From an uncultured Pseudomonadales bacterium (GTDB lineage: Bacteria > Patescibacteriota > Microgenomatia > UBA1400 > PJMF01), in the NCBI GenBank assembly GCA_964574595.1, contig CAZNOF010000002.1, positions 25,413 through 69,972 of the forward strand: DNA of 44,560 nucleotides, read 5' to 3'. Shown here piece after piece: positions 1 to 44,560 of the stretch. How positions within the stretch are numbered: the first letter of the stretch is position 1; every line of letters begins with the position of its first letter. Below the pieces are notes generated by a model. It was not told where the DNA came from and made no database searches. It was given only the letters and a program-made list of their open reading frames with translations. A program made the position numbers and the translations under genes.

Positions 1-2177
1 CCACCATCACCAATGGCGGTTGCTGGGCCACCTGATGTGTTACAAGTAATCGTGTTTGCCACAGCATCATAGATTGCCCAAACGTTCGCCTTGGAAAGAA
101 TCACGAACTTACCATCTTGTCTTCGGAAAACTACTGAGCCATTTCCATTGAGTCCACAGGTTCCAGATGCTTGATTTCCATCGAGTGAAGGCCCTGCGGT
201 AAAGGCACCAATTGGTCCAGTACCTGTAATGGCTCCTGCTGATGGATTGTAAAGTTGAGTTGTAGAAAGTGCCCCACCAACCAGAATTAAAGCCTGTCCA
301 TCTGTTCTATGTAAAACTGCCGCGCCAACACCCCAGTTTCCACCTGATCCAGATGGGCCAGTGACAAAGGTATCTGCAATTGGATCGTATAACTGAGTCG
401 TTGCTAAGGTTGGAGCGTTAGTAATCAGGTATCTGCCATCTGGACGAAGGAAAGCAACTGAACCGGCTCCTTTTGAGGCAGCTGCTACTGACACCCCTAC
501 GCCAACTGCGCCCATTGGATCAACTAAGGAGGTGGTGGTTGCACCACCACCATGCAAAATTCGGTATAAGCCACCTGGCCTTGGGAGAGCAAGGGCACCC
601 ACGCCAGCCGCATTATTAAGCACCATTGAAGAGTTTGTAAACGTACCTGCTACCGGATCATAAATATCCATACCGGTTCCACCACCTCTGATAACTAAAT
701 AATCACCATCTGCACGAGTAATAGCAAAAGCTCCAGCACCGATATTTCCAGAAGTAGCTGGCTGAGTACTCGTCGTAATAGTGCCTTTGCCACTATTCGG
801 GATTCCGCCAGTGACTGTGTCTGATAGTGACAAGGCATCATTAGTATTTGTTAAGCTTGAGCCTACTGTTCCAAGTGCAAAGTCTGCTGTTGAATCTTTA
901 ACGATGCTGGAATCAGCACCATTAATTGTTAGGCCGCCATTATTTCCGACGGTGAATTTATTGATCCCACTGGTTTGTAACTGCAATAGGGAGCCTGTCC
1001 CAGTGTTATTTACGCTAATTGCCGCCCCACTGCCTGTCTGAGAGATGGCTAAAGCAGCATAGGAACTTCCAGAATTTGCCGAAATATTTACACCGTTGGC
1101 GGCATTGGAAGCTTGAGTAATATCAAGTGCTGCCACGGCCGCCGTCGTATTGGCTTGGGCAAGTTGCAAGAGAAATGCACTCGAGTCTGTACCACCAGAG
1201 CTTGGGTTTGTGAAGACTAATCCGTCATCGGCTGCGGTCAAGGAAATAGTGGCGTTGCTGCCATCTGCGTCTGTGTCATATGCTTGCTGAAGATTTGTGG
1301 AGCCGCCTGCGCCACACCCTGAACAAGATGTGACAGTTAAAGCACCAGATTTAGATACTTTCCAGTTACCACCTGTTCCCACGATGTCATTTAAATTCGT
1401 TCCTGTTGCACCGGACAAGTTAAACTGCAAGCCAGTTTGATCAAATGCGCCGGTTCCAGAAAGTGAAATTGATTGGCCAACAATGGCTCCAGTAATATTG
1501 GTGGCATCTGAAAAGGCAAGTCCTGTTCCGCTGGTTTGTGTAGAAGTAATTGTTTGTGATGGCGCATTACTTGTTAAAACTGTGCCACCGGAGGTACTTG
1601 GGAGGGTAAAGGTGGTGGAATCCGTTCCGTTTAATGAAATTGTGTTATTGACGGTGAATGTTTTATTAGCCGCGATGTTGAGAGTATTGCCGCCATTATT
1701 GGTGACAGCCAAGCCGTTTACTTTTTGAGCGTTGAACGCGTATGGTACGGCGGCGAACTGCAGACGAGGTGTCATTTCAGCATCACCAGTTGCTGCTCCG
1801 GCAGCATTTTTGGTGACCTGAATACCTAGATAGAGGGCGGTGTTATTAAAATCAACCGTGGAGAGTGATGTGACTGAACCTAGCTGAACTTGAAAGACAC
1901 CGTTGGTCACCGTCTGAGATGATTGGGTTTCTGTCCAGATATTCGAACCACCACTGGAAACGTTGTAGAGTTTGAAGACTAACTCGTAGCCAGAACCATC
2001 GGTCACATTAGTGCCGTCAGTATTTGTTAACTTCCCTTGAAAATTAATTCGGTCGTTGATACCAGTAGCTGCCTGAACTGGTGTAGCGAGGAGAACGGAA
2101 TTCAAACTAAAAAGGACAGCAAAAACCACACCTACCACGAGACCCATTTTCTTGATCTTTTTTAGACAATTAAGCAC
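1..2177 (-). CDS. Large secreted fibre/adhesin-like protein with Kelch-like repeats (partial; 3' end lies beyond window start)
   Basis: Not in the ORF track because it runs off the edge. Manual translation gives an open frame of about 725 codons from GTG 2177 (or ATG 2147). It reads: signal peptide ...LATPVQA; N-module INFQGKLTNTDG...EMTPRLQFAAVPYAFNA; Gly/Thr/Ser-rich stalk containing TNLQQAYD; then ~45-aa repeats such as GAGAFAITRADGDYLVIRGG..DIYDP, GAGSVAFLRPDGRYLI..QLYDP and GVGAAVLHRTDGQALILVGG..QLYNP. Confidence 0.85.
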   Translation of the reverse strand, partial: MLNCLKKIKKMGLVVGVVFAVLFSLNSVLLATPVQAATGINDRINFQGKLTNTDGTNVTDGSGYELVFKLYNVSSGGSNIWTETQSSQTVTNGVFQVQLGSVTSLSTVDFNNTALYLGIQVTKNAAGAATGDAEMTPRLQFAAVPYAFNAQKVNGLAVTNNGGNTLNIAANKTFTVNNTISLNGTDSTTFTLPSTSGGTVLTSNAPSQTITSTQTSGTGLAFSDATNITGAIVGQSISLSGTGAFDQTGLQFNLSGATGTNLNDIVGTGGNWKVSKSGALTVTSCSGCGAGGSTNLQQAYDTDADGSNATISLTAADDGLVFTNPSSGGTDSSAFLLQLAQANTTAAVAALDITQASNAANGVNISANSGSSYAALAISQTGSGAAISVNNTGTGSLLQLQTSGINKFTVGNNGGLTINGADSSIVKDSTADFALGTVGSSLTNTNDALSLSDTVTGGIPNSGKGTITTSTQPATSGNIGAGAFAITRADGDYLVIRGGGTGMDIYDPVAGTFTNSSMVLNNAAGVGALALPRPGGLYRILHGGGATTTSLVDPMGAVGVGVSVAAASKGAGSVAFLRPDGRYLITNAPTLATTQLYDPIADTFVTGPSGSGGNWGVGAAVLHRTDGQALILVGGALSTTQLYNPSAGAITGTGPIGAFTAGPSLDGNQASGTCGLNGNGSVVFRRQDGKFVILSKANVWAIYDAVANTITCNTSGGPATAIGDG

Positions 2178-2212
2178 ATCTATATTGTGCTTAAAGTTGA
2201 GCTTGTTGACAA
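2170..2212 (-). promoter_or_regulatory. Sigma70-type promoter overlapped by a 9-bp inverted repeat (candidate operator)
   Basis: Minus strand: TTGTCA (2212-2207), 17 nt, CACAAT (2189-2184), 6 nt, GTG 2177. The perfect inverted repeat TTAAGCACA-N7-TGTGCTTAA (2170-2194) covers the -10 box and the start codon. Confidence 0.55.
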
Positions 2213-2289
2213 CGTGATCAAAAGCTTACAAAGGCGGTAGATAGTAATCAAGAGCTCAGCAATTTGCTACTTGATAAAGTATAAGGAGA

Positions 2290-4020
2290 ATGTGCTACGC
2301 TTTGACTGTGAAATTTCACCTTCTTCAACATAGGTTTCTACGCGCTTTTTTATGCTTGGCAATTTTTGCAAGTTACTTTGTGACAGCTCCCAAAGCAGAA
2401 GCGGCGATTGCCCATGTTCAAAGCACGTATGACTACAACCTGTCCACAGGTTCGAGTTTTGGCAAAGCGTTTGCTGGCAGCGTGACCGCTGGCAACACGG
2501 TGATTGTGGCAACATCAACTTGGAATGGAGGAGGCACCGCCACGGTTACCTCAGTAACTGATTCTCAAGGAAATGTATACACGAAGGCAGATGAATATCT
2601 GGTAAATGGTGAGAAACTAGCAGTTTGGTACCACATAGGTATAGCTAGTTCAGGGAGTTTAACAGTCACTGCGAACACGGGTCCTCCAGCCGATATTACC
2701 ATCGGTATCCACGAATACAGTGGAATTGCATCGATCGATCAACATACCACCGGAGCAAGTGGTGGAACGGCATTAAGTGCTGGCCCAGTGACTACCACCA
2801 GTGCAGACGAACTGATTTTTGGTGCCTTTAATAACGACACCGGTGGCACGTTTACTCCTACCGTGGGGAGTGGTTTTACTGCCAGAGTTCAACAAAACGA
2901 TAACAGTGCTCACGAAGATCTCTGGACTCAGGACAAAATTGTCTCAAGCATTGGCGCTTATTCATCTGATATGACGGTGACTCCAACGAGTAGTTGGGCT
3001 GCCATCATTGTCACTTTTGCACCATCAGTTGCTACGGGAAATCCATTTAGTACCACCTATAAAATTCAAAGCTATCAATTTGGCGGGGGTGGTTTGGCAA
3101 CAGCAGCAGCTGGCTTATCTAGTCACTACGCCTTGAATGCGAACATTGGCCAAGTAGAAAGTGCCAGTGCGAGCTCTACGCATTACGTCACGAATAATGG
3201 TATTACGTATTTGCAGATGGCAAATGTGCCGCCAGCTCCCACGTTTACTAATCCCTCAAGCTTTGCCGATAAACTCCAAATTGTAATTAACACGGGCGGC
3301 AATCCAAGTGATACCAAGTACGCTATTGCCGTCTCGTCCAATGCCTTCGTGAGTTCCACTCAATACGTGCAGGCTGATAGCACGCTTGGCTCGACACCAG
3401 TATTTCAAACTAATGCAGTCTGGGGTGCTAGTGGGTTTAACGTGATTGGTTTAGCTGCTGGAACGACTTACTCTGCCAAAGTGACTGCCAAGCAAGGTAA
3501 TTTCAGTCAAAGCAATTTTGGCAACTTTGCTCAAGCTTCCACGATTAATACGTCCTTCTCGTTAAGTATCACCCCAAACACCGTCAGTATTGGCTCGTTA
3601 ACGCCTGGCTCAGTTGTGACAGCAGGAACTACCGTCACAAGTACCATCAGTACCAACGGCAGCGGGGGCGGCACAATCTACGTCTACGATTCCAACACTG
3701 GCCTATTAAGTAGCAGTACAAGTTACACGATTAGTTCCGTCAGTAACGACTTGTCTTCTATCAGCGAAGGCTATGGTTTGCGAGGAACGAGCACCAGTCA
3801 ATCCAGTGGTGGTCCAATGCGAATTATCTCGCCGTATAACGGAGCGAGTAACAACGTGGGAATTATTGATTCAACGAAGCGACCTATTTTTGACTCAACC
3901 GGTGCTGCTGTCACCTCAGGAACGGCCACTTTTGAAGTCAAAGCAAAAGCCAGTAATGTGGCAAAAGCCGCCACTGACTACTCTGATATCTTAACGATTA
4001 TTGGTTCGGCAACTTTTTAG
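2290..4020 (+). CDS. Secreted multidomain surface protein with C-terminal WxL/pilin-like domain (candidate tip adhesin)
   Basis: 576-aa ORF; likely start is GTG 2308 (TGcTACGCT-N6-GTG). It has a signal peptide ending PKAEA, an N-terminal beta-rich AIAHVQS domain, an FN3-like middle part, and the C-terminus ...AATDYSDILTIIGSATF, which matches the end of the 5243-6313 protein. Confidence 0.75.
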   Translation: MCYALTVKFHLLQHRFLRAFLCLAIFASYFVTAPKAEAAIAHVQSTYDYNLSTGSSFGKAFAGSVTAGNTVIVATSTWNGGGTATVTSVTDSQGNVYTKADEYLVNGEKLAVWYHIGIASSGSLTVTANTGPPADITIGIHEYSGIASIDQHTTGASGGTALSAGPVTTTSADELIFGAFNNDTGGTFTPTVGSGFTARVQQNDNSAHEDLWTQDKIVSSIGAYSSDMTVTPTSSWAAIIVTFAPSVATGNPFSTTYKIQSYQFGGGGLATAAAGLSSHYALNANIGQVESASASSTHYVTNNGITYLQMANVPPAPTFTNPSSFADKLQIVINTGGNPSDTKYAIAVSSNAFVSSTQYVQADSTLGSTPVFQTNAVWGASGFNVIGLAAGTTYSAKVTAKQGNFSQSNFGNFAQASTINTSFSLSITPNTVSIGSLTPGSVVTAGTTVTSTISTNGSGGGTIYVYDSNTGLLSSSTSYTISSVSNDLSSISEGYGLRGTSTSQSSGGPMRIISPYNGASNNVGIIDSTKRPIFDSTGAAVTSGTATFEVKAKASNVAKAATDYSDILTIIGSATF

Positions 4021-4075
4021 TGGGCTGGAGCAAGCTGATCCTTATGTGGACAAGCACCCAGCTCGTCTGTAGTAT

Positions 4076-5194
4076 ATGGGCATGCGCCGTTCACCCCGCA
4101 ATTTCCTATTTTTTATTTTCTTCTTGGTTAATGCACTCTTTTTTTCGTGCGCTCCGGCTGCTTTTGCACAGGCAAAAACGAAAGATCAAGAAACTGATTC
4201 GCCACCTCTGGATATTACTGCTTCACCAACCTCATTTGATCTGAAAGTCATTCCTGGCTCCTCAGTTACCAAGCAAATTCGGGTTCATAACAACAATGCA
4301 AAACCCATTACGCTTACTGTTTCCGTCAAAAAACTGATCGCAGATCCAAACGGCTCAATCTCGATGACTGATTTCAAAGATGAAAGCTTTCAAAATTGGC
4401 TGACTGTCCAATCCGCCAGTGTTTCAGCCTCGCCAAAAGAATGGGTTAATATTCCGTTCACGGTTTCTGTTCCTCAAGAAGCCTCCTTTGGGTATTACTG
4501 GGCAATTTTGGTTTCACTAGAGAGTCCGCAAAAAGAAATTACTGCTCCTCAAGCCCAGATTACTGGCGCCTTAGCGGTTCCAGTCTTACTAGCCGTGGAC
4601 CGGCCAGACGCTACCTTTGAAGGGAAGCTTTCCAAGTTTCAAACGAGCAGTAAGTTTTACGAATACGTGCCAATTACCTTCCAAACCACCTTTGATAATT
4701 TGAGCAATGTCCACATCAAGCCACAGGGTGACATTTTCGTGAGCGACTGGTTGGGAAGACAGGTAGCGGTTTTACCTGCGAATGAACCACAAGGCAGCAT
4801 TCTACCTGGTTCTAAGAGAACATATGAAGTGAAGTGGGACGATTCATTTATTTCGCTGGAGGAAAAGATGGAAGACGGCAAAGTCGTCACTGATAAAAAG
4901 GGTCAGCCAGTGAGGGAGTACAGATTCCACTTTGATAAGCTACTGAACTTTAGAATTGGAAAATATACGGCAACCACATTACTGGTAATTAGCTCTGATA
5001 CCAAAGATTTATCCTACCAAGCCACAACTGATTTTTGGGTCATTCCGTGGAAAATAATCATCGGGGTAATCCTTTTTGTGATCCTTGCAGGAGTAGGTTT
5101 ACTCAACACGCTGAAGTCAATTATCAGAACCCTAAAAAGGATTGTTCAAAAGTTCAAAAAGAAAGAAGTCATAGATCAAGAAGCTCAGCATTGA
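4076..5194 (+). CDS. DUF916/DUF3324-like (WxL-interacting, CscA-like) membrane-anchored protein, paralog 1
   Basis: Signal peptide, two Ig-like domains with motifs HIKPQGDIF, ILPGSKRTY and FRIGKYTAT, then a C-terminal TM helix and basic tail. Confidence 0.75.
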   Translation: MGMRRSPRNFLFFIFFLVNALFFSCAPAAFAQAKTKDQETDSPPLDITASPTSFDLKVIPGSSVTKQIRVHNNNAKPITLTVSVKKLIADPNGSISMTDFKDESFQNWLTVQSASVSASPKEWVNIPFTVSVPQEASFGYYWAILVSLESPQKEITAPQAQITGALAVPVLLAVDRPDATFEGKLSKFQTSSKFYEYVPITFQTTFDNLSNVHIKPQGDIFVSDWLGRQVAVLPANEPQGSILPGSKRTYEVKWDDSFISLEEKMEDGKVVTDKKGQPVREYRFHFDKLLNFRIGKYTATTLLVISSDTKDLSYQATTDFWVIPWKIIIGVILFVILAGVGLLNTLKSIIRTLKRIVQKFKKKEVIDQEAQH

Positions 5195-5220
5195 CAGTCA
5201 GTACAAAAAATTGTTAGAGT
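5191..5220 (+). promoter_or_regulatory. Sigma70-type promoter for the 5243-6313 gene
   Basis: TTGACA (5191-5196), 18 nt, TGtTAGAGT extended -10 (5212-5220). Confidence 0.5.
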
Positions 5221-5242
5221 TAATCACTACCGATTGGAAATT

Positions 5243-6313
5243 ATGTTTGTGCCTACCCAAATCAGCAAGAAAAAACTTGTTAAAGTTAGTCAACTTGTAC
5301 TCATTGCAGTACTGTTGATGCAACCTCTCTTTATTTTCGTTCCTCAAGTGCACGCGGTGGCTCCTACAGGATTTTTACGTCTTGATCGTATGGCTACTTC
5401 TACGGCAACTGGTGGAACAGTCTGTTTTACGCCACAGACAGTTGCGACAGAAGCTAAAGTAGTGGTTACTTTTCCCGCCACCGGTGCCTCTGCGGATGCC
5501 ACCCATTTTGGTGTGAATGCAACAGCGAGCAACTGGACTGTTACTACAACCAATTTACCAACTGGTGCCACAATCTGGCCAACCATTGCAACTGCTTCTA
5601 ACGTGACTGGTGGAGCCGTTACATTTGCAGGTGGTGACCTGACAGTGGGTACTCAGTATTGTTTCAACTTTACCGGTACTAGTACGTTATCAACTCCAAC
5701 CAGTGCTGGTACAAACTTTACGGGCACGATTCAGACACAAACCGGAGCTTCAGCTCCCATTGATACGATTAATTTCGCTACCTCAGTCATTTCAAATGAC
5801 CAAGTGACTGTGACCGCCACTGTGCCTTCAACATTCACCATGACTTTGAACACGAACACAGCTGCTCTAGGTTCACTGCCTACAACAGGTGCTCCTGCAA
5901 CTGCAGCAGTCACGATGACTGTCAGTACCAATGCTAATAACGGCTGGTTATCATGGGTTAAAAACACCGGTGCCAACAGTACCTTAACTTCTGTGACCAC
6001 GTCAGATACCTCGATATCAAGCGGAGCCTATACAACTGGATCTGGAAACGTACACTCGTTAAGTAGTGCGGCAGGATATGGTATGAGTGCTGCAGCGGGA
6101 ACGGGATCACCGACAATCGCCACAGAGTATGCAGGTTCGTCTACGACCTTTGGATCATTAGATAGTACCAAGTTTGAACAGTTTGCCTCAAAGAATGCGC
6201 CTGCCAGTGGTAACACCGTCACCATTACATTTGGAGCGGAAGCAGCCGCTACAACCAAAGCGGGAACTGACTACACGGACACCGTTACTATCACGGCAGC
6301 AGGTCAATTTTAA
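5243..6313 (+). CDS. Secreted WxL/pilin-like subunit (candidate major fibre subunit)
   Basis: ORF opens at TTG 5234; ATG 5243 preferred. Signal peptide ends PQVHA. The protein is Thr/Gly/Ala-rich with two Cys in the N-domain. The C-domain carries TVSTNANNGWLSWV and ends GTDYTDTVTITAAGQF. No membrane anchor. Confidence 0.75.
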   Translation: MFVPTQISKKKLVKVSQLVLIAVLLMQPLFIFVPQVHAVAPTGFLRLDRMATSTATGGTVCFTPQTVATEAKVVVTFPATGASADATHFGVNATASNWTVTTTNLPTGATIWPTIATASNVTGGAVTFAGGDLTVGTQYCFNFTGTSTLSTPTSAGTNFTGTIQTQTGASAPIDTINFATSVISNDQVTVTATVPSTFTMTLNTNTAALGSLPTTGAPATAAVTMTVSTNANNGWLSWVKNTGANSTLTSVTTSDTSISSGAYTTGSGNVHSLSSAAGYGMSAAAGTGSPTIATEYAGSSTTFGSLDSTKFEQFASKNAPASGNTVTITFGAEAAATTKAGTDYTDTVTITAAGQF

Positions 6314-6333
6314 AGAGTGAATCATCCTCTTTT
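6312..6333 (+). terminator. Weak hairpin directly after the subunit stop codon (possible partial terminator)
   Basis: AAAGAG-N9-CTCTTT followed by T; short stem only. Confidence 0.25.
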
Positions 6334-6354
6334 GAATAGATCAAACTATCCTGT

Positions 6355-7434
6355 ATGATACGAGCATCTATGACCAAGCTGCTTCAAAAATGCCTCTTTG
6401 TTCTCCTTTTGATTACTGGTTTTTCTGTCATTTTTGCCCCTGCTTCTTTTGCACAAACTAAGGATGGTTTAGATATCACCATTAGTCCAAGTGTGTTGGA
6501 ATTAAGCGGCAATCCTGGGGATGTTCTCCAGCAAAAATTTAGAATTCGCAACAACAGTTCTTCACCAGAAGAATTGTCGATTAATATTGGCAAGTTAGAA
6601 GCGCACAGTGAAACTGGGCAAGTCGTGCCTATTCAAACCCAGCCGGGAGATACAGTTCCAAGCTGGATGTCATTTGAATCGCCCACCTTCACGGCTTTGC
6701 CAAAAGAGTGGAAGGATGTTTCGTTTCAAATCGCTATCCCTAAAGATGCCGCTTTTGGCTACGCGTTCGCTATCCGCATTTCTCAATTGCCTAATAAAGA
6801 GCAACCTGACACTGTCAGTGCCAAGCTCGTTGGCGAGTTGGTCTTACCAGTTCTCTTGAATGTGCGGAGTGAGGGATCTAAAGCGGAACTGAAGTTGCTT
6901 TCCTTTAAACCTGATAATGTTATTACCGAATACATGCCCACTACTTTTAATATTAAGTTGGCAAATACCGGCAATGTTTATATTAAGCCTCAAGGTGATA
7001 TTTTCATTCGATCCAGTCAGGGATCTGACGAGGCAACGATCGATATTAATGCCAACTCAGGGGCAATTTTGCCAGGTGGTACACGCACCTTTCCAGTGGA
7101 GTGGTCAGATGGGTTTCTAGTACGAGAACCAGTTATGGAAGATGGTTCGCCTGTCGTTGACGCAAAAGGGAAACCTCAGACACATCTGAAAATTAATTGG
7201 AATAAAGTTACATCGTTCAGAATTGGCAAATACACGGCAACTGCTCTCGTTGTTTATGATAATGGCGAGCGGGATGTTTCATTAGAATCCACTACTGACT
7301 TTTGGATCATTCCTTATCGATTAATTGGGGGAATTTTGGTAAGCGTTATTTTGATTGTCATTCTCTTTAGAATCATCTTGAAGTGGTACATTGCTAAAGA
7401 AATTAAAAAAAGATCAGCACAACCAATAACATGA
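6355..7434 (+). CDS. DUF916/DUF3324-like membrane-anchored protein, paralog 2
   Basis: Likely start is ATG 6370. Signal peptide; motifs YIKPQGDIF, ILPGGTRTF and FRIGKYTAT shared with paralog 1; C-terminal TM helix. Confidence 0.75.
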   Translation: MIRASMTKLLQKCLFVLLLITGFSVIFAPASFAQTKDGLDITISPSVLELSGNPGDVLQQKFRIRNNSSSPEELSINIGKLEAHSETGQVVPIQTQPGDTVPSWMSFESPTFTALPKEWKDVSFQIAIPKDAAFGYAFAIRISQLPNKEQPDTVSAKLVGELVLPVLLNVRSEGSKAELKLLSFKPDNVITEYMPTTFNIKLANTGNVYIKPQGDIFIRSSQGSDEATIDINANSGAILPGGTRTFPVEWSDGFLVREPVMEDGSPVVDAKGKPQTHLKINWNKVTSFRIGKYTATALVVYDNGERDVSLESTTDFWIIPYRLIGGILVSVILIVILFRIILKWYIAKEIKKRSAQPIT

Positions 7435-8366
7435 AGTTCTTCTCTAGACTCACTTTTTCACTCCTAAGTGGAGTCATTTTCTTAGTCATGACGAGTCCAA
7501 TATCGGCAGCTTCTCCTCAACCTACGCCGTCAACAGATTTTGGAGTTTCCGTAAGCCCATCATTAATTCAACTCGATCTCGATCACAACAAGCCGTTGAC
7601 CAAGATCACCTACACCAATCATACCAAGCAAGATATTCAGCTTTTTTTGAGTGCCTCAGACTTTACTGAATTAGAGGATGGTTACAAATTATCTTTTCTG
7701 TCACAAAAAGATCCTGAAAACTATAAATACCGATTATCATCATGGATCTCATTTGGTCAAAATACCTTTGTCTTGAAGCCCGGGCAATCACAAGACGTGC
7801 TAGTACTGATCAATGCCAGTCAGTTAAGCCCAGGAGCTCACTATGGCACTATTTTGGCCAAGATTGAGCAGGGAAAGGGAGATGAGACGATTCAAATTCA
7901 AGGCATCCTTTCTAGCCTTTTATTTGTTCGTACTAGTACTGGCACAGAGAAGGAGTCTGCCTCAATTCAAACCTTCACCCAAGTTGAAAATCTATTGGGA
8001 TTTCCGGCAAATTTTTCTCTTCGCTTTAATAATACGGGTGAAACCACACTTACGCCCTATGGTCTAGTTGAAATCAGAGATGTCTGGGGAAATTTGGTAG
8101 CCAAAGGAACTTTGAATCAGGACTCTTTGCAAACATTGCCAGAAAGTGTTCGCCGATACGACATACCAGTTAAACACATTGCGCCGGTTTTATTTCCTAG
8201 CAAGTATCATGCCACGTTTACCATGCACTATGGCAAAAAACCAGATTATTTGAAGAGTGAATTGACTTTTTATTCGATTGGTAGCTGGCCATTTTTCTTG
8301 TTGCCATTTGTGTTTGTTGGAATTGTTTGGGCTAGTGTAAAACGACGGAAGACAAAAACGGATTAA
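7431..8366 (+). CDS. DUF916/DUF3324-like membrane-anchored protein, paralog 3 (shorter)
   Basis: 4-nt overlap with the upstream stop. Signal peptide; motifs VSVSPS, LTPYGLVEI, TLPESVRRY and PSKYHATF; C-terminal TM helix and basic tail. Confidence 0.7.
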   Translation: MKFFSRLTFSLLSGVIFLVMTSPISAASPQPTPSTDFGVSVSPSLIQLDLDHNKPLTKITYTNHTKQDIQLFLSASDFTELEDGYKLSFLSQKDPENYKYRLSSWISFGQNTFVLKPGQSQDVLVLINASQLSPGAHYGTILAKIEQGKGDETIQIQGILSSLLFVRTSTGTEKESASIQTFTQVENLLGFPANFSLRFNNTGETTLTPYGLVEIRDVWGNLVAKGTLNQDSLQTLPESVRRYDIPVKHIAPVLFPSKYHATFTMHYGKKPDYLKSELTFYSIGSWPFFLLPFVFVGIVWASVKRRKTKTD

Positions 8367-8994
8367 AGAATTCATCAACCTGATCCATGGTATATCCCGT
8401 CACAGAAAAACTCAGGACAGATCCTTTGTAAAAAAGAAAAGCCACTTTCTGTGCCATATCATCTTCTTTTGAAAATCCCTGGCCTGCAACGGAATCGATA
8501 GTAATTGGAAACGGTTTATACGTTTCGGGATCTAGTGACCTGACACGGTAACCAGAAGCATCCTCAAGTTTTTGAACATCTGGGTTGCGATTTATTTGAA
8601 CACTGACCACGATGTGTTTGATTGGCAAGCTATAGGAAAAGTTGTCTATCATATTTTTATCGGCAGTTACTTTGATTTTCTTTTTAGCTGATGGTGACGC
8701 ATCTGGCTCGGTTGTGGGATGGAGCGAATCTTCTAAAATATGGGCATTCCCAGGGTAGGTATAATCGGCAAGAGGCGTTGTACGGGTCAAGTTTTCAATG
8801 GGTTCGTCGCTTTGACCTACATTCACAGATCTTCCCAAGATTTTTTCTAAAGCCTTACTTTTTTGCGTCTCTGTCAGGACACTTTTAGGAGGTGCCGGAA
8901 AAAGAAAGATTTTTATTCCAATCCCGACTATGATCAGAATCATCATTCCAAGTCCTAAAAAAAGAATGCGTTTTTTTCCGGTAGGTAGCTGCAT
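8332..8994 (-). CDS. Hypothetical single-pass membrane protein (possibly PsbP-like ectodomain)
   Basis: 223-aa ORF; ATG 8994 follows TGcTATTAT. N-terminal TM helix. The C-terminal pattern GQGFSKEDDMAQKVAFLFYKGSVLSFSV...FFNPFLSSV is reminiscent of Mog1/PsbP-fold proteins (weak). Confidence 0.6.
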   Translation of the reverse strand: MQLPTGKKRILFLGLGMMILIIVGIGIKIFLFPAPPKSVLTETQKSKALEKILGRSVNVGQSDEPIENLTRTTPLADYTYPGNAHILEDSLHPTTEPDASPSAKKKIKVTADKNMIDNFSYSLPIKHIVVSVQINRNPDVQKLEDASGYRVRSLDPETYKPFPITIDSVAGQGFSKEDDMAQKVAFLFYKGSVLSFSVTGYTMDQVDEFFNPFLSSVVLH

Positions 8995-9058
8995 ATCTAT
9001 CAAATAATAGCAGAGATTCCGTCTGGTTTAGCGAGGAAATATTTAGTATCCTAATCTC

Positions 9059-11509
9059 ATGTATTTTCGAAGGCGACTTGCCTCCAGTCTTTTTTTGCTT
9101 AGTCTTATTACGGGAACAATTACCTTTGGATTATTACGTCAACAAGTGAAGGCAGTTACTCAAACTGTCGCGGTCACCGCTTCTGTTCTGGCAAAGCCAA
9201 TTGATTTCCAGGGTGAGATTGTGTCAGATGTAAGTGGAAATATTGAGCAAAATACTGTTGTAACCTATACGATTACTTATGGTTCTCGGCTACTTTATGG
9301 AGATAGTATAAAAGTTGAAGCCCAGTGGTATCCTGGTTTGCCCGATGGCTCTTCGCCATCAGATATTTTTGAGTATGTCCCAGGTAGTGCCAGCCTTGCT
9401 TATGGAAGTACTGCCCCTTTTATTGACTCAGTTAATCAAAAAATTAAGTGGGATATTCCAAATTTGCCTGCCAATACAACTGGCCAAACTGTCACTTTTC
9501 AGCTAAAGACTAACAGTTCCTATACCGGAAATAACAAAGTAGATTTGCCAGTTCGGGTCAGAGTGATCTCACGAACGGCTTCGTCCACTGACCAGGTAGC
9601 AACAGTTAGTTACAAGTATCATGGCTCTCCTGTTGTGATTACCGCTACCAATGAACCTGCTTCTTCACCCACTCCGACCCCGGTTGTCTCTGCAGCTCCC
9701 ACTGTTTCACCGTCACCTAGTAGCATAACTACTACAAGTAGTACTTCAACAAAAAAATTAACGACTGCTTCCGTTGTTGTGAAAAAGGCAGTACCTAGCC
9801 TGACGCTACTCTCGCTGGTGGATAACGCTGTTAAACTTGCCGTTCAGACTCCTGAGGCTAGTACGATCAACGTTTCGTATGGAACAACTCCTTTGGTGAC
9901 AAAAGAAGTACCTTCTGATGAAACGTTATCTTCCCTGCATACTGTTGTTTTAAATAACCTCGAGCCAAATACTGATCATTTTGTTCAGGTTGAAGCGATA
10001 AATTCTTCAGGCGAGGTGACTAAATCTGACGTGTATGTCTACAAAACGGCTGTGACTTCCGAACAACCACAAGTTCAGTTACCGACTGTTACCTTTCTTA
10101 CTTCAAATGTGACTCTTTTTTCCTCGGACAACATATTAAATGACACTTCAAGTGAAAGTTCATCGACGAAAGCTGAATCAACACCAATTATCGTGTTGCC
10201 GAAAAATACTCTTTATTCATTTCATTTTGCTTCTACAAAAACCCTGTCTATTAAAAAAGTCTTAGTTCTTATTAGAGATGCACAAGTGCTCGGAGCATCT
10301 ACAGAACAAGGAAATCAGTCCACTGCTAACACCTTGAGCACCCAACTTATTTTAGCAAAAAATGGCAACTTTGAAGGAAATCTAAAATCACCAGCTAAAC
10401 CAGGAAAGTACGAAGTCTTCGCCCAGATATTCGACACTGATGGGAATATTGTTGAAAATAAGATAGCTGATCTACGTGTCTCTTTGCCTTTCCGAGTGAT
10501 TGCCAAGGATTCAAGAAACCCTATTGAAAAAGCTGAGGTTTTGCTTTCGTATTGGTCTGATAAGACAAAGTCATTTGTTTTACTACCACCACAACTTTTT
10601 TCATCTGCTAACCCCGATTATACTGACGTTGAAGGAAACCTGGCTAACTTAGCGCTGCCTCAAGGAAAATATCAAGTGAAGGTAAGTGCCACTCGGTATA
10701 AAACAGCAACTGTGGATTTTACAATTGGCCCAGACCAAGAACAAGATTACCCAAATATTATTCTCGAGCGTGAGTCATTTAACATCGTTACAATGTTAAA
10801 ATATTTTACTGAAGTTTTCCGTGACTTTGCCGACAAAAGAGTTACGCATCTTAGAACAGTCGCACAATCTTCACGATTTTTTGAGCTAAATATTTTAATC
10901 GTGACTGGTACATTAGTTTTTCTGACCCTTATTTCCTTTTCGACTCGAATCAGAATTCCACTGCAAAAATTACCAAAGTATCTTTGGCATCGAACCAGAA
11001 TTTTATTTGCTGGGAAGGATATAACTGAATTGGTAAAGGGTATTGTGGTTGATAAATTAACAGGACAACCAGTGAGTGGTGCAGATGTCTTTTTTGTTGA
11101 TGAGAGGAAGAGACAAATCGTTGCTCATAAGAGAACAGGTACAGACGGGAAATTTAGTTTTGTAAAAGTTTTAAGTACTTTGGAAGCCATTGAAGTTATG
11201 GCCGAGGGATATGAACCATTTGCTCTGGATGCTGATTCATATGTTTGTGAGGAATCGCACGAACATGTACTGGAGTTAGAGAAAAGTACTCGTCAAAAAC
11301 AACTTTGGGAAGATGGTCTTTCCTTCTTTGAAAAATTCTTAGGTCTAATTTTTGAGTTCATTCTGATTCAGACAATTATTTTTGAGTTAACATTTGGATT
11401 CGTATTAGGTTGGCCAAAAACAGCCCCGTTTTTTGTCATCTCTGTCGTGAATTTAGGGTTATGGTTGCTACATCTGACCCACCGTCGCACTGAACAATCA
11501 GTTGGGTAA
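9059..11509 (+). CDS. 816-aa multidomain Ig/FN3 membrane-anchored surface protein
   Basis: N-terminal signal/anchor; DUF11-like domain (VTYTITYG..IKWDIPNL..TVTFQLK); Ser/Thr/Pro linker; FN3-like domain (HTVVLNNLEPNTDHFVQV); carboxypeptidase-regulatory-like domain; TM helix; a second such domain (VKGIVVDKLTGQPVSGADV); two C-terminal TM helices. Confidence 0.75.
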   Translation: MYFRRRLASSLFLLSLITGTITFGLLRQQVKAVTQTVAVTASVLAKPIDFQGEIVSDVSGNIEQNTVVTYTITYGSRLLYGDSIKVEAQWYPGLPDGSSPSDIFEYVPGSASLAYGSTAPFIDSVNQKIKWDIPNLPANTTGQTVTFQLKTNSSYTGNNKVDLPVRVRVISRTASSTDQVATVSYKYHGSPVVITATNEPASSPTPTPVVSAAPTVSPSPSSITTTSSTSTKKLTTASVVVKKAVPSLTLLSLVDNAVKLAVQTPEASTINVSYGTTPLVTKEVPSDETLSSLHTVVLNNLEPNTDHFVQVEAINSSGEVTKSDVYVYKTAVTSEQPQVQLPTVTFLTSNVTLFSSDNILNDTSSESSSTKAESTPIIVLPKNTLYSFHFASTKTLSIKKVLVLIRDAQVLGASTEQGNQSTANTLSTQLILAKNGNFEGNLKSPAKPGKYEVFAQIFDTDGNIVENKIADLRVSLPFRVIAKDSRNPIEKAEVLLSYWSDKTKSFVLLPPQLFSSANPDYTDVEGNLANLALPQGKYQVKVSATRYKTATVDFTIGPDQEQDYPNIILERESFNIVTMLKYFTEVFRDFADKRVTHLRTVAQSSRFFELNILIVTGTLVFLTLISFSTRIRIPLQKLPKYLWHRTRILFAGKDITELVKGIVVDKLTGQPVSGADVFFVDERKRQIVAHKRTGTDGKFSFVKVLSTLEAIEVMAEGYEPFALDADSYVCEESHEHVLELEKSTRQKQLWEDGLSFFEKFLGLIFEFILIQTIIFELTFGFVLGWPKTAPFFVISVVNLGLWLLHLTHRRTEQSVG

Positions 11510-11511
11510 GA

Positions 11512-12165
11512 TTATTTAAGCGTTAACCATTCGCAGACATACACCCAGAGCTCTTGCGTTTCTGCAGTCTCAGAGTGAGGTTGTTCAATTTTATTTTGCG
11601 TCAGCAAATGAAACTTACCGGCATTGTTTTTATATCCCTTCAAATCAAATCCCTTACCGTTGATACTGACCTGGTATGGAGTTGCATCTTCCACGGGATT
11701 TAGTCCTGAGTTTGAGACAGCATTTTTCGCTCGTTCCTGTGAAGATAATGGCTTATCAGAAGTTAAAAGTAAGTATCTGCGTAATTGTGGGTTTGACTGA
11801 ATCTTTCCATCCACCATGATATTCATCGAAAGCAATTTGGGTTTATCTATTTGAATGGCTGAAGTAACATATGGTATTCGTGCATCGCCTTTAAACATAT
11901 GACGAGTTTTAATCGTCCAGTCTTTCCAATTTGGAATTCCTCGTAAGTGGGTGAACTCTGTTTTATGAGAAAAATCGCGAACTCTAAGCTGATGGTGGGT
12001 TTTTTGAAATAGGTCAAGGGTTTGTGAAGAGACAGAATCGGACAATGGGTAGAGGGTCTCTAAAAGTTTCTCTAAAAACATAGCCTCAACAGAAAGACTT
12101 AGCTGTTCCTTTTCAGTCAGTTTTTTATCAGATAGTTGGAGGAAGAAACGGGGAATTTCGTACAT
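11512..12165 (-). CDS. Hypothetical protein
   Basis: 217-aa ORF packed between neighbours with 2-3 nt gaps; no recognisable motif. Confidence 0.55.
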   Translation of the reverse strand: MYEIPRFFLQLSDKKLTEKEQLSLSVEAMFLEKLLETLYPLSDSVSSQTLDLFQKTHHQLRVRDFSHKTEFTHLRGIPNWKDWTIKTRHMFKGDARIPYVTSAIQIDKPKLLSMNIMVDGKIQSNPQLRRYLLLTSDKPLSSQERAKNAVSNSGLNPVEDATPYQVSINGKGFDLKGYKNNAGKFHLLTQNKIEQPHSETAETQELWVYVCEWLTLK

Positions 12166-12168
12166 ACT

Positions 12169-12507
12169 TTAGGCAAATGAAGTGTGTCTTACCTTCCATT
12201 TTTCAAGAGCAATCCCTAGCCAAAACGAATAGATACCCAAAGTTATAATGCAAAGGAAGCCCCATTTAAGCCAGTTACCAATTAAGTTAAAACCTGAACC
12301 TGAAAAATGAAGACGCTTGCCCTCAATGATAGTGTGATTTATTTTCCAGCCGTAGCTGAAACAGAGTGCCCAGGGATAAAAAATGCCAAAGGAAAAAAGT
12401 GTAATGACAAGACTAATTAATTGGACAAAAAACAGTTCGATAATGCCGCCGTCAAACTGTGATCTGGCAACAGCAGTTGAATTTTGCAGAGTCTCTGTCA
12501 TATGCAC
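12169..12507 (-). CDS. Small DUF898 (YjgN-like) membrane protein
   Basis: FDGG...TLFSFGIFYPWA...KINHTIIEGKRLHFSGSG...IITLGIYSFW matches the duplicated DUF898 pattern. ATG 12501 is an alternative start. Confidence 0.7.
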   Translation of the reverse strand: MHMTETLQNSTAVARSQFDGGIIELFFVQLISLVITLFSFGIFYPWALCFSYGWKINHTIIEGKRLHFSGSGFNLIGNWLKWGFLCIITLGIYSFWLGIALEKWKVRHTSFA

Positions 12508-12574
12508 CTTATAAAAGAGCTATATATAAGTATATTTTACTACGAGAACTGAAAAATGCGTAAGGAATTCATTC

Positions 12575-12964
12575 TCATAGTAAATGAATCCACTTACGAA
12601 AAATATTTTGAAGGGCGACGTAGTTTTTCTCAATTTCGTGCATACTATTGAAAGTTAATGTTCCTCGGATATTGGAATTCCATTGGATAAGGTTCAAATC
12701 ATCTTTGAATATCGGCTCTGCTTTTTTGTCTTCGGTTTCTTTGGCGCCTTTGTGAATAAGAATCTTTACTTTTTGATCTTTGTTCATGAGATTAAATGTG
12801 ATGCAATCAGCGCCGTTATAAACGTAATTTGGAGCATTCCATTTTATGTTTTCAACTAGAGAAGGTTCTGTCTCCAAAATACATTTACGTAAAAGCTGAA
12901 CTTGGTATTTCTGTTCAGGGGAGAGATCTTCAAGGAAATCTGTTATGGATTTGTACTTTTTCAT
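12575..12964 (-). CDS. DUF1801 (YdhG-like) protein
   Basis: SITDFLEDL...LRKCILETEPSLVENIKWNAPNY. The start is placed at ATG 12964, 1 nt after the upstream stop. Confidence 0.8.
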   Translation of the reverse strand: MKKYKSITDFLEDLSPEQKYQVQLLRKCILETEPSLVENIKWNAPNYVYNGADCITFNLMNKDQKVKILIHKGAKETEDKKAEPIFKDDLNLIQWNSNIRGTLTFNSMHEIEKNYVALQNIFRKWIHLL

Positions 12965-12965
12965 G

Positions 12966-13169
12966 TTATTGATTTGAGTTGGTTTCAAGGGTTTTTATCT
13001 TCTCTTCAATCAATGATTTTGAAATGTACATAGCGTTTAATCTATTTTTGAGGAGAGTATGATGAGCATTTCCCTTAGGGAACTTTTCTTGTGCTTTTTC
13101 ACATTTGTGGATGATGGAATCGACAGCCCGAAGGGCTTCTATCAATTCGGGTATTGTGTATTTATTCAT
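12966..13169 (-). CDS. Small helical hypothetical protein (67 aa)
   Basis: ORF preceded by TATAAT-N7-ATG and translationally coupled to the DUF1801 gene; amphipathic helical sequence. Confidence 0.65.
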   Translation of the reverse strand: MNKYTIPELIEALRAVDSIIHKCEKAQEKFPKGNAHHTLLKNRLNAMYISKSLIEEKIKTLETNSNQ

Positions 13170-13196
13170 GCAGGTGATTATAGCGTAACAATTTAT

Positions 13197-14318
13197 TTAC
13201 GGTTTTTTCAACGTCTTCATGAGTTCATCGCTAACAATTGAGTGGCCAAATGCTGTGTAATGGTCATAATCTAAGAAATACTCACTTTCAATATTTTGCA
13301 CGTCGGGCAAATAAACTTCAAGAATTTCTTCATAGGGTGTATCTGCTGGAAGTTGGTATTTGCTTGTTATTTTTTGGCGAGTAATTTCCCGCAGCACCGG
13401 AAGCATATCTATCGTTTTAAGATTATGTTCATTAGCAAATGCAAGAATTTTTTGTTGCGGAATTGCTTTGGATGCATCTAGCTCTAATTGGAAAGTGTAG
13501 GGTGATATAAGAACATAGCAAGGAATATGTGCTGTTTCACAAGCGTCCGCGAACTTCTTCAACCAAGAAAAGTATTCTGACCATTGAGTATTTTGACGGG
13601 GATCACTCGGATCGGTTACTAACTGCTTCTCATTCAATGGTTCGAAATGTTTAGCTTTGGATTGAATGGCGGCCTTATCCGTAGAATGAAATCTGATCGT
13701 CTTTGTGAGGTCAGAAAAGAAAAGGTATAAAGCACTATGCTGTGAAAGGTAGAAATGCCAATATGACATGTCTTGGACGCCATGGTAGTCGAGTCCAGTA
13801 CCTCCGAGCCTCAATTGGAATACGAAAGGTTCGGTCACATCATTTAGGGTAAACTGGATAACTGCAACGTCCGGTTTTAGTTTTTGATTCTGAGTAAAAT
13901 CGTAGTACTCCTGCATGCTGGAATATCCAGGAACACCAGCATTGATCGTGGTGATTTTTTTACTGGGCTCTAATGCCCCTAGAGCAGCTTGATATTTTTG
14001 AGTAAATGTATCGCGGAAATCTATGCCGTGCCCAAAGGTTATGGAATCACCTAAAAAGAGAACCCTCCACTCATTTGGAGCTTTTTCAACTGAAAAATTA
14101 TTTTCTCTGAATCCATACTGATTGGTGGTTATTTCTTTTCCAGCAAAATCACCTACTGAATTGCTTTTTAGTCGATATGTCTTCTCAGAATCGTATTCAA
14201 ATAAACCGTCGAACTCTAATTTTTGAGGATGATATTTTATTCTTGCAATCACTTCAGCCAGACACAGACAGAGTGCTACTGAAAAAATTGCTAAAGTAAT
14301 TTTTTTTAGTAAGAGCAT
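13197..14318 (-). CDS. SGNH/GDSL hydrolase-family protein with N-terminal membrane anchor
   Basis: Block I FLGDSITFG, block II INAGVPGYS, block III QFTLND, block V DYDHYT. Confidence 0.88.
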   Translation of the reverse strand: MLLLKKITLAIFSVALCLCLAEVIARIKYHPQKLEFDGLFEYDSEKTYRLKSNSVGDFAGKEITTNQYGFRENNFSVEKAPNEWRVLFLGDSITFGHGIDFRDTFTQKYQAALGALEPSKKITTINAGVPGYSSMQEYYDFTQNQKLKPDVAVIQFTLNDVTEPFVFQLRLGGTGLDYHGVQDMSYWHFYLSQHSALYLFFSDLTKTIRFHSTDKAAIQSKAKHFEPLNEKQLVTDPSDPRQNTQWSEYFSWLKKFADACETAHIPCYVLISPYTFQLELDASKAIPQQKILAFANEHNLKTIDMLPVLREITRQKITSKYQLPADTPYEEILEVYLPDVQNIESEYFLDYDHYTAFGHSIVSDELMKTLKKP

Positions 14319-14337
14319 AGATATAATCTAGCTCCTT

Positions 14338-15000
14338 TTATTGAATTGAGTAATCAGGGTTTGACTGAAGAATGCTTTTTACTTGTTGCACAACATCGGC
14401 ATCTTTAAACGTGTAGCTATAAGTGGTAGAACTCCATCGATCACCTGAGCTGGAGGTTGCAGCTTCAATCCGGTGAATTTGCTTTGAGCCAAATGTTGGG
14501 TGGTTTACCGAGATAATCAAAATCTGGTTTTTAGTATCTTGACCCTGGAAATGCGTTTTGACTTCATCTTTTGGTTCAACAGAAATGGTAAAGCGGGTAT
14601 CTTTGAATGTAATTTCTGACAAAACTGCTGACAACTCACGAACCGCAGTCGCGGTAGGTACATACCTTATTTCAGGTTGGACACTTTTAATCTCTGGTTT
14701 TTCATGAGCCAGCTTTCCAGTTTCTAAAGAGTACGCATCTCCGTTGTACCAAAGTCGTTTGAACCCTATGCCAAGTAGTCTGTTCTGAAATTTTCCGAGA
14801 AACTCTTGCAATGCCTCTGCAGCTGATCGGCCGGAAGCGCTTGGTTGCCAGTGAATCATATCGGCTTCATGTTTGTCTCTGAGGACGCTCTCAAACAACA
14901 AATCTTCGGGCAGGTCAAAGGCATCATACTCAATCAGAACTTTTGGTTGCTTAGGAGTCCATTCAGGTTGTGATGATCTTGGTGATTTTTCGTCTAACAT
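14338..15000 (-). CDS. Hypothetical protein
   Basis: 220-aa ORF with an upstream TATACT -10 box; no recognisable motif. Confidence 0.55.
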   Translation of the reverse strand: MLDEKSPRSSQPEWTPKQPKVLIEYDAFDLPEDLLFESVLRDKHEADMIHWQPSASGRSAAEALQEFLGKFQNRLLGIGFKRLWYNGDAYSLETGKLAHEKPEIKSVQPEIRYVPTATAVRELSAVLSEITFKDTRFTISVEPKDEVKTHFQGQDTKNQILIISVNHPTFGSKQIHRIEAATSSSGDRWSSTTYSYTFKDADVVQQVKSILQSNPDYSIQ

Positions 15001-15033
15001 AGCGTCTTTTTGAGTATAACCTTCAACCTACTT

Positions 15034-15171
15034 GCGGAGAGGGAGACAGCTTCGCTGCATTAGGCAGGCTCATTTCATTCGCTTGCCGGCAGGATTCAAT
15101 AATCACTCGCTCAGCCCATTCTGCCCGTTAGCCTCTGCTGCGCAGAGTTACCGGTCAGAGCGGAGAGGGAG
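15034..15171 (-). repeat. 12-bp direct repeat of the tRNA-Ser 3' end flanking a 114-bp element
   Basis: GCGGAGAGGGAG occurs at 15034-15045 and 15160-15171 (minus strand CTCCCTCTCCGC, the tRNA acceptor 3' strand). Confidence 0.75.
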
Positions 15172-15247
15172 GGATTCGAACCCTCGGTGACCTTGCAGCC
15201 ACAGTAGTTTTCAAGACTACCGCACTAAACCACTATGCGACCTCTCC
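15161..15247 (-). tRNA. tRNA-Ser(TGA)
   Basis: Folds as a cloverleaf: acceptor GGAGAGG/CCTCTCC; anticodon stem GTAGT/ACTAC with loop CT-TGA-AA; long variable arm; GAGGG-TTCGAAT-CCCTC; discriminator G; CCA not encoded. Upstream TGgTAAAAT at 15283-15275. Confidence 0.97.
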
Positions 15248-15328
15248 AAGGCTGGAAGTGATTCCAGATAGACAATTTTACCATCCTTTTGGCTTTTCCT
15301 CACTCTATTTTTCATGTACACTATAGAT

Positions 15329-16030
15329 ATGACAGAAAATGGGACAATTCCGGTGGCGCCAGCACCTGCACAGGATGTTAACTTTGCACCTGCTGTGCCT
15401 CAAGTAACGACGCCTGAGCCTCAACCTGTCCAGACGGTACAAACACCTCTTGTTCAACCTACTCAGCTTCCTGTTACTACTTTTGAACCTCAAGCGTCAA
15501 CTCAAGTGCCACCCCAATTTGCTGTTCCTCCAGATCAGAGACCGCAACCAGAACAAATAGTATTTGAATGGATTGCTCCGAATCGACCTTTTAAAAAGAA
15601 AAATCGTCAATACTACGTCACAATTGCGATGATCCTTTTCCTGATTAGTATGATTTTCTTCTTTGCTGGTCAATTTATCTTAATTGCGGTGGCGATTGCC
15701 GCTGGATTCCTGTTGTATGTGATGTCAGCAATTCCTCCTGAAATGGTGAAAAACCAGATCACAACCTACGGAATCAGGACTGATGGACAGCTGTATTATT
15801 GGGAAGAAATGGGCCGTTTTTGGTATGCCGTCCGCCAAAAACAAGATGTTTTGCATATAGAAGTGAATAGATTTCCAAATCATTTAACGCTTTTACCAGG
15901 CGATATCCCTCGAGAACAGCTCACTGAAATTCTTTCCAATGTCTTACTCCAGGAGCAACCTTTACCAACCAGTTTTGACAAGGCTGCTGCTTGGTTTCAG
16001 CAAAAGATTCAACTTGACCCAGAAGCATGA
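15329..16030 (+). CDS. DUF5673-like membrane protein with Pro/Gln-rich N-terminus
   Basis: ORF opens at 15314; ATG 15329 follows TACACT-N6. Sequence FEWIAPNRPFKKK, two TM helices, then ITTYGI..YYWEEMGRFW (bacterial PH-like), a pattern typical of CPR proteins. Confidence 0.7.
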   Translation: MTENGTIPVAPAPAQDVNFAPAVPQVTTPEPQPVQTVQTPLVQPTQLPVTTFEPQASTQVPPQFAVPPDQRPQPEQIVFEWIAPNRPFKKKNRQYYVTIAMILFLISMIFFFAGQFILIAVAIAAGFLLYVMSAIPPEMVKNQITTYGIRTDGQLYYWEEMGRFWYAVRQKQDVLHIEVNRFPNHLTLLPGDIPREQLTEILSNVLLQEQPLPTSFDKAAAWFQQKIQLDPEA

Positions 16031-16067
16031 TAAAATATACCCCTGGTGATTCTCGAATCATCTCTAA

Positions 16068-16139
16068 GCACCCGTAGTTCAACGGATAGAATGAAGGTTT
16101 GCGGAACCTTTGATCCAAGTTCGATTCTTGGCGGGTGCA
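16068..16139 (+). tRNA. tRNA-Arg(GCG)
   Basis: Acceptor GCACCCG/CGGGTGC; anticodon stem AAGGT/ACCTT with loop TT-GCG-GA (anticodon at 16101-16103); T arm CCAAG-TTCGATT-CTTGG; no CCA. Upstream TGaTAAAAT at 16028-16036. Confidence 0.95.
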
Positions 16140-16154
16140 CATCAAAAAGCATAA

Positions 16155-16184
16155 AAAAAGCCAGACCTCACGATCTGGCTTTTT
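16155..16184. terminator. Bidirectional intrinsic terminator
   Basis: AAAAAGCCAGA-N8-TCTGGCTTTTT lies between the convergent tRNA-Arg and the 650-aa gene. Confidence 0.8.
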
Positions 16185-16222
16185 CAGTTCTACGACATGC
16201 GTCGTGAAACTAAAAACTGATA

Positions 16223-18175
16223 CTATTGTTGCAATTGCCACTTAATGATCGGGCGCGTCAAGTCTTCTAATGAGATGACCTCATTGACCGCGCCTACATC
16301 AAGTTTGAGCACCGTAATACGGACTCCATCACCGGGCTGAATGAGCGCCGTAACGGGCGTGGAGTCCAACACAAAGATTGATTCAGCTCCATCTGGAGAG
16401 ACCTTGACGAGTAGCGAGATTCGAGCGACAGAGCCGTCACTAAACACGCCGATTGTCTCAACATTTCCAGAAACTGGTTTCGCTTCTGCCGTGGCTGAAA
16501 TGTTCGTAGAATCTTGATTCCCGAGAGCGATTTTCCGTTGAAGTTTGCTATATGCTTGAGGGACAGTTGCTCCCGTTACATAGGCAGATTGCTCATTGGT
16601 CTGATTCGCCAACACCATCACCACCCCTTGCCTTTGAAACGCCTTATAAGGGCGTCCGTCGGCAACCATGTCGTTAGCCTTAGTCAGGATTGCATAGATC
16701 ACATATTGGCCAAGCATTTGCTGAACTTGCATGTCTTCAACAAGCACCGTTTCACCATTTTGCAAGTTGAAGTCGCTGTTTCCCTGCGTCACCATATTCT
16801 TGCCGACCGTCTCCAAAATTTGAAGACGAGCTAATGGATTTGGCGCCAAGTTACTCGGAAGGCCAGCAGTAGCGAAGTCGGATGCGGCGATATTAGTAAA
16901 CCCAGTCATCTTGCCAGTCCGTGGATCCGCAAAGATCATGGCTGCCATTGCCGTATCTTGATTGTGGCTAGTCATAGAGAACTGCCATTCGCGACCAGTC
17001 TTGGTGAAGACGTTTGACTCAGGTCGGCCGGGAAGCTCATCCAATTGATACCTATTGGCGTTTGCTTGTTGAGCGCAAATCTTGGAGAAAGCAAAGCTCC
17101 CCCAAAAATTGAGCTTATCAACGAAGAAGTCCTGCGGGAACACATTTTGGATCCAGCTGGGTAGGTTTGGATCTACCTCATAACTTACTGAGCCATCTGC
17201 GGCTGTGACCGTGGTGATGGAGTAAGTTGTTCGGTCGCCCGTTTGAGGATCAAACACAAGGTATCCAACGGGTGTGTAGCCCCAAGTTCCAACTGCTGGT
17301 TTGACCAGTAAGCCGGTATTGTAGGGGCGCCAATTGTTATCCACTTCCAAGGTGTCCAGATCCAAAATCATCACACCATTTGGTTGGGTGACCTGCTCAA
17401 AGACAATTCTGCCTAAGTCATGATCATTACCAATGCTGTTCAGCCCGTTCATGCCCTGAAGGCCATCCACGTACTTGATGTCCGCTTTGACCAATTCGGC
17501 TGGAGCATTTGCTTTCAGCGCGTCCACTTTGTAGTAGCCGGGGATGGATGCGTCATGCGAGATAAACGCTGAGTAGTTCGTGGGTTTCATACTCACAATC
17601 GCGTAGGGGTGACCGTTTACGTATTGTAATTGGACTGAGCCAACTTCCAGATAGCTGCTATAGCCCTTCGCAATTTCTGTGCGCGCGGCTGAGATAGCTA
17701 GGTCGGGGGTCATGGCAATCAGTTCATTGGGATCAAGATCTGCATGCGAGGCTCCCGAAAAATCTATAGAAGCCATTTTCGCCAAGGCCGTGTACCGATC
17801 TTGGTTACAGATCAGGCCAATCGTATCATGTGGGTTCACGGCTAGATCAATACCTGTAAACAGCAGAAAAGACAGTGCCAAGCAACTCAATGGCACGACA
17901 GTGTTGGGGGTAAAATCGCGGTCATTACCCACCAGAAATCCGATGACTATGACGATGCCAAGGTTCACGTACACATATGGCATATAGTCAAGTGCGGAGA
18001 GTAATGGGTTGCGATTTGCGTAGTGCATCCATACAGCCACAATCACGGTTGTGATCGAGACGATACTGGCGGAAGCAGCTGCTCTTGAGAGCTTACTTCC
18101 GCTATATCCGGTTACTAATTGGGTGCTAGCCGCTAGTAGTGTAGAAAAGAAGCAGAGTGCAAGAAGCACGATCAT
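16223..18175 (-). CDS. Uncharacterised ~650-aa membrane protein with large extracytoplasmic region
   Basis: Start reassigned to ATG 18175, which lies 9 nt downstream of AAGGAG (18190-18185). About four N-terminal TM helices; PepSY-like motifs (GYLVFDPQTG, MIFADPRTG); OB-fold-like C-terminus. Confidence 0.75.
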   Translation of the reverse strand: MIVLLALCFFSTLLAASTQLVTGYSGSKLSRAAASASIVSITTVIVAVWMHYANRNPLLSALDYMPYVYVNLGIVIVIGFLVGNDRDFTPNTVVPLSCLALSFLLFTGIDLAVNPHDTIGLICNQDRYTALAKMASIDFSGASHADLDPNELIAMTPDLAISAARTEIAKGYSSYLEVGSVQLQYVNGHPYAIVSMKPTNYSAFISHDASIPGYYKVDALKANAPAELVKADIKYVDGLQGMNGLNSIGNDHDLGRIVFEQVTQPNGVMILDLDTLEVDNNWRPYNTGLLVKPAVGTWGYTPVGYLVFDPQTGDRTTYSITTVTAADGSVSYEVDPNLPSWIQNVFPQDFFVDKLNFWGSFAFSKICAQQANANRYQLDELPGRPESNVFTKTGREWQFSMTSHNQDTAMAAMIFADPRTGKMTGFTNIAASDFATAGLPSNLAPNPLARLQILETVGKNMVTQGNSDFNLQNGETVLVEDMQVQQMLGQYVIYAILTKANDMVADGRPYKAFQRQGVVMVLANQTNEQSAYVTGATVPQAYSKLQRKIALGNQDSTNISATAEAKPVSGNVETIGVFSDGSVARISLLVKVSPDGAESIFVLDSTPVTALIQPGDGVRITVLKLDVGAVNEVISLEDLTRPIIKWQLQQ

Positions 18176-18195
18176 GATGTGAATCTCCTTCAAAC

Positions 18196-18870
18196 CTAAT
18201 AGGTAAACGAAAGTTTCTGATTGATTGCGAGCTGGGTGGGGAGTTTGCTGACCACGTCAGCTAAACTCAGCTTTGTCGCCGACTTTGCATCGACAACCCA
18301 AAGTCTTGTACTGTCAACCAAATAGATAAAATCTTGGTTGGCAGAATTTTGCACAGTGAACGGCTGATAGAGGTTAAGCGTATATAACTGATTGTTAATG
18401 CTCAGCGTGACAGCAGTTCCCAAAATACTCATGGCTCCAAAGCCAGTGGGCACGACATTTGCCGGCTGCCAACCAGCCTCTTTATTGAGCACATAGCTGA
18501 CAGTGGCGGCGTATTTAACGCTACCATTCGATTGCAGCACCGCAAAGTTCACCACATTCGGCAACGTTCGCAGAACCGCGGCTTCATCTCGGGTTAAGAA
18601 TTGATCTTTTGCCCAAAAATATTCCGTTGTGGCGACCGGCGCAGGTGAGGGAATTACTGGTGGCAATCCAGTTGAGACAACTGGTGCATCACCGGGAGCT
18701 GGTATGAAAAACACTTCGTAGTTCACCACTCTTCCCAGCAGCACTGCCGCAATAGAGACGATGACAACCAACGCGGCAAGGGTCCAGTTCACTTTGAATT
18801 CGGAACCTCTTCCTCGTTTTGGTTTCTCGTCATTCTTCCGCTTCCGTTTCTGAAATCCAAAAAAATCCAT
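18196..18870 (-). CDS. Hypothetical single-pass membrane protein, first gene of a two-gene operon
   Basis: 224 aa; basic N-terminus, TM helix, Pro-rich linker. SD-like AGGAAGGA at 18888-18881. Confidence 0.7.
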   Translation of the reverse strand: MDFFGFQKRKRKNDEKPKRGRGSEFKVNWTLAALVVIVSIAAVLLGRVVNYEVFFIPAPGDAPVVSTGLPPVIPSPAPVATTEYFWAKDQFLTRDEAAVLRTLPNVVNFAVLQSNGSVKYAATVSYVLNKEAGWQPANVVPTGFGAMSILGTAVTLSINNQLYTLNLYQPFTVQNSANQDFIYLVDSTRLWVVDAKSATKLSLADVVSKLPTQLAINQKLSFTY

Positions 18871-18885
18871 GGTTTGTTATTCCTT

Positions 18886-19080
18886 CCTATGTTACCTTTC
18901 ACCAGGCGAGTAAATCTCACCTAGCGGATGAGTAACATAGGTCGGTATTGCAACAATTGTTAAAGAGCACTTCGTTGCGACGAAACTACGCAATGTAGCT
19001 AGCCACACCAAGTTCGCTCATTTGATTAGTAGCAGTATCTAGTTTTGCGGACAAAACTCCGTACTGATGCTAAAACAGTA
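18886..19080 (-). promoter_or_regulatory. Candidate structured 5' leader RNA
   Basis: 10-bp inverted repeat CCTATGTTAC/GTAACATAGG (18886-18895, 18932-18941) encloses a 9-bp stem with two G-U pairs on the minus strand. Further hairpins lie at 18971-18984, 19041-19058 and 19062-19080. Confidence 0.5.
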
Positions 19081-19124
19081 AGCACTGGTTGTAGAAAATG
19101 ATTATGGGTCTAAAAAAAGGAAAT

Positions 19125-19158
19125 AAAAAAACTGGCCCAAAGGATTCTCTGGCCAGTT
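19125..19158 (-). terminator. Intrinsic terminator downstream of the Nudix gene
   Basis: AACTGGCC-N13-GGCCAGTT followed by a T-run on the minus strand. Confidence 0.65.
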
Positions 19159-19281
19159 GTAATTACCTTCATTGTGTGAGTGAAGGTCAAGGCGATGTGG
19201 AGAAATTTCATTTCGAAATATCTCTTTTAAAGAACAAGATTATTTTATTATTAATTTATCGCTTGTCAAGCGGTTACAGAC

Positions 19282-19731
19282 CTATAAGCTTAGTGCTAAC
19301 TCTAGCATTGGGTGTTGTTCAACTAAGCTATTCTCAGGAAGTTCGCTAAAAAGCTCAATGTGTTGTTTTTTCCATTTTTCGATATCAATCTCTTCTGCTG
19401 GTTCACAAAGAAAGGCAAGGCCCACTGACCAACCAAATCCGCGTTCTTTTTGTTCGCTTGGGTACTCAATGTAACCGAGCAACTGCTTTACGTTAATTTT
19501 GATCCCCAATTCTTCTTGTGCCACGCGGTGCAAGGCATCTTCAACTGACTCTTGGTAGTAAACAGTTCCGCCAGGAATATGCCAAAAACCTTCCCAAGAA
19601 AATTCCTGCCGTAATGAAAGAGCTACTTTATTTTCTGTCTTAAGAATCACTTCTACAGTCAATCTAGGAACTTTGGAGTAAATCTCTTTAAACTCTTCGT
19701 AGGTGAACGGTTTGGGTTGTGGAGGAATCAT
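19282..19731 (-). CDS. Nudix hydrolase (GDP-sugar hydrolase-like subgroup)
   Basis: Nudix box GGTVYYQESVEDALHRVAQEELGI preceded by PRLTVEVIL and FWHIPG. Upstream TGaTATACT-N6-ATG. Confidence 0.9.
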   Translation of the reverse strand: MIPPQPKPFTYEEFKEIYSKVPRLTVEVILKTENKVALSLRQEFSWEGFWHIPGGTVYYQESVEDALHRVAQEELGIKINVKQLLGYIEYPSEQKERGFGWSVGLAFLCEPAEEIDIEKWKKQHIELFSELPENSLVEQHPMLELALSL

Positions 19732-19803
19732 TGAGAAAGTATATCAGCATTGCCATTGCTGAGTTGGAGTTTATTTTACGTTTCCCCAGATATGGAAGAG
19801 CTC

Positions 19804-19821
19804 CTGTAATTGACATTACAG
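19804..19821. promoter_or_regulatory. 7-bp inverted repeat centred on a TTGACA -35-like hexamer
   Basis: CTGTAAT-TGAC-ATTACAG; TTGACA at 19810-19815; located in the divergent gap between the Nudix and 730-aa genes. Confidence 0.4.
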
Positions 19822-19847
19822 TCATTTAATAGTTTACTACAGAGATT

Positions 19848-22040
19848 ATGGCCAAATCCCGCCCCTCAAAATCCCCTTCAAAATTTGTCATCTTTTTCCT
19901 TGTGCTTGTGATGACTGCCAGTGTGATTGGGCTTGTTGCGGCATTTTCAACTTTTAACGGCAACTTGACGAGCAAGGCTTCTGTTTTGTCTGAGGCAGTA
20001 GCTCAATATTCAGTTAGTGAAGCAGCTGGAGTTGCCAACCAAGATGGTAAAACAATGACCGTGGGTTCTGAGAAGTCTTGGATTGGAACTGGTGAAAGTA
20101 CAAAAGATTCTTATTTAGGATTACTTTTTACTGGTGCTAACATTCCAGCAAACGCGACAGTCAAATCAGCTAAGTTAGAGCTGACTGCCGTTGGTGGATG
20201 GATTACTACTGGCTTTGATATTTTTGGCGATACTTCAATTCAAGGTGTTTTCACATCTAACAATAAACTCTCAACGCATACCAAAACTGCTGCAAAGCTC
20301 TCAGTAGATGAAAACGTGAAGTGGGAAGCAAATCAAACGTACTCATTTGATGTAACCGCTCCAGTCACCGAACTAGTTGGGTCAAATGGCAAATCTATGA
20401 TTGGTTTGATTTTGAAAGGCAATGGACCAAAATACGGAAGAAAAGAATTTTTCGGAGCTCCCTCAACCGGCAAGGCACCTAAGTTAACTGTTGTCTACAC
20501 TGCAATGGTAGCTGGAACACCCGCTCCAAGGAGCGTACCGTCAGTATCACCTGTCTCAACACCAGTTGGTAACCCATCAGTAGCTCCAAGTGTGATGCCA
20601 AGTATGCCAGGAATGTCCATGACCCCAACTCCAACTTCAGGTGGAACTGGTGGCTCAGTCGTGGGTTCAAATGGTCATGAGGACAGTCCAGAAATGAACT
20701 ACTGGTCTGCAACCGGCAAAAATAAACCAAATCCAAAATATGATAAATGTGATGATGGAACAGATATTGTGGCTGCGCACAAAACCTTCACTGTGATTGG
20801 TCCAGATGGTAAGAACTACCCAACCTGGCATGCTCCTGTAGTTACCAATCCAATTACTGGTGTAGGGAAATGTTACTTTGGTCATGAACACGGTCGTGAT
20901 CCAAAAGGGTATGCCTATTACGACGAAGTTAGAAAAAACTTTGCCTTCGATGCCAACAAAAACGGCACCATTGATGCGAATGAGTTAGCTGTCGCCGGAA
21001 TTCCATTTGGGTATGTAAATAACCAAGTCGATTCTTACTATGCCAACAATCCATCCAACACCATGTTTATGCGCCATGAAGATCACGTAGGTCACAAGGT
21101 TGAGTACGCCAATGGTGAAGGCGATACCGGCACAGGTGCTCCTACTTTCAACAAAAACATGACTGGTGGATTAATTGTTCCTTACAAGACAGCGAATAAC
21201 ACTTGGGATAACAGTGGAGTGAGTTGTTATCACTTTGACAAAATTCACCAAGGTGTAAGTAGTCCAGATGCATTATCAAACAATATGCATGAAATCATTA
21301 TTCACGAAAAATGTACCAGTACCAGACAAGGCACCCCTGACTCTACAACACTGTTGAGTGGGATGATGACTTTCGGTGCTCCTGGTGAGTTCACTCAGTT
21401 CTGTAATGACAATCGAACAGATGTAATTCAAGTTGGCAAAAATGCTGACACGATGAATCTGCCAGGAACTCGCGGTGACGGAACTAGAAACATTATCACT
21501 AGAGGTTGTATTGAGAGAACTGTCCTTGTAAAAGAAGGCCAGTGGTCATCATTCCCTTACGAAGAGTGGGATGGTACCTTACGAGTTGTTAAGGCAAATG
21601 GCACAGAAATTGCTGCGAGCAATGGTTCATGGGAAGTTCTCGATGCCATTCGCTACTATAACCCAGCGTCACCAACCATGATTTCATACACGGCAGACAC
21701 TTGCTACGAGACCTTACCAGACGGACGTAGAACCAGAGGTGGTACCTGTGATGCAATGACAAATTACGGTGCAATCAAAGGAATCACTTGGGATGATCGA
21801 CGATCTGCATACCAAGGTCGTGTCAGAGGACAGTACGTTAACTATCACCGAATAAATAATGCAGGTGGACCAACTGTTTGGTACACGGATCCATTTGGAC
21901 GAAATGCTTCTCCAAACTACTTCCCTGGAAGTATCAAGCAAGTTGTCTCAAGTGTGAACCTACCACAGTTCAGTAGTGATCCACGTATCGTCCAAAGAGA
22001 GAATGATGATGGCAACGGAACCGTTCATGCTCCAAACTAA
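19848..22040 (+). CDS. 730-aa exported protein: DNRLRE/CBM96-like domain, Pro/Ser/Met linker, His/Cys-rich C-terminal domain with EF-hand loop
   Basis: N-terminal TM/signal; IPANATVKSAKLEL...SFDVTAPV...APKLTVVY module; linker MPSMPGMSM; C-domain GPDGKNYPTWH, CYFGHEHG, RHEDHVGH; loop DANKNGTIDANE at 20949-20984. Confidence 0.75.
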   Translation: MAKSRPSKSPSKFVIFFLVLVMTASVIGLVAAFSTFNGNLTSKASVLSEAVAQYSVSEAAGVANQDGKTMTVGSEKSWIGTGESTKDSYLGLLFTGANIPANATVKSAKLELTAVGGWITTGFDIFGDTSIQGVFTSNNKLSTHTKTAAKLSVDENVKWEANQTYSFDVTAPVTELVGSNGKSMIGLILKGNGPKYGRKEFFGAPSTGKAPKLTVVYTAMVAGTPAPRSVPSVSPVSTPVGNPSVAPSVMPSMPGMSMTPTPTSGGTGGSVVGSNGHEDSPEMNYWSATGKNKPNPKYDKCDDGTDIVAAHKTFTVIGPDGKNYPTWHAPVVTNPITGVGKCYFGHEHGRDPKGYAYYDEVRKNFAFDANKNGTIDANELAVAGIPFGYVNNQVDSYYANNPSNTMFMRHEDHVGHKVEYANGEGDTGTGAPTFNKNMTGGLIVPYKTANNTWDNSGVSCYHFDKIHQGVSSPDALSNNMHEIIIHEKCTSTRQGTPDSTTLLSGMMTFGAPGEFTQFCNDNRTDVIQVGKNADTMNLPGTRGDGTRNIITRGCIERTVLVKEGQWSSFPYEEWDGTLRVVKANGTEIAASNGSWEVLDAIRYYNPASPTMISYTADTCYETLPDGRRTRGGTCDAMTNYGAIKGITWDDRRSAYQGRVRGQYVNYHRINNAGGPTVWYTDPFGRNASPNYFPGSIKQVVSSVNLPQFSSDPRIVQRENDDGNGTVHAPN

Positions 22041-22070
22041 TCGAAAGTCGGTTATAATCGAGTAGTCATT

Positions 22071-22159
22071 GGAAGCGTGCCGGAGCGGTTAAACGGCCAG
22101 GTCTCGAAAACCTTGGGTTCGCAAGGACACGACGGGTTCGAATCCCTCCGCTTCCGCCA
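22071..22159 (+). tRNA. tRNA-Ser(CGA)
   Basis: Acceptor GGAAGCG/CGCTTCC, discriminator G, CCA encoded; anticodon loop CT-CGA-AA; long variable arm with GCAA loop. It has a C-U mismatch at the base of the anticodon stem and an apparent bulged C in the T stem. TATAAT at 22053-22058. Confidence 0.88.
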
Positions 22160-22171
22160 AGAGTTTTGGTT

Positions 22172-23248
22172 ATGCCAGATACTAAGCCAAGAAATCTCAA
22201 TATCGATACCATTCGGATTCTTGCCACACTCATGATTCTGACTGCGCACATTACGGCGCTCATCTTTGCCAGGCCTGATTTCTTTGGGAAACCTTTCTGG
22301 TGGCTGAATCACATTGTCTTATCATTCTGCCGAATGGGAACCCCACTCTTTTTTATGATGAGTGGTTACTTAATTGGTGACAAAAAGAAAAGTCTAAGTA
22401 CCAGTACTCATCGGGCTATCTTCCGTTTAGGTGTACCATTTTTAGTCTTTTTTGTTGTAAGCAGTGTTGTCTTTGGTTCTATTCACTCAACCCCGTATTT
22501 CCCCAATCTATTAGATATCTTTTTCATGGGAGGTGGAAATTATCTGTACTTCTTAGTTGGACTGTTTATTCTGTACCTCATCAGTCCGTTACTTCAGAAA
22601 ATGGTTGAGTCACTCTCACAAACTGAACTGAAGTACACTCTATGTTTTCTTTGTGCTAATTCCGCATTTTATACGCTCGGCGCGTTTTTGACGTCTTCTA
22701 AAGCTGAACTAGGGAGTCCAACTTTTCTCTACTGGTTTTTAACTTTGGGTTACTTTTTGTATGGATCATATCTAAAAAAATATCCTCCTAAGAGCCTGCA
22801 GTTAAATGACTATTTATTGGTTTGTTCTCCGATTCTAGTTGGAATCTTTGGAACCTACTTGTTTCAAAAAATGTATCTAGAAAGTAGTTCGCAAATCTTT
22901 TTGCAGGTGGCAAACTATTTGCAAAGTTATCTTGGGATTACCGTCATGATCGCCTCACTTTATTTATTTAAAGTGCTTTTGGCTATGAATGTTTGGCAAA
23001 AGACGCAACAAAAGTATCATTCGGTAATTACCTACATATCAAAAAATACTTTTGGAATTTATCTCGTCCACATGATCTTTTTAGAGTACTTTCTGTTTAG
23101 AACGCCGCTAACAATCGACAATGGACCGTTCAATCCGGCGGTCATGATTGTGCTGATTTGGCTGACCCTTACCGTGGTAAGTTTTGGGACGAGTGTTTTG
23201 CTGGGGGTTGTTCCAATACTTAAAATGGCTGTCGGAAACACTGACTGA
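22172..23248 (+). CDS. Acyltransferase family 3 (OafA/YrhL-like O-acyltransferase)
   Basis: IDTIRILATLMILTAH, CRMGTPLFFMMSGY and TFGIYLVHMIF motifs; about 10 TM helices. Confidence 0.9.
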   Translation: MPDTKPRNLNIDTIRILATLMILTAHITALIFARPDFFGKPFWWLNHIVLSFCRMGTPLFFMMSGYLIGDKKKSLSTSTHRAIFRLGVPFLVFFVVSSVVFGSIHSTPYFPNLLDIFFMGGGNYLYFLVGLFILYLISPLLQKMVESLSQTELKYTLCFLCANSAFYTLGAFLTSSKAELGSPTFLYWFLTLGYFLYGSYLKKYPPKSLQLNDYLLVCSPILVGIFGTYLFQKMYLESSSQIFLQVANYLQSYLGITVMIASLYLFKVLLAMNVWQKTQQKYHSVITYISKNTFGIYLVHMIFLEYFLFRTPLTIDNGPFNPAVMIVLIWLTLTVVSFGTSVLLGVVPILKMAVGNTD

Positions 23249-23251
23249 TGG

Positions 23252-23815
23252 TTAAATCAATTGAGCAAGAACGACAAACCGTTTGCTATCCATAAACCCG
23301 CTACATGTGTAAATGAGTACTGTGTCAGGTTTTGCTAAATTGAGAATATCTAGTTGAGTGGGCGAGACAGAGAAAACACTTTCTATCCGATACGTTTTTT
23401 TAGTGCCATCTTTATACGTTAGACTGACATGTTCTCCTATTTTTGATTGCCTCATTCTGCCTAAAAGTACTGGCCAGTCATGACCGAATAACACCAAGCC
23501 ATGATTGCTTGCTTCGGAGAATTGGGAAAGTAGTGACACTCCCTGCGTTGAGACCTGCCACTCACCATTCACAATGCTACTAGGCATAATTGGTAAGGCA
23601 ATTTTTTGATCGGGGATTTCTAATTTTTCTGGATTGTTCTCCGTAGAACTGCTTGCTTCAGATGCTTCATCAGGTGAGTTAGTTGTTTTAGCGTAGGCAT
23701 AGAGTGCGGAGTTGTTTGGCACAATGACAAAGTGTTCAATGGTTAAAAAGCCTGCTTTGAAGAGAAAAAATCCACTTAAAAAGAAGAACAAGATGGTGAG
23801 TAACTGTCTTTGCAA
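23252..23815 (-). CDS. Sortase (peptidase C60)
   Basis: N-terminal TM helix; catalytic His (LFGHDW), Cys (LIYTC) and Arg (SKRFVV) in the canonical order and spacing. Confidence 0.9.
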   Translation of the reverse strand: MQRQLLTILFFFLSGFFLFKAGFLTIEHFVIVPNNSALYAYAKTTNSPDEASEASSSTENNPEKLEIPDQKIALPIMPSSIVNGEWQVSTQGVSLLSQFSEASNHGLVLFGHDWPVLLGRMRQSKIGEHVSLTYKDGTKKTYRIESVFSVSPTQLDILNLAKPDTVLIYTCSGFMDSKRFVVLAQLI

Positions 23816-23837
23816 TGACGTACAGCTCCTTAGAAAA

Positions 23838-24485
23838 TTATTCTTTGGCTAATCTGTATGCAGTAAGTCCAAAAGCAATACCTAAGAATGCGTAAAGCAA
23901 AATCATTCGGTCATTCCCGGTCGCAGCTAAAGTGCTGGCGCCAAGAATATCCCCAACTGGGTGGTATGCACCTAAGTCACCAATCACATTTGAGTTTGAA
24001 CCAGAATTTGAGTTAGAGCTGGAACCAGAGTTCGAGTTAGAGGAAGAACTACCTGAATCTCCTGGAGTGTAGCCACCGGCGTCACCATGACAAGAATATG
24101 ATTGATTTGCCACTATATAAGGAGAATCATCTAATCCCCAAGCTAAACCACTTGGAACGTAAATCCAACCTAATTTTTGATAGTAGTTTATGGTTTCTTC
24201 TGAAGAATCTGTCAATTTTACCCAGTTACTTTGAATTCCATTATTACTATCACTTGGACAAAAACACTGAACCACGTGATTACTGTCAACTTGGTAAACT
24301 CGGTCACTGCCTGTATAGGTAGCACTGTCTCCAGCAATACCATGTGTGCCTTGGTTGAAGTCAGCAATGGTGGCTCCCACCGGTGATTGGCAAGAAAAAA
24401 TTGGCGGAGTTACGAGCGCAAGAGATTGTCGAGTTGAGAGGTGTAAAAACACCAAAGGGAGGATGAGTAAAAAGGCTCGTTTCAT
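23838..24485 (-). CDS. Sortase substrate with LAATG sorting signal
   Basis: Signal peptide; four-Cys N-domain; Ser/Asn/Gly linker; C-terminal ILGAST-LAATG followed by a hydrophobic helix and RLAKE. It sits 22 nt upstream of the sortase. Confidence 0.8.
   Translation of the reverse strand: MKRAFLLILPLVFLHLSTRQSLALVTPPIFSCQSPVGATIADFNQGTHGIAGDSATYTGSDRVYQVDSNHVVQCFCPSDSNNGIQSNWVKLTDSSEETINYYQKLGWIYVPSGLAWGLDDSPYIVANQSYSCHGDAGGYTPGDSGSSSSNSNSGSSSNSNSGSNSNVIGDLGAYHPVGDILGASTLAATGNDRMILLYAFLGIAFGLTAYRLAKE
23998..24042. repeat. Intragenic tandem repeat with 24-nt period encoding SSSNSNSG
   Basis: GAACCAGAATTTGAGTTAGAG (23998-24018) and GAACCAGAGTTCGAGTTAGAG (24022-24042), two mismatches. Confidence 0.7.
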
Positions 24486-24516
24486 AAAAACTTATAACAG
24501 TTTGTTATTTGTCGCG

Positions 24517-24525
24517 ATTATATCA
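24517..24525 (-). promoter_or_regulatory. Extended -10 promoter for the substrate-sortase operon
   Basis: TGaTATAAT on the minus strand, 31 nt upstream of ATG 24485. Confidence 0.55.
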
Positions 24526-24620
24526 AGAAAGTAGCTCTATTTCAATACCTTTTGATATAGTTAAATATAGTTAGAAAAATGGCATCGAGCCTATAAAAAG
24601 GTGACTAAAATGAGGGTACG

Positions 24621-25913
24621 TTATTGAAACAAATGACTGAACCAAGCATTCGCTTGATACCAAAAGTCTGGGTTCTCAGGTGTCAAAGAAATATGAGCAT
24701 TCTCGATCAGTTCTGAAACAGTAAATGTGGAGTTTTTGTATCCAGGGGCAGTTACCGTGATTGACTCATCTGTGTTGAGATAGGGAACTTGGAAGTTTCG
24801 ACCGACCGCGAGCACGTTATCTCGATCCGAGCGAAAGGTAACCTGATCAACTGTGTTTCCGGCAGTATTAGTAATGGTGCCAACTACAACTTTGGGAGTA
24901 TAGAATTTTTGAATCACCGCTACGGCTGGTTTGGCATCACCATGATCGTTCCAAATGGCGGTTGAACCACCCATATCCGTCCAGTAATTCAGTCCGACTA
25001 AGTGAGGATTCGCTGATAACAACTTGAGGACGTCTTTCACCCATTGAGCTTGTTCGTCGTCCGTCATGGTTCCGTGAATGTCAGGAATGGGAGCGCCAAA
25101 CTCGCCTAATACAACCTGCCCGCCACTACGGGAGGCAACTTCAGTGACATCGTCATTCAGTTGAGTTGGATCTTTTACATAGTGATCGATGACAACCAAG
25201 CCACCTAAAGCAGTCGTTGTCGGTTTGTCCATGACTAAGTCAGCTACATCTTTATTCATGGAATTGAAGTTGACTTGGATACGCTTATCTTGCGCTTTAA
25301 ATTCATCTGTGAGCATTTGATACTCGCGAATAAGGAATTCTCGGTGGCCTTGCACATCACCAGTCTTCCGAGGATCTCCTGGCCCTCCATTTTCACATTC
25401 CGGACAGGCAGAAAAAATATCTCCGTCTTCAAATAAATGCGGGTTCTTCTCTACAAATACTTTAGTCTTCTGGAAGTGTTCATCACGGGAAATAGTTGGA
25501 TAGCTAAACCAACCTTCCCAGCCGGACCAATTTCCTCTGAACCAGACGCGGAGATGGTACTTTCGAGCGGCAGTGACCCAAGTAGTGAGAACTGGCAAAA
25601 ATTCCTCATCATAGGGAGTGCCTATCGCAATATACGTCGCGCCAGTTTCAGAGATGGCTTTTGCTTGCTGATCAGAGATTGTTTGAAGTGTTTTAATGTC
25701 TGACAGATACTGTCTACTTGGATCTCTTGAAAACTTCATGGTATCAATGGACTGAAAGTTCCACCAGGAAGCTGTCTGTTGTGCAAATGACCGCTGGGTA
25801 GCCGATTTTTTCACACTAGTTCCTAGAATAAGCACGGCCATGACCGTGATCAGTAAAATCCCTAGATAGAATGATTGATGTAGTCTCACTAATAAATATT
25901 GTAGCAAATTCAC
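24621..25913 (-). CDS. Membrane-anchored glycoside hydrolase-like (clan GH-A type TIM barrel) protein
   Basis: N-terminal TM helix; candidate acid/base ECENG and nucleophile LGEFG; C-terminal carboxypeptidase-regulatory-like domain; last gene of the glycan operon. Confidence 0.65.
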   Translation of the reverse strand: MNLLQYLLVRLHQSFYLGILLITVMAVLILGTSVKKSATQRSFAQQTASWWNFQSIDTMKFSRDPSRQYLSDIKTLQTISDQQAKAISETGATYIAIGTPYDEEFLPVLTTWVTAARKYHLRVWFRGNWSGWEGWFSYPTISRDEHFQKTKVFVEKNPHLFEDGDIFSACPECENGGPGDPRKTGDVQGHREFLIREYQMLTDEFKAQDKRIQVNFNSMNKDVADLVMDKPTTTALGGLVVIDHYVKDPTQLNDDVTEVASRSGGQVVLGEFGAPIPDIHGTMTDDEQAQWVKDVLKLLSANPHLVGLNYWTDMGGSTAIWNDHGDAKPAVAVIQKFYTPKVVVGTITNTAGNTVDQVTFRSDRDNVLAVGRNFQVPYLNTDESITVTAPGYKNSTFTVSELIENAHISLTPENPDFWYQANAWFSHLFQ

Positions 25914-25915
25914 GT

Positions 25916-27544
25916 CTACTTCTGCTTTCCCAAGATTGGTTGCGTATTGAGGGTAGGAAGATATTCCGGTTTGAGTTCGTAAATATCAGCAAATGGATAG
26001 GATCTCACTAATGAATACTTATACAGTTGTTCTGACTTATTGACTAATTTAAATGTTTGGTCATTTGGGTCATTCGTTCTCATGACAATCCAGCGTGCCC
26101 AACGGTCAGGTTGAGTGGTGCCATTGAGCCAGTAAGTGCCGGTACCTTCGTGAATGAACTTCTTCATTGGTAACCCAGAAGAGAAAATAATTGCATCGTG
26201 AGAAGCGGCAGAAATCAACACAAAGCCCGGTGTGTTCCCAGCATGTTCTTGCAACCAGCCACTCACTTCCGTCACGTTCTTCTGACTTGATCCCACGCGA
26301 CCATCATCAACTGTCACGGCGTCAAAATTGACTATAGAAAAAAAGGTGACAAAGAGTAACAGACTAATAATCAGCCAACGTGATGCTTTCAGTTTGTCTA
26401 TTAAGACTCCGACAAAAATGGCAATGGAGGGAACCATCATGACACCATAGCGAACGTTAAACCACGTATTTCCATTCAAGCCCTGAATAAAGAGCACAGA
26501 GAAGCCAAAGTACAGAGCGATGATATTAAAAATCAAAGGTGCTAGGAGTGCAAGAGAAGCGAGTCGAATTGTCGATGATACTTTTTTGTTAACAAGCAGA
26601 ATGCAGGCACCCACAAAACTAAGTAAAACAGTGAACGTACCACTGTTATAAATCATGGCATACCAATAGGTGCTGATGGACTGACCCCAGTTCTTCTGTG
26701 TTATTAACACACCTGCATCGGCTAATTGCAGTTGTTGTGCATGGGCAGAGTAAGGACCAAAAGCAAAGTAGAGTGGGTCTTTAAAGATTGCTGCATTCCA
26801 AACTACCCACAAAAATATTCCCAGTCCAGCTAAACTACAAAACAAAATGAAAATACCCTCAGCCTTTTTAAGACCACCATTTCTAAATCCATGATATGAA
26901 ACAAGGATTGCTGACATCAAAAATAAGAACCAACCATCATAACGGATGAGCGTGGACAGCATAATCCAGAATGCGACTTTGACTAAATTCAGAATTGAAT
27001 CAGTTTCGTGATAATTGAGAAGTTCGTATACGGCAATAGTCATCGTGAAGATGAGCAAAAGCTCGGTCATGGCTGTTGATTGAAGGTACAAAATATTTAA
27101 ATTTGTGACAAAGATGGCTACACCAGCTAATCGGCCAATCATGCCCACTTTGAGTTTCTCTAAAATCCGATAAATTAAATATCCAGTAGCTACAAATGAG
27201 ATCATTGACTGAATTGCTCCTGATAAACCAGAGTGCCACATGAAGTCATTCCAAATTGTTAAGACCATCAATATATGAGGCAAAGGCAACCAGACAGAAC
27301 CTAACTGTGCCATACCAGGTTTGAGACCTTCAACTACCCGACGACCAATGTCTAGGTGAGATCGGGCATCGTTGTATGCTAGACCAAGTCCATTTCTATA
27401 GAAAATAATGTAACAAGCTACTGAAATAATTGATAAAAAGATCAACAAAAGCGGCACGGCGTGTTTTGTTAGGAAGCCTTGTAATAAAGTCCAAGGATTT
27501 TTAGGAATAGAAAATGAAGTGGTAGGGTTTAAGAGGCTAAACAT
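25916..27544 (-). CDS. GT-C (PMT/ArnT/GT39-like) polytopic glycosyltransferase
   Basis: First external loop YNDARSHLDIGRR...LGSVWLPLPH, AMTE and LIRYDGW motifs; about 11 TM helices; soluble C-terminal domain. Confidence 0.8.
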   Translation of the reverse strand: MFSLLNPTTSFSIPKNPWTLLQGFLTKHAVPLLLIFLSIISVACYIIFYRNGLGLAYNDARSHLDIGRRVVEGLKPGMAQLGSVWLPLPHILMVLTIWNDFMWHSGLSGAIQSMISFVATGYLIYRILEKLKVGMIGRLAGVAIFVTNLNILYLQSTAMTELLLIFTMTIAVYELLNYHETDSILNLVKVAFWIMLSTLIRYDGWFLFLMSAILVSYHGFRNGGLKKAEGIFILFCSLAGLGIFLWVVWNAAIFKDPLYFAFGPYSAHAQQLQLADAGVLITQKNWGQSISTYWYAMIYNSGTFTVLLSFVGACILLVNKKVSSTIRLASLALLAPLIFNIIALYFGFSVLFIQGLNGNTWFNVRYGVMMVPSIAIFVGVLIDKLKASRWLIISLLLFVTFFSIVNFDAVTVDDGRVGSSQKNVTEVSGWLQEHAGNTPGFVLISAASHDAIIFSSGLPMKKFIHEGTGTYWLNGTTQPDRWARWIVMRTNDPNDQTFKLVNKSEQLYKYSLVRSYPFADIYELKPEYLPTLNTQPILGKQK

Positions 27545-27545
27545 A

Positions 27546-30500
27546 TTAGTCGCGATTCCTATTTATAAACAGCGCCATAAATTGGGTGAGCAGAACGAAG
27601 CCAATTACTCCAATGATTACTTCTGTGAATTCCCAGGCAGTCAAATATTGATGTGCGTACTCTTGAAAAATAAATGATTTAGATTTATTAGCATTCAGCA
27701 TCTGCATATTTCTAGTAAAGGTGTATCGTTCCTGGACATGACTCATTGCTTCAATTGCTAATACCTCAACTTTTGGTGGGTTTCTATTTGAAGTAACGGC
27801 TCCGATAGTGTTAACACTCACGGCATACATACCGATTACGAGTATCGTAAATAAAATCAAAATATTTTTTCTCCAATGACTAATGACTTGTCCGAGTAAG
27901 ATGGCAAGGATGGAGTATGCCGGAATCATGTATCGTGAACCGAATGCCCAGCCTCCATATGGATCTCCCCACATAGAATAGAGGAGAATATCAGCCCCAA
28001 TCACTCCTGCCAATAAATTGGTGTAGCCAATATTTCTTTTAGATAATAGCAGAAGACCAATAAACCCAATTAAAATAATTGGTGTGTAGGTAATCATTCC
28101 GCGGTCTAAGCTCAGAAAATGTTCATAAAGTCCATTTGGTAACTGTCTTGTATCAAAGAAACCTAAAGCATTTCTACTTTCTGTTTTTGCTTCAGTCTTC
28201 TCGTTGTCAGGAATTTGTTGGTTCCCAATATCGACTATGTCTGGAGTATGGAGCTCGCTGACATTTTTTGCACTTGATGCAGTTCCAGCTAACTGGAACG
28301 GATTGCCATATGACATTTGATTGAAGTACATGAAGAAAGCGATTGGTAATACCATCACGGCCATTGTGACGAGTCCTGCCCAATGAATATTGATTTGATA
28401 TTTTTTGATTTTATCTTCAACATTGACCACTCTGCCTAATGCAAACAGACCAATTGGGAACATCAAGAATAAATTGGGGTTATCTACTGAAATAGAAATA
28501 GCACAGCAGAACCAGACAATGGCTAGTGCCCAAGGACTTTTGTGTCTTAGCAACGTATAGATTGAGAAAAGAATCAAGAATGTTGAAATGTGATGCTGAT
28601 ATAAAGTTACTGCATATGGAAATGCGGGTGTGGCAAATAAAAAGAACATGGCGGCGATGGTGGCTGCACTAGGTCTAGCACCAAGTCTAATTGCAATGGC
28701 ACGAATCAGCACGGCATTAAATACGGCAAACAATGAGATGACTGCAAACGAACCAACCTGAGAGTAACCTAGTGTTTTGCCAAGAATGTACCCGGGCATC
28801 ACAATATATGAGACCGTTGGAGCAAATAGCGAAACAAAGTAGCCATTCGCTGTGGCAACGTCTGGTAAAGCAAATTTCGCAATTGGAAGTGAGAAGTGGA
28901 ATGAATGATCTTCCGCTAATGAGTAGGTGAGCGCAAATCGGCCACGTTCAGGAGAAAGTTCAAGTGGGCCATTATCCATCCAGCGATCTGAATTTAATTC
29001 TGAGCTGGTTGGGTTGCCTTTGAGTCCACGAAGGGCCGCAACTAAAATGAGCATGCAAATCAGTGCAAACCAAAGGGTGCCCGTTTTTTTAAAGAATGAG
29101 ATTGGCAATAAAAATACTTTCAGTGCCGCATTTATTTTTTCAGAAACGTTCTTTTTGAGTCGAATAATTGACATGAAGACTGACCATAAGCGTAAACCAG
29201 TAGGTGTTAAGAGTGTTTTTAAGAAGCCAGGACTCATATTATTTTCAATCGAAATTCGATGGAAAAGATACTTGTCGTCTGCTTTAGAAAATGGTCTGTC
29301 ATCAACCGTGAAGGCTGCTTCGAACTCTGCATTTTTGACAGCCGCCATAGTAATGTCCGAATAGTATCCTTTGGGATACGCAAAGTATCTTGTTTGGATC
29401 TTTGTTCTTTTTTCAAAATCTTTTTTTCCTCTCCCAATTTCGGCCGAAAGTCCGATTGGTGACAGAGATGACAGATCAGCATGAGTTGCAGTGTGAAATC
29501 CAATTTCCCAGTCTTCTTTTGCTAAAACGCGTAACTCCTTATCGTCTAGCAGTGGTAACTGATTATTCATTTCATCACGTTGAGCTTTTTCAGGATTGCC
29601 AACCATAAAAATAGTTGCGTTTTTTCGTAGTTTCTTTAACAGTGGAAAGGCGAACTCTATAACGCTCTGGTATCCATCATCAAATGTAATAGCCACTCCT
29701 GAGCCAGATTTTACTACCTGACTTAACTTACTTATTTTGAAGGTTTTATTGAGAAATGAGATCTGTTCTGAAAACTCATCAGCATCTGTAGAGAATTGCC
29801 AGTTATTCAACCCAATATTGTGATAGCAAAGGATAATTGCTTTCTCGGTTGGCTTATACAAAAATGGCAGAAGCTTGTAGATTGTTTCAAGTAAAGTAAA
29901 AGCGATAGTGTATATCTTCACAAATACTGATTTGGTTGGAACAAAATCAAAAAGTGATGTCTTTGCTGATTCTGACATGTGACTATTCTTTGCATCCAAG
30001 GCTAGTGATTTTAGTGTGCCGTAAATTGAGAGTGCTTTCCATCGTCTTTTCTCTTCGGAAGATTTTAAGAAAAGTGAGCAAAAATCTACTGCTCTATTGA
30101 TCCCTAATTGCTTTTGGTAAAGTCTTGGGATTTGTGCCAGATCATAAAGGGGATCAGAAAAAACGGCGTTTTCCCAATCTGCCAACAGCAAAGTCTTTCC
30201 ACCCACTAAGATATTGTCAGAATCAAGATCACCATGAATGAGTGCTGGTTGAATTCTCTTAAAGAGAGTTGGTGTGTACAGTCGCACGAAGACGATTGTG
30301 GACCTTAGAGTTTGTAACAAGAGGCTGGGGTTTCTAACACCAGCTTGTAGTCCGTATAAAATGCCTCTGAGAAGCAATGAAAAGGTACTTTGAGTTGCAA
30401 TCTGCTTTGCCTCCTCAGTCTTGTGGAGCTTCATTTGAATATTTGTGAGGAATCCGAAGATGTCTACCAGAGATTTGATTACAACATCTGGTTCAGAGAA

Positions 30501-30815
30501 TGTTAATTTATCGCCAGCAACGAGTTCTGTACTAAAAGTTGTTGAGTTTTTCTCAACATGTTCAGATACGAGCTGAGGAGACTGGACGGAAAAGGCTCTC
30601 CCTTTCCATGGACTCAATTTCCCAACAGCTGATAACGCATGTAACTCATTGAGCAAGAAGTAATTTTCAATATCTGGTAACAAAAAAGTATGTCGTTTAG
30701 TAAACACTTTTTTTGTGGCACTCTTTTGTAATTTTCCTAATTCTACTCGCGATTTTTTATCAACTCTGAGGATTCGATTAATGATGCTGGTAAGGTGGAG
30801 GATATTAGAAAACAT
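27546..30815 (-). CDS. 1089-aa fusion: APH/choline-kinase-like + CE4 polysaccharide deacetylase + GT-C membrane domain
   Basis: Kinase HGDLDSDNIL...LADWE...DPLYDL; CE4 CYHN, ITFDDGY, FHTATH, FAYPKG; then about 520 aa of polytopic GT-C-like sequence (ELSPERGRF, WGDPYGGWAFGSRYMIP). Confidence 0.85.
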   Translation of the reverse strand: MFSNILHLTSIINRILRVDKKSRVELGKLQKSATKKVFTKRHTFLLPDIENYFLLNELHALSAVGKLSPWKGRAFSVQSPQLVSEHVEKNSTTFSTELVAGDKLTFSEPDVVIKSLVDIFGFLTNIQMKLHKTEEAKQIATQSTFSLLLRGILYGLQAGVRNPSLLLQTLRSTIVFVRLYTPTLFKRIQPALIHGDLDSDNILVGGKTLLLADWENAVFSDPLYDLAQIPRLYQKQLGINRAVDFCSLFLKSSEEKRRWKALSIYGTLKSLALDAKNSHMSESAKTSLFDFVPTKSVFVKIYTIAFTLLETIYKLLPFLYKPTEKAIILCYHNIGLNNWQFSTDADEFSEQISFLNKTFKISKLSQVVKSGSGVAITFDDGYQSVIEFAFPLLKKLRKNATIFMVGNPEKAQRDEMNNQLPLLDDKELRVLAKEDWEIGFHTATHADLSSLSPIGLSAEIGRGKKDFEKRTKIQTRYFAYPKGYYSDITMAAVKNAEFEAAFTVDDRPFSKADDKYLFHRISIENNMSPGFLKTLLTPTGLRLWSVFMSIIRLKKNVSEKINAALKVFLLPISFFKKTGTLWFALICMLILVAALRGLKGNPTSSELNSDRWMDNGPLELSPERGRFALTYSLAEDHSFHFSLPIAKFALPDVATANGYFVSLFAPTVSYIVMPGYILGKTLGYSQVGSFAVISLFAVFNAVLIRAIAIRLGARPSAATIAAMFFLFATPAFPYAVTLYQHHISTFLILFSIYTLLRHKSPWALAIVWFCCAISISVDNPNLFLMFPIGLFALGRVVNVEDKIKKYQINIHWAGLVTMAVMVLPIAFFMYFNQMSYGNPFQLAGTASSAKNVSELHTPDIVDIGNQQIPDNEKTEAKTESRNALGFFDTRQLPNGLYEHFLSLDRGMITYTPIILIGFIGLLLLSKRNIGYTNLLAGVIGADILLYSMWGDPYGGWAFGSRYMIPAYSILAILLGQVISHWRKNILILFTILVIGMYAVSVNTIGAVTSNRNPPKVEVLAIEAMSHVQERYTFTRNMQMLNANKSKSFIFQEYAHQYLTAWEFTEVIIGVIGFVLLTQFMALFINRNRD

Positions 30816-30816
30816 A

Positions 30817-31725
30817 TTAGTGAGTGGATTCGGCAGTGAACCATTTCATCTTATAGTGAGTAATGATATATGAACTAAAAGGTAAGGATAAGAGGTTAAT
30901 CAAGGTAATTGTGATGACTCCCAAAGGGTTTTTAATAAAAGATTTGCCGCACTCAAGGAGATATCTTTTTTTATCTCTCGCAGCTTCATGATCAATAATT
31001 TCTGGGAAATAGGGTCTCAGTTCTGTGGTAAACGCAGCTGGTTGAGATCTTAATATCTGCTTCATATAGTCTTTGAAGTTGAGTGGCAATTTATAAAGAA
31101 TGTGCGCTTTTTTTGCCCACATGAATTTGTAGCCTAGTTGTTTACAGAGTAAGTACAAGTAAGTGTCTTCGTTGATGATCTGAGGGAACTTAATCTGCTC
31201 CAGAAAACTTCTTCGTAAAGCAAATGTTTGTCCACAGCAGTAAAGATTGTCACCATTGTTCATACTTCTTCGCATGGCATCAAATACTTCAAAAGAGGAA
31301 TACACAGCTTTCTGAACGAAAGTAACTGGCGTTTCAGGTTTGACGTTTCCGGCCACATACATCACATTAAGATCTGCAAACTGTTTGATGAGCTCATCAA
31401 TTGTTACGACATTTCCAAGCCGAACGTCTGCATCTACCATGACCAAAAAGTCACCTTTAATTTCTTTAAACATTTGCTGTAGGCGAGCTGTCTTACCCAA
31501 TCGTTTCTTACCATCAATCACCTTAATAAGAGCTGATCGAACTGAGTTTGCTTCAGAGACCGTGTTATCTGTGCAACCATCGCAATAAACGAGTATCTCT
31601 GTAACCTCCCAGTGTTTAGATTTTTTTTGCGCAAGAATATCATTAAGAATATTTTTAATCCCGCGCTCTTCATTAAAAGCTGGTATTCCGATGCTGATGA
31701 GTTTTTTCTGTTCAATTTTAGACAT
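30817..31725 (-). CDS. GT2 glycosyltransferase (type B, copy 2)
   Basis: IGIPAFNEE, CDGCTD, DAD and NED motifs; ends KWFTAESTH. Start moved to ATG 31725, overlapping the upstream stop. Confidence 0.9.
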   Translation of the reverse strand: MSKIEQKKLISIGIPAFNEERGIKNILNDILAQKKSKHWEVTEILVYCDGCTDNTVSEANSVRSALIKVIDGKKRLGKTARLQQMFKEIKGDFLVMVDADVRLGNVVTIDELIKQFADLNVMYVAGNVKPETPVTFVQKAVYSSFEVFDAMRRSMNNGDNLYCCGQTFALRRSFLEQIKFPQIINEDTYLYLLCKQLGYKFMWAKKAHILYKLPLNFKDYMKQILRSQPAAFTTELRPYFPEIIDHEAARDKKRYLLECGKSFIKNPLGVITITLINLLSLPFSSYIITHYKMKWFTAESTH

Positions 31726-32635
31726 ATTGTTTTGACGATCGGATCTGTTGCCAAACGTGTTTATCATTTTTTGACTGTAGTAAAGGCATGCTGACTCTTT
31801 GAATAAGCTGCAATGACAAACTTGCAATCATCCAGAATGGATCTCTAACCAAATTAGTAAGATACATCCTTATTTTAAGAGATCTTGGAACTGCATATTC
31901 TACCTCAACTGCTTGTCCAAAATAACCCTCAATATCATTTGCTGAGGCAAAAAATCTTGATGTTTGAAGCAGAAAATCATGGAGAGTACTCGGAACTTGA
32001 TAATAGACAATTGCATTCTTAGCAAATCTAAATAAGTGCTTTCTTTGTGTGACAAAGAAATACATGTAGTGATCATCAGCTACGAGTTTTTTAGGTAACT
32101 TCGTTCCCTTGATCACAGAAGTTCTAATGGCCGAAATACATCCAGGGTTGTTATGAACGTTGTGTCCCTCGCGAATTTGTTCTGTAATACTTCGCCAAAT
32201 TAAGTCATATTTGGCTAATGCAGTTTGAACAAATGTAGTGCCTTTGGTGGGTATGTTTCTTCCACCAACAAGCCCCACGTTAGAGTCTTTGAACGGTTTG
32301 ATGAGTTTTGAAATTAGAAATTTATCAGTGATTTTTACATCAGCATCTAAATTGACAGTGATATCACTGTTAGTAGATTGGTAAAAATTATTTAATCTGA
32401 GTGCTTTGCCTTTTCTCTTACCGTCATTTTGGATTAAAATCTCAGGATGCTTTTTAGCAAATTGGCGGGCTAATTCTTCAGTCTTGTCAGTGCAACCATC
32501 GCAAATGACCTCTATGACATCTAATTTGTAGCCTAGCTGCTTTTGATTCACTAATGCTCGCAAGAGCTGCAGAATTGTTGTTTCTTCATTATGAGCAGGG
32601 ATGACAATAGAGACGGTGAGCAAGTGTTGTTTCAT
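31718..32635 (-). CDS. GT2 glycosyltransferase (type A, copy 2)
   Basis: VIPAHNEE, CDGCTD, DAD and ADDHY motifs; ATG 32635 preceded by AGGA. Confidence 0.9.
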   Translation of the reverse strand: MKQHLLTVSIVIPAHNEETTILQLLRALVNQKQLGYKLDVIEVICDGCTDKTEELARQFAKKHPEILIQNDGKRKGKALRLNNFYQSTNSDITVNLDADVKITDKFLISKLIKPFKDSNVGLVGGRNIPTKGTTFVQTALAKYDLIWRSITEQIREGHNVHNNPGCISAIRTSVIKGTKLPKKLVADDHYMYFFVTQRKHLFRFAKNAIVYYQVPSTLHDFLLQTSRFFASANDIEGYFGQAVEVEYAVPRSLKIRMYLTNLVRDPFWMIASLSLQLIQRVSMPLLQSKNDKHVWQQIRSSKQYV

Positions 32636-32642
32636 GATAGTC

Positions 32643-34346
32643 CTATGCAAGTCCCGTAGAGGTATATCGTTCTTTCAACTGGAGGATCTTTACAAACAAT
32701 GATTCCAACCAAAGTCCTGTCTCTGTTAAGTATACAGCTAGGAATTTGTCATCAACTTGCCCTTCAAGTGGAATTCTATGGATCAAGAAAGGATCGGAAT
32801 TTGAACCGGCTGGTTTCCCATCAACTGTAAAGGCATTTTTAAACTTAGCCTCCTTCACGACGTTAATGACATCTTCTGAGTAATACCCACGAGGATAGGC
32901 AAAAAACTTCAACTTAAGTCCAAGGCGCTTTTCAAGTTGTCTCTTTCCATCCTTTATTTCGCTCTTCAATTCTGGAGCTGATAAATGTGCAAGATCAGCA
33001 TGGGTTTTGGTGTGGAACCCAATCTCCCAACCATTGCTGATGAGTTTTTTAATTTGCGTATCTGTGGCAAGAGGCAGGATATTGTCGAGTTCTTCACGGT
33101 TTGGTTCTTTGGCATTCCCTATCATGAACACAGTAGCTGGTTTCTTCATTTTCTTAAGGACAGGTACGGCATATTTTGTCAGGTCTGCATAACCATCATC
33201 AAATGTAATCGCAACACCATTTCGATTTTTTAGTAAATTCGATAGTGAGGTAATTTCGAATTTTGTATTTAAAAATTCCAACTGCTTTTTGAAAGAGTCA
33301 GGTGGAGTTGTAAATCTCCATTTGTCATTTCCTACATTGTGATAGCACAAAATCATGGGCTCAGAAATGGGCTTGTTTGCAAACGGAAATATCTTATAGA
33401 GCATTTCCAATGCTGAGTAAGAAAAATAAAAAATTCTTTCATATAAGGACTTAGATGGTTCCTCGACTCTTTGCTCTTTGAAGGTATTAAGGCAAGCCAG
33501 GGCAGATGCAAACATATGTGTCTGTTTCGGCTTAATAGCAAGTGATTGAAGTGTTCCGTAGTAAGAAAGAGCAGTCCATCTTGCTCGATCAAAGGTGCTT
33601 TCCAGTTGTTCAAGACAGAAGTTAGTAGCTTCTTCCATACCTATAAACCGACCGTAAAGCCGTGGCACTTGTGCCAAGTCATAGAGAGGATCACTTAAAA
33701 CGGCGTTTTCCCAGTCTGCCAATAAAAGATGCTTGCCGCGGATCATGATATTGTCTGGATCAATGTCTCGGTGAGTCAGTACCATTGGAATCTGCTGAGA
33801 AAGAGCAGGTGAGTACTTTATAGAGAAGTCCCAAGTCATTTTAAAACAATCAACTGCAAGGCGAGGGTTTTTTACTATTGCTTGTGCCCCATACAATAAA
33901 CCACTCCAGTAAATATCTTTTGGTGTTCTAGTTCCTAGCAAAGGCTCTTGTTGGATTCTTCTTCTTTGTAAATAGTTTATATAGCCAATGACATCTTTTA
34001 GAGCAGGTAAGAAGAGCTTCTTTTCTGAATCGGCTAGTTTCTTGCCATCAAAAAATGAAGTAGAAAAAAGTAACTTGTGAGAAGTAATCGTTTTGTTAAC
34101 TAGTTTTGGAATTTCTACGACGAAGTTCTTTCCTTTCCAGGGCGAGAGCGATTCTAATTGTTGTAATTCTTTTAACTCATTCTGAAGATAGTACCTATCG
34201 ATATCTAACAAGATCCCAGTGTGTTTTTTCCAAAGCAACTTTTGTGAACGTGATTTTGTTTTTTGTGTGACAAATACACGCTCAGACCTATCCCTTGAGA
34301 GAAGAGCATTCACTTTTGCTGAAAGATGCAGTAAGTTTACGTACAT
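32643..34346 (-). CDS. 567-aa fusion: APH/choline-kinase-like + CE4 polysaccharide deacetylase
   Basis: HRDIDPDNIM...LADWE...DPLYDL; CYHN, ITFDDGY, FHTKTH, FAYPRG; no signal peptide. Confidence 0.88.
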   Translation of the reverse strand: MYVNLLHLSAKVNALLSRDRSERVFVTQKTKSRSQKLLWKKHTGILLDIDRYYLQNELKELQQLESLSPWKGKNFVVEIPKLVNKTITSHKLLFSTSFFDGKKLADSEKKLFLPALKDVIGYINYLQRRRIQQEPLLGTRTPKDIYWSGLLYGAQAIVKNPRLAVDCFKMTWDFSIKYSPALSQQIPMVLTHRDIDPDNIMIRGKHLLLADWENAVLSDPLYDLAQVPRLYGRFIGMEEATNFCLEQLESTFDRARWTALSYYGTLQSLAIKPKQTHMFASALACLNTFKEQRVEEPSKSLYERIFYFSYSALEMLYKIFPFANKPISEPMILCYHNVGNDKWRFTTPPDSFKKQLEFLNTKFEITSLSNLLKNRNGVAITFDDGYADLTKYAVPVLKKMKKPATVFMIGNAKEPNREELDNILPLATDTQIKKLISNGWEIGFHTKTHADLAHLSAPELKSEIKDGKRQLEKRLGLKLKFFAYPRGYYSEDVINVVKEAKFKNAFTVDGKPAGSNSDPFLIHRIPLEGQVDDKFLAVYLTETGLWLESLFVKILQLKERYTSTGLA

Positions 34347-34347
34347 A

Positions 34348-35253
34348 TTAATGAGTGGACTCCGCCGTAAACCACTTCAAATTATAATGAGAAATTACAT
34401 GAGAAATGAACGGTTTACAGCCCAAATTAATGAGAATTGCAGTTAAGACAGCTAATGGATCTTTCAGAAGAACATTTATTACTTCATTGCGATATAGTTT
34501 GCTATCTCGATTAAGCTCTTCATCAATTAAACTTGGAAAGAGAGGACCTAGTTCAACCTGCAGTGCCGTTGGTTCAGATCGCATAATTTGTTTTATGTAA
34601 TCTCTAAAATTTAATGGCAGTTTATAGTACATGATTGCTTTTTGAGCCCAAACAAAGTCCCAGCCCTGTTGCTTGCAAAATAGATAAATGTAAATATCTT
34701 CATTTACAATATTCGGGAAGTTGATACTTCTGGCAAACTGTTTGTCCAAAGCAAGACAGGCAGCGCAACAATATAAATTGTTTCCATTATTTTGTTTTGT
34801 TCTGACTTGGTCATACACAGTGAACGTTGAGTACACAGCTCGCTGCACAAACGTCTTTGGCGCTTCAGCTCTTATATTTCCTGCAACCAACTTAATTTTT
34901 GGATTTGAGAATTTTTTTACAATTTCAGAAAGCACGTACTTACCATCTAGTCTCAAGTCAGCATCGATTGTGATGATGAGGTCACTATTAAAATCCTGAA
35001 ACATTTGTTGTAGACGATGTGTCTTTCCTAGACGTTCTTTACTATCTAAAACTTTAATTCTTCGATCCTTAATTCCTTTGGCAATCTTGGCTGTATCATC
35101 AGAACAGCCATCGCAATAGACGAGAATTTCTTTCAATTTCCATGAAGAGTTTTCTTTTTGACTTAAAATATCCTGTAGGACGAGAGCAATTCCATTTGCT
35201 TCGTTATAAGCGGGGATTCCCACACTGACTTGAATTATTTTATTGCTTTTCAT
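34348..35253 (-). CDS. GT2 glycosyltransferase (type B, copy 1)
   Basis: VGIPAYNEA, CDGCSD, DAD and NED motifs; ends KWFTAESTH. ATG 35253 forms an ATGA overlap with the upstream stop. Confidence 0.9.
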   Translation of the reverse strand: MKSNKIIQVSVGIPAYNEANGIALVLQDILSQKENSSWKLKEILVYCDGCSDDTAKIAKGIKDRRIKVLDSKERLGKTHRLQQMFQDFNSDLIITIDADLRLDGKYVLSEIVKKFSNPKIKLVAGNIRAEAPKTFVQRAVYSTFTVYDQVRTKQNNGNNLYCCAACLALDKQFARSINFPNIVNEDIYIYLFCKQQGWDFVWAQKAIMYYKLPLNFRDYIKQIMRSEPTALQVELGPLFPSLIDEELNRDSKLYRNEVINVLLKDPLAVLTAILINLGCKPFISHVISHYNLKWFTAESTH

Positions 35254-36158
35254 TGGGTATACTCCTTTGAGGAAGAGATGTGGCTCCAAAGTTGCTTTTT
35301 CCCATGGTCTTCGAGAAATGGCAGTGCCACGACCAAAAGAATCTGTAACGCTAAGGCACAGCTCATCCAAAATGGTTTCTTGAGTAAGTATTTTCCGTAA
35401 GCACGTAACTTTGACTTTCTGGAAACGTCGTATTCAGCTTCAGCTTTAAGATTGAAGTAGGAAAGAATATTATCTTGTGAGTTAATAAATCGAGACCCTT
35501 GTAATAGGAATTCTTTGAGACTACTTGGTAATTGAAAATAAATGACAGCATCTTTCGCGAATACAAATTTCCAGCCTTGCTGAAGTGCAAAAAAGTATAA
35601 GTAATGATCATTTGCCACAATGTTGTTTGGAAGAGGATGATCTTTAATTAACTGAGTTCTGACTGCAGAAATCCGACCAGGATGGTTATGTACGTTGTTA
35701 CCTTGTTTTATTCGCTGAGTAATTGATTTCCATGCAAATTCGTATGTTTGAAGCGCTCTCTGTACCATGGTTTTGGGTTTAGAAGGCAAGTCGTTTCCAC
35801 CAACCAGCCCAACCTGAGGATCGCTAAATGGAGCGATGAGTTTGCTCACAAGTAGTGGATCGGTGATTTTAATATCTGCGTCAAAGGTAATAAAGATGTC
35901 ACTTTTACAGATTTGGTACAGCTCGTTAAGGCGTTGAGCCTGACCTTTTCTCAGTCCGTCGTTAATGACGTACGCATAACTTTTGTCTGAAACAGTAGAG
36001 ATGGCAGTGGCTGCTATTTTGTCAGTACATCCATCACAAACAATATAGAGTGCTTCTAATTTATAGCCCTCTTGGTCTTGTTTGCTTAGAGCTCTCAAGA
36101 GTTGTGCAATATTCTTTTCTTCGTTATGTGCTGGAATGCCAATGGTGACAGTTAACAT
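35250..36158 (-). CDS. GT2 glycosyltransferase (type A, copy 1)
   Basis: IGIPAHNEE, CDGCTD, DAD and ANDHY motifs; aligns end to end with 31718-32635. Confidence 0.9.
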   Translation of the reverse strand: MLTVTIGIPAHNEEKNIAQLLRALSKQDQEGYKLEALYIVCDGCTDKIAATAISTVSDKSYAYVINDGLRKGQAQRLNELYQICKSDIFITFDADIKITDPLLVSKLIAPFSDPQVGLVGGNDLPSKPKTMVQRALQTYEFAWKSITQRIKQGNNVHNHPGRISAVRTQLIKDHPLPNNIVANDHYLYFFALQQGWKFVFAKDAVIYFQLPSSLKEFLLQGSRFINSQDNILSYFNLKAEAEYDVSRKSKLRAYGKYLLKKPFWMSCALALQILLVVALPFLEDHGKKQLWSHISSSKEYTQ

Positions 36159-36167
36159 AGGGTATCT

Positions 36168-37265
36168 TTATGCCTTCTTAAAAAATGCCTTTATTTGCTC
36201 TGAGACTTGATCAACATCTTCATCTGTCATGTACTGATGAAGCGGAATTGAAAGAATCCGTTGAGTGGCATTTTCCGTTTTGGGGAAAGAAAGGTTGTTA
36301 TATTCGGCGTAAACCTGTTGTTTGTGAATTGGAACAGGATAGTGAATTAATGTTTGAATTTGTTTCTCTTTTAAGTACTCTGCTAGCTCGTCTCTTTTGT
36401 CAGTGGCAATTACAAATAAGTGAAATGCATGTTGTTCCCAATCACGTACTTTTGGTAAATCGATTTCAGTGCAGTCAGCCAAGTTCTTTACATATCTTTG
36501 CGCAATTGCTTGTCTACGAGCTACTGCTTCAGTCAGTTTTGAAAGTTTGACTAACAGGATGGCAGCTTGGATTTCATCCAGCCTACTGTTGTAGCCCACT
36601 GTTTCGTGATAGTACTTCACTTTTTGACCGTAATTTCTTAGCATTAGAAACTTTTCGTTGAGTTCTGCGGAGTTAGTGACGAGTGCTCCAGCATCTCCAA
36701 ATGCACCGAGGTTTTTAGTTGGATAGAAACTAAAGCAGCCAATGTCCCCAAATGTTCCCGCAAACTTGCCATTTTTCTTGGCACCATGAGCTTGACAGGC
36801 ATCTTCAATCACAAAGAGATCGTGTTTCTTTGCAATCTGGCAGATGTTTTCAATGTCACATAATTGTCCGTATAGATGAACAGGAATGATAGCTTTAGTC
36901 TTTTCAGTAATGGCTTGCTCAATCTTATTTGCATCTAAGTGGTAAAAGTCATCTATGTCAACGAAAACGGGTTTAGCACCTAATAGAGAAATTGGGAGTG
37001 ATGTAGCAATAAATGAATGAGTACAAGTGATGACTTCATCACCAGGACCAACACCGATTGCCATCAATGCTATTAAAAGTGCTTCCATGCCGTTTGCAAC
37101 ACCACAAGTGAACTGAACATCATTGGCTTCACTGAAAGCTGTTTCAAAGGCCTTGAGTTTGCCACCTAAAATATACCAACCACTTCGTAGTGTTTCTAAA
37201 ACAGCTTTTTCAATTTCTACTTGAAAAAGAGAGTAGTCTTTATGTGTGTCGAAAATTTCGATCAT
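36168..37265 (-). CDS. fdtB: DegT/DnrJ/EryC1/StrS PLP-dependent sugar aminotransferase (FdtB/QdtB-like)
   Basis: VANGMEAL, IEDACQAHG, SFYPTKNLGAFGDAG and GYNSRLDEIQAAIL motifs; adjacent to an FdtA-like gene. Confidence 0.9.
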   Translation of the reverse strand: MIEIFDTHKDYSLFQVEIEKAVLETLRSGWYILGGKLKAFETAFSEANDVQFTCGVANGMEALLIALMAIGVGPGDEVITCTHSFIATSLPISLLGAKPVFVDIDDFYHLDANKIEQAITEKTKAIIPVHLYGQLCDIENICQIAKKHDLFVIEDACQAHGAKKNGKFAGTFGDIGCFSFYPTKNLGAFGDAGALVTNSAELNEKFLMLRNYGQKVKYYHETVGYNSRLDEIQAAILLVKLSKLTEAVARRQAIAQRYVKNLADCTEIDLPKVRDWEQHAFHLFVIATDKRDELAEYLKEKQIQTLIHYPVPIHKQQVYAEYNNLSFPKTENATQRILSIPLHQYMTDEDVDQVSEQIKAFFKKA

Positions 37266-37771
37266 ATTGTTTTCTCCTTAAAGTACAAAATATCTTGAGT
37301 GTCACGTCCAATAAAGTGTGCTACTGCCTGAACTGCTCTAGCAAGAAATGTTTGGCGATTTTTACGTTTATTTACAATAGACTTGAATGTGGCATAGTCA
37401 CGAATGTAGTCACTTTCGTTGTAGTGCTTTGAAGCAACAACAAAAAGAACTGTATCTTTTTTAAACTCATGCATTTCTCTCCAGATCATGTTCCCCAGGT
37501 AGAGCCCTTTACTGGGTTTATCCAAGATAATTGTCTTTCTCTCTTCACCAGTATCTAGTACGATCTTCAACTTTCCATGAATACAAAAAAGGACTTGCTC
37601 AAGCTGTTGATGAGCATGCTTTCCACGGACATTTCCTTCATCTGCGTTGTAAATCATATAGAAACGATTAATTGGAAAGGGGATATGTTTTTTTGTTTCT
37701 GCAAAACTCAAGCTAGCTTCGTCGACTATGGTAGGAATAGTTATGATTTTATAAAGTGGTTTTTTTGCCAT
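37262..37771 (-). CDS. fdtA: FdtA/QdtA-family cupin (dTDP-4-keto-6-deoxyhexose 3,4-ketoisomerase)
   Basis: IPFPINRFYMIY, VRGKHAH, GLYLGNMIWREM and YNESDYIRDY motifs. Confidence 0.9.
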   Translation of the reverse strand: MAKKPLYKIITIPTIVDEASLSFAETKKHIPFPINRFYMIYNADEGNVRGKHAHQQLEQVLFCIHGKLKIVLDTGEERKTIILDKPSKGLYLGNMIWREMHEFKKDTVLFVVASKHYNESDYIRDYATFKSIVNKRKNRQTFLARAVQAVAHFIGRDTQDILYFKEKTI

Positions 37772-37775
37772 AAAA

Positions 37776-38906
37776 TTATCTCAAGCCTTTTCTAGGTGTT
37801 TTCTTGTCTAAGATTTCATAGAAAAACGCTTCAAACTGGTCAGCGGTATTATCCCAACTGAACTGCTTGGCAAAACTTCGACACTTGTCATACATTTTGG
37901 ACAAGTTTGGATTTTCCATTGCAGATAAAAGTGTTTTGGCGTAGTCGTCAGTATCAAATGGCTTTGCTTTAAATCCGTATTCATTGGTAATGAACTTCAA
38001 CTCAGGAATATCAAAGCAGGCAATCGGTAAGCCAGCGGCCAATGCCTCTAAACCAAAGATTGGTAAGTCATCGTATCGTGATGAGAATGCCACAAATGCA
38101 GCCTTTGAGAGTACGTCGAGTTTTTTCTCGCCAAAGGTTGAACCAATCATTTTCACTTTGTCTTCTAATTTGTAGTCATGAATAAGTTGTTCGACCTTTT
38201 GTTGATCAGCACCATGACCGGCAATAACTAAAGGATACTTTGCCTTTTTAGCAATTTTGGCATATGCCTCTAACAACAGGTCGATACCTTTTTGATCAAC
38301 ATCTAATCTACCTAAGAAGAGAATGTATTCAGCCTTTTTCCGTTTAATTTCAAAGTACTCTTTATCAGCACCTTGAAGGACGATTCTGGCCTCAATATGA
38401 GGATTTCTTTTTTGCATTCTGGTCAGAATGTCTTTAGTGTATGGCAAGAAATATCGATAGTAGGGCAGTAAGGCATACTCAATCCAGTGAAATGGTAATT
38501 TGTACTTTCTGGAGAACTCGGCAGCTGCAAATTGCGAGGGGAGCCCCACCACAGGTGCTTTTGCATACAACGGACTGCCCATCGTTGAGATTGGGGCGGT
38601 GAAACACTCAATAATGATATCTGTCATTAATTTAGGAACTGCAAAAGGTAAGGCGAAGAAGTAGGCAAAGTTGTTAAGTCTGATGAATTTTGATCCTAGG
38701 CCAATGTGTTTGTAGTAAATTCCGTTTTCGACTCGATCTTTATATCCAGGGTATTTTGAACACAAAGACGTCACAGTATGACCCTTCTCAACCAATCTCT
38801 TTCCAACGGCGACCGTGGCAAGTGATTGACCGCCGGCCAACAACGGATTCTTGACGTCGTCAAAGTCTAAATAGGTAATTCGTAACTTTTGTTTATTTTT
38901 ATTCAT
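37776..38906 (-). CDS. GT4 glycosyltransferase
   Basis: AGGQ N-terminal motif, FLGRLDVDQKG, and DDLPIFGLEALAAG (E-x7-E variant). Start is ATG 38906, overlapping the upstream stop by 8 nt. Confidence 0.9.
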   Translation of the reverse strand: MNKNKQKLRITYLDFDDVKNPLLAGGQSLATVAVGKRLVEKGHTVTSLCSKYPGYKDRVENGIYYKHIGLGSKFIRLNNFAYFFALPFAVPKLMTDIIIECFTAPISTMGSPLYAKAPVVGLPSQFAAAEFSRKYKLPFHWIEYALLPYYRYFLPYTKDILTRMQKRNPHIEARIVLQGADKEYFEIKRKKAEYILFLGRLDVDQKGIDLLLEAYAKIAKKAKYPLVIAGHGADQQKVEQLIHDYKLEDKVKMIGSTFGEKKLDVLSKAAFVAFSSRYDDLPIFGLEALAAGLPIACFDIPELKFITNEYGFKAKPFDTDDYAKTLLSAMENPNLSKMYDKCRSFAKQFSWDNTADQFEAFFYEILDKKTPRKGLR

Positions 38907-41900
38907 ACACTTCCACAACACCTGCCTGTGCAGTTGCTTCACTTGTTATATTCATTGATGACTCTAATACTGCCAAAAACTTTTGTGCGTTCTTATTCCA
39001 CTGAAAACCTTGTGCCCATTTATATGCAGCTGACGAAAGTTTTGTTCGCTTTTTACCATCTTGGATCAAATCAATAATTGCATCAGCCAGCTGATCTGGT
39101 TTTTTTGGAGCAACAAGTACGCCAGTTACTCCATCCTGAATAGAGTCTTTTAGTCCTTTTACATTTGAGGCGATGACTGGAGTCTTTGCGGCATTTGCTT
39201 CAATGACAGTAATACCCCAACCTTCAATCATTGATGGCTGAACAGCAATCCAACTCTCAGCAAATAATTCGGCTTTTTCTTTGTTGGTGATATTGCTTCT
39301 AAATTCGATATTTTGGCTCAAGTGTAGCTTTTCGGTGAGTTGAATGAGTCCAGTTCTGGCCTCACCTGATCCGCCAATAGTGAGTTTTGCATTAGGGTAT
39401 TGTTGTACTACTTTACTGAATGACTGAATCAGTACGTCTACATTCTTATATGCTTTGAGTCTACCCACATATACCAGAGAAGGATGAGTTGTCTTCTTTT
39501 TTGTGACAAATGCTGATGAACTTACTCCTGGATTCACAATATCAATAGAACTCGTATCTCCCAAACCGATTTTAATTATTTCTGCTTTAGAAGATTCAGA
39601 AACAGTAATGATTTTTTGTGACTTGTAGAAAACCGGCATGACCGTTCCTTCAATAAAGTTAGCTACGGCAGCTAATGGGAAGGATAAGTGTTCTCGAAAA
39701 ACTTCCTGATGAATATGGTGAATTAAGAGAAATTTTGGTTTTCGAGCGTAGAGTGGCGTTAAGAATGGAATGCCGTTTTCGCAGTCAATAATCACATCAA
39801 AGTGATTTCGGAGCTTAAGTGTGTAGTAAATGAATGCCCAGAAATACACTGTGTAAAAGCCACCTCTGCGAATAACTTGCACACCATTCACCTTTTCGTT
39901 TCTTGGACTCTTACCATCATTTCCACAGAAAATCGTGACAGAATGACCGGTCATTACTAAGTGTTCAGCAATTTCTTGAATATAGCTTTCAGCGCCGCCA
40001 GCCCAAACATGTTTCGTATCTCGCCAGTTAAAAAAGAGAACGCTGTAGTTGTCTCGGAGTAAATCTGACTTCTTGCGTTGAGGTAATTTGGCAAATAAAT
40101 CTAAAGCGTCAGTAAAATTAGTTAATGGGGTTTTGATTTTGTCATAAAACCAATCAAGAAGTGCAAGCACTACTAAGTTAGCTAGACCAGTCAAAAACAT
40201 AATATAAATAATGTCTTGCAAATTGCGATGGAAGAATGCAAAACCTGCCACTTGGAAAATTGCCAGTACAAAAGCTACAAATGGGAAAAGATAATTGCGT
40301 TTTGCTAAATGATAGTTTGCATAGACCTGAGAAATATTAAATAAGGCGATTCCAAGACAGTAGAGAGGCAAATAGCTGGCAATGGCAATCAATTTTTGAC
40401 TATAAAGAGCAGCTCCAAACCTTGGCAGAATCAGTCCCAAACAAATAAATCCGGCAAAACTCACAAAGGCTGTGGACCAAATTAAAATGACAAATGGACG
40501 ATCCGTTTTCTTACCGCTGCCTTCATGATGAGAAATGATGGGCGTAATAAAGGTCAAAATTAAATTTCCTGCAAAGTAAATAATTTTCCCGATCAGTCCT
40601 AAGAATGCATACTTTCCTGCTTCTTCTGCACCTAAGTAGTGAGCTACGAGAAGATTGTCTAGACTAAAGAAAGCGATGGTTGATAGCCCTGCTAACAGTG
40701 CCAGCCAGAAAAACTTAGGTGGCAAGTTAAAGTTCTTAACATCTGCTATGGTGTCTTTTTCTTTTCTAGCATAGTAGTAAGCAACTAAAAAGCTGACTAC
40801 GGTTGAGATTGGGATTGCTAAGTAAAGCATCCGACCCCATTGCAAGTGAGCAATGACCACAGTACTTATGATCCTAACTAAAGGCTCAACAATTGCCACA
40901 AGCGCCACCGCGCCAAACATCATTCGACCTTTGATATATCCACGGTCCACGTTCGTTAAGACAGTAATCAAAAGAAGTGGAGCAAATACCAAAATTGGTA
41001 CGATAGTCGGAGTTCCAAAAAGGGTTTGCAAAAGTGGAGACAAGGCTATCCAAAGACAAACTGCCACAAGACTAATAATGAGCGAACTTCTTCGAATTGA
41101 TCTCCAAAATTCATAGATCGAATTACTCTTGTATTTACCTGTTAAGTACGCAGTTTGATGATTAATTGTTGTAGCGAGAGCACTCGTTGGAATCATTAAA
41201 AGGTACAGGATACTCGTAAAGGTATTGACCACCCCAAAATCGGCAAATGGTAAGACGTGACCAGTATAAATATTGGTTAACAGGTTCAGCACGTTTGCTG
41301 AGATATTTGCAATAATGAGGAAGAAAGCTGCTCTATATGCTGGTTGCTTGCATTTTTCAATGAAATCACACAGAGCTTGTTTGTTCAGCTTCTTTCTAAG
41401 TAGGGTAAATCGGTTGACTCTTTGTGAAGTAATAGTTAGAACAGGCTCTGCTTTTTTCTCGATCATCAACTCAGTTTCTACTTCAGCATTAACCACTGTA
41501 TCAGCAACTGCATTTTCCGCTGCTTCTTCAAGCTGCTTTTTGACATGCAGACCATGAACAGTTTTTTCCCAGTAGTGTGGTTTTACGATAAGTTGGTAAA
41601 GGGCAATCGTGGCCGCGACACTGACGAGTAACCAGTAAACTGGAATTAAAAATACCCATTTGATGATTGTCCAGTGATCTCGTTTGGCCGCACCAATCAT
41701 GTAGTAGTAGATAAAGAAAAAGTTTCCAAAAACAAGGGATGTCACAGCCATGTAAAAGACTGAGGCCGGGTAGAAGGATTCAATTGTAGGTCCAACAAGA
41801 GCGTAAAGCGCAAAATAAGATGCTGTTAATAACCACATAAATGGGTTAATTAACATGAAGGCAATTTTCCCACCCATGACCAATTGGAATAAGAGTGCGT

Positions 41901-43683
41901 GCAACCCATACTCTTTGAAAAACTTGTATGGATTTCGCATGTGGACCAAGTAGGTCTGCATGTAGCCTTTGATCCATCTTGATCTTTGACGTAGCCAGTT
42001 GCTCCAGCTACTATTTGCTTCTTCTAGAGTAATTGAGTCAATGATGGCGGTTCTTCCGCCACGTTTAAACAATCGAATTCCTAGGTCAGCATCTTCAGTG
42101 ACGTTGAAAGAGTCCCAACCTTCCAGATCTTTAAGATCTGAGGTACGGAAGTGGTTACTGGTACCGCCTAGGGGTAAGGATGTTTCAATACTTTGCAAGC
42201 CGGTCAGTACAACGTCAAACCAAAGAGAGTACTCAGCAGTAAAAAAGCGGGTTAATAAGTTCTGGTGAGGGTTATAGAAATTTAACTTGGCCTGAATACA
42301 CTTAACTGCTTCCGGAGATTTTAGGAAAGCTAAATAGACTTTCTTCAATTGAAGTGGATCTGGTACATCTTCAGCATCGTAAATAACCAAAAACTCGCCT
42401 TTGGCAAAATGAAGGCCATAGTTACATGCTTTCGGTTTGGTCTTCGGTTGAGAGTCTGGAACTACTTGTACTGTCACGAAAGGAGGTAACTTCATTTGGG
42501 AAGCAGCTTTAATGGTTACTAAGTCGTCTGCTTCTAATAATAAGATGACGTCAAGTTTCTTTTTTGGCCAGTCCATTTTTTCAATAGCTGACACAAACTG
42601 TGGCAACACGTGCGCTTCTTTATAAAGAGGGCATAGCACCGTATATATAGGTAAGTCTTTTTCTGATAAAGAAGAAATTTCTTTAGGTTCAATTTTCAGT
42701 TCTGGAGGTTGGTGCAAGCTTTTTAAAATGACGTAAAGATTAAAAAAGACATCTACAAAGTAGATAAAACTAAGTACTGCAACAAATAGTTTGACAGTTC
42801 CAACGAAATCTAAGAAAAGACTGCCAATAAAAAATGATCCTAAAGCAATTAGGAAAGCCCTTTGTGGTGATGTTAAAACATTGACAGCTGAGTCATCAGA
42901 AAGCAGGGTGGTATGAGTGATAAATCGCTTGCCCTTGTGATACATTCCAGCACCAAGCATATTTTCTTGACTGTCCGGCAGGATTTGTATGTTTCGTTTA
43001 TGCTTCAATTTATAGGCAACCGCTTGACCACCAATTTCTTTTACAGAGGTTAATAAATGAATCTTAGACTCACCTTTTGATCGTTTCTCAAAAGTGATGG
43101 AAACTTCATCAATTGAGTAGCCTAAGTTCATAGCTGTCGTCAATAAAGGAATATCTAGTGTCCAGGCAGTAACTTGACTGGTTTGTAAATGAGAAATGAC
43201 CTCTTTAGAAAATACTTTCAGACCAGACTGAACATCACAATGTAACCCATGTAGAACATTGCCAAAGAACCACTGGAATCCACGACTTAAAAAATGTCGA
43301 ACTTTACTTTCTTGATAGTCGTGACGACGGGCCACCACAACGGCTCCTGCTTGGGCTTTCTCCAGCATTTCGGGAATGGCTTCTGGGGGATACTGCAGAT
43401 CGGCGTCGATCATTGCTAAGTAAGGTGCTTTAGCTGCTTTTGCTCCTTCAAGAATTGAGTAAGCTTTTCCTTTATTTCCTTTTTTTGAAAGAGCAGTAAT
43501 GGGATATCTCTTGGCTAAAGATTGCAAAATTTTTAAACTACTGTCTGTAGAATGGTCATCGACAAAGTAGAGATGGTATGAGATTTTAGCTTTGTGAAAT
43601 GTGCTATCGAGTCGACCAATTAACGCAACTAAATTTTCAGCTTCGTTATAGACTGGGATGATGACGTCAATTTGCGATGGCAT
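38899..43683 (-). CDS. 1594-aa fusion: DPM1-like GT2 + processive synthase-type GT2 + Wzx-like flippase + GT4
   Basis: aa 1-225: IIPVYNEA, DDHSTD, DADLQYPP. aa ~270-710: PLYKEA, KPKACN, YDAED (42367-42378), GGTSNHF, TED (42091-42099), QRSRW (41974-41988), with flanking TM helices. aa ~785-1180: about 12 TM helices with FADFGVVNTFTSI and GAEEAGKYA. aa ~1210-1580: FNWRD..AGGAE, VGRLKAYKN, EGWGITVIEA. Confidence 0.9.
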   Translation of the reverse strand: MPSQIDVIIPVYNEAENLVALIGRLDSTFHKAKISYHLYFVDDHSTDSSLKILQSLAKRYPITALSKKGNKGKAYSILEGAKAAKAPYLAMIDADLQYPPEAIPEMLEKAQAGAVVVARRHDYQESKVRHFLSRGFQWFFGNVLHGLHCDVQSGLKVFSKEVISHLQTSQVTAWTLDIPLLTTAMNLGYSIDEVSITFEKRSKGESKIHLLTSVKEIGGQAVAYKLKHKRNIQILPDSQENMLGAGMYHKGKRFITHTTLLSDDSAVNVLTSPQRAFLIALGSFFIGSLFLDFVGTVKLFVAVLSFIYFVDVFFNLYVILKSLHQPPELKIEPKEISSLSEKDLPIYTVLCPLYKEAHVLPQFVSAIEKMDWPKKKLDVILLLEADDLVTIKAASQMKLPPFVTVQVVPDSQPKTKPKACNYGLHFAKGEFLVIYDAEDVPDPLQLKKVYLAFLKSPEAVKCIQAKLNFYNPHQNLLTRFFTAEYSLWFDVVLTGLQSIETSLPLGGTSNHFRTSDLKDLEGWDSFNVTEDADLGIRLFKRGGRTAIIDSITLEEANSSWSNWLRQRSRWIKGYMQTYLVHMRNPYKFFKEYGLHALLFQLVMGGKIAFMLINPFMWLLTASYFALYALVGPTIESFYPASVFYMAVTSLVFGNFFFIYYYMIGAAKRDHWTIIKWVFLIPVYWLLVSVAATIALYQLIVKPHYWEKTVHGLHVKKQLEEAAENAVADTVVNAEVETELMIEKKAEPVLTITSQRVNRFTLLRKKLNKQALCDFIEKCKQPAYRAAFFLIIANISANVLNLLTNIYTGHVLPFADFGVVNTFTSILYLLMIPTSALATTINHQTAYLTGKYKSNSIYEFWRSIRRSSLIISLVAVCLWIALSPLLQTLFGTPTIVPILVFAPLLLITVLTNVDRGYIKGRMMFGAVALVAIVEPLVRIISTVVIAHLQWGRMLYLAIPISTVVSFLVAYYYARKEKDTIADVKNFNLPPKFFWLALLAGLSTIAFFSLDNLLVAHYLGAEEAGKYAFLGLIGKIIYFAGNLILTFITPIISHHEGSGKKTDRPFVILIWSTAFVSFAGFICLGLILPRFGAALYSQKLIAIASYLPLYCLGIALFNISQVYANYHLAKRNYLFPFVAFVLAIFQVAGFAFFHRNLQDIIYIMFLTGLANLVVLALLDWFYDKIKTPLTNFTDALDLFAKLPQRKKSDLLRDNYSVLFFNWRDTKHVWAGGAESYIQEIAEHLVMTGHSVTIFCGNDGKSPRNEKVNGVQVIRRGGFYTVYFWAFIYYTLKLRNHFDVIIDCENGIPFLTPLYARKPKFLLIHHIHQEVFREHLSFPLAAVANFIEGTVMPVFYKSQKIITVSESSKAEIIKIGLGDTSSIDIVNPGVSSSAFVTKKKTTHPSLVYVGRLKAYKNVDVLIQSFSKVVQQYPNAKLTIGGSGEARTGLIQLTEKLHLSQNIEFRSNITNKEKAELFAESWIAVQPSMIEGWGITVIEANAAKTPVIASNVKGLKDSIQDGVTGVLVAPKKPDQLADAIIDLIQDGKKRTKLSSAAYKWAQGFQWNKNAQKFLAVLESSMNITSEATAQAGVVEVYE

Positions 43684-43896
43684 TAAATGATCGTGATGTT
43701 TTATGAGCGTTTGTAATACAGATTACTATAATACGAAAGCAAATTATACAGTAAAACATCCTATAAACAACTAGAAAATTTACTATTTGTAGCGTACAAA
43801 TGCTTGAAAGTAGAGAGAAGTGAATCTTTCAGCGCTTTTTCAGGTTAGGGAGTATTCGAAGCCTATAGTTTGCAAAAATTCAGTGATTTTTTACTG

Positions 43897-44346
43897 TTAG
43901 CGCAAATGTGCTAATAGTTCTTCAACTGCTCGTTCACTACTTTTCCAGTGACTGACCTCTTTGCCGCGTTCATTAATTTGCACAAGCTCATCTTGAGCGA
44001 CAACATTGTATTTTGCTTTAAGTTCTTTATTCGTGTCAATATTCACTCGGAATATCACAACATCTGCTGGTATTTGTTGAGCATGTTCCTGGAAGTTTTT
44101 CTCCACTAAATAGCAAGTTGAACACCAGCTTGCTTGAAAAAAGAGAACGACACGCTTGTGTTCCTGAAGCTTCTGATCAGCCAATTCTGGACTGTATGTC
44201 AGAATTGGTACATTTTCATTTGCCGTGAATGTTTTTTGATTACAGGTTTGCTCTTTGGCTAAACATGGGTTGAGTTTAGCTGCCAAAAATGTAGCTCCAA
44301 TAAGTGATAGGCAAAGTAGAAAAGTGAACTGAGTCTTGTTTCTCAT
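43897..44346 (-). CDS. Exported thioredoxin-fold protein
   Basis: LFFQASWCSTC (CxxC) after an N-terminal signal/anchor; ATG 44346 follows TGaCATAAT-N7. Confidence 0.85.
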   Translation of the reverse strand: MRNKTQFTFLLCLSLIGATFLAAKLNPCLAKEQTCNQKTFTANENVPILTYSPELADQKLQEHKRVVLFFQASWCSTCYLVEKNFQEHAQQIPADVVIFRVNIDTNKELKAKYNVVAQDELVQINERGKEVSHWKSSERAVEELLAHLR

Positions 44347-44447
44347 GTGGCACATTATGTCAGAACTGCTAAAAAAAACCAACGACTAGACTTATCGTAG
44401 TAAAAAGATTGTTTGATTTCTTGAGGAATTCCAGATATGATCATTTT

Positions 44448-44560
44448 ATGAGTAGTGTCCTAAAAGTTGATCATCTCTCCAAAATATTTCAACCTGAGAA
44501 AAAAGGTGGAGTTCCATTTGTGGCAGTAAATAACATTACATTTGAGATGGAAGAGGGTGA
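44448..44560 (+). CDS. ABC transporter ATP-binding protein, N-terminal fragment (runs off window)
   Basis: MSSVLKVDHLSKIF...FVAVNNITFEMEEGE is the typical pre-Walker-A start of ABC ATPases. Promoter TTGATT-N17-TATGAT-N6-ATG. Confidence 0.75.
   Translation, partial: MSSVLKVDHLSKIFQPEKKGGVPFVAVNNITFEMEEG

Follow-up and report, generated by a model that had tools for sequence, protein, structure and literature searches.

What do five adjacent genes build whose products, all annotated as hypothetical, are two secreted proteins without anchors and three type-I membrane proteins? The genes, A to E, lie in the 44,560-nucleotide stretch of DNA analysed here (the window), where an initial annotation had proposed a five-gene cluster encoding a fibre of two subunits with three membrane-anchored partners. 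The layout itself is real: the five ORFs are found at the proposed coordinates and in the proposed order, all on the forward strand (Table 1), with intergenic gaps of 55, 39 and 41 nt for A/B, B/C and C/D and an overlap of 4 nt between D and E. The likely start codon of C is ATG 5243, given that the alignment with its orthologue in locus L001 begins at residue 4. A has two candidate starts, ATG 2290 or GTG 2308.

Table 1. Features of the operon and its flanks; positions are nucleotides of the window, and res denotes residues of the protein.
Feature	Position (nt)	Strand	Description
Giant secreted protein gene, 5' part	1..2147	-	starts MGLVVG...ATGINDRINFQGKL; divergent from A
A	2290..4020	+	ORF; large secreted anchorless client, 576 aa
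A, parts			signal peptide res 1-38; N-terminal domain res 39-247; SxNY hairpin region res 250-311; Fn3-like res 312-403; C-terminal domain common with C res 420-576
A, terminal strand	3976..4017	+	DYSDILTIIGSATF-COOH; ORF and A-family ends
B	4076..5194	+	WxLIP/DUF916-type membrane-tethered partner, 372 aa, D-type paralogue
B, TM helix	5024-5128	+	res 317-351
C	5234..6313	+	smaller secreted client without anchor, 359 aa; start probably 5243
C, parts			signal peptide res 1-41; N-domain res 42-190; C-domain res 191-359
C, terminal strand	6269..6310	+	DYTDTVTITAAGQF-COOH; C-family conservation
D	6355..7434	+	WxLIP/PapD-like membrane-tethered partner, 359 aa
D, parts	7315-7416 (AF2 helix)		domain 1 res 41-170; domain 2 res 179-318; TM res 315-350 (AF2 helix res 321-354)
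D, long hairpin ending domain 1	6757..6864	+	strand res 135-144, loop res 145-160, strand res 161-170 (GELVLPVLLN); DSSP
E	7431..8366	+	divergent WxLIP-like partner, 311 aa, own orthologous group
E, TM helix	8268-8342	+	res 280-304
F	8332..9003	-	small N-terminally anchored membrane protein, accessory neighbour
G	9059..11509	+	816-aa secreted protein, CarboxypepD_reg domains, three C-terminal TM segments; accessory neighbour

A synteny survey across Patescibacteria (CPR) revealed strongly conserved co-occurrence. The same gene families stand together in all 79 loci examined, which come from different CPR species, an arrangement far beyond chance. The order A-C-D(1-2)-E is recurrent in these genome loci, an E-type gene being present in 58 of them. 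Each cluster holds two to three tether-type genes for two to three clients; chaperone-like genes are at least as numerous as subunit-like genes. Conservation of the operon spans Levyibacteriota, Moraniibacteriota, Andersenbacteria and Saccharibacteria, and C is found in 133 species genomes.

A conserved neighbour is a giant secreted protein; in the window its gene begins on the opposite strand, 143 nt upstream of A. Its family adjoins the operon in 56/79 loci, either upstream and divergent or directly downstream; the orthologue in L001 has 2262 aa and no Pfam match. Of the accessory neighbours, F-type genes occur in 16/79 loci and G-type genes in 7/79 (with orthologues of G in L001 and L004), while on the same flanks as F other small TM proteins are found, S1 in 25 loci and the LytR_C-type S2 in 24. 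Polysaccharide and envelope genes lie near the operon in the window and in L003. Neither a sortase homologue nor a convincing LPXTG signal was detected among the ORFs of the 79 loci; a sortase adjoins the operon in L005 only. No usher-like family was found among the window genes scanned, nor any large β-barrel candidate among the conserved neighbours of the operon.

The three membrane proteins have a common topology of signal peptide, C-terminal TM helix and basic tail, and the two Ig-like domains that had been proposed for each of them are present. Identity between B and D is 35% along the entire length (E 2e-77). E is more distantly paralogous to the two (21% identity, E 1e-8) and has the motifs GNVH..P.G and LP.S.R in common with D; E-type orthologues in distant loci are 39-46% identical. 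These partners, first described as DUF916-like, are genuine DUF916/WxLIP homologues. B scores above the gathering cut-off of PF06030 (DUF916/WxLIP_PGBD; 36.1 bits, cut-off 27.3, E 7.6e-9), 24 of the 47 B/D-family members match this model, and a search of the PDB with the B/D family profile retrieved EfmWxLIP1 (E 7.6e-5). A Pfam scan of family members gave no DUF3324 match in partner domain 2, and a second Ig-like domain is seen in the D model. WxLIP-like proteins fused to LytR_C also exist.

The AF2 model of D (pLDDT 92, pTM 0.79) comprises two β-sandwich domains and the TM helix. Its best PDB match in Foldseek is 9i25_C, an E. faecium WxLIP bound to a long WxL (E 6.8e-11); the other top match is an E. 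faecium WxLIP alone (9i1y), and the alignment with WxLIP spans about 300 columns. The WxLIP chains are followed by CsuC, YadV, CfaA and Caf1M, at chaperone-normalised TM-scores of 0.5-0.58. The chaperone-like character ascribed to the partners is a resemblance at the level of the predicted fold, the archaic CsuC being foremost among the chaperones (E ~1e-9, TM 0.53-0.58 normalised to CsuC); other tandem-Ig proteins score alike. Domain 1 of D ends in a long hairpin with pLDDT blocks of 86 and 71, in which the loop is less confident and the second strand is hydrophobic. In AF2-multimer models of the Firmicutes proteins, a strand of the WxLIP hairpin fills a gap in WxL (PMC10599100). The hairpin of D aligns to a region of EfmWxLIP1 in the family profile alignment, and may be the equivalent of the published one and a candidate donated strand.

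A and C each carry a single N-terminal signal peptide and no further hydrophobic segment, in line with their description as secreted proteins without anchors; both end in F without TM segment or tail and have no LPXTG sorting signal. Residues 322-576 of A and 67-359 of C are 27% identical (E 3.6e-24), which defines a common C-terminal module. The A domain of residues 39-247 is present only in the window and in L001. A proteins at other loci, of about 360 aa, lack it, and the A family consensus (70 members) starts near residue ~250; residues 343-404 give a weak fn3 match in the Pfam scan. The C family counts 1261 representatives at E<=1e-3. The AF2 model of C (pLDDT 92.9) shows two β domains and is confident over the full length. 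It has no disordered N-terminal extension, and the first mature strand (pLDDT ~88) bears the conserved charged residues R49, D51 and R52, not an alternating hydrophobic donor pattern. Both clients are rich in T/S/A/G (51-58%) and poor in charged residues (6-8%). Sequence divergence is lower in A and C (mean distances 0.49-0.52) than in D (0.63) and E (0.71), which is unusual for exposed adhesins and would suit a structural polymer or a lattice equally well.

The label WxL/pilin-like given to these clients was an interpretation; no Pfam model matches A or C. The WxL domain model PF13731 is matched neither by them nor by any of 57 C-family members, Trp is absent from the terminal strand of the clients, and their domain contains no Trp-x-Leu motifs. 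Alignment of the client domain with a PF13731-positive actinobacterial WxL profile by hhalign gave a probability below 1%; sequence methods are weak for the WxL domain, however, since a PDB search with the same profile does not retrieve the WxL chain of E. faecium either. Among the 50 best Foldseek matches of the C model there is no WxL chain of 9i25; the model does match the two-domain fimbrial adhesins FimH, CfaE, SafD and PapG, at TM-scores of only 0.2-0.28. SCPU (PF05229) has no match in A, C or the 57 family members, and PDB sequence searches retrieved no Csu pilin.

The clients have a strict C-terminal motif. The nearly identical C-termini of A and C were read correctly at the outset, and they recur: a free C-terminal Phe/Tyr is found in 154 of 157 clients, and a DYxDT motif stands at a fixed distance of 14 residues from the C-terminus in 143. 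In the A family the terminal residue is F in 68/69 members, and in 58/69 the motif DYx[DE][TI] begins precisely 14 residues before the end; the corresponding counts for the C family are 86/88 and 85/88. Within the terminal strand of C, D346, Y347 and G357 show no variation, and conservation of F359 is at least 90%. The proposed likeness to archaic pilins is also borne out for this strand, CsuA/B ending in the similar KAQGDYKDTLLVTVNF. The hhalign comparison of client and CsuA/B is weak (E 0.011, probability 3.9%), and the resemblance is confined to the terminal strand.

The whole mature C module was also found as the C-terminus of large proteins with a subtilase domain, with 5xTIG+12xNHL, with 5xTIG or with Big_5. 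These fusion proteins carry it at the extreme C-terminus, so that the first mature strand of the module is internal. Two fusion genes were looked up, and both are distant from any WxLIP-like gene, a behaviour typical of docking domains at the cell surface. SLH domains are an example of docking modules that attach many different proteins to the cell surface non-covalently. The C module looks like a docking module because of its C-terminal position in subtilase, TIG/NHL and Big-domain proteins, and its reuse on protease, propeller and Ig-repeat proteins is more consistent with a role in docking than with that of a major pilin.

We lean, if only slightly, towards reading the operon as the equivalent, in Patescibacteria (CPR), of the WxL/WxLIP (Csc) display cluster known from Firmicutes, with tethering by β-strand complementation. 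The initial annotation had already noted a Csc likeness, and the cluster layout is indeed that of the Firmicutes WxL/DUF916 (Csc) cluster, in which a DUF916-DUF3324-TM protein is encoded together with two WxL proteins, one small and one large (PMC9772566, PMC10599100). Most likely, A and C, as Sec-secreted β-sandwich proteins, are held on the cell by the membrane-tethered partners B, D and E; we infer client-partner contact, strand donation and an adhesive or display role. B, D and E would be fixed to the bacterium's own membrane through their C-terminal helix, each with an ectodomain of two Ig-like domains. The D hairpin (residues 135-170) would give a β-strand to the C-terminal domain of a client, and this donated strand would both stabilise the client and retain it on the cell surface. 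A would then point its Fn3 and variable N-terminal domains outward, and the subtilase, TIG/NHL and Big-domain proteins encoded elsewhere may be displayed through the same C-terminal module.

The fibre originally proposed, in which B, D and E would act as tethered chaperones, keeping C and A by strand complementation until these polymerise by strand exchange into a thin, usher-less pilus of C tipped by A, is less likely than display of the WxL/WxLIP type, and in our judgement unlikely. The CsuC-like fold of D, the CsuA/B-like terminal strand with its weak hhalign support, the pilin-like composition of A and C, their stronger conservation relative to the partners and the low-TM matches of C to fimbrial adhesins all speak for it, and the fusion proteins could serve as alternative tips. 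However, those TM-scores are low and the SCPU model is unmatched, and C has no disordered N-terminal extension, its first mature strand being confidently modelled with its three charged residues and internal in the fusion proteins. Nor do subunit genes outnumber chaperone-like genes, no conserved usher-like or wall-spanning component stands among the operon neighbours, and the literature searched reports no fibres for homologous WxL systems.

An S-layer-like two-dimensional coat appears similarly improbable. It would consist of a lattice of C together with A, in which D and E form the membrane stalks and fusions insert enzymes and binders, and it would account for the high conservation and wide spread of C, the low-charge, Thr/Ser-rich clients, the C-terminal anchoring of the partners, the reuse of the module on enzymes as in SLH proteins, and the polysaccharide and envelope genes close by in the window and in L003. 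Yet nothing in the analysis points to lattice formation, C is small for an S-layer protomer, and the analogy with SlaA/SlaB, where SlaB holds SlaA in the Sulfolobales S-layer, would be functional only. We consider it quite improbable that A, C, D and E are accessory machinery that folds, anchors or presents the neighbouring secreted giant of >2000 aa. The frequency and proximity of the giant gene suggest such a role, but the giant is not matched by the CPR C-domain HMM and so lacks the common C-terminal module, its C-terminus being Pro/Ser/Thr-rich, and 23 loci have no giant gene in their flanks, although many of these lie on truncated contigs.

CPR/Patescibacteria are a very large group of mostly uncultivated, ultra-small bacteria that appear to live attached to other cells, and type IV pili make up essentially all of their known attachment machinery. 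Display of the WxL/WxLIP type would extend this system well outside Firmicutes, and the operon appears to define a general route for CPR surface display of proteases, β-propellers and Ig-repeat stalks. In the open literature searched, we found no link between WxL and CPR and none between DUF916 and chaperone-usher systems; only a general 2013 review contains both 'WxL' and 'donor strand'. A structural link between WxLIP and chaperone-usher chaperones is now directly testable. There is a small chance that the operon encodes an usher-less pilus of monoderm cells, related to the archaic chaperone-usher type. WxL/WxLIP clusters, the CPR system and Csu-type pili would in that case all derive from a single ancient principle of assembly. 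In addition to type IV pili, the CPR would then have another class of surface filament that has so far gone unrecognised, and this new pilus class would also hint at how chaperone-usher assembly originated.

Among the closest known systems are the Csc-type clusters that Lactobacillales and Listeria carry (Siezen 2006; Hassan & Williamson 2022/2023; PDB 9i25, 9i1y). Both systems have a small and a large anchorless secreted client whose common domain is strictly C-terminal, partners made of a signal peptide, two Ig domains and a C-terminal TM helix, and, in D, a long domain 1 hairpin at the place of the predicted strand donation by WxLIP. Unlike WxL clusters, the CPR clusters have a client domain without Trp-x-Leu motifs or PF13731 signal, a C client module of two domains (~315 aa), a partner domain 2 with no DUF3324 match in the Pfam scan, two to three partners including the separate E-type lineage, and, across the 79 loci, neither a sortase nor an LPXTG protein; their hosts are CPR, not Bacilli, and the giant secreted protein is a conserved neighbour. 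The system differs from sortase-assembled Gram-positive pili in that A and C lack the LPXTG sorting signal. It has no usher and no outer membrane, unlike chaperone-usher pili, and its partners are permanently membrane-tethered where the chaperones of those pili are soluble. The clients differ from Csu pilins in having no evident N-terminal donor extension, no SCPU match and no significant whole-domain similarity. The CPR system nevertheless resembles the archaic (sigma) chaperone-usher pili (Csu, CupE) in the predicted two-domain PapD-like fold of the partner and, as in CsuA/B, in a client end of the form ...KA..DY.DTL.V...F-COOH. Two likenesses of function only may be added: the C-terminal module recalls SLH-type modules in its use on protease, propeller and Ig-repeat proteins, and the anchoring of partners by C-terminal TM helices recalls the canopy-stalk S-layer of SlaA/SlaB.

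Calling of open reading frames confirmed the five co-directional genes (A to E) that the initial annotation had seen at positions 2290-8366, and the C-termini it had quoted for A and C are correct. The genes are separated by gaps of 39-55 nt, with a 4-nt overlap between D and E. The clients A and C carry a single N-terminal signal peptide and otherwise no hydrophobic segment. Besides a signal peptide, B, D and E possess a TM helix at the C-terminal end, after which comes a basic tail, and their ectodomains thus point outward from the cell's own membrane. Residues 322-576 of A are homologous to residues 67-359 of C (27% identity, E 3.6e-24), B and D are paralogues over their full length (35%, E 2e-77), and E is remotely paralogous to B and D (21%, E 1e-8). 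PHROGs and NCBIfam scans returned zero matches. A look for expression evidence turned up no public sequencing run containing this stretch. C might be driven by its own promoter, judging from a sigma-70-like sequence just 5' of it (5191-5220, + strand, TTGACA-18-TAGAGT with TG), which is the region's best + strand match in a promoter/terminator scan whose site counts equalled the background level of shuffled sequence.

Features of the window, with positions, strands and predicted products
Feature	Position	Strand	Description
Giant secreted protein, 5' part	1-2147	-	signal peptide, then ATGINDRINFQGKL...
A	2290-4020	+	576 aa ORF
A, extra N-terminal domain	2404-3030	+	~200 aa, residues 39-247; among loci examined, shared only by the window and L001, a close relative
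B	4076-5194	+	372 aa ORF
C	5234-6313	+	359 aa ORF
D	6355-7434	+	359 aa ORF
E	7431-8366	+	311 aa ORF
F	8332-9003	-	small, N-terminally anchored protein; beside the operon in 16 loci
G	9059-11509	+	816 aa, CarboxypepD_reg domains, three C-terminal TM segments; 7 loci
tRNA Ser-TGA	15160-15247	-	
tRNA Arg-GCG	16068-16140	+	
tRNA Ser-CGA	22071-22159	+	

By homology the tethered partners belong with WxLIP, and their fold is PapD-like. PF06030 (WxLIP_PGBD, formerly DUF916) is matched by B above the Pfam cut-off and by 24 of the 47 B/D-family members; none of the 47 matches DUF3324. A profile of this family retrieved EfmWxLIP1 from the PDB by sequence (E 7.6e-5), in an alignment that crosses the loop region of domain 1. 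The AlphaFold2 (AF2) model of D, built from a 47-sequence alignment (pLDDT 92, pTM 0.79), consists of two β-sandwich domains (residues 41-170 and 179-318) and a TM helix (321-354). Domain 1 is closed by a long hairpin, and the 16-residue loop 145-160 has the lowest confidence of the ectodomain. In a Foldseek comparison of this model with the PDB, rank 1 was 9i25_C (E 6.8e-11), entitled 'WxLIP from E. faecium locus A bound to long WxL', and 9i1y came next. Then followed CsuC, the archaic Csu pilus chaperone, in its CsuA/B and CsuE complexes (E ~1e-9, TM 0.53-0.58 on the chaperone), alongside the chaperones YadV, CfaA and Caf1M; PapD/ASH-type domains of CEP192 and hydin were also among the matches. 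The chaperone likeness of D is thus real at the fold level but not exclusive, since RbmA and other tandem-Ig proteins obtained similar Foldseek scores.

The AF2 model of C, from 57 sequences (pLDDT 92.9, pTM 0.68), shows two β domains, and both its first mature strand (45-50) and its last (351-357) are confident. In the family alignment the mature protein begins with the motif Y-x-R-L-D-R-M, in which R49, D51 and R52 show little or no variation. Further conserved features are the pair Cys64/Cys143, TNA-NGW-x-W-V and, at the C-terminus, A(T/S)DY(T/A)DTLTVxAAGxF. The position of the terminal motif is fixed: among the A and C proteins, 157 in all, 143 have DYx[DE][TI] beginning exactly 14 residues from the C-terminus, and 154 have Phe or Tyr as the very last residue. 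The extra domain of A gave no Pfam or PDB sequence match and is likely a lineage-specific binding head. Foldseek matched the C model to generic tandem β-sandwiches at TM <=0.28 (integrin legs, a cohesin dyad, FimH, SafD, CfaE), with neither a type V pilin nor the 9i25 WxL chain among the best 50. Mean-field DCA on 205 C-family sequences, applied to the sheet placement of the first and last strands, was discarded because gap artefacts dominated (effective sequence number 131).

Exhaustive search found large proteins that end in an entire mature C module, running from the YxRLDR strand through the terminal F. The module follows subtilase and CHB_HEX/Fn3_assoc domains in P0218 (1113 aa), five TIG and twelve NHL repeats in P0217 (1641 aa), five TIG domains in P0221 and Big_5/Big_13 domains in P0234. 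The genes of P0217 and P0218 (loci L087 and L088), the two that were looked up, are distant from any WxLIP-like gene. Such reuse resembles the behaviour of surface-docking domains and suggests that the C module is a general surface-docking module in CPR. Its position at the C-terminus of fusion proteins also shows that its first strand needs no free N-terminus.

C has hundreds of relatives, none annotated, whose named sources are Levyibacteriota, Moranbacteria, Andersenbacteria and 'Patescibacteria group'. Homologous operon loci L026, L056, L061, L067, L068, L074 and L086 are from Saccharibacteria. An exhaustive search of 1.84 billion representatives with the C-family profile gave 1261 proteins at E<=1e-3, of which 703 reached E<=1e-10, and in a scan with each species represented by a single genome a C relative was encoded in 133 genomes. 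ORFs predicted in 79 genome loci were assigned to the window families by phmmer. The co-occurrence expected across CPR is indeed conserved: almost everywhere the genes follow the order A (~360 aa)-C (~350)-[C]-D (1-2 copies)-E (~310), with C present in all 79, A in 71, D-type genes in 65, B-type genes in 14 and E in 58 (types assigned by best phmmer match to D or B). Missing members are mostly contig-end cases. The window departs from this order by the additional domain of A and by B, a D-type duplicate placed between A and C. GCA_040384245.1 carries, on a contig of 584 kb, a close relative of the whole window region, with the same gene order and with proteins 72-94% identical to those of the window. 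In several lineages (L044, L056, L061, L079) a C-D unit and an A-E unit are split onto opposite strands, which hints at dedicated pairs; mirror-tree analysis showed A co-varying with C and D with E, and no client-partner pairing emerged. Many TPA MAGs with the operon (L009, L010, L013-L017 and others) carry 'uncultured Gammaproteobacteria', 'Bdellovibrionales' or 'Pseudomonadales' in their titles. These titles look unreliable; loci from the Gammaproteobacteria- and Bdellovibrionales-titled records hold the same operon as named CPR genomes.

The operon is flanked by small single-pass membrane proteins, namely F and the families S1 and S2, the latter of LytR_C type. F and G recur alongside the operon in Levyibacteriota-type loci. 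S2, a separate LytR_C membrane protein of ~200 aa, occurs in 24 loci (e.g. L066:6029-6655), directly 5' of A in many of Moranbacteria type, and WxLIP-like proteins of ~550 aa are found fused to a LytR_C domain (P0160-P0171). These fusions and the LytR_C protein upstream of A link the system to the cell wall. No conserved sortase or LPXTG protein was found in the operon loci examined. Type IV pilin-like genes with an N-terminal GFTLIE-type motif lie directly 5' of the operon in 14 loci (including L015, L030, L034, L039, L041, L049, L050, L058, L063, L064, L071, L075 and L078), and PilB/PilC-like genes are near it in ~9. Further along the window, a long envelope-polysaccharide island (24621-43683, - strand) contains repeated GT2 pairs, a DegT aminotransferase, a GT4, two proteins of 567 and 1089 aa that combine an APH-like kinase domain with a polysaccharide deacetylase, and a protein of 1594 aa in which two successive GT2 units are fused to a Polysacc_synt flippase-like region and a GT4.

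The best-supported reading, to which we give slightly better than an even chance, is that the operon represents a CPR form of the WxL/WxLIP display system. Membrane-tethered PapD-like partners would capture the anchorless clients and hold them by β-strand complementation. The analysis established the partners' homology and fold, the topology, the synteny, the fixed C-terminal motif and the reuse of the module, whereas contact and strand donation are inferred from them. A would display its Fn3 and variable N-terminal domains, and the other module-bearing proteins would use the same dock as A and C.

The initial annotation had instead proposed an usher-less donor-strand pilus, with C as major subunit and A as adhesin-tipped subunit. 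This proposal is supported in part: the Csu-like end of the clients, the chaperone-like fold of the partners and their WxLIP homology stand, but a pilin or SCPU match by sequence was not obtained. A fibre would also agree with the pilin-like composition of A and C (51-58% Thr/Ser/Ala/Gly and 6-8% charged residues, the partners being ordinary) and with their conservation, which exceeds that of D and E. However, the C model has no disordered N-terminal extension, the first strand is charged and sometimes internal, 'chaperones' and 'subunits' are near 1:1, an usher-like or wall-spanning partner is absent, and the WxL literature searched contains no fibres. We regard a pilus as unlikely. An S-layer-like coat with D and E as stalks seems equally so. 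Clustering of the remaining ORFs showed that the giant secreted protein family, whose window member is divergent from A, adjoins the operon in 56 of the 79 loci. The L001 orthologue (2262 aa) combines a LamG-like stretch with a long region rich in Gly and a tail rich in Pro/Ser/Thr, and has no Pfam or PHROG match. That the operon serves this protein seems less probable still.

The clients themselves were compared with both known systems. For WxL, Pfam on 57 members and an actinobacterial WxL HMM run against 2045 CPR locus ORFs gave no signal, and hhalign against the actinobacterial WxL profile, global and local, remained below 1% probability; this negative is weak, because a control could not link actinobacterial to E. 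faecium WxL. SCPU and WxL Pfam models did not match the clients. For SCPU/Csu, neither the family profile nor the last 52 residues retrieved anything from the PDB, and hhalign against CsuA/B gave a probability of 3.9%. An actinobacterial WxL cluster on a Streptomyces olivochromogenes contig (L007) encodes two Big_3_5 proteins, the first of them Big_3_5+WxL, together with a DUF916 protein of 618 aa, a protein with LPXTG, and a sortase. The WxL proteins of this cluster terminate in ...AGTYTATLTLTAI, with Leu replacing Trp, so recognised family members can lose the Trp of the terminal motif. The open papers searched link neither WxL to CPR nor DUF916 to chaperone-usher systems, and 'WxL' and 'donor strand' co-occur in them only in one general 2013 review. 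In a published AF2-multimer model, a WxLIP hairpin strand runs parallel to a strand of long WxL and fills a gap in the WxL sandwich (PMC10599100). The likeness of the A and C ends to Csu pilins is factually right, as CsuA/B (PDB 7zl4_A) ends in KAQGDYKDTLLVTVNF, and it is limited to this terminal strand. The probable surface-display system is widespread in CPR and unannotated, and its partners offer a testable structural link to the chaperones of chaperone-usher systems.

Follow-up and report, generated by a model that had tools for sequence, protein, structure and literature searches.

boxA is the signal at which NusB-S10 is loaded in rRNA operons, and SuhB forms part of the Nus-factor complex of Escherichia coli. 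In the phage lambda N leader, cleavage by RNase III can free the ribosome-binding site, and work by Wilson et al. (1997 and 2002) is said to connect lambda N translation with both RNase III and the Nus complex. The boxA consensus of the E. coli rrn operons is quoted as UGCUCUUUAACA in PMC13753749, where the rrn complex is also described as interfering with intrinsic termination, and the consensus GYTCTTTAANA was used by Baniulyte et al. (2017) to find Nus-factor targets (PMC5725501). As far as the available parts of the latter source go, Nus-factor/boxA control of protein genes concerns a few gamma-proteobacterial genes with few targets per genome, 0-7 boxA sites being given per genome in a search within 50 nt of the start. 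In E. coli suhB, where 6 nt separate boxA from the Shine-Dalgarno (SD) sequence, the leader boxA is described as repressing instead of protecting (PMC5725501). Excerpts of both sources also place boxA before CRISPR operons (PMC5725501, PMC13753749). No literature on boxA in Patescibacteria/CPR was found, which is not proof of its absence.

The window, i.e., the whole stretch of 44,560 nt that was analyzed, comes from contig C2 of a genome of 1.43 Mb (31 contigs, 98% complete). A 411-nt gap on its minus strand, between a NUDIX gene and a two-gene operon, is the site of a leader in which an exact boxA directly precedes a hairpin enclosing the SD. Judged on sequence, this may be a Nus-factor leader of the rRNA-operon type placed on an mRNA, with the hairpin holding translation down, a tentative reading that falls just short of an even chance.

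Architecture of the leader

The following features were identified, given in the direction of transcription:

19731-19282, minus strand: NUDIX gene, upstream neighbor of the leader
19242..19269, minus strand: best sigma-70-like match, TTGACA-16-TAAAAT (11/12), a consensus match only, just after the NUDIX stop
19225..19235, minus strand: second boxA-consensus match GTTCTTTAAAA (fits GYTCTTTAANA), starting 7 nt after the -10 of TTGACA-16-TAAAAT
19119..19158, minus strand: intrinsic-terminator-like hairpin of ~12 bp with one bulge, then U7, ~80 nt after the second boxA
19101..19108, minus strand: CCCATAAT, holding CATAAT (19106-19101), a 7/8 match to CCTATAAT
19030..19066, minus strand: two-tier hairpin, CAGUA/UACUG around AGUUUUG-UCCG-CAAAACU, not significant within 18955-19100
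18971..18984, minus strand: small hairpin UUCGU-CGCA-ACGAA, 2 nt before boxA in a boxB-like position, unused in the minimum free energy (MFE) fold
18957..18968, minus strand: boxA GCTCTTTAACAA, exact, directly 5' of the hairpin
18874..18956, minus strand: SD-enclosing stem-loop (predicted fold) with a 5-nt loop at 18915-18911
18956-18951 with 18879-18874, minus strand: basal helix UUGUUG/UAACAA of the MFE fold
18945-18944 with 18883-18882, minus strand: CC pairing with the SD's second GG in the MFE fold
18941-18932 with 18895-18886, minus strand: outer stem CCUAUGUUAC/GUAACAUAGG, 10 bp by sequence
18924-18916 with 18910-18902, minus strand: inner stem CUAGGUGAG/CUCGCCUGG, 9 bp with two U-G wobbles
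18881..18888, minus strand: SD AGGAAGGA, whose AAGGA ends 10 nt before the ATG
18196..18870, minus strand: first operon gene (224 aa), with a basic N-terminus and one predicted membrane helix
16223..18193, minus strand: second operon gene (656 aa), with hydrophobic segments at the N-terminus and a large domain after them

Hydrophobic N-terminal segments were apparent in the translations of both operon proteins. Neither protein matched a Pfam, NCBIfam, or PHROG family, and the ESM Atlas returned only unnamed or loosely named membrane clusters. A phage origin of the downstream genes was considered and rejected (0 PHROG matches for 10 proteins). Gene starts, like the coding fraction given below, were taken from a crude ORF map; before these starts the commonest purine-rich 5-mer of this genome was AAGGA, mostly at a spacing of 4-8 nt.

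The original prediction had described a structured leader that sequesters the SD of the membrane operon, and every pairing it named was present in the sequence, including the 10-bp outer and 9-bp inner stems. In the MFE fold these stems reached 11 bp each (outer, 18941-18931 with 18896-18886; inner, 18926-18916 with 18910-18900) and the 3' arm of the outer stem covered the AGG of AGGAAGGA. The segment 18868-18972 folded at -37.7 kcal/mol (z -6.43, 0/200 shuffles equal) and a slightly different hairpin segment gave a z of -7.8, in agreement with burial of the SD in a very stable predicted helix. The antisense strand of the hairpin segment folded at -30.2 vs. -37.7 kcal/mol for the sense strand, an asymmetry of 7.5 kcal/mol, and the whole 246-nt leader gave z values of -5.40 (sense) vs. 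-3.67 (antisense). The minus-strand 5' leader is structured, as the original prediction had it. Ranked by stability among 1299 gene-upstream regions of this genome, with crude gene starts, the 105 nt before the ATG came 15th, while a z of -6 was reached by 0/70 random control leaders drawn from 488 candidates. The fold prediction comprised 11 + 11 stacked pairs (~22) in addition to 8 basal pairs; RNase III-type leader features were present in the form of at least ~20 bp of double-stranded RNA and an rnc gene in the genome. Neither the hairpin nor the leader had a second copy in its own genome, and the hairpin is thus not a repeat element. Small shares were found in two DNA runs, and in one of them, X1, a relative ~95-97% alike (151-nt pieces) was represented over 18788-18938 by a piece differing at 18897 and 18820; the change at 18897 was A to C on the minus strand, lay in the unpaired GAAAGG, and was uninformative for pairing. 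It is reasonably likely that the hairpin forms and limits translation. For genome annotation, the case shows that conspicuous burial of an SD in a hairpin does not have to mean a riboswitch.

The hairpins named further upstream exist as sequences but as a group did not exceed chance, the stretch 18955-19100 on its own giving a z of -1.63 with 13/200 shuffles as stable, and therefore carry no weight. The -10-like CATAAT was also present, with a poor -35 (TTTTTA, 3/6, the best at 17-nt spacing). The related 8-mer CCTATAAT was promoter-associated in this genome, with 39/50 copies intergenic.

The terminator-like stretch (19108-19240) had a fold z of -3.79, and its hairpin is either the terminator of the NUDIX gene or an attenuator within a long leader. 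The region 19269-19119 may be a short separate RNA, a NUDIX terminator with a chance promoter, or a leader read through by boxA-modified polymerase. The only strong promoter match, at 19269-19242, is cut off from the leader by the terminator-like hairpin, which counts against a Nus leader at this locus.

boxA in the genome and its relatives

Together with the preceding T (18969), the window boxA spells UGCUCUUUAACA, the E. coli rrn consensus, and it also fits GYTCTTTAANA. The 12-mer GCTCTTTAACAA occurred once on both strands of the genome. It lies 69 nt before the SD and 86 nt before the ATG, across a structured spacer, and was predicted to be unpaired in the MFE fold with a mean P(unpaired) of 0.59-0.72. 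Genes for NusA, NusB, NusG, S10, Rho, and RNase III (rnc) were identified in the genome, in which a SuhB / inositol-monophosphatase family (Inositol_P) gene was not found; the NusB and S10 genes are on contigs C4 and C5. Four independent lines, namely the rarity of the motif, the rrn leaders of relatives, the homologous leaders, and its genome-wide placement in leaders, indicate that the match is not due to chance, and this boxA is probably a real Nus site. The leader had been left without a known class; this holds for the Rfam families, which gave no match, but the exact boxA had been missed and places the leader among Nus-factor/boxA leaders.

The motif GYTCTTTAACAA had five copies in the genome, all of which (5/5) were intergenic, in sense orientation, and followed by an ORF at a distance of 79-130 nt, although 91% of the genome is coding; 200 permuted motifs gave a mean of 0.57 matches and never more than one in such a leader position. 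One copy, at C5:49367 next to a run of N, is doubtful. A matrix built from the relatives' rrn leaders only returned 18 matches above 12 bits, divided into 12 intergenic matches before a same-strand ORF and 6 coding ones, with the window boxA (13.8 bits) ranked 11 of 18. About 9-10 boxA leader sites occur in 1.4 Mb; apart from the window leader, boxA leaders lie at C5:31395, 32362, and 33618, C12:19771 and 18526, C13:4205 and 2180, C30:1389, and C7:15207. Several of the nine clearest boxA leaders displayed CCTATAAT, a TTGACA-type element, 17 nt, TATAAT, an early small hairpin, and then boxA, and a long interrupted hairpin began 9-27 nt after boxA in 7/9. From boxA to the start codon, z was -2 or lower in 6/9 leaders, with a mean of -3.4 vs. 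-0.46 in 70 controls (Mann-Whitney p 1.6e-4, a generous value given the non-independence of the paralogs and the unequal lengths of the segments). The hairpins after boxA differed in sequence among the leaders of this genome, and within the set of nine the SD lay inside the hairpin only in the window leader. The proteins encoded downstream belonged to no family except for one PD40 beta-propeller, and several had signal-peptide-like N-termini. Five relatives contained 0-2 exact boxA copies each, no more than a reversed-pattern control, and the expansion of boxA leaders looks specific to this genome.

The family comprises genomes of 0.6-1.5 Mb (rounded sizes), in many of which the 16S genes are split into several matches, features that suggest an organism of the candidate-phyla-radiation type. 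A search of the 450 nt upstream of each 16S gene in 30 family relatives gave, as the best match per leader, an exact boxA in 2/30, at most one mismatch in 12/30, at most two in 27/30, and three mismatches in 3/30. Almost all of these matches (29/30) were situated 85-325 nt before the 16S gene, with a common downstream consensus. This recurrence identifies the GCTCTTTAACAA-type motif as the lineage's own rrn boxA, which for the present genome was deduced from the relatives because its own 16S leader was not assembled. The 23S-5S spacer of this genome, at the end of contig C10, contained the boxA-like ACACTTTAACAA as a matrix match.

Only two other genomes of the family, G065 and G112, contained close homologs of the operon; a truncated one in G095 (L016) was left out of the leader count, its contig ending inside the gene. 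A 656-aa homolog was found in 4/101 genomes of the family and 14/286 of the order, counts that include G000. Identity of the G065 and G112 proteins to those of the window was 34-38% for the small and 24-26% for the large protein, and the leaders were otherwise unalignable. Both nevertheless carried boxA with one mismatch (GCTCTTTAAAAA in G065, GCTCTTTCACAA in G112), 42 and 31 nt, respectively, ahead of the start as predicted, with a good promoter match (TTGACA/TTGACT-17) ~75-100 nt upstream of boxA. In more distant homologs, boxA at no more than one mismatch was missing from 10/13 GTDB loci and from 78/80 metagenome loci, the two exceptions in the latter set (L058 and L063) having the 1-mismatch motif just upstream of the gene. 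A candidate boxA in the f15 homologs was rejected, as GTTCTTTTACAA of L014 is the arm of a small hairpin with a compensatory change in L013. A metagenome scan with the 224-aa protein yielded no relative, the scan with the protein alignment yielded only relatives at 20-31% identity, and a scan of genome contigs for further homologs recovered only the two already known. When the 430-nt intergenic region was compared as DNA with 40 relatives, the sole similarity was a 37-nt match in G028, which lies inside a coding region and was dismissed as chance.

Structural conservation upstream of homologs, on which the original prediction was to be checked, was thus found for one element and not the other: boxA recurs, but the SD-enclosing hairpin was absent on folding from both homologous leaders. 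The G065 leader has a different 8-bp helix that starts from the last two boxA bases and covers part of the SD, and in the MFE fold of G112 boxA pairs with the start-codon region at a z of only -2.3. Occlusion of the start region by boxA-adjacent sequence may be a common theme, seen in three sequences only. The genus consists of one genome.

Proposed mechanism and alternative readings

If the leader is of the rRNA-operon type, boxA (18968-18957) in the nascent RNA would be bound by NusB-S10, which together with NusG and NusA would turn RNA polymerase termination-resistant, including to Rho. The resistant polymerase could then reach the end of both the lengthy untranslated leader and the 2.65-kb operon despite poor ribosome loading, itself a presumed result of the stem-loop right after boxA that locks the SD in a helix of ~-37 kcal/mol. 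The hairpin would act as a strong and essentially constitutive brake on translation initiation, giving a low translation rate, and its ~22 stacked pairs would be a plausible RNase III substrate, cleavage of which could release the SD. A net effect of boxA that is protective, not repressive, is proposed with some hesitation and at less than even confidence. Against the Nus-leader reading count the poor -35 of CATAAT, the loss of the hairpin in both homologous leaders, the scarcity of boxA in more distant homologs, the low copy numbers in five relatives, and the failure to find SuhB. A protein-binding leader, one of the options in the original prediction, is plausible.

The opposite effect of boxA, in which the Nus complex tethers boxA to polymerase, the loop and hairpin exclude ribosomes, and Rho then terminates, is rather improbable. 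In its favor, the available text of PMC5725501 describes suhB as repressed at translation through boxA, with Rho termination ensuing, states that this type of repression persists when boxA and SD are as much as 100 nt apart, and likens suhB to lambda nutL, ~200 nt before N with structured RNA between; the distance of the window boxA from its SD, the structured spacer, and the encoded Rho all fit this description. The known cases, however, are mostly autoregulation of Nus factors, whereas here the motif precedes ~9 unrelated genes without a known function, of which several encode secreted or membrane proteins, and an additional boxA repressor seems redundant because the hairpin alone already buries the SD. 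That the hairpin acts by itself, as a constitutive translational brake or an RNA-stabilizing/processing stem next to a functionless boxA match, would suit its lineage-specific nature and uniqueness in the genome, and meeting an exact 12-mer once in 2.9 Mb is by itself not improbable (rough expectation 0.2-0.3). This reading is likewise quite unlikely, given that the motif is also found in both homologous leaders and the relatives' rrn leaders and that all five exact GYTCTTTAACAA copies are in leaders.

Transcription could also start within or downstream of the hairpin, making the region promoter DNA with the TTAACA of boxA as a -35; the match TTAACA-18-TATGTT (9/12, at 18963-18934) overlaps boxA and, if used, the hairpin is not made as RNA. 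That TATAA and ATAAT are the commonest 5-mers 4-20 nt before starts is a further hint that leaders in this genome are often short or missing. Against this, the match is weak and at chance level (1.8 per region in shuffles), no -10-like hexamer occurs 17 nt after the motif in the six other boxA leaders inspected, and the G-U pairs and the strand asymmetry of the fold favor structure at the RNA level, leaving a promoter in place of the hairpin very unlikely. A ligand-sensing riboswitch or RNA thermometer opening the SD on a signal, both of which the original prediction had put forward, would have SD sequestration as its usual output and would agree with the low z of the leader. It is, all the same, the most improbable of the readings: the leader had no Rfam match at gathering scores and chance-level matches at E up to 10, the best sub-threshold one (IS102 RNA, 23 bits vs. 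a cut-off of 46) being driven by the terminator hairpin, and the structure is a plain hairpin without a junction. The G residues of the SD stayed paired from 10 to 55 C (p ~1.0), with P(unpaired) at or below 0.01 up to 45 C and at or below 0.04 at 55 C when the partition function was computed for the 266-nt leader, contradicting a thermometer. Nor was there a near-isoenergetic conformer exposing the SD, for which the original prediction had proposed to look: opening the SD cost 11.1 kcal/mol in the ensemble, and with the whole 3' arm and SD forced open the best fold was 14.9 kcal/mol worse, its sole new feature a helix of 5 bp that joins the 5' arm to boxA's 3' half. With no melting, no open form, no conservation in the homologs, and no Rfam family, a thermometer or a riboswitch thus finds no support here.

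Returning to the Nus-factor leader with a translation-limiting hairpin, a wider and more speculative model, unlikely to hold in full, can be outlined. An rRNA-leader module (early hairpin, boxA, long stem) would have been placed before at least nine protein-coding or tRNA-plus-protein units, forming a NusB-S10 regulon without SuhB in which most units encode lineage-specific secreted, membrane, or unknown proteins. The long stems would be sites of RNase III processing or translation gating, with the window leader as the extreme case in having the SD inside the stem, and the second boxA (19235-19225), at the extreme 5' end of a transcript made from the promoter-like site upstream, would together with the intrinsic terminator constitute a processive-antitermination checkpoint for the same operon.

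Comparison with described leaders

The E. coli rrn leader (boxB-boxA-boxC; NusB-S10, NusG, NusA, S4, and SuhB) has the same boxA core in an untranslated, hairpin-adjacent position followed by a long helix. Unlike it, the window boxA precedes a protein-coding operon in a genome where no SuhB gene was found, and the window helix is local and encloses the SD, whereas the rrn helix pairs with a distant trailer. The rrn leaders of Bacillus subtilis, described in excerpts of PMC13753749 as a 5' hairpin followed by the boxA-like AUGAUCUUUGAAA, resemble several leaders of this genome in the order of small early hairpins and then boxA, but belong to rRNA operons and have a different consensus. SD-sequestering riboswitches and thermometers likewise hold the SD in a helix, but the window leader is without their aptamer-like architecture, Rfam family, melting, or alternative fold.

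The phage lambda N leader (nutL) shares the order of boxA site, long structured spacer, and SD, in part as presented in the discussion of PMC5725501. The window leader differs from the lambda nut site in its unique hairpin of ~83 nt and in the lack of a conserved boxB among the leaders of this genome, and from the N leader in having no known N protein and no phage-family matches for the downstream proteins. Closest in kind are the gamma-proteobacterial mRNA boxA elements of suhB and of a ParE-like toxin gene of Citrobacter koseri, reported in the available parts of PMC5725501, which place the same consensus in the 5' UTR of a protein gene. In contrast to these, the window boxA is separated from the ATG by 86 nt, which include a hairpin of 66 nt or more, and the organism is of a different, small-genome lineage.

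If the reading is true, ~ten boxA mRNA leaders in 1.4 Mb, most with a long stem, would extend Nus-factor control to a very different group and, in organisms difficult to cultivate, would tie transcription antitermination to RNA processing and to the initiation of translation in a way that can be tested. The motif equals the E. coli consensus, and the leader is hence usable directly in E. coli reporters. As far as its sequence indicates, the leader belongs to the known mRNA boxA leaders, but in a distant lineage, and is set apart by the distance of boxA from the start codon, by the SD-enclosing stem, and by being one of ~10 such leaders in a genome without SuhB.

Upstream promoter-like site and the associated 8-mer

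The leader of the membrane operon is preceded on the minus strand by an arrangement of signals, comprising the following features of the window:
19269-19110, minus strand: a strongly promoter-like site followed by another boxA, a pair of hairpins and a terminator-like hairpin
19211-19110, minus strand: 33-aa ORF spanning the terminator-like hairpin

This second boxA of the leader region matches the consensus and is located at the expected transcription start of the promoter-like site. The terminator-like hairpin is followed by U7. This segment possibly encodes a short RNA of approximately 110 nt or, alternatively, an attenuator.

Genome-wide in G000, the genome containing the window, the 8-mer CCTATAAT was strongly promoter-associated (39 of 50 copies were intergenic), being either the -10 element itself or positioned directly 5' of a TTGACA-17-TATAAT promoter. 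In the window, the site related to it is at 19108-19101, where 7 of 8 positions match. The 8-mer-plus-promoter block also precedes the homologous operons of the family genomes G065 and G112 and of the metagenome locus L063. The most frequent 5-mers 4-20 nt before predicted starts in G000 were ATAAT and TATAA (8%), with AAGGA as the top SD-like word (7.6%), these counts being based on a crude ORF map. Their frequencies suggest that many mRNAs in this genome are leaderless or carry short leaders and that SD use is modest.

BoxA-type leaders elsewhere in the genome

Nine further 5' leaders of G000 contained a boxA-type motif in the sense orientation with an ORF 4-180 nt downstream:
C5:31395-31406, plus strand: boxA-type leader motif
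C5:32362-32373, plus strand: boxA-type leader motif
C5:33618-33658, plus strand: boxA-type leader motif
C12:19760-19771, minus strand: boxA-type leader motif
C12:18515-18526, minus strand: boxA-type leader motif
C13:4194-4205, minus strand: boxA-type leader motif
C13:2169-2180, minus strand: boxA-type leader motif
C30:1378-1389, minus strand: boxA-type leader motif
C7:15196-15207, minus strand: boxA-type leader motif

A long hairpin lies 3' of the motif in most of these leaders, and the genes behind them are hypothetical, including one PD40 propeller. Transcription units mixing tRNA and protein genes were observed at C13:1-4600 (L143), where the order tRNA, boxA, hairpin, and small protein gene occurs twice. 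The window itself holds a third tRNA, tRNA Ser (CGA) at 22071-22159, which was identified by ARAGORN and was absent from the Rfam gathering-score scan.

Relatives, NusB, and rRNA genes

The G112 and G065 genomes are approximately 0.9-1.2 Mb in size and their family has split 16S genes. In the more distant homologs (L013 and L014 from G038 and G168, respectively), a small hairpin precedes the SD approximately 40 nt upstream of the small gene. Its arms read CGTTCT/AGAACG in one genome and GTTCA/TGAAC in the other, a compensatory change. In G000, a 140-aa ORF encoding NusB and a 224-aa ORF encoding RNase III are adjacent genes of one strand at C4:70580-71953 (L150 1243-2616, minus), separated by a 276 nt gap.

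The G000 assembly lacks a 16S gene. A contig end of C10 (L147 1598-2229) carries a 23S rRNA truncated by the end of the contig, with its 3' end present, together with the 5S rRNA, and the boxA-like ACACTTTAACAA is found in the 23S-5S spacer, 16 nt before the 5S.

Follow-up and report, generated by a model that had tools for sequence, protein, structure and literature searches.

A candidate envelope glycan assembly locus conserved across Patescibacteria

Twelve tightly packed open reading frames (g1 to g12), running on the minus strand from position 43683 to position 24621 of the window (the whole stretch of 44,560 nucleotides that was analysed), make up what is predicted to be a twelve-gene operon for a cell-surface glycan. 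[quoted passage not shown] With the most plausible starts the genes overlap by 8, 4, 7 and 8 nt or are separated by 4, 9, 1, 7, 1, 1 and 2 nt, in agreement with the twelve co-oriented, close-packed genes of the initial annotation. No public sequencing run contains this sequence. The ten glycosyltransferase domains that it had counted were also recovered: six GT2 (g5, g6, g8 and g9 carry one each) and two GT4 (one of them g2) by Pfam, and two GT-C by AlphaFold models and Foldseek. Pfam likewise identified the flippase (Polysacc_synt), the two kinase-deacetylases (APH plus CE4, in g7 and in g10's N-terminal half) and the amino-sugar enzymes (FdtA in g3, DegT in g4). Searches of g1 to g12 with Pfam and NCBIfam returned no Wzy, Wzz, WaaL or ABC-exporter domain, as had been described, and no initiating phosphoglycosyltransferase.

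Table 1. Features of the locus and its downstream neighbours, in window coordinates
Feature	Position	Strand	Assignment
g1	38899..43683	-	1594-aa membrane protein, GT2a~GT2b~Wzx-type flippase~GT4 (Pfam, PDB sequence search, hydropathy)
g1 GT2a	42964..43674	-	Residues ~4-240; polyprenyl-phosphate sugar synthase type (DPM1/GtrB/ArnC-like)
g1 GT2b	41584..42687	-	Residues ~333-700; membrane-embedded synthase-type GT2
g1 Polysacc_synt	40144..41331	-	Residues ~785-1180; MOP/Wzx-type flippase
g1 GT4	38959..39999	-	Residues 1229-1575; Pfam Glycos_transf_1 (4e-44), Glyco_transf_4
g2	37776..38906	-	GT4 glycosyltransferase; Pfam Glycos_transf_1 (2e-26); in 20/52 loci
g3	37262..37771	-	FdtA/QdtA-type dTDP-6-deoxy-hexulose 3,4-ketoisomerase; Pfam FdtA (2e-45)
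g4	36168..37265	-	DegT-family sugar 3-aminotransferase, QdtB/FdtB type; Pfam DegT (2e-123)
g5	35250..36158	-	Small GT2 type A; C-terminal hydrophobic helix (TM 264-282); Pfam
g6	34348..35256	-	Small GT2 type B; C-terminal hydrophobic helix; Pfam
g7	32643..34346	-	567 aa; kinase (APH/protein-kinase-like)~CE4 deacetylase; Pfam APH, Polysacc_deac_1
g8	31718..32635	-	Small GT2 type A, g5 paralogue; Pfam
g9	30817..31725	-	Small GT2 type B, g6 paralogue; Pfam
g10 N-terminal half	29136..30815	-	Residues 1-560; kinase~CE4, g7 paralogue; Pfam
g10 C-terminal half	27546..29135	-	Residues ~561-1089; GT-C fold membrane glycosyltransferase
g11	25916..27544	-	GT-C fold membrane glycosyltransferase with C-terminal alpha/beta domain
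g12	24621..25913	-	Membrane-anchored, extracytoplasmic; ~300-aa domain (possibly clan GH-A-like) and Ig-like CarboxypepD_reg tail
Promoter-like site	24517..24545	-	TTGAAA-17-TATAAT with a TG ahead of it; within the 135-nt gap that follows g12
215-aa secreted protein	23838..24485	-	Presumably sortase-anchored
Sortase	23252..23815	-	Pfam Sortase (1e-12)

The synteny survey proposed in the initial annotation was carried out on 83 related loci of Patescibacteria, a group of very small and largely uncultured bacteria, with per-gene denominators of 52, 60, 67, 72 and 73, and revealed a conserved core flanking a variable middle. The core consists of the giant, synthase-bearing GT2-GT2-Wzx-GT4 protein, one or more small GT2s, the adjacent GT-C pair and g12. 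The g1 GT4 domain is found within 10 kb in 47 and a small GT2 in 51 of 52 loci, the C-terminal half of g10 (g10C) stands directly upstream of g11 in all 73, and g12 lies downstream of g11 in 58 of 72. The variable genes are CE4 (27/52), kinase (10/52), DegT (g4, 11/52) and FdtA (g3, 5/52). Single polypeptides join GT2~CE4~GT-C (L044), GT2~GT4~GT-C (L036) and GT2~CE4 (L030), and the kinase~CE4~GT-C fusion of the window recurs in L001, L068, L082 and L083. Together with natural fusions of g11 to g12 (889-954 aa), these polypeptides indicate that the parts belong to one pathway, and those ending in GT-C back the previously suggested logic leading from GT2 through CE4 and flippase to GT-C.

In g1, Pfam places a GT2 domain at residues 7-134, a second at 347-627, Polysacc_synt/Wzx at 785-1051 and GT4 at 1229-1570; a hydropathy scan located 16 TM segments, and the same four-domain fusion is seen in many related loci. 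GT2a, followed by two TM helices (276-319), matches DPMS (5mlz, 5e-20), GtrB (5ekp, 7e-14) and ArnC (9e-14) in the PDB, and its motif DADLQYPPE is kept among 15 orthologues, with single substitutions in some. GT2b, which has three TM segments C-terminal to it by hydropathy, matches BcsA (2e-12, PDB sequence search) and NCBIfam PgaC_IcaA (1e-28; 100 bits against an equivalog cutoff of 422), and the synthase motifs E(A/E)DD, TKPKACNYG, YDAED, NVTED(A/C)DLG and QR(S/T)RW are kept in 23 orthologues of 62-75% identity. Since the score is far below the PgaC cutoff and neither a cyclic-di-GMP receptor nor another synthase accessory protein is present, which counts against our reading, polymer synthesis by GT2b is putative. 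The flippase domain passes PF01943 (31.3 bits, cutoff 28.2) and contains eleven hydrophobic segments, and the GT4 domain matches MshA, PimA and TarM types in the PDB.

Within the variable middle, g3 matches 2pa7 (2e-33) and QdtA (1e-28), and g4 matches 7b0d (2e-111), 7n63 (1e-102), QdtB 3frk (1e-93) and DesV (8e-89). Because g4 is QdtB/DesV-like and stands beside FdtA, the two genes are predicted to make a sugar of the dTDP-3-amino-3,6-dideoxyhexose class. An ArnB-type assignment of g4 was ruled out by this pairing and by its closeness to the 3-aminotransferases QdtB and DesV; ArnB structures are matched at 1e-51 to 9e-58, and the NCBIfam ArnB model at 246 bits, where its cutoff is 631. The PDB matches of g6, to ArnC and GtrB, are weak and cover its N-terminal third. 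Both kinase~CE4 units, g7 and g10N (the N-terminal half of g10), retain intact kinase (HRDxxxxN, D(W)E, VxK, NE) and CE4 (FDDG, HTxTH, YPRG) motifs. A hydropathy scan found no signal peptide or TM segment in them, and that of g10 lies ahead of the first GT-C helix, so the units are predicted to be cytoplasmic and to act on a lipid-linked donor rather than on an external polymer; PgaB and IcaB, in contrast, deacetylate polymer outside the cell. The genes g5-g6-g7 and g8-g9-g10N represent a diverged tandem duplication, on which the initial annotation was silent (51% identity for g5/g8, 53% for g6/g9 and 43% over 561 aa for g7/g10N).

Neither g10C nor g11 itself has a Pfam match, and g11 orthologues barely pass PMT_2. 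The AlphaFold2 model of g10C (pLDDT 87.9, pTM 0.89) matched ArnT (5f15/5ezm) first in Foldseek searches of the PDB, with EmbA, AftB, Pmt4, STT3 and ALG9 among its top matches, and the top 23 matches of the g11 model (pLDDT 76.0) are all GT-C enzymes; only GT-C enzymes stand at the top for either model, among them ArnT, Emb, AftB, Pmt4, STT3, ALG9 and ALG12. The fold test thus bore out the GT-C nature proposed for both candidates, with modest TM-scores against solved GT-Cs (0.43-0.53) that we count against our reading. By its model, g10C, with about 1100 mostly stand-alone homologues of ~520 aa, belongs to a GT-C-fold family without any Pfam model. Conservation in the locus is highest for g11, which has more than 3240 homologues, the best 120 of which are 63-87% identical. 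Invariant residues lie in the loop behind the first helix of g10C (E64, D97) and behind the first helix of g11 (D59, E72).

Matches to EmbA/B/C, AftB, AftD and PimE would also fit a membrane-anchored lipoglycan like lipomannan/LAM or glycosylated LTA, which we regard as unlikely. A glycolipid primer would then be assembled at the inner face by GT4 and GT2b and, once flipped, elongated and branched outside by the GT-Cs with polyprenyl-phosphate sugars, on the model of external elongation by actinobacterial PimE, MptA/B, Emb and Aft. Two distinct, always adjacent GT-Cs suit sequential extracellular elongation, the GT4 domains are similar to PimA, PimB and MshA, and the window holds no wall ligase. 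The GT4 matches are generic, however, genes for inositol lipids and glycerol-phosphate polymers are absent from the locus, and the GT2b motifs are of the processive-synthase and not the glycolipid-synthase kind, two types that are hard to tell apart by sequence.

It is highly improbable that the locus serves to add a cationic amino sugar, in the manner of Arn, to a lipid that stands in for lipid A, or that it is an O-antigen or capsule locus of the classical Wzx/Wzy kind, even though it shares with Arn the classes DegT, GT2, CE4, flippase and GT-C, has a Wzx-type domain and includes in g10C a protein whose top structural match is ArnT. The QdtB/FdtB type of g4 and the missing ArnA-like domain, Wzy, Wzz, WaaL and initiating phosphoglycosyltransferase contradict it; g3 and g4 occur in 5-11 of 52 loci, and the Foldseek matches are ArnT, STT3, PMT, Emb and Aft, the sole RodA (SEDS) match being that of g11 at E = 3. 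The Arn parallel drawn earlier therefore holds as logic but not for the aminotransferase.

The start of g12 is uncertain (GTG at 25913 or, as in P0241, ATG at 25841). Pfam, NCBIfam and PDB sequence searches with the protein itself gave no match, but a distant homologue, P0397, passes PF11790 (Glyco_hydro_cc; 26.2 bits, cutoff 21) over the C-terminal third of the model. With this one sub-domain match as evidence, the hydrolase label first given to g12 is weakly supported, and hydrolase-like is the term we retain. Homologues number 2492, and CarboxypepD_reg occurs in 29 of 40. The supposed coupling of hydrolase to synthase was not borne out: gene fusion links g12 to the GT-C g11 instead.

For the envelope glycan assembly line we infer the carrier lipid, the sugars other than the dTDP-3-amino-3,6-dideoxyhexose class, the step order, the acceptor and what g12 does as follows. 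At the cytoplasmic face, sugars would be loaded onto polyprenyl phosphate by the GT2a domain of g1 and by the small GT2s tethered to the membrane. Cytoplasmic tailoring, either of a lipid-linked sugar or of a lipid-linked short glycan, would fall to the GT4s and, in this genome, to the two kinase~CE4 units, the latter acting by N-deacetylation and phosphorylation, with FdtA and the 3-aminotransferase providing dTDP-3-amino-3,6-dideoxyhexose. The Wzx-type domain of g1 would flip the carrier-linked unit outward, and g10C and g11 would move it onto an extracytoplasmic acceptor, likeliest a conserved beta-glycan backbone extruded by GT2b, which g12, as an extracellular partner of g11, may bind or trim. 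The whole window contains no wall ligase (LCP) or initiating phosphoglycosyltransferase, which leaves polymer attachment unexplained and counts against this reading.

Beyond the region covered by the initial annotation, the conserved locus continues with the 215-aa secreted protein (41/67 loci) and the sortase (40/60) that presumably anchors it. The former comprises, in order, a signal peptide, a ~115-aa Cys-containing domain, a Ser/Asn/Gly-rich linker, a LAATG sorting signal, a TM helix and a basic tail, and LG[LA]A[STA]TGN is kept in its orthologues, as is a linker of low complexity, S/T-rich in most. A conserved sortase substrate with a Ser-rich linker favours a protein acceptor and counts against our main reading. 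In such protein O-glycosylation, to which we give a small though appreciable probability, the GT-Cs would transfer flipped lipid-linked sugars from GT2a and the small GT2s to disordered, Ser/Thr-rich linkers of secreted and wall-anchored proteins, first of all the 215-aa protein, and GT2b would not make a free polymer. It would resemble GtrB-PgtC2 and Pgf of streptococci and Ppm1-Pmt of actinobacteria, and has precedents (PMC12041528; PMC5856776). The synteny of substrate and sortase with the GT-C pair, the S/T content of the window's 215-aa protein (50% over 30 aa) and of other surface proteins in the window (stretches of 53-60%), the PMT_2 matches of g11 orthologues, and the similarity of GT2a to dolichol-P-mannose synthase, its best solved match, and to NCBIfam PgfS (4e-19, below cutoff) all argue for it. 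On the other hand, the linkers of the L023, L044 and L036 orthologues are acidic or basic with 7-12% Ser/Thr, and the invariant synthase motifs of GT2b and the fusion of g11 to the glycan-active-looking g12 are left unexplained. A good promoter-like site, the best of the region with 11 of 12 positions matching and a consensus match only, also separates the operon from this pair, which suggests that both genes can be transcribed independently.

In the preferred reading of a Gram-positive-type envelope glycan system, the conserved genes would form a platform and the variable middle would set lineage-specific side-chain chemistry, as variable genes likewise do in O-antigen and teichoic-acid loci. 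The hybrid pathway of the initial annotation keeps its lipid-carrier and GT-C logic but becomes less exotic, since the combination of a GT-A lipid-sugar synthase, a Wzx- or GtrA-type flippase and a GT-C is an established Gram-positive multi-component system, known examples of which include the Wzx-type flippase GacK and GT-Cs with PMT_2 or without a Pfam domain (PMC8035078).

The twelve tightly packed, co-oriented genes described in the initial annotation (g1 to g12 in order of transcription) were confirmed as consecutive minus-strand ORFs. Under the likeliest choice of start codons, adjacent genes share 4-8 nt or lie 1-9 nt apart. The chosen start codons agree with the gene lengths in L001, a relative that is 87% identical, and both promoter-like and terminator-like sites occur inside the operon at chance level (43 against 47.7 expected and 13 against 15.5 expected, respectively). 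Two antisense ORFs, one inside g4 and one inside g10, have low-complexity translations and are most likely spurious. Pfam identifies g2 as GT4, g3 as FdtA, g4 as DegT and g5, g6, g8 and g9 as GT2, and finds APH plus CE4 (Polysacc_deac_1) in g7 and in residues 1-560 of g10, which corroborates the two kinase-deacetylases previously proposed. The C-terminal half of g10 (g10C), g11 and g12 have no Pfam match. A feature absent from the initial annotation is a diverged tandem duplication, also present in L001, in which g5, g6 and g7 correspond to g8, g9 and the N-terminal half of g10 with 51%, 53% and 43% identity. As previously claimed for Wzy/Wzz, WaaL and an ABC exporter, no Wzy, Wzz, WaaL or ABC-transporter domain was found by Pfam and NCBIfam in the twelve genes, nor a phosphoglycosyltransferase domain. 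A Wzx/Wzy-dependent pathway was rejected, as only its Wzx-type domain is present, with no initiating phosphoglycosyltransferase, Wzy or chain-length regulator.

Features of the window, with nucleotide positions or, where stated, residues
Feature	Position	Strand	Remarks
Thioredoxin-fold protein	43897-44382	-	CxxC type, membrane-anchored, with a single hydrophobic segment at the N-terminus; 213 nt from g1, on its upstream side
Operon g1-g12	43683-24621	-	Twelve genes
g1, GT2	residues 7-134		Pfam
g1, second GT2	residues 347-627		Pfam
g1, Polysacc_synt	residues 785-1051		Pfam
g1, GT4	residues 1229-1570		Pfam
Antisense ORF in g4	36185-36550	+	121 aa
Antisense ORF in g10	28927-29364	+	145 aa
215-aa protein	23838-24485	-	Sortase substrate
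Sortase	23252-23815	-
Membrane O-acyltransferase	22166-23248	+	Acyl_transf_3, 7e-30; just past the sortase, on the opposite strand
tRNA-Ser(cga)	22071-22159	+	Before the Acyl_transf_3 gene
730-aa secreted protein	19848-22040	+	DNRLRE domain (NCBIfam 36.4 bits, cutoff 34)
NUDIX gene	19282-19731
G+C-richer region	~15000-19000		G+C 0.47-0.485
Large ORF	18196-18870		No Pfam match
Large ORF	16223-18193		No Pfam match
tRNA-Arg(gcg)	16068-16140
tRNA-Ser(tga)	15160-15247
816-aa surface protein	9059-11509	+	CarboxypepD_reg domains; 60% S/T/P stretch (SSPTPTPVVSAAPTVSPSPSSITTTSSTST)
Five secreted-protein genes	2290-8366	+	Co-oriented run
S/T-rich paralogues	2290-4020, 5234-6313	+	Within the run
WxL-interacting peptidoglycan-binding-domain protein	4076-5194	+	Within the run

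Considering that g10C, g11 and g12 gave nothing meaningful against all PDB chains, either as single sequences or as 40-sequence profiles, fold prediction was needed for g10C and g11. The AlphaFold model of g11, built from a 40-sequence alignment (pLDDT 76, pTM 0.76), retrieved only GT-C enzymes among its top 23 Foldseek matches in the PDB, with E down to 4e-6 and modest TM values of 0.44-0.53; these include STT3, ALG12, ALG9, PglB, ArnT, AftD, Emb and Pmt4. The model of g10C (pLDDT 87.9, pTM 0.89) likewise matched GT-C structures in all its top 23 hits, ArnT first (1.7e-4), again with modest TM values (0.40-0.47). Both models thus bear out the GT-C fold proposed in the initial annotation. The g11 family stands out for its size and its unusual degree of conservation, with more than 3240 homologues, the best 120 listed being 63-87% identical. 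The source genomes, Patescibacteria from metagenomes, bear the labels Saccharimonadia, Levy-, Woese-, Ames-, Davies-, Curtiss- and Gottesmanbacteria, which are unreliable for many metagenome bins. While g11 has no match to Pfam PMT_2 (PF13231) at E ≤ 10, two of its orthologues, P0002 and P0078, just pass this model (27.0 and 31.3 bits, cutoff 26.1). The g10C family comprises about 1100 homologues, mostly stand-alone proteins of ~520 aa, and g10C and 39 homologues gave no Pfam match. Each of the two matches NCBIfam NF047440 weakly, below cutoff, and no homology was detectable between their family profiles (hhalign probability 3%), so that g10C and g11 are, as judged from these profiles, two separate GT-C families and not paralogues. 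Candidate catalytic residues, invariant in 40 homologues, are D59 and E72 of g11, in the loop right after helix 29-50, and E64 and D97 of g10C, after helix 17-39. An STT3-type oligosaccharyltransferase was rejected as the identity of g11, sequence inspection having found no WWDYG-like motif in its C-terminal domain.

To place the GT-C pair in its genomic surroundings, 85 loci around g11 relatives, each with 10 kb of flank, were fetched, two duplicates were removed and all window domains were mapped onto the ORFs. Counting homologues by BLASTP (E ≤ 1e-8, at least 50% query coverage), which undercounts short low-complexity proteins, and taking as denominators the loci with enough flank, g10C lies directly upstream of g11 in 73/73 loci and g12 downstream of it in 58/72, while homologues of the 215-aa protein and of the sortase occur in 41/67 and 40/60. 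The GT4 domain of a giant protein like g1 lies within 10 kb upstream in 47 of 52 loci, and at least one small GT2 is present in 51 of 52. The other genes are patchy: CE4 (27/52), a g2-like GT4 (20/52), DegT (11/52), the kinase (10/52) and FdtA (5/52), and some loci additionally carry methyltransferases or a hexapeptide acyltransferase. The locus is therefore a conserved platform with a variable middle, as the synteny survey suggested in the initial annotation was meant to establish, and the conserved unit reaches past the left boundary then drawn, to 23252. By eye, loci with CE4 or kinase genes showed no evident tie to either identity class of g10C (~30% or ~50% relative to the window). In L062, L070, L082 and L083 a second, more divergent copy of the two GT2 domains of g1, of g10C or of g11 lies downstream of g11, near the first, which indicates that the platform itself can be duplicated.

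The GT-A and GT-C enzymes, encoded in one operon in the window and linked in 47-51 of 52 loci, are also found fused. Single ORFs encode GT2-CE4-g10C in L044 (confirmed by Pfam), GT2-GT4-g10C in L036 and GT2-CE4 in L030; the kinase-CE4-g10C arrangement of the window recurs in L001, L068, L082 and L083, and from their length and precomputed GT2 Pfam domains we infer a GT2-g10C fusion in P0133 and P0234. These fusions indicate that cytoplasmic GT2, GT4, CE4 and kinase domains would prepare what g10C transfers. That the GT-C enzymes are linked or fused to GT2, CE4 and flippase domains also suggests a polyprenyl-phosphate-linked donor for them.

The 1594-aa protein g1 combines the domains that could make and export such a donor. 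Its first GT2 domain (GT2a, residues 4-209), followed by two TM helices at 276-319 by hydropathy, matches the PDB structures of DPMS (5mlz, 5e-20), GtrB (7e-14) and ArnC (9e-14) and conserves the signature DADLQYPPE; its NCBIfam scores fall below cutoff for both ArnC (76.7 bits, cutoff 529) and AglJ (4e-14). The Polysacc_synt domain, at 31.3 bits against a Pfam cutoff of 28.2, is a candidate flippase of the Wzx type. The second GT2 domain (GT2b, residues 333-654) matches BcsA (2e-12) and, at family level, PgaC/IcaA, missing the PgaC_IcaA equivalog cutoff of NCBIfam (100.1 bits, cutoff 422.3). It has the motif set of processive enzymes (D, DxD, (T)ED, QxxRW) with flanking TM segments (2 + 3), and the motifs E(A/E)DD, TKPKACNYG, YDAED, NVTED(A/C)DLG and QR(S/T)RW are kept in 23 orthologues. 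No PilZ, PgaD, IcaD or PelD domain was found in the window ORFs, where small divergent partners could escape detection. By a crude hydropathy count, GT2b and GT4 are separated by an even number of transmembrane passes, so both domains can be cytoplasmic.

With respect to the sugars, g3 matches FdtA (PDB 2pa7, 2e-33) and g4, which overlaps g3 by 4 nt, is best matched by 7b0d and 7n63 and closely by QdtB (3frk, 1e-93) and DesV (8e-89), the matches to ArnB reaching only 1e-51 to 9e-58 in the PDB and 246.5 bits against a cutoff of 631 in NCBIfam. The predicted product of g3 and g4 together is a dTDP-3-amino-3,6-dideoxyhexose rather than a sugar of the Arn type. Neither RmlA/RmlB nor the N-acetyltransferase FdtC/QdtC was found in the 44.5-kb window; the amino sugar may stay a free amine, or these genes may lie elsewhere in the genome. 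The kinase-CE4 units keep an intact protein-kinase-like set (VxK, NE, H(R/G)DxxxxN, D(W)E) and the metal and catalytic CE4 motifs (FDDG, HTxTH, YP(R/K)G), the last catalytic CE4 histidine being kept in both window copies, g7 and g10. They lack a signal peptide and TM segments, and in g10 the unit precedes the first GT-C helix; since GT-C enzymes have their N-terminus on the cytoplasmic side, the units are expected to work there. An extracellular action of the CE4 domains, like that of PgaB/IcaB, was rejected for this reason.

The protein g12 has one N-terminal TM segment followed by a domain of ~300 aa that lacks a family assignment, g12 itself having no match in Pfam, PDB or NCBIfam; a CarboxypepD_reg Ig-like tail is present in 29 of 40 homologues. 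A distant homologue, P0397, passes the Pfam model Glyco_hydro_cc (PF11790), covering only model positions 139-225 of 237, and a few others match it below cutoff. This putative relationship of its homologues is the sole link of g12 to glycoside hydrolases; by eye only, its motifs LGEFG, DHY and NYW resemble clan GH-A. Among the best 150 of 962 matches to the g12 profile, no fewer than seven cluster representatives from other metagenomes (P0389, P0390, P0393, P0397, P0398, P0420 and P0427), 889-954 aa long, carry the g12-like domain and an Ig-like tail after an N-terminal extension of ~520-560 aa. In both members checked this extension is a g11-type GT-C: that of P0389 shares 35% identity with g11 across 506 aa (E 7e-78) and that of P0397 matches Pfam PMT_2. 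Both main parts of the fusion architecture are without Pfam annotation. The fusions indicate that g12 would work with g11 outside the membrane.

Taken together, these enzymes would act in an order in which a GT-A loads sugar on polyprenyl phosphate, the flippase moves the lipid-linked sugar outward and a GT-C transfers it outside the membrane. In this genome the lipid-linked unit would probably be deacetylated and phosphorylated before flipping, in an Arn-like logic with an added kinase, and a 3-amino-3,6-dideoxyhexose would be available as a building block. As acceptor we favour a backbone putatively made by GT2b, because of its invariant synthase motifs and of the glycan-active-looking domain fused to g11. 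A serious rival is a protein acceptor, with glycosylation of Ser-rich linkers, first of all that of the syntenic sortase substrate, for which GtrB-PgtC2 and Pgf in streptococci are precedents (PMC12041528, PMC5856776). Members of this 215-aa family have a signal peptide, a Cys-containing domain of ~115 aa, a low-complexity linker, the sorting signal LG[LA]A[STA]TGN and a TM helix with a basic tail; most of them have a linker rich in S/T/G/N, a few an acidic/basic one. Of all promoter-like sites in the region, the best falls in the 135 nt upstream of the 215-aa gene, which may accordingly be a separate but linked transcription unit. A lipoglycan product is possible. A rather unlikely reading would make the 215-aa protein a dedicated acceptor ("proteoglycan anchor"), on whose linker the GT-C pair and g12 would build or attach the glycan, with zwitterionic sugars arising from the kinase-CE4 units and the sortase linking the glycoprotein covalently to peptidoglycan. 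Were it true, the major wall glycopolymer of these Patescibacteria would be tethered via a protein and a sortase, not by an LCP-type phosphodiester ligase.

The five secreted-protein genes at the left end of the window are reminiscent of WxL surface-protein operons of Firmicutes: S/T-rich paralogues with a similar C-terminal motif (...TDY(S/T)D..T(I/V)..A..F) alternate with the WxL-interacting protein and two C-terminally TM-anchored proteins, and S/T-rich stretches of 53-57% over 30 aa make these products further candidate glycosylation targets. The 816-aa surface protein has the same Ig-like domain type as the g12 tail. The acyltransferase-3 family comprises glycan-modifying membrane enzymes, and a similar gene is found near the locus in L005. 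In L001 the position of the DNRLRE gene is taken by a 731-aa gene with a NUDIX gene after it, the same order that the window shows. The region richer in G+C than the glycan operon (0.38-0.40) may be a different genomic stratum or island. The thioredoxin-fold protein resembles the MdbA-like thiol-disulfide oxidoreductases, a family reported to be enriched in CPR (PMC6744442), and might serve Cys-containing secreted proteins of the locus.

The locus is one of few large, conserved, envelope-directed gene sets open to mechanistic reading: it defines two GT-C families without a Pfam model, holds a recurrent four-domain "all-in-one" glycosylation protein and a kinase-deacetylase module fused to a GT-C, and has a conserved tie to a sortase and its substrate. 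A large part of bacterial diversity falls within the Patescibacteria (CPR), the majority of which are attached to other cells; to our knowledge, their surface chemistry is essentially unknown. With its conserved core and variable middle, the locus resembles those behind serotypes and may for that reason help determine how cells attach to a host, how phages recognise them and how strains diversify. Its genes would be concrete targets for gene knock-outs in genetically tractable Saccharibacteria, if they carry the locus, and for glycomics of enrichments.

Comparison with known systems shows partial likenesses to several of them. The parallel to synthase-plus-hydrolase systems drawn in the initial annotation (BcsA/BcsZ, PgaC/PgaB, IcaA/IcaB, NodC/NodB) holds for the processive motifs of GT2b and for the CE4 domains and possible GH-like protein of the locus, but not at the level of the PgaC_IcaA cutoff. 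Here GT2b lies inside a four-domain protein, the cytoplasmic CE4 is joined to a kinase or a GT-C, the fusion partner of g12 is a GT-C and not the synthase, and there is no PilZ, PgaD, PelD or c-di-GMP module. Similarly, the proposed Arn parallel stands for the order of events: a GT2, then a CE4 deacylase that acts at the inner face while the sugar is lipid-linked, a flippase and finally a GT-C. Structurally, g10C is matched best by ArnT, and GT2a has ArnC as one of its matches. The parallel fails for the aminotransferase, a QdtB-like 3-aminotransferase paired with FdtA instead of ArnB, and for ArnA (UDP-GlcA decarboxylase/formyltransferase), of which no domain was found in window ORFs of at least 100 aa. 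The Arn flippase is of the ArnE/F type, whereas the one here is MOP/Wzx-type; there is an extra kinase domain, the organism would not be expected to have lipid A, and all Arn equivalog cutoffs of NCBIfam are missed by a wide margin. An Arn pathway proper was therefore rejected. The amino-sugar genes resemble, with strong matches, the Fdt/Qdt pathway of S-layer glycans and O-antigens, from which the window differs by lacking the N-acetyltransferase and RmlA/RmlB.

The Agl N-glycosylation pathway of Haloferax volcanii (AglJ, AglD, AglR, AglB, AglS) builds a glycan on polyprenyl monophosphate, with a DPM1-like GT2 as the first enzyme, and further employs a Wzx-like flippase and a pair of GT-C enzymes that work outside. 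The likeness is of logic only, as neither GT-C here has the WWDYG-type STT3 motif by sequence inspection. Protein O-glycosylation by a GT2 and a GT-C is carried out by Ppm1-Pmt in actinobacteria. The streptococcal GtrB-PgtC2 and Pgf (PgfS, PgfM1, PgfM2) systems belong to the same class (PMC12041528, PMC5856776). These three share with our locus a lipid-sugar synthase and a GT-C, and their acceptors are Ser/Thr-rich linkers and LPXTG-type wall proteins; here, a candidate acceptor, with its sortase, is part of the syntenic neighbourhood. Unlike in these systems, the linker of the putative acceptor is not S/T-rich in all orthologues, and the present locus has many more GTs, plus a synthase-type domain, than such systems need.

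No description of the locus in Patescibacteria or Saccharibacteria was found in the literature searched, whose coverage was incomplete; the Southlakia "EPS" genes SEML1_0079-0086 were rejected as a counterpart, being a classical Wzx/Wzy plus LCP cluster (PMC10633639). Gram-positive bacteria have multi-component (three-component) transmembrane glycosylation systems (CsbB/GtcA/YfhO, GtlA/GtlB, CsdA-F/CflA, GtsABC, GacI/GacJ/GacK/GacL), in which clustered genes encode a membrane-linked GT2 for a polyprenyl-phosphate sugar, a flippase and a GT-C, with PMT_2 or no recognisable Pfam domain, that delivers the sugar to an acceptor outside the cell (PMC8035078). The closest likeness among them is to the GacI/GacJ/GacK/GacL set of the group A carbohydrate, which has a Wzx-type flippase, GacK (PMC8035078). 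In contrast to these systems, one protein unites the GT-A, a second, synthase-type GT2, the flippase and a GT4; the two GT-C enzymes, from unrelated families, are always neighbours; cytoplasmic tailoring domains (CE4, kinase, GT2, GT4) frequently form a fusion with the GT-C; synteny extends to a GH-like protein and a sortase/substrate pair; and the whole is conserved across related Patescibacteria loci and is not an accessory decoration. The logic of the locus is thus known and its implementation new in six respects: the two GT-C families without curated Pfam models, the recurrent GT2-GT2-Wzx-GT4 protein, the kinase-CE4 module fused to a GT-C, the GT-C-g12 fusions, the conserved sortase/substrate neighbour and the conservation across the related Patescibacteria loci examined.

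Follow-up and report, generated by a model that had tools for sequence, protein, structure and literature searches.

A recurrent kinase-deacetylase-GT-C fusion protein in a putative cell surface glycosylation locus of CPR bacteria

Introduction

How could two soluble sugar-modifying enzymes and a membrane-embedded glycosyltransferase come to be encoded as one polypeptide, and on which side of the membrane, and on which molecule, would each of them act? This question is raised by an open reading frame (ORF) in a 44,560-nucleotide stretch of DNA from an uncultured Patescibacteria (CPR, Microgenomates-type) bacterium (hereafter, the window). A sequence-only reading had described the ORF as a single uninterrupted frame joining a kinase, a deacetylase, and a GT-C-like domain, and knew of no described protein with this architecture; our literature search likewise found no paper describing it. 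The same reading had proposed that a lipid-linked donor is tailored in the cytoplasm and that this tailoring is physically coupled to its transfer on the outer face.

Results

The long frame held up (Table 1). Its first 555 amino acids were modeled by AF2 as one compact two-domain unit (pLDDT 93.9, pTM 0.84) in which a complete kinase fold of the APH-like type is followed by a CE4 fold. The Pfam matches are APH at aa 188-246, with 30.1 bits (cutoff 23.2), and Polysacc_deac_1 at aa 372-500, with 79.3 bits (cutoff 23.1). The proposed paralogy with a free-standing 567-aa protein is borne out by 43% identity over aa 1-555. The kinase domain holds the beta3 Lys (K40), the alphaC Glu57, H194-x-D196-x4-N201, and D213 (DWE), which are invariant across the family, and its Foldseek matches are APH(3'), APH(2''), and capreomycin and macrolide phosphotransferases. 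Equally invariant are the key residues of the CE4 domain, H332, D379-D380 (TFDDG), H441/H445 (HTATH), R476-x-x-x-Y-P, and R520, and its closest structures are PplD (6dq3; TMt 0.80), IcaB, PgaB, and BA0330. Sequence searches of Pfam, GT83, and PDB gave no match for the C-terminal half; the significant Foldseek matches of its AF2 model (pLDDT 92.3, pTM 0.92) are all GT-C enzymes (ArnT, EmbA/B, STT3/PglB, PMT, ALG6/9, and DPY19), the best being ArnT (5ezm). This module has more than 1,100 free-standing homologs of ~520 aa each, and 242 GT-C loci were found across CPR genomes. In its first external loop, E619 is invariant and position 623 is E or D among 107 sequences. An acidic loop motif directly after TM1 is common to all GT-C enzymes (PMC6801728), and we infer that this loop is the candidate catalytic acidic motif of the module. 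Judged from their residues, all three modules carry intact catalytic motifs.

Table 1. Location of the fused gene, its parts, and its neighbors in the window
Feature	Position	Strand	Basis or remark
Whole fused ORF (kinase + CE4 deacetylase + GT-C)	27546..30815	minus	ATG start, uninterrupted, 1089 aa + stop
APH-fold small-molecule kinase domain, aa ~1-295	29931..30815	minus	Pfam APH, AF2 + Foldseek
Inter-domain helix, aa ~296-320	29856..29930	minus	Moderately hydrophobic, not TM-competent
CE4 (NodB-homology) de-N-acetylase domain, aa ~321-535	29211..29855	minus	Pfam 79 bits, closest structures
Fusion junction: deacetylase C-terminal helix (aa 536-555) and K-rich linker (aa 556-579)	29079..29210	minus	
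GT-C-fold polytopic glycosyltransferase domain, aa 580-1089, ~13 helices	27549..29078	minus	AF2, Foldseek
First external loop motif GPLELSPERGR, aa 616-626	28938..28970	minus	Invariant columns, 107 sequences
Two GT2 genes directly upstream of the fusion (proximal [GT2a][GT2b][KIN-CE4] copy)	30817..32650	minus	Pfam Glycos_transf_2
Free-standing kinase-deacetylase paralog, 567 aa	32643..34346	minus	43% identity, same Pfam domains, in duplicated block
Distal GT2 gene pair, called ORFs overlapping	34348..36158	minus	
Upstream operon part: 1594-aa megaprotein, GT4, FdtA, DegT-family aminotransferase	36168..43683	minus	Pfam
M542, polytopic membrane protein downstream of the fusion	25916..27544	minus	Possibly second GT-C
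Downstream block: D430, D215, sortase	23252..25913	minus	Pfam Sortase, conservation

The end of the free paralog and the starts of free-standing GT-C homologs both map to aa ~556-575 of the fusion, which places the basic linker noted earlier, K-rich and ~25 aa long, between the two termini: the join is end to start. In the syntenic genome GCA_040384245.1 (locus L001; 66% nucleotide and 68% amino acid identity), the same frame is open, with no indel near the junction, while the other two frames are full of stops. The linker itself is 30% identical between the window and L001, and the members of a second fused lineage (L036 and P0224) are 83% identical in amino acids overall and 35% in the linker, also without indels. 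Since the frame has been kept open in two diverged pairs, these comparisons argue that the fusion is translated as one protein. The long ORF could instead be expressed by re-initiation at Met548 or nearby, result from read-through that is recent and either neutral or deleterious, or stem from a faulty assembly. Such a reading could draw on homologs that are mostly split, and on an in-frame methionine near the junction both in the window (aa 548) and in L001 (aa 549); the earlier reading had itself named, as grounds for giving up the fusion, that all homologs be split and an internal start be used. Most homologs are indeed split, but fused ones exist, in four independent occurrences from different assemblies, and survival of the frame across a fast-evolving linker together with the intact catalytic residues of all three modules makes this explanation very unlikely. 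Met548 has no Shine-Dalgarno sequence before it, although this is weak evidence, as most real starts of the same operon have none either. Of three low-depth 151-bp contigs from a related strain, none spans the junction. We conclude that the fused frame is not an artefact and is most probably translated as a genuine single polypeptide.

Nor is the architecture a one-off of a single genome: exhaustive searching, together with a survey of genomes, turned up these three domains joined in this way in four unrelated lineages. Each fused lineage is nested among split relatives, its nearest relatives being free-standing proteins, and the linkers are unrelated between lineages. In the split relatives the gene order is identical, and the two genes overlap by ATGA. 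These sequence comparisons indicate at least four separate origins of the fusion, each from a pair of neighbor genes that overlapped. The best explanation is read-through of the ATGA stop/start overlap in a conserved envelope-glycan operon. Fused genes are rare (2/69 unbiased loci, ~3%). Given that most relatives use separate ATGA-overlapping genes, the fusion appears to be an easy, dispensable evolutionary event.

Next to the origin of the fusion stands the question of where its parts reside. As the sequence-only reading had it, there is no signal peptide, and no TM-competent segment precedes TM1 (aa 580-598). The best 19-mer of the inter-domain helix has a dG of ~+5.5 kcal/mol (family median, +7.6; 0/55 members at or below 1), and this helix is modeled at high pLDDT inside the compact two-domain unit. 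CE4-only orthologs have no signal peptides, and CE4-KIN, GT2-CE4, and GT2-CE4-KIN fusions exist without TM segments between their domains. Based on the lack of TM-competent segments and on these fusions, the kinase and deacetylase domains are predicted with high confidence to be cytoplasmic. It would be a different matter if the kinase were inside and the CE4 domain were held outside between two weak TM helices. The two most hydrophobic segments of the N-terminal half (aa ~297-319 and ~536-554) do flank the CE4 domain exactly, its close structural relatives are all external enzymes, and in PplD an external CE4 domain comes after a TM helix (PMC8807736). However, at +5.5 and +6.5 kcal/mol (family medians, ~+7.5), compared to -1.6 to +1 for real TM helices, the flanking segments are far from TM-competent, the N-terminal one is wholly absent from some CE4-only orthologs, and neither the single compact unit modeled for aa 1-555 nor the TM-free fusions agree with an external CE4 domain, which we therefore hold to be extremely improbable. 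For the GT-C module, whose relatives have their N terminus inside (PMC6801728), we predict the canonical N-in topology with the conserved acidic first loop external, in agreement with the outward-facing active site assumed before.

The surroundings of the fused gene bear on what it might act upon. The proximal and distal GT2 pairs are 51-53% identical, as parts of a duplicated [GT2a][GT2b][KIN-CE4] block. The proximal GT2s weakly match DPMS, ArnC, and GtrB over a generic GT-A core, and the neighboring GT2s lack the two TM helices found at the C terminus of polyprenyl-phosphate glycosyltransferases of the GtrB/ArnC type. M542, whose gene lies directly downstream of the GT-C gene in 74 of 80 loci and which is 65% identical to its ortholog in L004, has weak matches to LA_3751 and PMT_2; an hhalign comparison with the GT-C family was not significant, and M542 is possibly a second GT-C. 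Farther downstream, D430 is a TM-anchored external protein found in 70/81 loci, and D215 (44/81 loci) is secreted, with four Cys, a G/S/T/N-rich tract, and an LAATG sorting signal; the LAxTG motif is present in 40 of the 44 D215 homologs, whose conserved Asn does not lie within a conserved N-x-S/T sequon. A sortase gene occurs in 39/81 loci. On the upstream side, the megaprotein has the order GT2-GT2-MOP (Wzx-like flippase)-GT4, and FdtA, a 3,4-ketoisomerase, makes up an amino-sugar pathway in the operon together with the DegT-family enzyme; these upstream genes recur in L001, L006, L007, and L008. The operon encodes at least eight GT domains, and we found in it no small GtrA/ArnE-type flippase gene, no priming phosphoglycosyl transferase, and no nucleotidylyltransferase.

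Across 69 unbiased loci, the GT-C gene is directly adjoined by or fused to CE4, KIN, or GT2 in 34, and KIN and CE4 are absent from 28; fusions of GT2 to GT-C exist as well. Upstream of the GT-C gene, 27 of these loci have CE4 only, 19 have only PIG-L, a cytoplasmic de-N-acetylase non-homologous to CE4 that fills the CE4 slot in other genomes, 3 have both, and 20 have neither. The two are nearly mutually exclusive (odds ratio 0.12, p = 7e-4, with kinship among loci ignored), suggesting that PIG-L replaces CE4 and that cytoplasmic de-N-acetylation is part of the pathway of the GT-C enzyme. Together with the recurrent fusions, the conserved adjacency, and the network of fusions among GT2, CE4, kinase, and GT-C, this genomic pattern indicates that the three modules serve one cell-surface glycosylation pathway found across CPR bacteria.

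Discussion

Which molecule this pathway tailors can be approached by analogy. In the Arn pathway, a GT2 enzyme loads an N-acylated amino sugar onto a lipid carrier, a cytoplasmic CE4 enzyme deacylates it, and after flipping, a GT-C enzyme transfers it outside (ArnC, ArnD, ArnE/F, and ArnT, in this order; PMC12690121); three-component systems of GT2, flippase, and GT-C provide a further precedent (PMC11127046). We tentatively favor a comparable order of events, in which a lipid-carried amino sugar would be tailored inside, flipped, and transferred outside. A neighboring GT2 would load an N-acetyl-hexosamine-type sugar onto a polyprenyl phosphate carrier in the inner leaflet, the CE4 domain would strip the N-acetyl group, as do ArnD on UndP-Ara4FN and PIG-L on GlcNAc-PI, and the APH-like kinase would phosphorylate a hydroxyl of the resulting amino sugar. 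A flippase, for which the MOP domain of the megaprotein is the sole candidate in the operon, would then bring this modified lipid-linked sugar to the outer leaflet, where the GT-C domain would hand it to an extracytoplasmic acceptor. This might be a glycopolymer of the wall or the Ser/Thr-rich, LAxTG-anchored surface protein encoded alongside, but presumably not lipid A in a CPR cell. The fusion would tether the tailoring enzymes to the membrane beside the transferase and fix their stoichiometry; it is not needed for the chemistry, since most relatives use separate proteins. Hence, the tailoring and transfer enzymes are physically coupled insofar as they are fused, but this does not amount to channeling, because a flipping step must intervene.

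The Arn-like order is favored by the structural matches of the GT-C half, of which ArnT is the best. Differences are nevertheless considerable: Arn proteins are all separate and include no kinase, no relation to ArnD is detectable for the CE4 domain, the GT-C module is only 12% identical to ArnT, the GT2s are without the TM helices of ArnC, and no ArnE/F-like gene is present. The last two points and the lack of a detectable relation to ArnD count against the Arn-like order, as does the closeness of the CE4 domain to extracytoplasmic enzymes acting on polymers or linkage units, and the many GT2/GT4 genes with a Wzx-like domain would suit a lipid-linked oligosaccharide at least equally well. With the same enzymes and topology, the tailored molecule might thus be a polyprenyl-diphosphate-linked oligosaccharide, assembled by the GT2/GT4 enzymes with the Wzx-like domain as its flippase, or a glycolipid acceptor handled in a GPI-like order (PIG-A, PIG-L, flip, GT-C extension); in that case, en bloc transfer of the oligosaccharide, as by PglB/STT3, or its extension outside would fall to the GT-C module (and M542). 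Though doubtful taken by itself, we grade this possibility as nearly as likely as the Arn-like one. It would account for the number of GT domains, the MOP/Wzx domain, the FdtA and DegT genes, and the co-encoded sortase and Ser/Thr-rich LAxTG protein, and it is consistent with GT2s that have no GtrB-type TM helices, with the missing small flippase, and with STT3 and PglB ranking among the top fold matches. It also suits the kinship to PplD, an enzyme that removes the acetyl group from GlcNAc in the linkage unit of a lipid- or wall-linked glycan. The replacement of CE4 by PIG-L points the same way, as the prototype substrate of PIG-L, GlcNAc-PI, later becomes a GT-C acceptor in GPI biosynthesis. 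On the other hand, ArnT is a monosaccharide-donor enzyme, the GT-C module does not have the external acceptor-binding domain of PglB/STT3, GT2 fusions to GT-C and to CE4 better suit a one-sugar carrier logic, and both the missing priming enzyme and the D215 Asn outside a conserved sequon are at odds with an oligosaccharide. Of the original proposal, then, the cytoplasmic side and the shared pathway stand, whereas the lipid-linked donor is one of two comparably likely substrates.

A third possibility is that the kinase-deacetylase acts on a soluble precursor, either a nucleotide sugar or a free N-acetyl-hexosamine in salvage, and that the fusion brings co-expression or membrane localization only, with no shared lipid-linked substrate. 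Soluble kinases of small molecules typically have the APH fold; NahK and AmgK are APH-fold anomeric kinases that salvage free N-acetyl-hexosamines, CPR bacteria are auxotrophs scavenging building blocks, and the loci devoid of KIN and CE4 mark both as accessory. We consider this unlikely, however, given that a membrane enzyme became the fusion partner on four independent occasions, that CE4 or PIG-L lies immediately upstream of GT-C in many genomes, that GT2-CE4(-KIN) fusions put the deacetylase after glycosyl transfer rather than before nucleotide activation, and that the operon has no nucleotidylyltransferase.

Parts of the fusion resemble further known systems. In GPI biosynthesis, de-N-acetylation of lipid-linked GlcNAc takes place on the cytoplasmic face, before GT-C mannosyltransferases (PIG-M/V/B) act on the other face; PIG-L-family genes in the CE4 slot (19-22/69 loci) recall this order, but there the de-N-acetylated lipid is the acceptor and not the donor, the pathway is eukaryotic with neither kinase nor fusion, and the window itself has CE4, not PIG-L. 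The kinase shares its fold and full catalytic motif set with aminoglycoside, macrolide, and capreomycin phosphotransferases, which phosphorylate hydroxyls of amino-sugar-containing molecules, although at TM-scores of only 0.5-0.6 and 12-17% identity, and it differs in its glycan-biosynthesis context, which gives no sign of an antibiotic substrate, and in its fusion to CE4 and GT-C. WbdD, the chain terminator of E. coli O9a, is a cytoplasmic, membrane-associated, bifunctional protein that includes a kinase domain and acts on a lipid-linked glycan ahead of export. It is a methyltransferase-kinase (PMC11127046). The partners of its kinase are thus a methyltransferase and a coiled-coil ruler instead of a deacetylase or GT-C, and WbdD is not among the top 50 fold matches. 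PplD, IcaB, and PgaB, the closest relatives of the deacetylase in sequence and structure (PplD profile E-value, 5e-49), have identical metal-binding and catalytic residues but work outside the cytoplasm, their substrates being completed polymers or the wall linkage unit (PMC8807736), whereas the CE4 domain here is predicted to be cytoplasmic and is fused to a kinase. Finally, GtrA/GtrB/Gtr*, CsbB/GtcA/YfhO, and GacI/J/K/L likewise combine GT2 and GT-C, with a lipid-linked sugar decorating a surface glycan or polymer (PMC11127046), and here, too, GT2 genes adjoin the GT-C gene or, in some genomes, are fused to it. In contrast to these systems, there is no GtrA-type flippase, the GT2s are not of the GtrB type, and a kinase and a deacetylase, covalently fused to GT-C, come in as extra cytoplasmic tailoring enzymes after the GT2 step and before the GT-C step. 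The main value of the fused protein is as a key to reading a CPR-wide locus that comprises the GT-C, its 542-aa partner, D430, the LAxTG protein, and the sortase.

RESULTS

A recurrent fusion of kinase, deacetylase and GT-C modules

The fusion gene is a single ATG-started ORF of 1089 aa within an operon of co-directional, tightly packed genes. Its residues 1 to 555 are 43% identical by BLASTP to a free-standing 567-aa kinase-deacetylase of the same operon, and in a multiple alignment both the end of this free paralog and the start of free relatives of the C-terminal half fall at fusion residues ~556 to 575, so the join is an end-to-start one through a lysine-rich linker of ~25 residues. The uninterrupted fused frame with a basic linker claimed by the sequence-only reading was thus borne out, on the minus strand, by the ORF listing, Pfam, BLASTP and the alignment.

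The sole other full-length homolog in an index of 5.8 billion proteins is P0002, encoded in a fully syntenic operon on a 584-kb contig of GCA_040384245.1 (locus L001). The two genes share 66% nucleotide identity and differ by one indel, a single codon at aa 131. The linker is their least conserved stretch (30% identity over aa 541 to 570), the frame is open in both, and the two other reading frames at the junction are full of stops in this pair. When 1.84 billion representatives were scanned exhaustively by HMMER with the kinase-deacetylase profile, ~60 clusters of the two-domain protein emerged, together with three further proteins of ~1,100 aa each (P0224, P0226 and P0252) that run on into the same GT-C module. 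The GT-C profile, run against GTDB species representatives, detected two loci with the fusion, L036 and L062. By similarity ranking, the fused proteins form four lineages: the window with L001, L036 with P0224, L062 (the same as P0252), and P0226. In every lineage the nearest relatives are free-standing, and the linkers are unrelated between lineages; within the L036/P0224 pair, identity is 83% overall and 35% in the linker, with no indel. The open but diverging linkers and the four lineages with free-standing relatives argue, as far as sequence comparison goes, that the fusion is genuine, recurrent and maintained, yet rare (2/69 unbiased loci). The search for the same fusion in independent genomes was therefore positive, and the possibility that all homologs are split does not apply, although the split form prevails. 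In the closest split relatives (L006 and L007), the two genes overlap by ATGA, so that a one-base change suffices for fusion, which is an easy and dispensable evolutionary event.

That separate translation or an artefact, instead of one fused protein, underlies the long frame seems very unlikely to us in view of the four lineages. A start-site analysis that included Met548, an in-frame methionine near the junction, showed that most true starts of the operon have no Shine-Dalgarno sequence and rely on stop/start coupling. One soil metagenome run with a related strain yielded three 151-bp contigs, none of them over 29040-29190, and a second read-run search with 9 kb matched no run.

Predicted identity of the kinase and deacetylase modules

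Pfam matched an APH segment at aa 188 to 246 (PF01636; 30.1 bits versus a cutoff of 23.2) and a Polysacc_deac_1 (CE4) segment at aa 372 to 500 (PF01522; 79.3 bits versus 23.1), and the AF2 model of aa 1 to 555 has two domains (pLDDT 93.9, pTM 0.84). In Foldseek searches the first domain matched APH(3')-IIa, APH(2''), other aminoglycoside, capreomycin and macrolide phosphotransferases, and CcrZ. Its kinase catalytic set is complete and conserved family-wide (beta3 Lys K40, alphaC Glu57, H194-x-D196-x4-N201 and D213). Profile, modelled bilobal fold and motif set together point to a member of the APH/choline-kinase-like phosphotransferases.

The second domain resembles in fold the CE4 de-N-acetylases PplD, BA0330, IcaB and PgaB, of which PplD is the best solved relative by profile (E 5e-49). 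Residues H332, D379, D380, H441, H445 and R520 are invariant across the family; with its metal-binding Asp-His-His triad and catalytic Asp/His kept, the module is predicted to be a CE4/NodB-homology (PF01522) enzyme. ArnD was absent from the NCBIfam matches and from the PDB profile matches at E<=1e-3, which rules out membership in the ArnD family; ArnD and this module are alike in pathway logic only.

A separate GT-C family in Patescibacteria

The C-terminal half matched no Pfam family even at E<=10 and, with a 107-sequence profile, no PDB sequence; its one weak NCBIfam match, to the putative glycosyltransferase LA_3751/LA_3752, scored 38 bits against a cutoff of 200. Its AF2 model (aa 556 to 1089; pLDDT 92.3, pTM 0.92) places it at fold level, as judged from the model, in the GT-C superfamily: every Foldseek match with a probability of about 1.0 is a GT-C enzyme, at 9 to 15% identity, the best being ArnT (5ezm; E 1.4e-4, TM 0.44) and the others including EmbA/B, STT3, PglB, Pmt4, ALG6/9, DPY19 and AftA/D. 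Neither Pfam nor the PDB profile supports membership in the ArnT/PMT_2/GT83-GT39 sequence families, and the NCBIfam score is far below cutoff; the module thus appears to represent a separate, unnamed GT-C family. With >1,100 clusters at 90% identity, themselves at 50 to 65% identity, and 242 species-level loci, this family occurs only in Patescibacteria/CPR genomes; these belong mainly to Microgenomates groups, and others to Moran-, Kaiser-, Dojka- and Saccharibacteria.

GT-C enzymes are polytopic (11 to 14 TM helices), with a cytoplasmic N terminus and a large first external loop that carries a conserved acidic motif just after TM1 (PMC6801728). The GT-C half has about 13 helices, and its loop at aa 599 to 690 after TM1 holds the invariant positions E619, E/D623 and D652. 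E619 belongs to an invariant motif of this loop, GP[LF]ELSP[ED]RG, which is a candidate for the catalytic acidic motif.

The deacetylase is predicted to be cytoplasmic

The N-terminal half has neither a signal peptide nor a TM-competent segment, and the GT-C module must be oriented N-in, given a signal-less extension of 555 aa that contains an ATP-dependent kinase. All close relatives of the CE4 domain, however, are external enzymes, and PplD itself consists of a TM helix followed by the CE4 domain (PMC8807736). Because the two most hydrophobic segments of the N-terminal half flank the CE4 domain, and PplD, IcaB and PgaB are external, one may imagine that these two moderately hydrophobic helices span the membrane, leaving the kinase inside and the deacetylase outside. 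We consider this extremely improbable. Biological-hydrophobicity sums, computed with values of the published Hessa scale, are +5.5 and +6.5 kcal/mol for the two helices, as against a range of -1.6 to +1 for the true TM helices. Across the family the medians lie near +7.5, and a score of <=1 occurs in 0/55 and 2/55 members.

Moreover, the modules also occur as permuted fusions with no TM segments between domains, namely, CE4-KIN (the reverse order), GT2-CE4 and GT2-CE4-KIN, where KIN is the kinase (P0271, P0323, P0253, P0260, P0261, P0266, P0304 and P0320). These fusions place CE4 in the same compartment as an ATP-dependent kinase and a nucleotide-sugar GT2, i.e., the cytoplasm, and we regard them as decisive. 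Orthologs that consist of CE4 alone lack a signal sequence, and in some of them the N-terminal segment is missing altogether. Hydrophobicity over 55 + 59 family members and the TM-less permuted fusions led us to reject an outside CE4, and the topological inference made earlier, of cytoplasmic soluble enzymes, stands. A PplD/IcaB/PgaB-type extracytoplasmic deacetylase would carry a signal peptide, lipobox or TM anchor; the module has no signal and no TM-competent segment. A CE4 of PplD/PgaB type is therefore predicted to be cytoplasmic here, which would widen the range expected for that subfamily; we found no description of a cytoplasmic PplD-type CE4 in the literature or profile libraries tried.

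Organization of the operon

Features of the window discussed in the text (operon entries in gene order)
Feature	Coordinates	Strand	Description
Whole operon	23252..43683	-	From 43683 down to 23252
Operon gene 1	38899..43683	-	1594-aa GT2-GT2-MOP(Wzx-like)-GT4 protein
Operon genes 2 to 4			GT4, FdtA, DegT aminotransferase
Operon gene group 5			GT2a, GT2b, KIN-CE4 (567 aa)
Free-standing KIN-CE4	32643..34346	-	567-aa paralog of the fusion N-terminal half
Operon gene group 6			GT2a', GT2b', KIN-CE4-GT-C
Fusion ORF	27546..30815	-	KIN-CE4-GT-C, 1089 aa
Tandem duplication	30817..36158	-	Three-gene block
GT2 ORF	30817..31827	-	Called TTG start
GT2 ORF	34348..35370	-	Called TTG start
Operon gene 7	25916..27544	-	M542, membrane protein
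Operon gene 8	24621..25913	-	D430
Operon gene 9	23838..24485	-	D215
Operon gene 10	23252..23815	-	Sortase
Acyl_transf_3 gene	22166..23248	+	Membrane O-acyltransferase
tRNA gene	15161..15247	-	Left part of the window
tRNA gene	16068..16139	+	Left part of the window

The operon contains a tandem duplication of a three-gene block made up of GT2a, GT2b and the kinase-deacetylase, the copies of which are 51, 53 and 43% identical. It is present in the window and L001 and missing from the closest outgroup L006; the duplication predates the split between window and L001. Only the GT-C-proximal copy, the more diverged of the two, is fused. Two GT2 ORFs, called mechanically from TTG, reach ~110 to 120 nt into the upstream genes; the L001 orthologs have 300 to 305 aa, so the true starts are probably downstream ATGs. 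The 1594-aa protein is a second multi-enzyme fusion of the operon, likewise spanning cytoplasm and membrane, and is kept in other CPR genomes (1594 aa and 51% identity in L008, 1602 aa in L001 and 1587 aa in L007).

The GT2s of the operon carry zero or one marginal C-terminal hydrophobic helix and match DPMS, ArnC and GtrB weakly, over the GT-A core only; the GtrB/ArnC type, which combines GT-A with two C-terminal TM helices, is thus not supported for them. No small multi-TM ORF and no flippase of the GtrA, GtcA or ArnE/F type was found in the 23- to 44-kb region, where nothing resembles a flippase except the MOP/Polysacc_synt domain of the 1594-aa protein.

Downstream of the fusion, M542 is highly conserved (65% identity to distant genomes) and polytopic, with an external C-terminal domain of ~120 aa. 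Weak PMT_2 and LA_3751 matches hint at a second GT-C; no PDB or Pfam match was found, and hhalign against the GT-C family profile was not significant. D430 pairs an N-terminal TM helix with a large external domain and has no Pfam, NCBIfam or PDB sequence match. D215 (215 aa) combines a signal peptide with four conserved Cys and a G/S/T/N-rich low-complexity tract; its LAATG sorting signal precedes a TM segment and a basic tail. The LAxTG signal recurs in 40/44 homologs. Asn127 is conserved, but N-x-S/T occurs in 16/44, which rules out an N-glycoprotein with a conserved sequon. D215 is a candidate for accepting or anchoring the glycan.

Convergent with the operon end lies a membrane Acyl_transf_3 gene, the product of which could O-acylate the same surface glycan. 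A link to the recently described CPR Pam pilus operon was ruled out, Pam being a different system without sortase or glycosylation. Toward the left of the window, G+C content is higher, at 0.44 to 0.49 in 1 to 7 kb and 15 to 19 kb versus ~0.38 to 0.40 in the operon, and two tRNA genes lie there. Proteins encoded in 1..19000 mostly have no Pfam family, the exceptions being a WxLIP peptidoglycan-binding domain, a CarboxypepD_reg domain and a GDSL lipase.

A conserved GT-C locus across CPR genomes

We surveyed 80 species-level loci with HMMs built from our own alignments; the 81-locus scan set included loci found earlier as well as the window. GT-C and M542 are neighbors in 74/80 loci, and downstream of this pair follow D430 (70/81), a D215-type small secreted protein (44/81) and a sortase (39/81). 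A GT2 lies within 6 kb upstream of GT-C in 58 of 69 loci, and GT2 and GT-C are fused in L008, L084, P0025 and P0126. GT-C is thus genetically linked to GT2, in the manner of a three-component system. Directly upstream of GT-C, the 69 loci have GT2 (18, plus 1 fused), CE4 (9, plus 2 fused, with the kinase), Acetyltransf_6 (9), PIG-L (6), the kinase (4) or another gene (21).

PIG-L/LmbE is a cytoplasmic de-N-acetylase unrelated to CE4. Within 6 kb, 27 of the 69 loci have CE4 only, 19 PIG-L only, 3 both and 20 neither, so that one or the other is present in 71%; this near mutual exclusion has an odds ratio of 0.12 (p 7e-4, in a statistic that ignores phylogeny). We read it as non-orthologous displacement, suggesting that cytoplasmic de-N-acetylation is integral to the pathway feeding GT-C.

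The slot upstream of GT-C holds PIG-L in many CPR genomes (L010, L026, L071 and others), and a polysaccharide pyruvyl transferase (L025) and an epimerase (L014) are also seen in it. An Acetyltransf_6 GNAT often accompanies PIG-L, is sometimes fused to it (L026) and never occurs without it. The unnamed gene that adjoins GT-C in 35 loci is not the 1594-aa megaprotein, since a mega-type GT4 is adjacent in 5 loci only; it is mostly PIG-L and/or Acetyltransf_6. Among loci L009 to L088, many TPA-assembled MAG records are titled "uncultured Gammaproteobacteria," "Pseudomonadales" or "Bdellovibrionales"; these titles look unreliable, gene content and closest relatives being those of Patescibacteria.

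DISCUSSION

The architecture, intact active sites, topology and genetic coupling described here, obtained by computation or confident prediction, lead us to propose, tentatively, an Arn-like mechanism for the fused enzyme and its neighbors. A GT2 would put a HexNAc-type sugar on a lipid carrier, CE4 would take off the N-acetyl group, the APH-like kinase would phosphorylate the resulting amino sugar, and the tailored product would be flipped and then transferred outside by the GT-C domain. This order of events has known counterparts. One is GPI biosynthesis, with PIG-L, a flip and then GT-C; others are the Arn pathway (PMC12690121) and three-component glycosylation systems (PMC11127046). Within our scheme, the order in which CE4 and the kinase act is inferred, as are the lipid carrier, the substrate of the kinase, the acceptor and the flippase. 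The operon shares a GT2-linked GT-C with the Arn/Gtr three-component systems but has neither their GtrB/ArnC-type GT2 nor their small flippase.

These two differences also bear on the main rival, which leaves the topology unchanged but takes the tailored molecule to be a lipid-linked oligosaccharide or an acceptor. The many GTs and the Wzx-like domain of the operon, its GT2s devoid of GtrB-type TM helices, and a 23- to 44-kb region devoid of a small flippase are all in its favor; even so, we hold it to be somewhat unlikely. That the kinase-deacetylase acts instead on a soluble precursor appears less likely again, and indeed improbable.

Neither the domain families, three in number, nor the logic of the pathway, which follows the Arn, Gtr and GPI pathways, is new, and no concept is overturned. 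The sequence-only reading knew of no described protein with this architecture, and the literature and profile libraries that we tried likewise describe neither the covalent kinase-CE4-GT-C architecture nor the present GT-C family and the CPR locus conserved around it, although absence is not proof. The network of fusions (kinase with CE4 and GT-C, GT2 with GT-C, GT2 with CE4 and optionally the kinase, and CE4 with the kinase), together with the displacement of CE4 by PIG-L elsewhere, suggests a candidate function for this large GT-C family, which has no Pfam, CAZy-type or PDB relative: it would use, on the outer face, a lipid-linked sugar that was de-N-acetylated in the cytoplasm. The network thereby offers a first way into the function of a very widespread envelope locus of CPR bacteria, among the most conserved envelope loci of Patescibacteria. 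The surfaces of these organisms mediate their symbiotic lifestyle and, to our knowledge, are almost unstudied. Compact and confidently modelled, the fused protein is useful for studying how cytoplasmic tailoring is coordinated with outside transfer of a lipid-linked sugar.

It is tempting to speculate further, although we think it rather unlikely, that the fusion marks an undescribed CPR-wide glycosylation machine, in which one protein with three active sites would work on one lipid-linked substrate from both membrane faces. Its core would consist of the new GT-C family, the 542-aa partner, D430, the LAxTG surface protein and the sortase. Cytoplasmic de-N-acetylation and phosphorylation would then yield a zwitterionic HexN-phosphate unit on lipid, which the same polypeptide would set on the cell surface from the opposite side of the membrane. 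If so, this would be a new kind of surface modification, one that could matter for CPR episymbiosis.

Follow-up and report, generated by a model that had tools for sequence, protein, structure and literature searches.

A patescibacterial membrane protein with four modules: polyprenyl-phosphate-type GT2, processive-type synthase, Wzx-type flippase and GT4

The ArnB-ArnC-ArnD-ArnE/F-ArnT pathway has lipid A as its acceptor and uses a small SMR-like pair as flippase in place of a MOP protein, and it includes neither a synthase nor a GT4 enzyme. Lipid-primed synthases are represented by the Salmonella O:54 WbbE/WbbF system and by pneumococcal Cps3S. In the Pel system PelG is a member of the PST/MOP family. 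The genes pelF and pelG are conserved as a pair; UDP-GalNAc is polymerised by PelF, and a part in export is ascribed to PelG (PMC7112168). NfrB of E. coli is a GT2 exopolysaccharide synthase activated by c-di-GMP (PMC8669469, PMC8669472). For the GacI/J/K/L type of system it was proposed that a Wzx-type flippase flips Und-P-monosaccharides, with which a GT-C enzyme decorates a polymer exported by another route (bioRxiv 10.1101/180810, PMC8035078).

The window analysed here, a stretch of 44,560 nucleotides from an uncultured member of the Patescibacteria, encodes a membrane protein of 1594 residues whose single chain runs from a lipid-carrier sugar transferase through a cellulose-synthase-like polymer synthase and a Wzx-type flippase to a GT4 glycosyltransferase. 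Because the four modules (M1 to M4) are joined in one conserved protein, two sugar-polymer routes that are normally taught as alternatives probably cooperate inside one machine. The parts of the gene are as follows.

38899..43683, minus strand: four-module protein, complete ORF (ATG start, 1594 aa and stop codon)
42979..43683, minus strand: Module 1, residues 1-235, soluble GT-A GT2 of the polyprenyl-phosphate glycosyltransferase type (ArnC/DPMS/GtrB-like; Pfam, NCBIfam, PDB, Foldseek)
42871..42978, minus strand: connector, residues 236-271, conserved and structured, modelled as a beta-hairpin, consensus GAGxxHKxKRFITHTTL (alignment and model)
41551..42870, minus strand: Module 2, residues 272-711, membrane-integrated processive-type GT2 synthase with the BcsA/HAS fold (Pfam, NCBIfam, PDB, Foldseek)
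41332..41550, minus strand: variable linker, residues 712-784, with a long predicted helix at 712-743 (alignment and models)
40096..41331, minus strand: Module 3, residues 785-1196, 12-TM MOP/PST (Wzx-type) flippase-like module (hydropathy, Pfam, HHalign, model)
38902..40044, minus strand: Module 4, residues 1214-1594, GT4 with GT-B fold, retaining type (Pfam, Foldseek, invariant catalytic residues)

The ORF runs in one frame without interruption and carries all four motif sets where an earlier interpretation, made from the letters alone (the sequence-only reading), had placed them. All four modules exceed curated Pfam thresholds, and the domain identities proposed in that reading agree with Pfam, NCBIfam, PDB, Foldseek and HHalign. 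A rare architecture had been implied; it is in fact common in Microgenomates-type Patescibacteria, and identical architectures were found in more than 120 full-length homologs from independent assemblies (47-81 % identity, 98-100 % coverage). Across 66 homologs in the same identity range the catalytic motifs of M1, M2 and M4 do not vary, so that each module is under selection. Fusion of four neighbouring genes by assembly or sequencing errors at the linkers is so improbable that it can be set aside: the more than 120 homologs, which rule it out, stay in frame across all three junctions, the single four-module ORF is present in nine species-representative genomes, two independent assemblies agree on the closest ortholog (81 % identity), which is syntenic, and on the order of the genes that flank it, and the element at the first junction is both structured and conserved. 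The analysis establishes what the four modules are, that they are intact and conserved, and that they are genomically coupled to each other and to a GT-C enzyme.

M1 has no TM segment of its own. It matches Glycos_transf_2 in Pfam (PF00535, residues 7-134, E 2e-33), ArnC (1.6e-21), PgfS and AglJ in NCBIfam, and DPMS (5mlz, 5e-20), GtrB and ArnC among PDB sequences. Its model superimposes on ArnC, DPMS and GtrB with an rmsd of 2.7-3.2 A over about 230 columns (Foldseek), ArnC giving 2.7 A. The motifs are DDH (42-44) and DAD (93-95); D42, D43, D93 and D95 are invariant in the 66-homolog alignment. GtrB, ArnC and DPMS bind polyprenyl phosphate through juxtamembrane and TM helices, which M1 does not have; this counts against the fused assembly line described below. 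In Firmicutes a neighbouring M1-like GT2 carries its own GtrA_DPMS_TM domain; in CPR M1 this domain is absent and a MOP flippase is present instead.

The three stretches that the sequence-only reading called linkers do coincide with module boundaries, but the first is not floppy. In residues 236-271 G246, T256 and H257 are invariant, the model has a pLDDT of 91-94, and strands span 246-249 and 252-255; the alignment of standalone M2 homologs begins at about residue 249-265. The second (712-784) has no conserved columns in the homolog alignment, and its pLDDT is low in both models (N-half 48-62, C-half 41-78). The third, between M3 and M4, is a short loop. The AlphaFold2 two-domain models are confident overall (pTM 0.82 and 0.79), and this modelling suggests that M1/M2 and M3/M4 are docked modules, not beads on a string.

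M2 consists of two N-terminal TM segments, the GT-A domain with interface helices, and about four further TM segments; the TM segments come from hydropathy. The module matches Glyco_tranf_2_3 / Glyco_trans_2_3 (residues 347-627, E 1e-28); its best NCBIfam family is PgaC_IcaA (1.3e-28), its PDB sequence match is BcsA (1.9e-12), and Foldseek aligns its model with BcsA 4p00 (446 columns, rmsd 5.3 A) and with hyaluronan synthases. DAED (436-439), TED (529-531) and QRSRW (566-570) are invariant in the 66 homologs, and the cytosolic loop PHYWEKTxHG (702-711) is invariant too. The DAED variant had been called NfrB-like, and motif alignment bears this out: NfrB has HDAEDV, TEDYD and RQKSRWI where M2 has YDAEDV, TEDAD and RQRSRWI. 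Homologs of M2 from Chloroflexota, Actinomycetota and Bacillota (47-50 % identity) are fused to one to six MshEN domains, a c-di-GMP receptor, and have DPMS-type GT2s and PMT_2-type GT-C proteins as neighbours; in one case, from Desulforamulus (L075), a BcsB-domain gene adjoins. By its MshEN-bearing homologs, the BcsB-domain neighbour and the NfrB motifs, M2 behaves as a true EPS synthase family.

Relatives in which the parts are adjacent separate genes were found, as the sequence-only reading had suggested looking for. The arrangements M1M2|M3M4, M2|M3M4, M2|M3, M1M2M4|M3 and M2M3M4, with further splits and fusions, provide Rosetta-stone evidence, and the tight pairs are M1-M2 and M3-M4. The first pair raises the alternative of a lipid-primed synthase, in which the polyprenyl-phosphate-sugar made by M1 is the primer or acceptor that M2 processively extends into the polymer, and the GT-C enzyme passes the completed lipid-linked chain, by ligation or transfer, to the last acceptor. 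No other fusion is as tight or as widespread as M1-M2, its connector is conserved and structured, its two-domain model is the one with pTM 0.82, M1-like genes accompany M2 in Firmicutes and Dormibacterota too, and an M2 and GT-C fusion occurs in Chloroflexota. We nevertheless consider this quite unlikely, as many M2 homologs have no M1 nearby (the M2M3M4 proteins; 11 of the 18 non-CPR loci), the GtrA_DPMS_TM domain of the Firmicutes M1-like proteins is typical of donors for extracytoplasmic GT-C enzymes and not of primers, and the direct fusion of an M1-like GT2 to a GT-C domain in one locus (L064) points to a donor-user relationship.

The assignment of M3 as a Wzx/PST-type member of the MOP superfamily comes from sequence profiles. 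Hydropathy gives 12 TM segments at 785-1176, and the model is of high confidence with helices throughout. Polysacc_synt (PF01943, residues 785-1051) scores 31.3 bits in the whole protein and 34.9 bits with the module alone, Polysacc_synt_3 (PF13440) 41.8 bits with the module alone. HHalign to E. coli WzxC gave a probability of 91.6 % (E 8e-7, 309 colinear columns); similarity to RfbX was weak. These above-threshold Pfam matches and the alignment to WzxC favour the MOP/Wzx fold proposed earlier for the region of about 12 TM segments. The clade is very divergent, with most members falling short of the Pfam thresholds. Relatives that stand alone (410-470 aa) match MOP-clan families exclusively in Pfam, and the sole annotated plasmid match is an 'oligosaccharide flippase family protein'. 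Conserved residues are D1009, G1023, Y1025, G1032 and K1033. M4 matches Glycos_transf_1 (PF00534) / Glyco_transf_4 (PF13439) over residues 1229-1570 (E 4e-44), and in Foldseek MshA, BshA, PimA, PglA and WaaG with a target-normalised TM-score of up to 0.82; its motif is E1487-x7-E1495, and the catalytic residues are invariant.

M3 was accompanied by M4 in 16/16 loci, and of the six loci with M4 but no M3 some still have the GT-C. The tightest tie of M3 is to M4 and not to M1. Both observations count against the fused assembly line; the data therefore do not require that M3 flips the product of M1. The chain could instead hold two polymer machines, M2 being one and a Pel-like pair the other: M4 as a GT4 polymerase (compare PelF) and M3 as a PST-type exporter (compare PelG) would make and export a second polysaccharide without a lipid carrier, while M1 and the GT-C enzyme decorate one of the two polymers. 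Among two-module fusions M3-M4 is the most frequent (about 720-850 aa), pelF-pelG likewise pairs a polymerase with an export-implicated protein (PMC7112168), and the operon encodes CE4 deacetylases, as in Pel. Weighing on the other side, six long loci have M4 without M3, that is, a polymerase minus its exporter; the CE4 domains are predicted to be cytoplasmic and are fused to ATP-dependent kinase-like domains, whereas PelA is periplasmic; PelD/PelE-like genes were not seen; PelF and PelG are absent from the best 25 of 59 NCBIfam matches; and the best annotated relatives of M3 are Wzx-type flippases. We regard two machines as rather unlikely.

The four-module gene is followed on the same strand by these genes.

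37776..38942, minus strand: second, separate GT4, directly downstream of the four-module gene (Pfam; same position in many related loci)
37262-37771, minus strand: FdtA-like 3,4-ketoisomerase (Pfam PF05523, 2e-45)
36168-37265, minus strand: DegT/ArnB-family aminotransferase (Pfam PF01041, 2e-123)
35250-36158, 34348-35370, 31718-32650 and 30817-31827, minus strand: four GT2 genes (Pfam)
32643-34346, minus strand: P567, APH-like kinase fused to a CE4 deacetylase, among the GT2 genes (Pfam)
27546..30815, minus strand: P1089, N-terminal APH-like kinase and CE4 deacetylase (predicted cytoplasmic) fused to a polytopic membrane domain (Pfam, TM prediction)
25916..27544, minus strand: GTC542, candidate divergent PMT_2-type GT-C glycosyltransferase (family Pfam matches, conservation)
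24621..25913, minus strand: EXO430, conserved exported protein with one N-terminal TM segment (conservation)
23838-24485, minus strand: P215, small secreted protein with a C-terminal LAATG sorting signal (signal kept in homologs)
23252-23815, minus strand: sortase adjoining P215 (Pfam Sortase)

The ketoisomerase and aminotransferase would probably supply an amino-dideoxy sugar nucleotide; the pair is syntenic in the closest relative, yet variable, occurring in 1-5 other loci only. Paralogs of the operon GT2s occur in about 30 related loci; three of the four have one predicted C-terminal TM segment, and 31718-32650 has none. TM prediction found neither a TM segment nor a signal sequence in P567. 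Homologs of P1089 are present in 22/28 long CPR loci. In relatives a gene immediately upstream of the GT-C encodes its membrane domain on its own, as a conserved protein of about 520 aa; the domain matched no Pfam family, and relatedness to GTC542 was not detected. EXO430 (19/28 long CPR loci) has invariant acidic residues E133, E172, E174 and E271; relatives were not found in Pfam, NCBIfam or PDB, and its similarity to the GH5 domain of L064 was not significant.

GTC542 is the most conserved partner of M2. At least seven TM segments are predicted in it, with a C-terminal domain outside the membrane, and D59, right after TM1, is invariant in its family, which is present in 24/28 long CPR loci and 9/18 non-CPR loci. 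PF13231 (PMT_2) matches 6 of 16 family members (best E 2.6e-8) and PF02366 (PMT) matches one; the window's own GTC542 matched no GT-C Pfam model, which counts against the fused assembly line. Among the 'downstream GT-C enzymes' of the sequence-only reading, a GT-C-like nature is supported for one family. The GT-C is present in 9/9 long CPR loci without M1 in cis, which likewise counts against that line. L051 and L057 encode M2 fused to a GTC542-like domain; L064, in which the M1-like GT2 is so fused, has a GH5 as well. Two of the three M1M2 paralogs of L028 each adjoin a GT-C gene.

A PMT-type GT-C could act on proteins instead. M1, M4 and other glycosyltransferases would then build a lipid-linked glycan, M3 would flip it, and Ser/Thr residues of secreted proteins, for instance the sortase-anchored P215, would receive it from the GT-C; the exopolysaccharide made by M2 would be unrelated. 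The PMT_2 and PMT matches are to protein-mannosyltransferase families, the AglJ match of M1 recalls the archaeal AglJ/AglR-type logic that begins on a monophosphate carrier, and P215 of the window joins its LAxTG signal to a 27-residue Ser/Asn/Gly-rich tract, with the sortase at the operon end. An LAxTG or LPKTG signal with hydrophobic stretch and basic tail is found in 13/14 P215 homologs, and the position of P215 and the sortase at the 3' end of the cluster is conserved. The Ser-rich tract, however, is not kept in the homologs, all non-CPR loci that retain M2 and GT-C are without P215 and sortase, and the direct M2 and GT-C fusions argue for a GT-C acting on or with the M2 product. Protein O-glycosylation therefore seems to us improbable.

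We tentatively favour, at somewhat less than an even chance, a fused membrane assembly line for a decorated cell-surface glycopolymer, combining the synthase-dependent route with the lipid-carrier route ('multi-component transmembrane glycosylation'); its substrates, step order and acceptor are inferred. M2, as a BcsA/NfrB-type processive GT2, would make the backbone from a nucleotide sugar and thread it through its own TM channel. M1, held at the membrane by its fusion to M2, would load a sugar onto polyprenyl phosphate; no WecA/WbaP-type priming phosphoglycosyl transferase was found within the window, and M1 would thus be the only lipid-loading enzyme. On the cytoplasmic face M4 would elaborate the lipid-linked sugar, probably joined by the extra GT4, the four GT2s and the cytoplasmic CE4 deacetylase/kinase proteins; M3 would then flip it, and outside GTC542 would transfer it to the emerging backbone. 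This assembly line is supported by the fusions of M2 (L051, L057) and of an M1-like GT2 (L064) to GT-C domains, by the GT-C genes beside M1M2 paralogs in L028, by the frequent presence of the GT-C in CPR and non-CPR loci, by the EPS-synthase traits of M2 and by the MOP flippase that CPR loci have where Firmicutes have the GtrA_DPMS_TM domain. The similar pipeline of the sequence-only reading (backbone, lipid loading, extension, flipping, GT-C) is, as a proposal, in line with the comparative evidence, these fusions included; its domain calls and pipeline are largely supported, its interpretation overall partly.

Compared with NfrB, M2 has the same membrane-integrated GT2 plan and the unusual DAED, TED and RQxSRWI(x)G motifs, and close non-CPR M2 homologs carry MshEN as NfrB does. 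The identity is 25 % over 172 residues only, the MshEN that is N-terminal in M2 relatives is absent from the window protein, NfrA/YbcH-type outer-membrane partners are absent, and NfrB is not fused to a Pol-P GT2, flippase or GT4. With BcsA, hyaluronan synthase and PgaC M2 shares the GT-A, TM and interface-helix fold and the D, DxD, TED and QxxRW motifs; it differs in lacking PilZ, in sitting among three other modules and, for PgaC, in scoring far under the equivalog cut-off (100 vs 422 bits, NCBIfam). M3 resembles WzxC in its 12 TM segments, its PF01943 and PF13440 matches above threshold and the typical Wzx size of its standalone relatives, but it is fused between synthase and GT4 in a cluster without Wzy, Wzz or priming PGT. 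The likeness to PelF-PelG lies in pairing and operon content, a GT4 and a polytopic membrane protein as a conserved pair beside deacetylases; the differences are the absence of PelD/PelE and the predicted cytoplasmic CE4. As in the Arn pathway, the operon has a DegT-family aminotransferase, an ArnC-like GT2, a cytoplasmic-side CE4-family enzyme, a flippase and a GT-C related to the PMT_2/ArnT group, although here the CE4 is fused to a kinase-like domain. In S. pyogenes each Gac component is a protein of its own, and an ABC transporter exports the polymer, which is assembled on a lipid carrier; here a synthase and a GT4 share one chain with the GT-A and the flippase, and it is presumably the synthase that makes the acceptor polymer. 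The correspondence is otherwise close: M1 resembles GacI, a TM-less cytoplasmic GT-A for polyprenyl-P-sugar, M3 the Wzx-type flippase GacK, and GTC542 the GT-C GacL, which adds the sugar to the polymer outside. The conflict that the sequence-only reading saw between a synthase and a Wzx flippase dissolves because of this precedent of GacI, GacK and GacL.

The four modules of the protein are encoded in a single reading frame:

38899..43683, minus strand: four-module protein, one uninterrupted ORF with an ATG start and 1594 codons plus stop

Pfam matched all four modules that the sequence-only reading had named, and the motifs it had reported were present (DAED at residues 436-439, TED at 529-531, QRSRW at 566-570). 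By hydropathy, two transmembrane (TM) segments lie ahead of the second GT2 domain, about four behind it and 12 within residues 785-1176. Among 5.8 billion proteins more than 120 homologs of full length were found (1533-1638 aa), with 47-81 % identity at a coverage of 98-100 %. The named ones come from Patescibacteria, Microgenomates, Woesebacteria, Gottesmanbacteria or Levybacteria, and their database name is 'glycosyltransferase' only. Gene order around the 81 % identical ortholog is identical, and a separate run gave an identical assembly. On conservation across relatives and on the independently assembled ortholog an assembly chimera was rejected, and merging of four genes by assembly errors is effectively excluded. 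The architecture is not singular, as had been implied, but common among Microgenomates-type Patescibacteria.

In 66 full-length homologs every catalytic motif of the three transferase domains was invariant; the flippase module was the least conserved. Between the first and second modules (nucleotides 42871-42978) the junction is conserved and modelled with confidence as a beta-hairpin element (G246, T256, H257), the next (41332-41550) is a variable linker of low model confidence, and the third (40045-40095) is a short loop. A promoter scan upstream of the gene gave no signal above chance. A membrane-anchored thioredoxin-like protein is encoded directly upstream (43897-44382, minus strand). Such a gene is likewise directly upstream in the locus of the 81 % ortholog (L083), and near the four-module gene in only one other of the 80 loci.

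The first module (M1, residues 1-235) matched Glycos_transf_2 (PF00535) at residues 7-134. It carries the motifs DDH (42-44) and DAD (93-95), in which D42, D43, D93 and D95 are invariant. The nearest NCBIfam families for residues 4-212 were ArnC, PgfS and AglJ, with scores far below the equivalog cut-offs. The best matches among PDB sequences were archaeal DPMS (5e-20), GtrB (7e-14) and ArnC (9e-14), and in Foldseek the model superposed on ArnC, DPMS and GtrB with an rmsd of 2.7-3.2 Å over about 230 columns. The GT-A fold, the DxD and the DPM1-like acidic residues are present. M1 has neither TM helices of its own nor juxtamembrane helices for binding polyprenyl phosphate (Pol-P): residues 1-271 contain no TM segment, and the segments at 276-320 were assigned to the second module because standalone homologs of that module include them. 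GacI is comparable in that it also lacks TM segments. Fold and DxD together place M1 among the probable Pol-P GT2s of the DPMS/GtrB/ArnC type. Context for the putative transfer to Pol-P comes from a fusion of an M1-like GT2 with a GT-C (locus L064) and from Firmicutes, where M1-like neighbours carry GtrA_DPMS_TM.

The second module (M2, residues 272-711) matched the Pfam families Glyco_tranf_2_3 and Glyco_trans_2_3 at residues 347-627. In NCBIfam, residues 307-701 were nearest to PgaC/IcaA, with a score far below the equivalog cut-off; among PDB sequences M2 matched BcsA. D387, D436AED439, T529ED531 and Q566RSRW570 were invariant in the 66 homologs. The AF2 model of residues 1-760 (pLDDT 86.8, pTM 0.82) superposed in Foldseek on BcsA over 446 columns (rmsd 5.3 Å) and also on hyaluronan synthases. 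Motifs, hydropathy and model thus show the features of a synthase, namely D, DxD, TED and QxxRW in a GT domain with interface helices and a TM bundle. The proposed likeness of the DAED motif to NfrB was borne out: the NfrB and M2 motifs read HDAEDV/YDAEDV, TEDYD/TEDAD and RQKSRWI/RQRSRWI, and the two proteins align with 25 % identity (E 6e-5).

Chloroflexota, Actinomycetota, Bacillota and Dormibacterota have homologs of M2 with 47-50 % identity. Seven of these non-Patescibacteria homologs were tested, and six bear between one and six MshEN domains at the N-terminus. The six, from Chloroflexota, Actinomycetota and Bacillota, lie in loci L055, L061, L067, L068, L071 and L075 (for example L055:7256-11395 and L075:9170-11422). 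Fusions of MshEN, a c-di-GMP receptor, with glycosyltransferases are known (PMC5013675), and the domain is also part of E. coli NfrB (PMC8669469). Pfam found no c-di-GMP receptor module in the protein of the window. In Desulforamulus the M2 gene is followed by genes for a BcsB-domain protein, a GT2 with GtrA_DPMS_TM, ManC and ManB; in Sporolactobacillus by a GT2 with GtrA_DPMS_TM and a PMT_2-like protein; in Paenibacillus by a PMT_2 protein and an M1-like GT2. In view of these contexts we read M2 as a probable true exopolysaccharide synthase. The Desulforamulus-type cassette looks like an uncharacterised c-di-GMP-controlled exopolysaccharide (EPS) system in cultivable bacteria.

The fourth module (M4, residues 1214-1594) matched Glyco_transf_4 (PF13439) and Glycos_transf_1 (PF00534) at residues 1229-1570, and its EX7E motif (E1487...E1495) is invariant. 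PDB sequence matches were MshA, TarM, PimA/B and PglA. In Foldseek its model matched MshA, BshA, PimA, PglA and WaaG with a target-normalised TM-score of about 0.8. Two Rossmann-like domains and EX7E, the marks of GT4 enzymes, are both present.

The AF2 model of residues 740-1594 (pLDDT 89.4, pTM 0.79) is all-helical in the part that covers the third module (M3, residues 785-1196). All 50 listed Foldseek matches of this model were GT4, and M3 was therefore examined by profiles. In the context of the whole protein, Pfam matched Polysacc_synt at 785-1051 with 31.3 bits (cut-off 28.2). M3 alone scored 41.8 bits with Polysacc_synt_3 (PF13440; cut-off 23) and 34.9 bits with Polysacc_synt (PF01943; cut-off 28.2). 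The MOP-clan thresholds were passed by only three of 21 M3 homologs. An exhaustive profile search found 6,884 representative clusters matching M3 at E <= 1e-3. Many of these stand alone and are 410-470 aa long, and many carry M3 N-terminally in a protein of about 720-840 aa. Ten standalone relatives matched MOP-clan families only, three of them above threshold. In HHalign, single-sequence E. coli WzxC matched the first profile at 53 % probability and a more diverse one at 91.6 % (E = 8e-7, 309 colinear columns); the match to E. coli RfbX was weak (2 % probability). The sole match in annotated plasmids was a haloarchaeal 'oligosaccharide flippase family protein'. Against PDB sequences the M3 profiles found nothing, or GPCR matches only, which are artefacts of TM composition. 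With its 12 TM segments and its profile membership M3 has the hallmarks of PST/Wzx flippases, and we conclude that it is, as far as profiles can tell, a divergent Wzx/PST-type MOP protein. Some relatives with M1, M2 and M4 in one protein (L022:743-4990, L028:9923-14083) have between M2 and M4 a segment of about 200 residues weakly similar to half of M3; a full-length flippase gene lies directly downstream of them.

At least 595 loci with relatives turned up when species-representative genomes were scanned, and the four modules were compared by BLAST with the ORFs of 80 kept loci. All four formed one ORF in nine loci. With a bar marking separate genes, the other arrangements were M2M3M4, M1M2|M3M4, M2|M3M4, M2|M3, M1M2|M3, M2M4, M1M2 alone, and M1M2M4 followed by a separate M3 gene. 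Modules and partners were counted in 28 Patescibacteria-type loci that span 19 kb or more and in 18 non-Patescibacteria loci. In the former M3 was accompanied by M4 in 16 of 16 cases, and M4 occurred without M3 in six. Since M3 is never found there without M4, and M4 is sometimes found without M3, the tight pairs are M1-M2 and M3-M4. The M1-M2 pair bears on an alternative in which M1 primes M2 with a lipid-linked sugar; M2 also occurs in arrangements without M1, such as M2M3M4, and we consider priming unlikely. One locus (L028) has three paralogous M1-M2 genes inside 15 kb (two of them at 3308-5518 and 7215-9491). Loci L001, L003, L004, L006, L017-L020 and others are labelled 'uncultured Gammaproteobacteria', 'Bdellovibrionales' or 'Pseudomonadales' despite a Patescibacteria-type gene and cluster; these labels are probably wrong.

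Thirteen further minus-strand genes, with tiny gaps or overlaps, follow 3′ of the four-module gene, from 43683 down to 23252. They encode a second GT4, FdtA, a DegT aminotransferase, four GT2s (three with one predicted C-terminal TM segment), two kinase-CE4 proteins, a GT-C, an exported protein, a small secreted protein and a sortase. Those discussed below are:

32643-34346, minus strand: second fusion of an APH-like kinase with a CE4 deacetylase (Pfam, TM prediction)
27546-30815, minus strand: P1089, the other APH-like kinase-CE4 fusion (Pfam, TM prediction)
25916-27544, minus strand: GTC542, the GT-C candidate, a 542-aa polytopic protein, most often conserved neighbour of M2
24621-25913, minus strand: EXO430, 430-aa exported protein, in 19 of the 28 long related loci
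23252-24485, minus strand: P215 and the sortase; P215 is small and secreted and ends with LAATG, a hydrophobic stretch and a basic tail

GTC542 occurs in 24 of the 28 long Patescibacteria loci and in nine of the 18 others. The copy of the window alone had no Pfam match. Among 16 members of the family six matched PMT_2 (best E 2.6e-8) and one matched PMT, and an Asp (D59) just after TM1 is invariant. By these family matches a putative GT-C is encoded together with the GT-A and the flippase. In two Chloroflexota loci a GTC542-like domain is fused to the C-terminus of M2 (L051:9776-12781, L057:9713-12622). In Dormibacterota a protein of 1106 aa encoded directly after the M2 gene unites an M1-like GT2, a GTC542-like part and a GH5 cellulase domain (L064:11272-14589). 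A GTC542 copy adjoins two of the three M1-M2 paralogs of L028.

P215 homologs carry LAxTG or LPKTG in 13 of 14 cases, and the sortase gene is always adjacent, where the glycan cluster ends on its 3′ side. At 24545-24517, a short way upstream of P215, there is a strong sigma-70-like site with an extended -10 and 11 of 12 matches. Given its PMT-like family, GTC542 might glycosylate proteins, the sortase substrate P215 for example; we regard this as improbable. P215 and the sortase, like M3, M4, EXO430 and the P1089-type membrane protein, were found in none of the 18 non-Patescibacteria loci. It follows from these absences that the synthase and the GT-C, with or without the Pol-P GT2, form a cross-phylum core, and that flippase and GT4 are a Patescibacteria addition.

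In P1089 the kinase and CE4 parts are further fused to a polytopic membrane domain. Relatives have this domain as a conserved protein of its own, about 520 aa long, with its gene immediately upstream of that for the GT-C. Relatives of this membrane half matched no Pfam family; it was considered as a GTC542 paralog and the similarity was not significant. The kinase-CE4 proteins are predicted to be cytoplasmic because they have no leading TM segment or signal sequence. ArnD acts on the product of ArnC, and the cytoplasmic CE4 of the operon recalls ArnD. EXO430 has invariant acidic residues and the motifs ECENGG and GEFG, reminiscent of clan GH-A glycosidases. Assignment as a GH5-type glycosidase, based on these motifs and on the GH5 fusion in L064, was rejected (HHalign probability against the L064 GH5 domain 0.35 %), and EXO430 had no significant match in PDB, Pfam or NCBIfam.

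A Pfam scan of 31 ORFs of the window found no WecA/WbaP-type priming enzyme, Wzy polymerase or chain-length regulator, and the locus was therefore not classed as a classical Wzx/Wzy system. Few known domains were recognised in the proteins encoded at positions 1-22040, most of which are secreted or anchored. The window has a GC content of about 0.47 at its left end, which drops to about 0.39 in the glycan operon. No regulatory RNA or riboswitch was found in the window, the Rfam matches being two tRNAs only. Outside the operon we noted:

4076-5194: WxL-interacting PG-binding domain
9059-11509: CarboxypepD_reg repeats
13197-14318: GDSL lipase
15161-15247 and 16068-16139: two tRNAs (Rfam)
19848-22040: DNRLRE domain
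22166-23248: acyltransferase_3

We tentatively propose a hybrid, so far undescribed glycopolymer route, in which one polypeptide would make, side by side, a backbone extruded by its synthase and an (oligo)saccharide that is linked to polyprenyl monophosphate and delivered by its flippase. M2 would polymerise the backbone and extrude it. M1, tethered to the membrane through M2, would load a sugar onto Pol-P; M4, and probably other enzymes of the operon, would build further on this lipid-linked sugar at the cytoplasmic side of the membrane, and M3 would flip it. Outside, the dedicated GT-C would move the flipped sugar onto the backbone. The product may be a major envelope polymer of Microgenomates-type Patescibacteria, and the older core (NfrB/BcsA-like synthase, DPMS-type GT2, PMT_2-type GT-C) may be an uncharacterised MshEN/c-di-GMP-controlled EPS system in Chloroflexota, Actinomycetota, Bacillota and Dormibacterota. 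Firmicutes M1-like enzymes carry a GtrA-like TM domain; Patescibacteria M1 does not, and a MOP flippase is present. This fits a replacement of the GtrA-type flipping function by the MOP flippase, perhaps serving a larger head group.

The proposed decoration of the backbone has three weak points: M3 is tied to M4 and not to M1, some loci have M4 and GT-C without M3, and GT-C occurs without M1 in cis. The tie of M3 to M4 bears on another reading, in which the two form a GT4-polymerase/exporter pair like that of Pel (PMC7112168) and one chain holds two polymer machines. We judge that arrangement rather unlikely and prefer decoration of the M2 backbone by flipped, lipid-linked sugars.

The literature searched contained no description of a single polypeptide that joins a Pol-P GT2 and a Wzx-type flippase to a processive synthase and a GT4, or of a cassette of MshEN-controlled synthase, Pol-P GT2 and GT-C; Patescibacteria mentions in the lipocone paper are unrelated to the four-module architecture. 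The fusion offers a testable model for envelope glycopolymer assembly in ultra-small, host-dependent bacteria. It is also a Rosetta stone for the uncharacterised cassette that Actinomycetota and cultivable Firmicutes possess (Desulforamulus, with D. aeronauticus DSM 10349; Paenibacillus, with P. thalictri; Sporolactobacillus), where the cassette is apparently c-di-GMP-controlled and open to genetic study. As a single chain with all parts, the protein is an attractive cryo-EM target in which a flippase might be seen beside the enzymes that feed it.

In textbook schemes synthase-dependent and Wzx-dependent polysaccharide assembly are alternatives. The sequence-only reading, largely right apart from the supposed singularity, had posed the meeting of the two as a conflict; it is not a real one, since the GacI/GacK/GacL scheme provides a precedent. 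There is strong genomic evidence that synthase and Wzx-type machinery cooperate, locked together with the putative lipid-loading enzyme and another transferase in one conserved polypeptide across many uncultivated Patescibacteria. The superfamily of each module was already known, and Pol-P GT2s, Wzx-type flippases and GT-Cs were known to work together. In the GacI/GacK/GacL scheme the polymer is exported by a different route, and its decoration is the work of a GT-A without TM segments, a flippase of Wzx type and a GT-C (bioRxiv 10.1101/180810; PMC8035078). Accumulation of the lipid-linked sugar has been seen for gacL. The model proposed here would share that scheme, with the difference that it is bolted onto a synthase.
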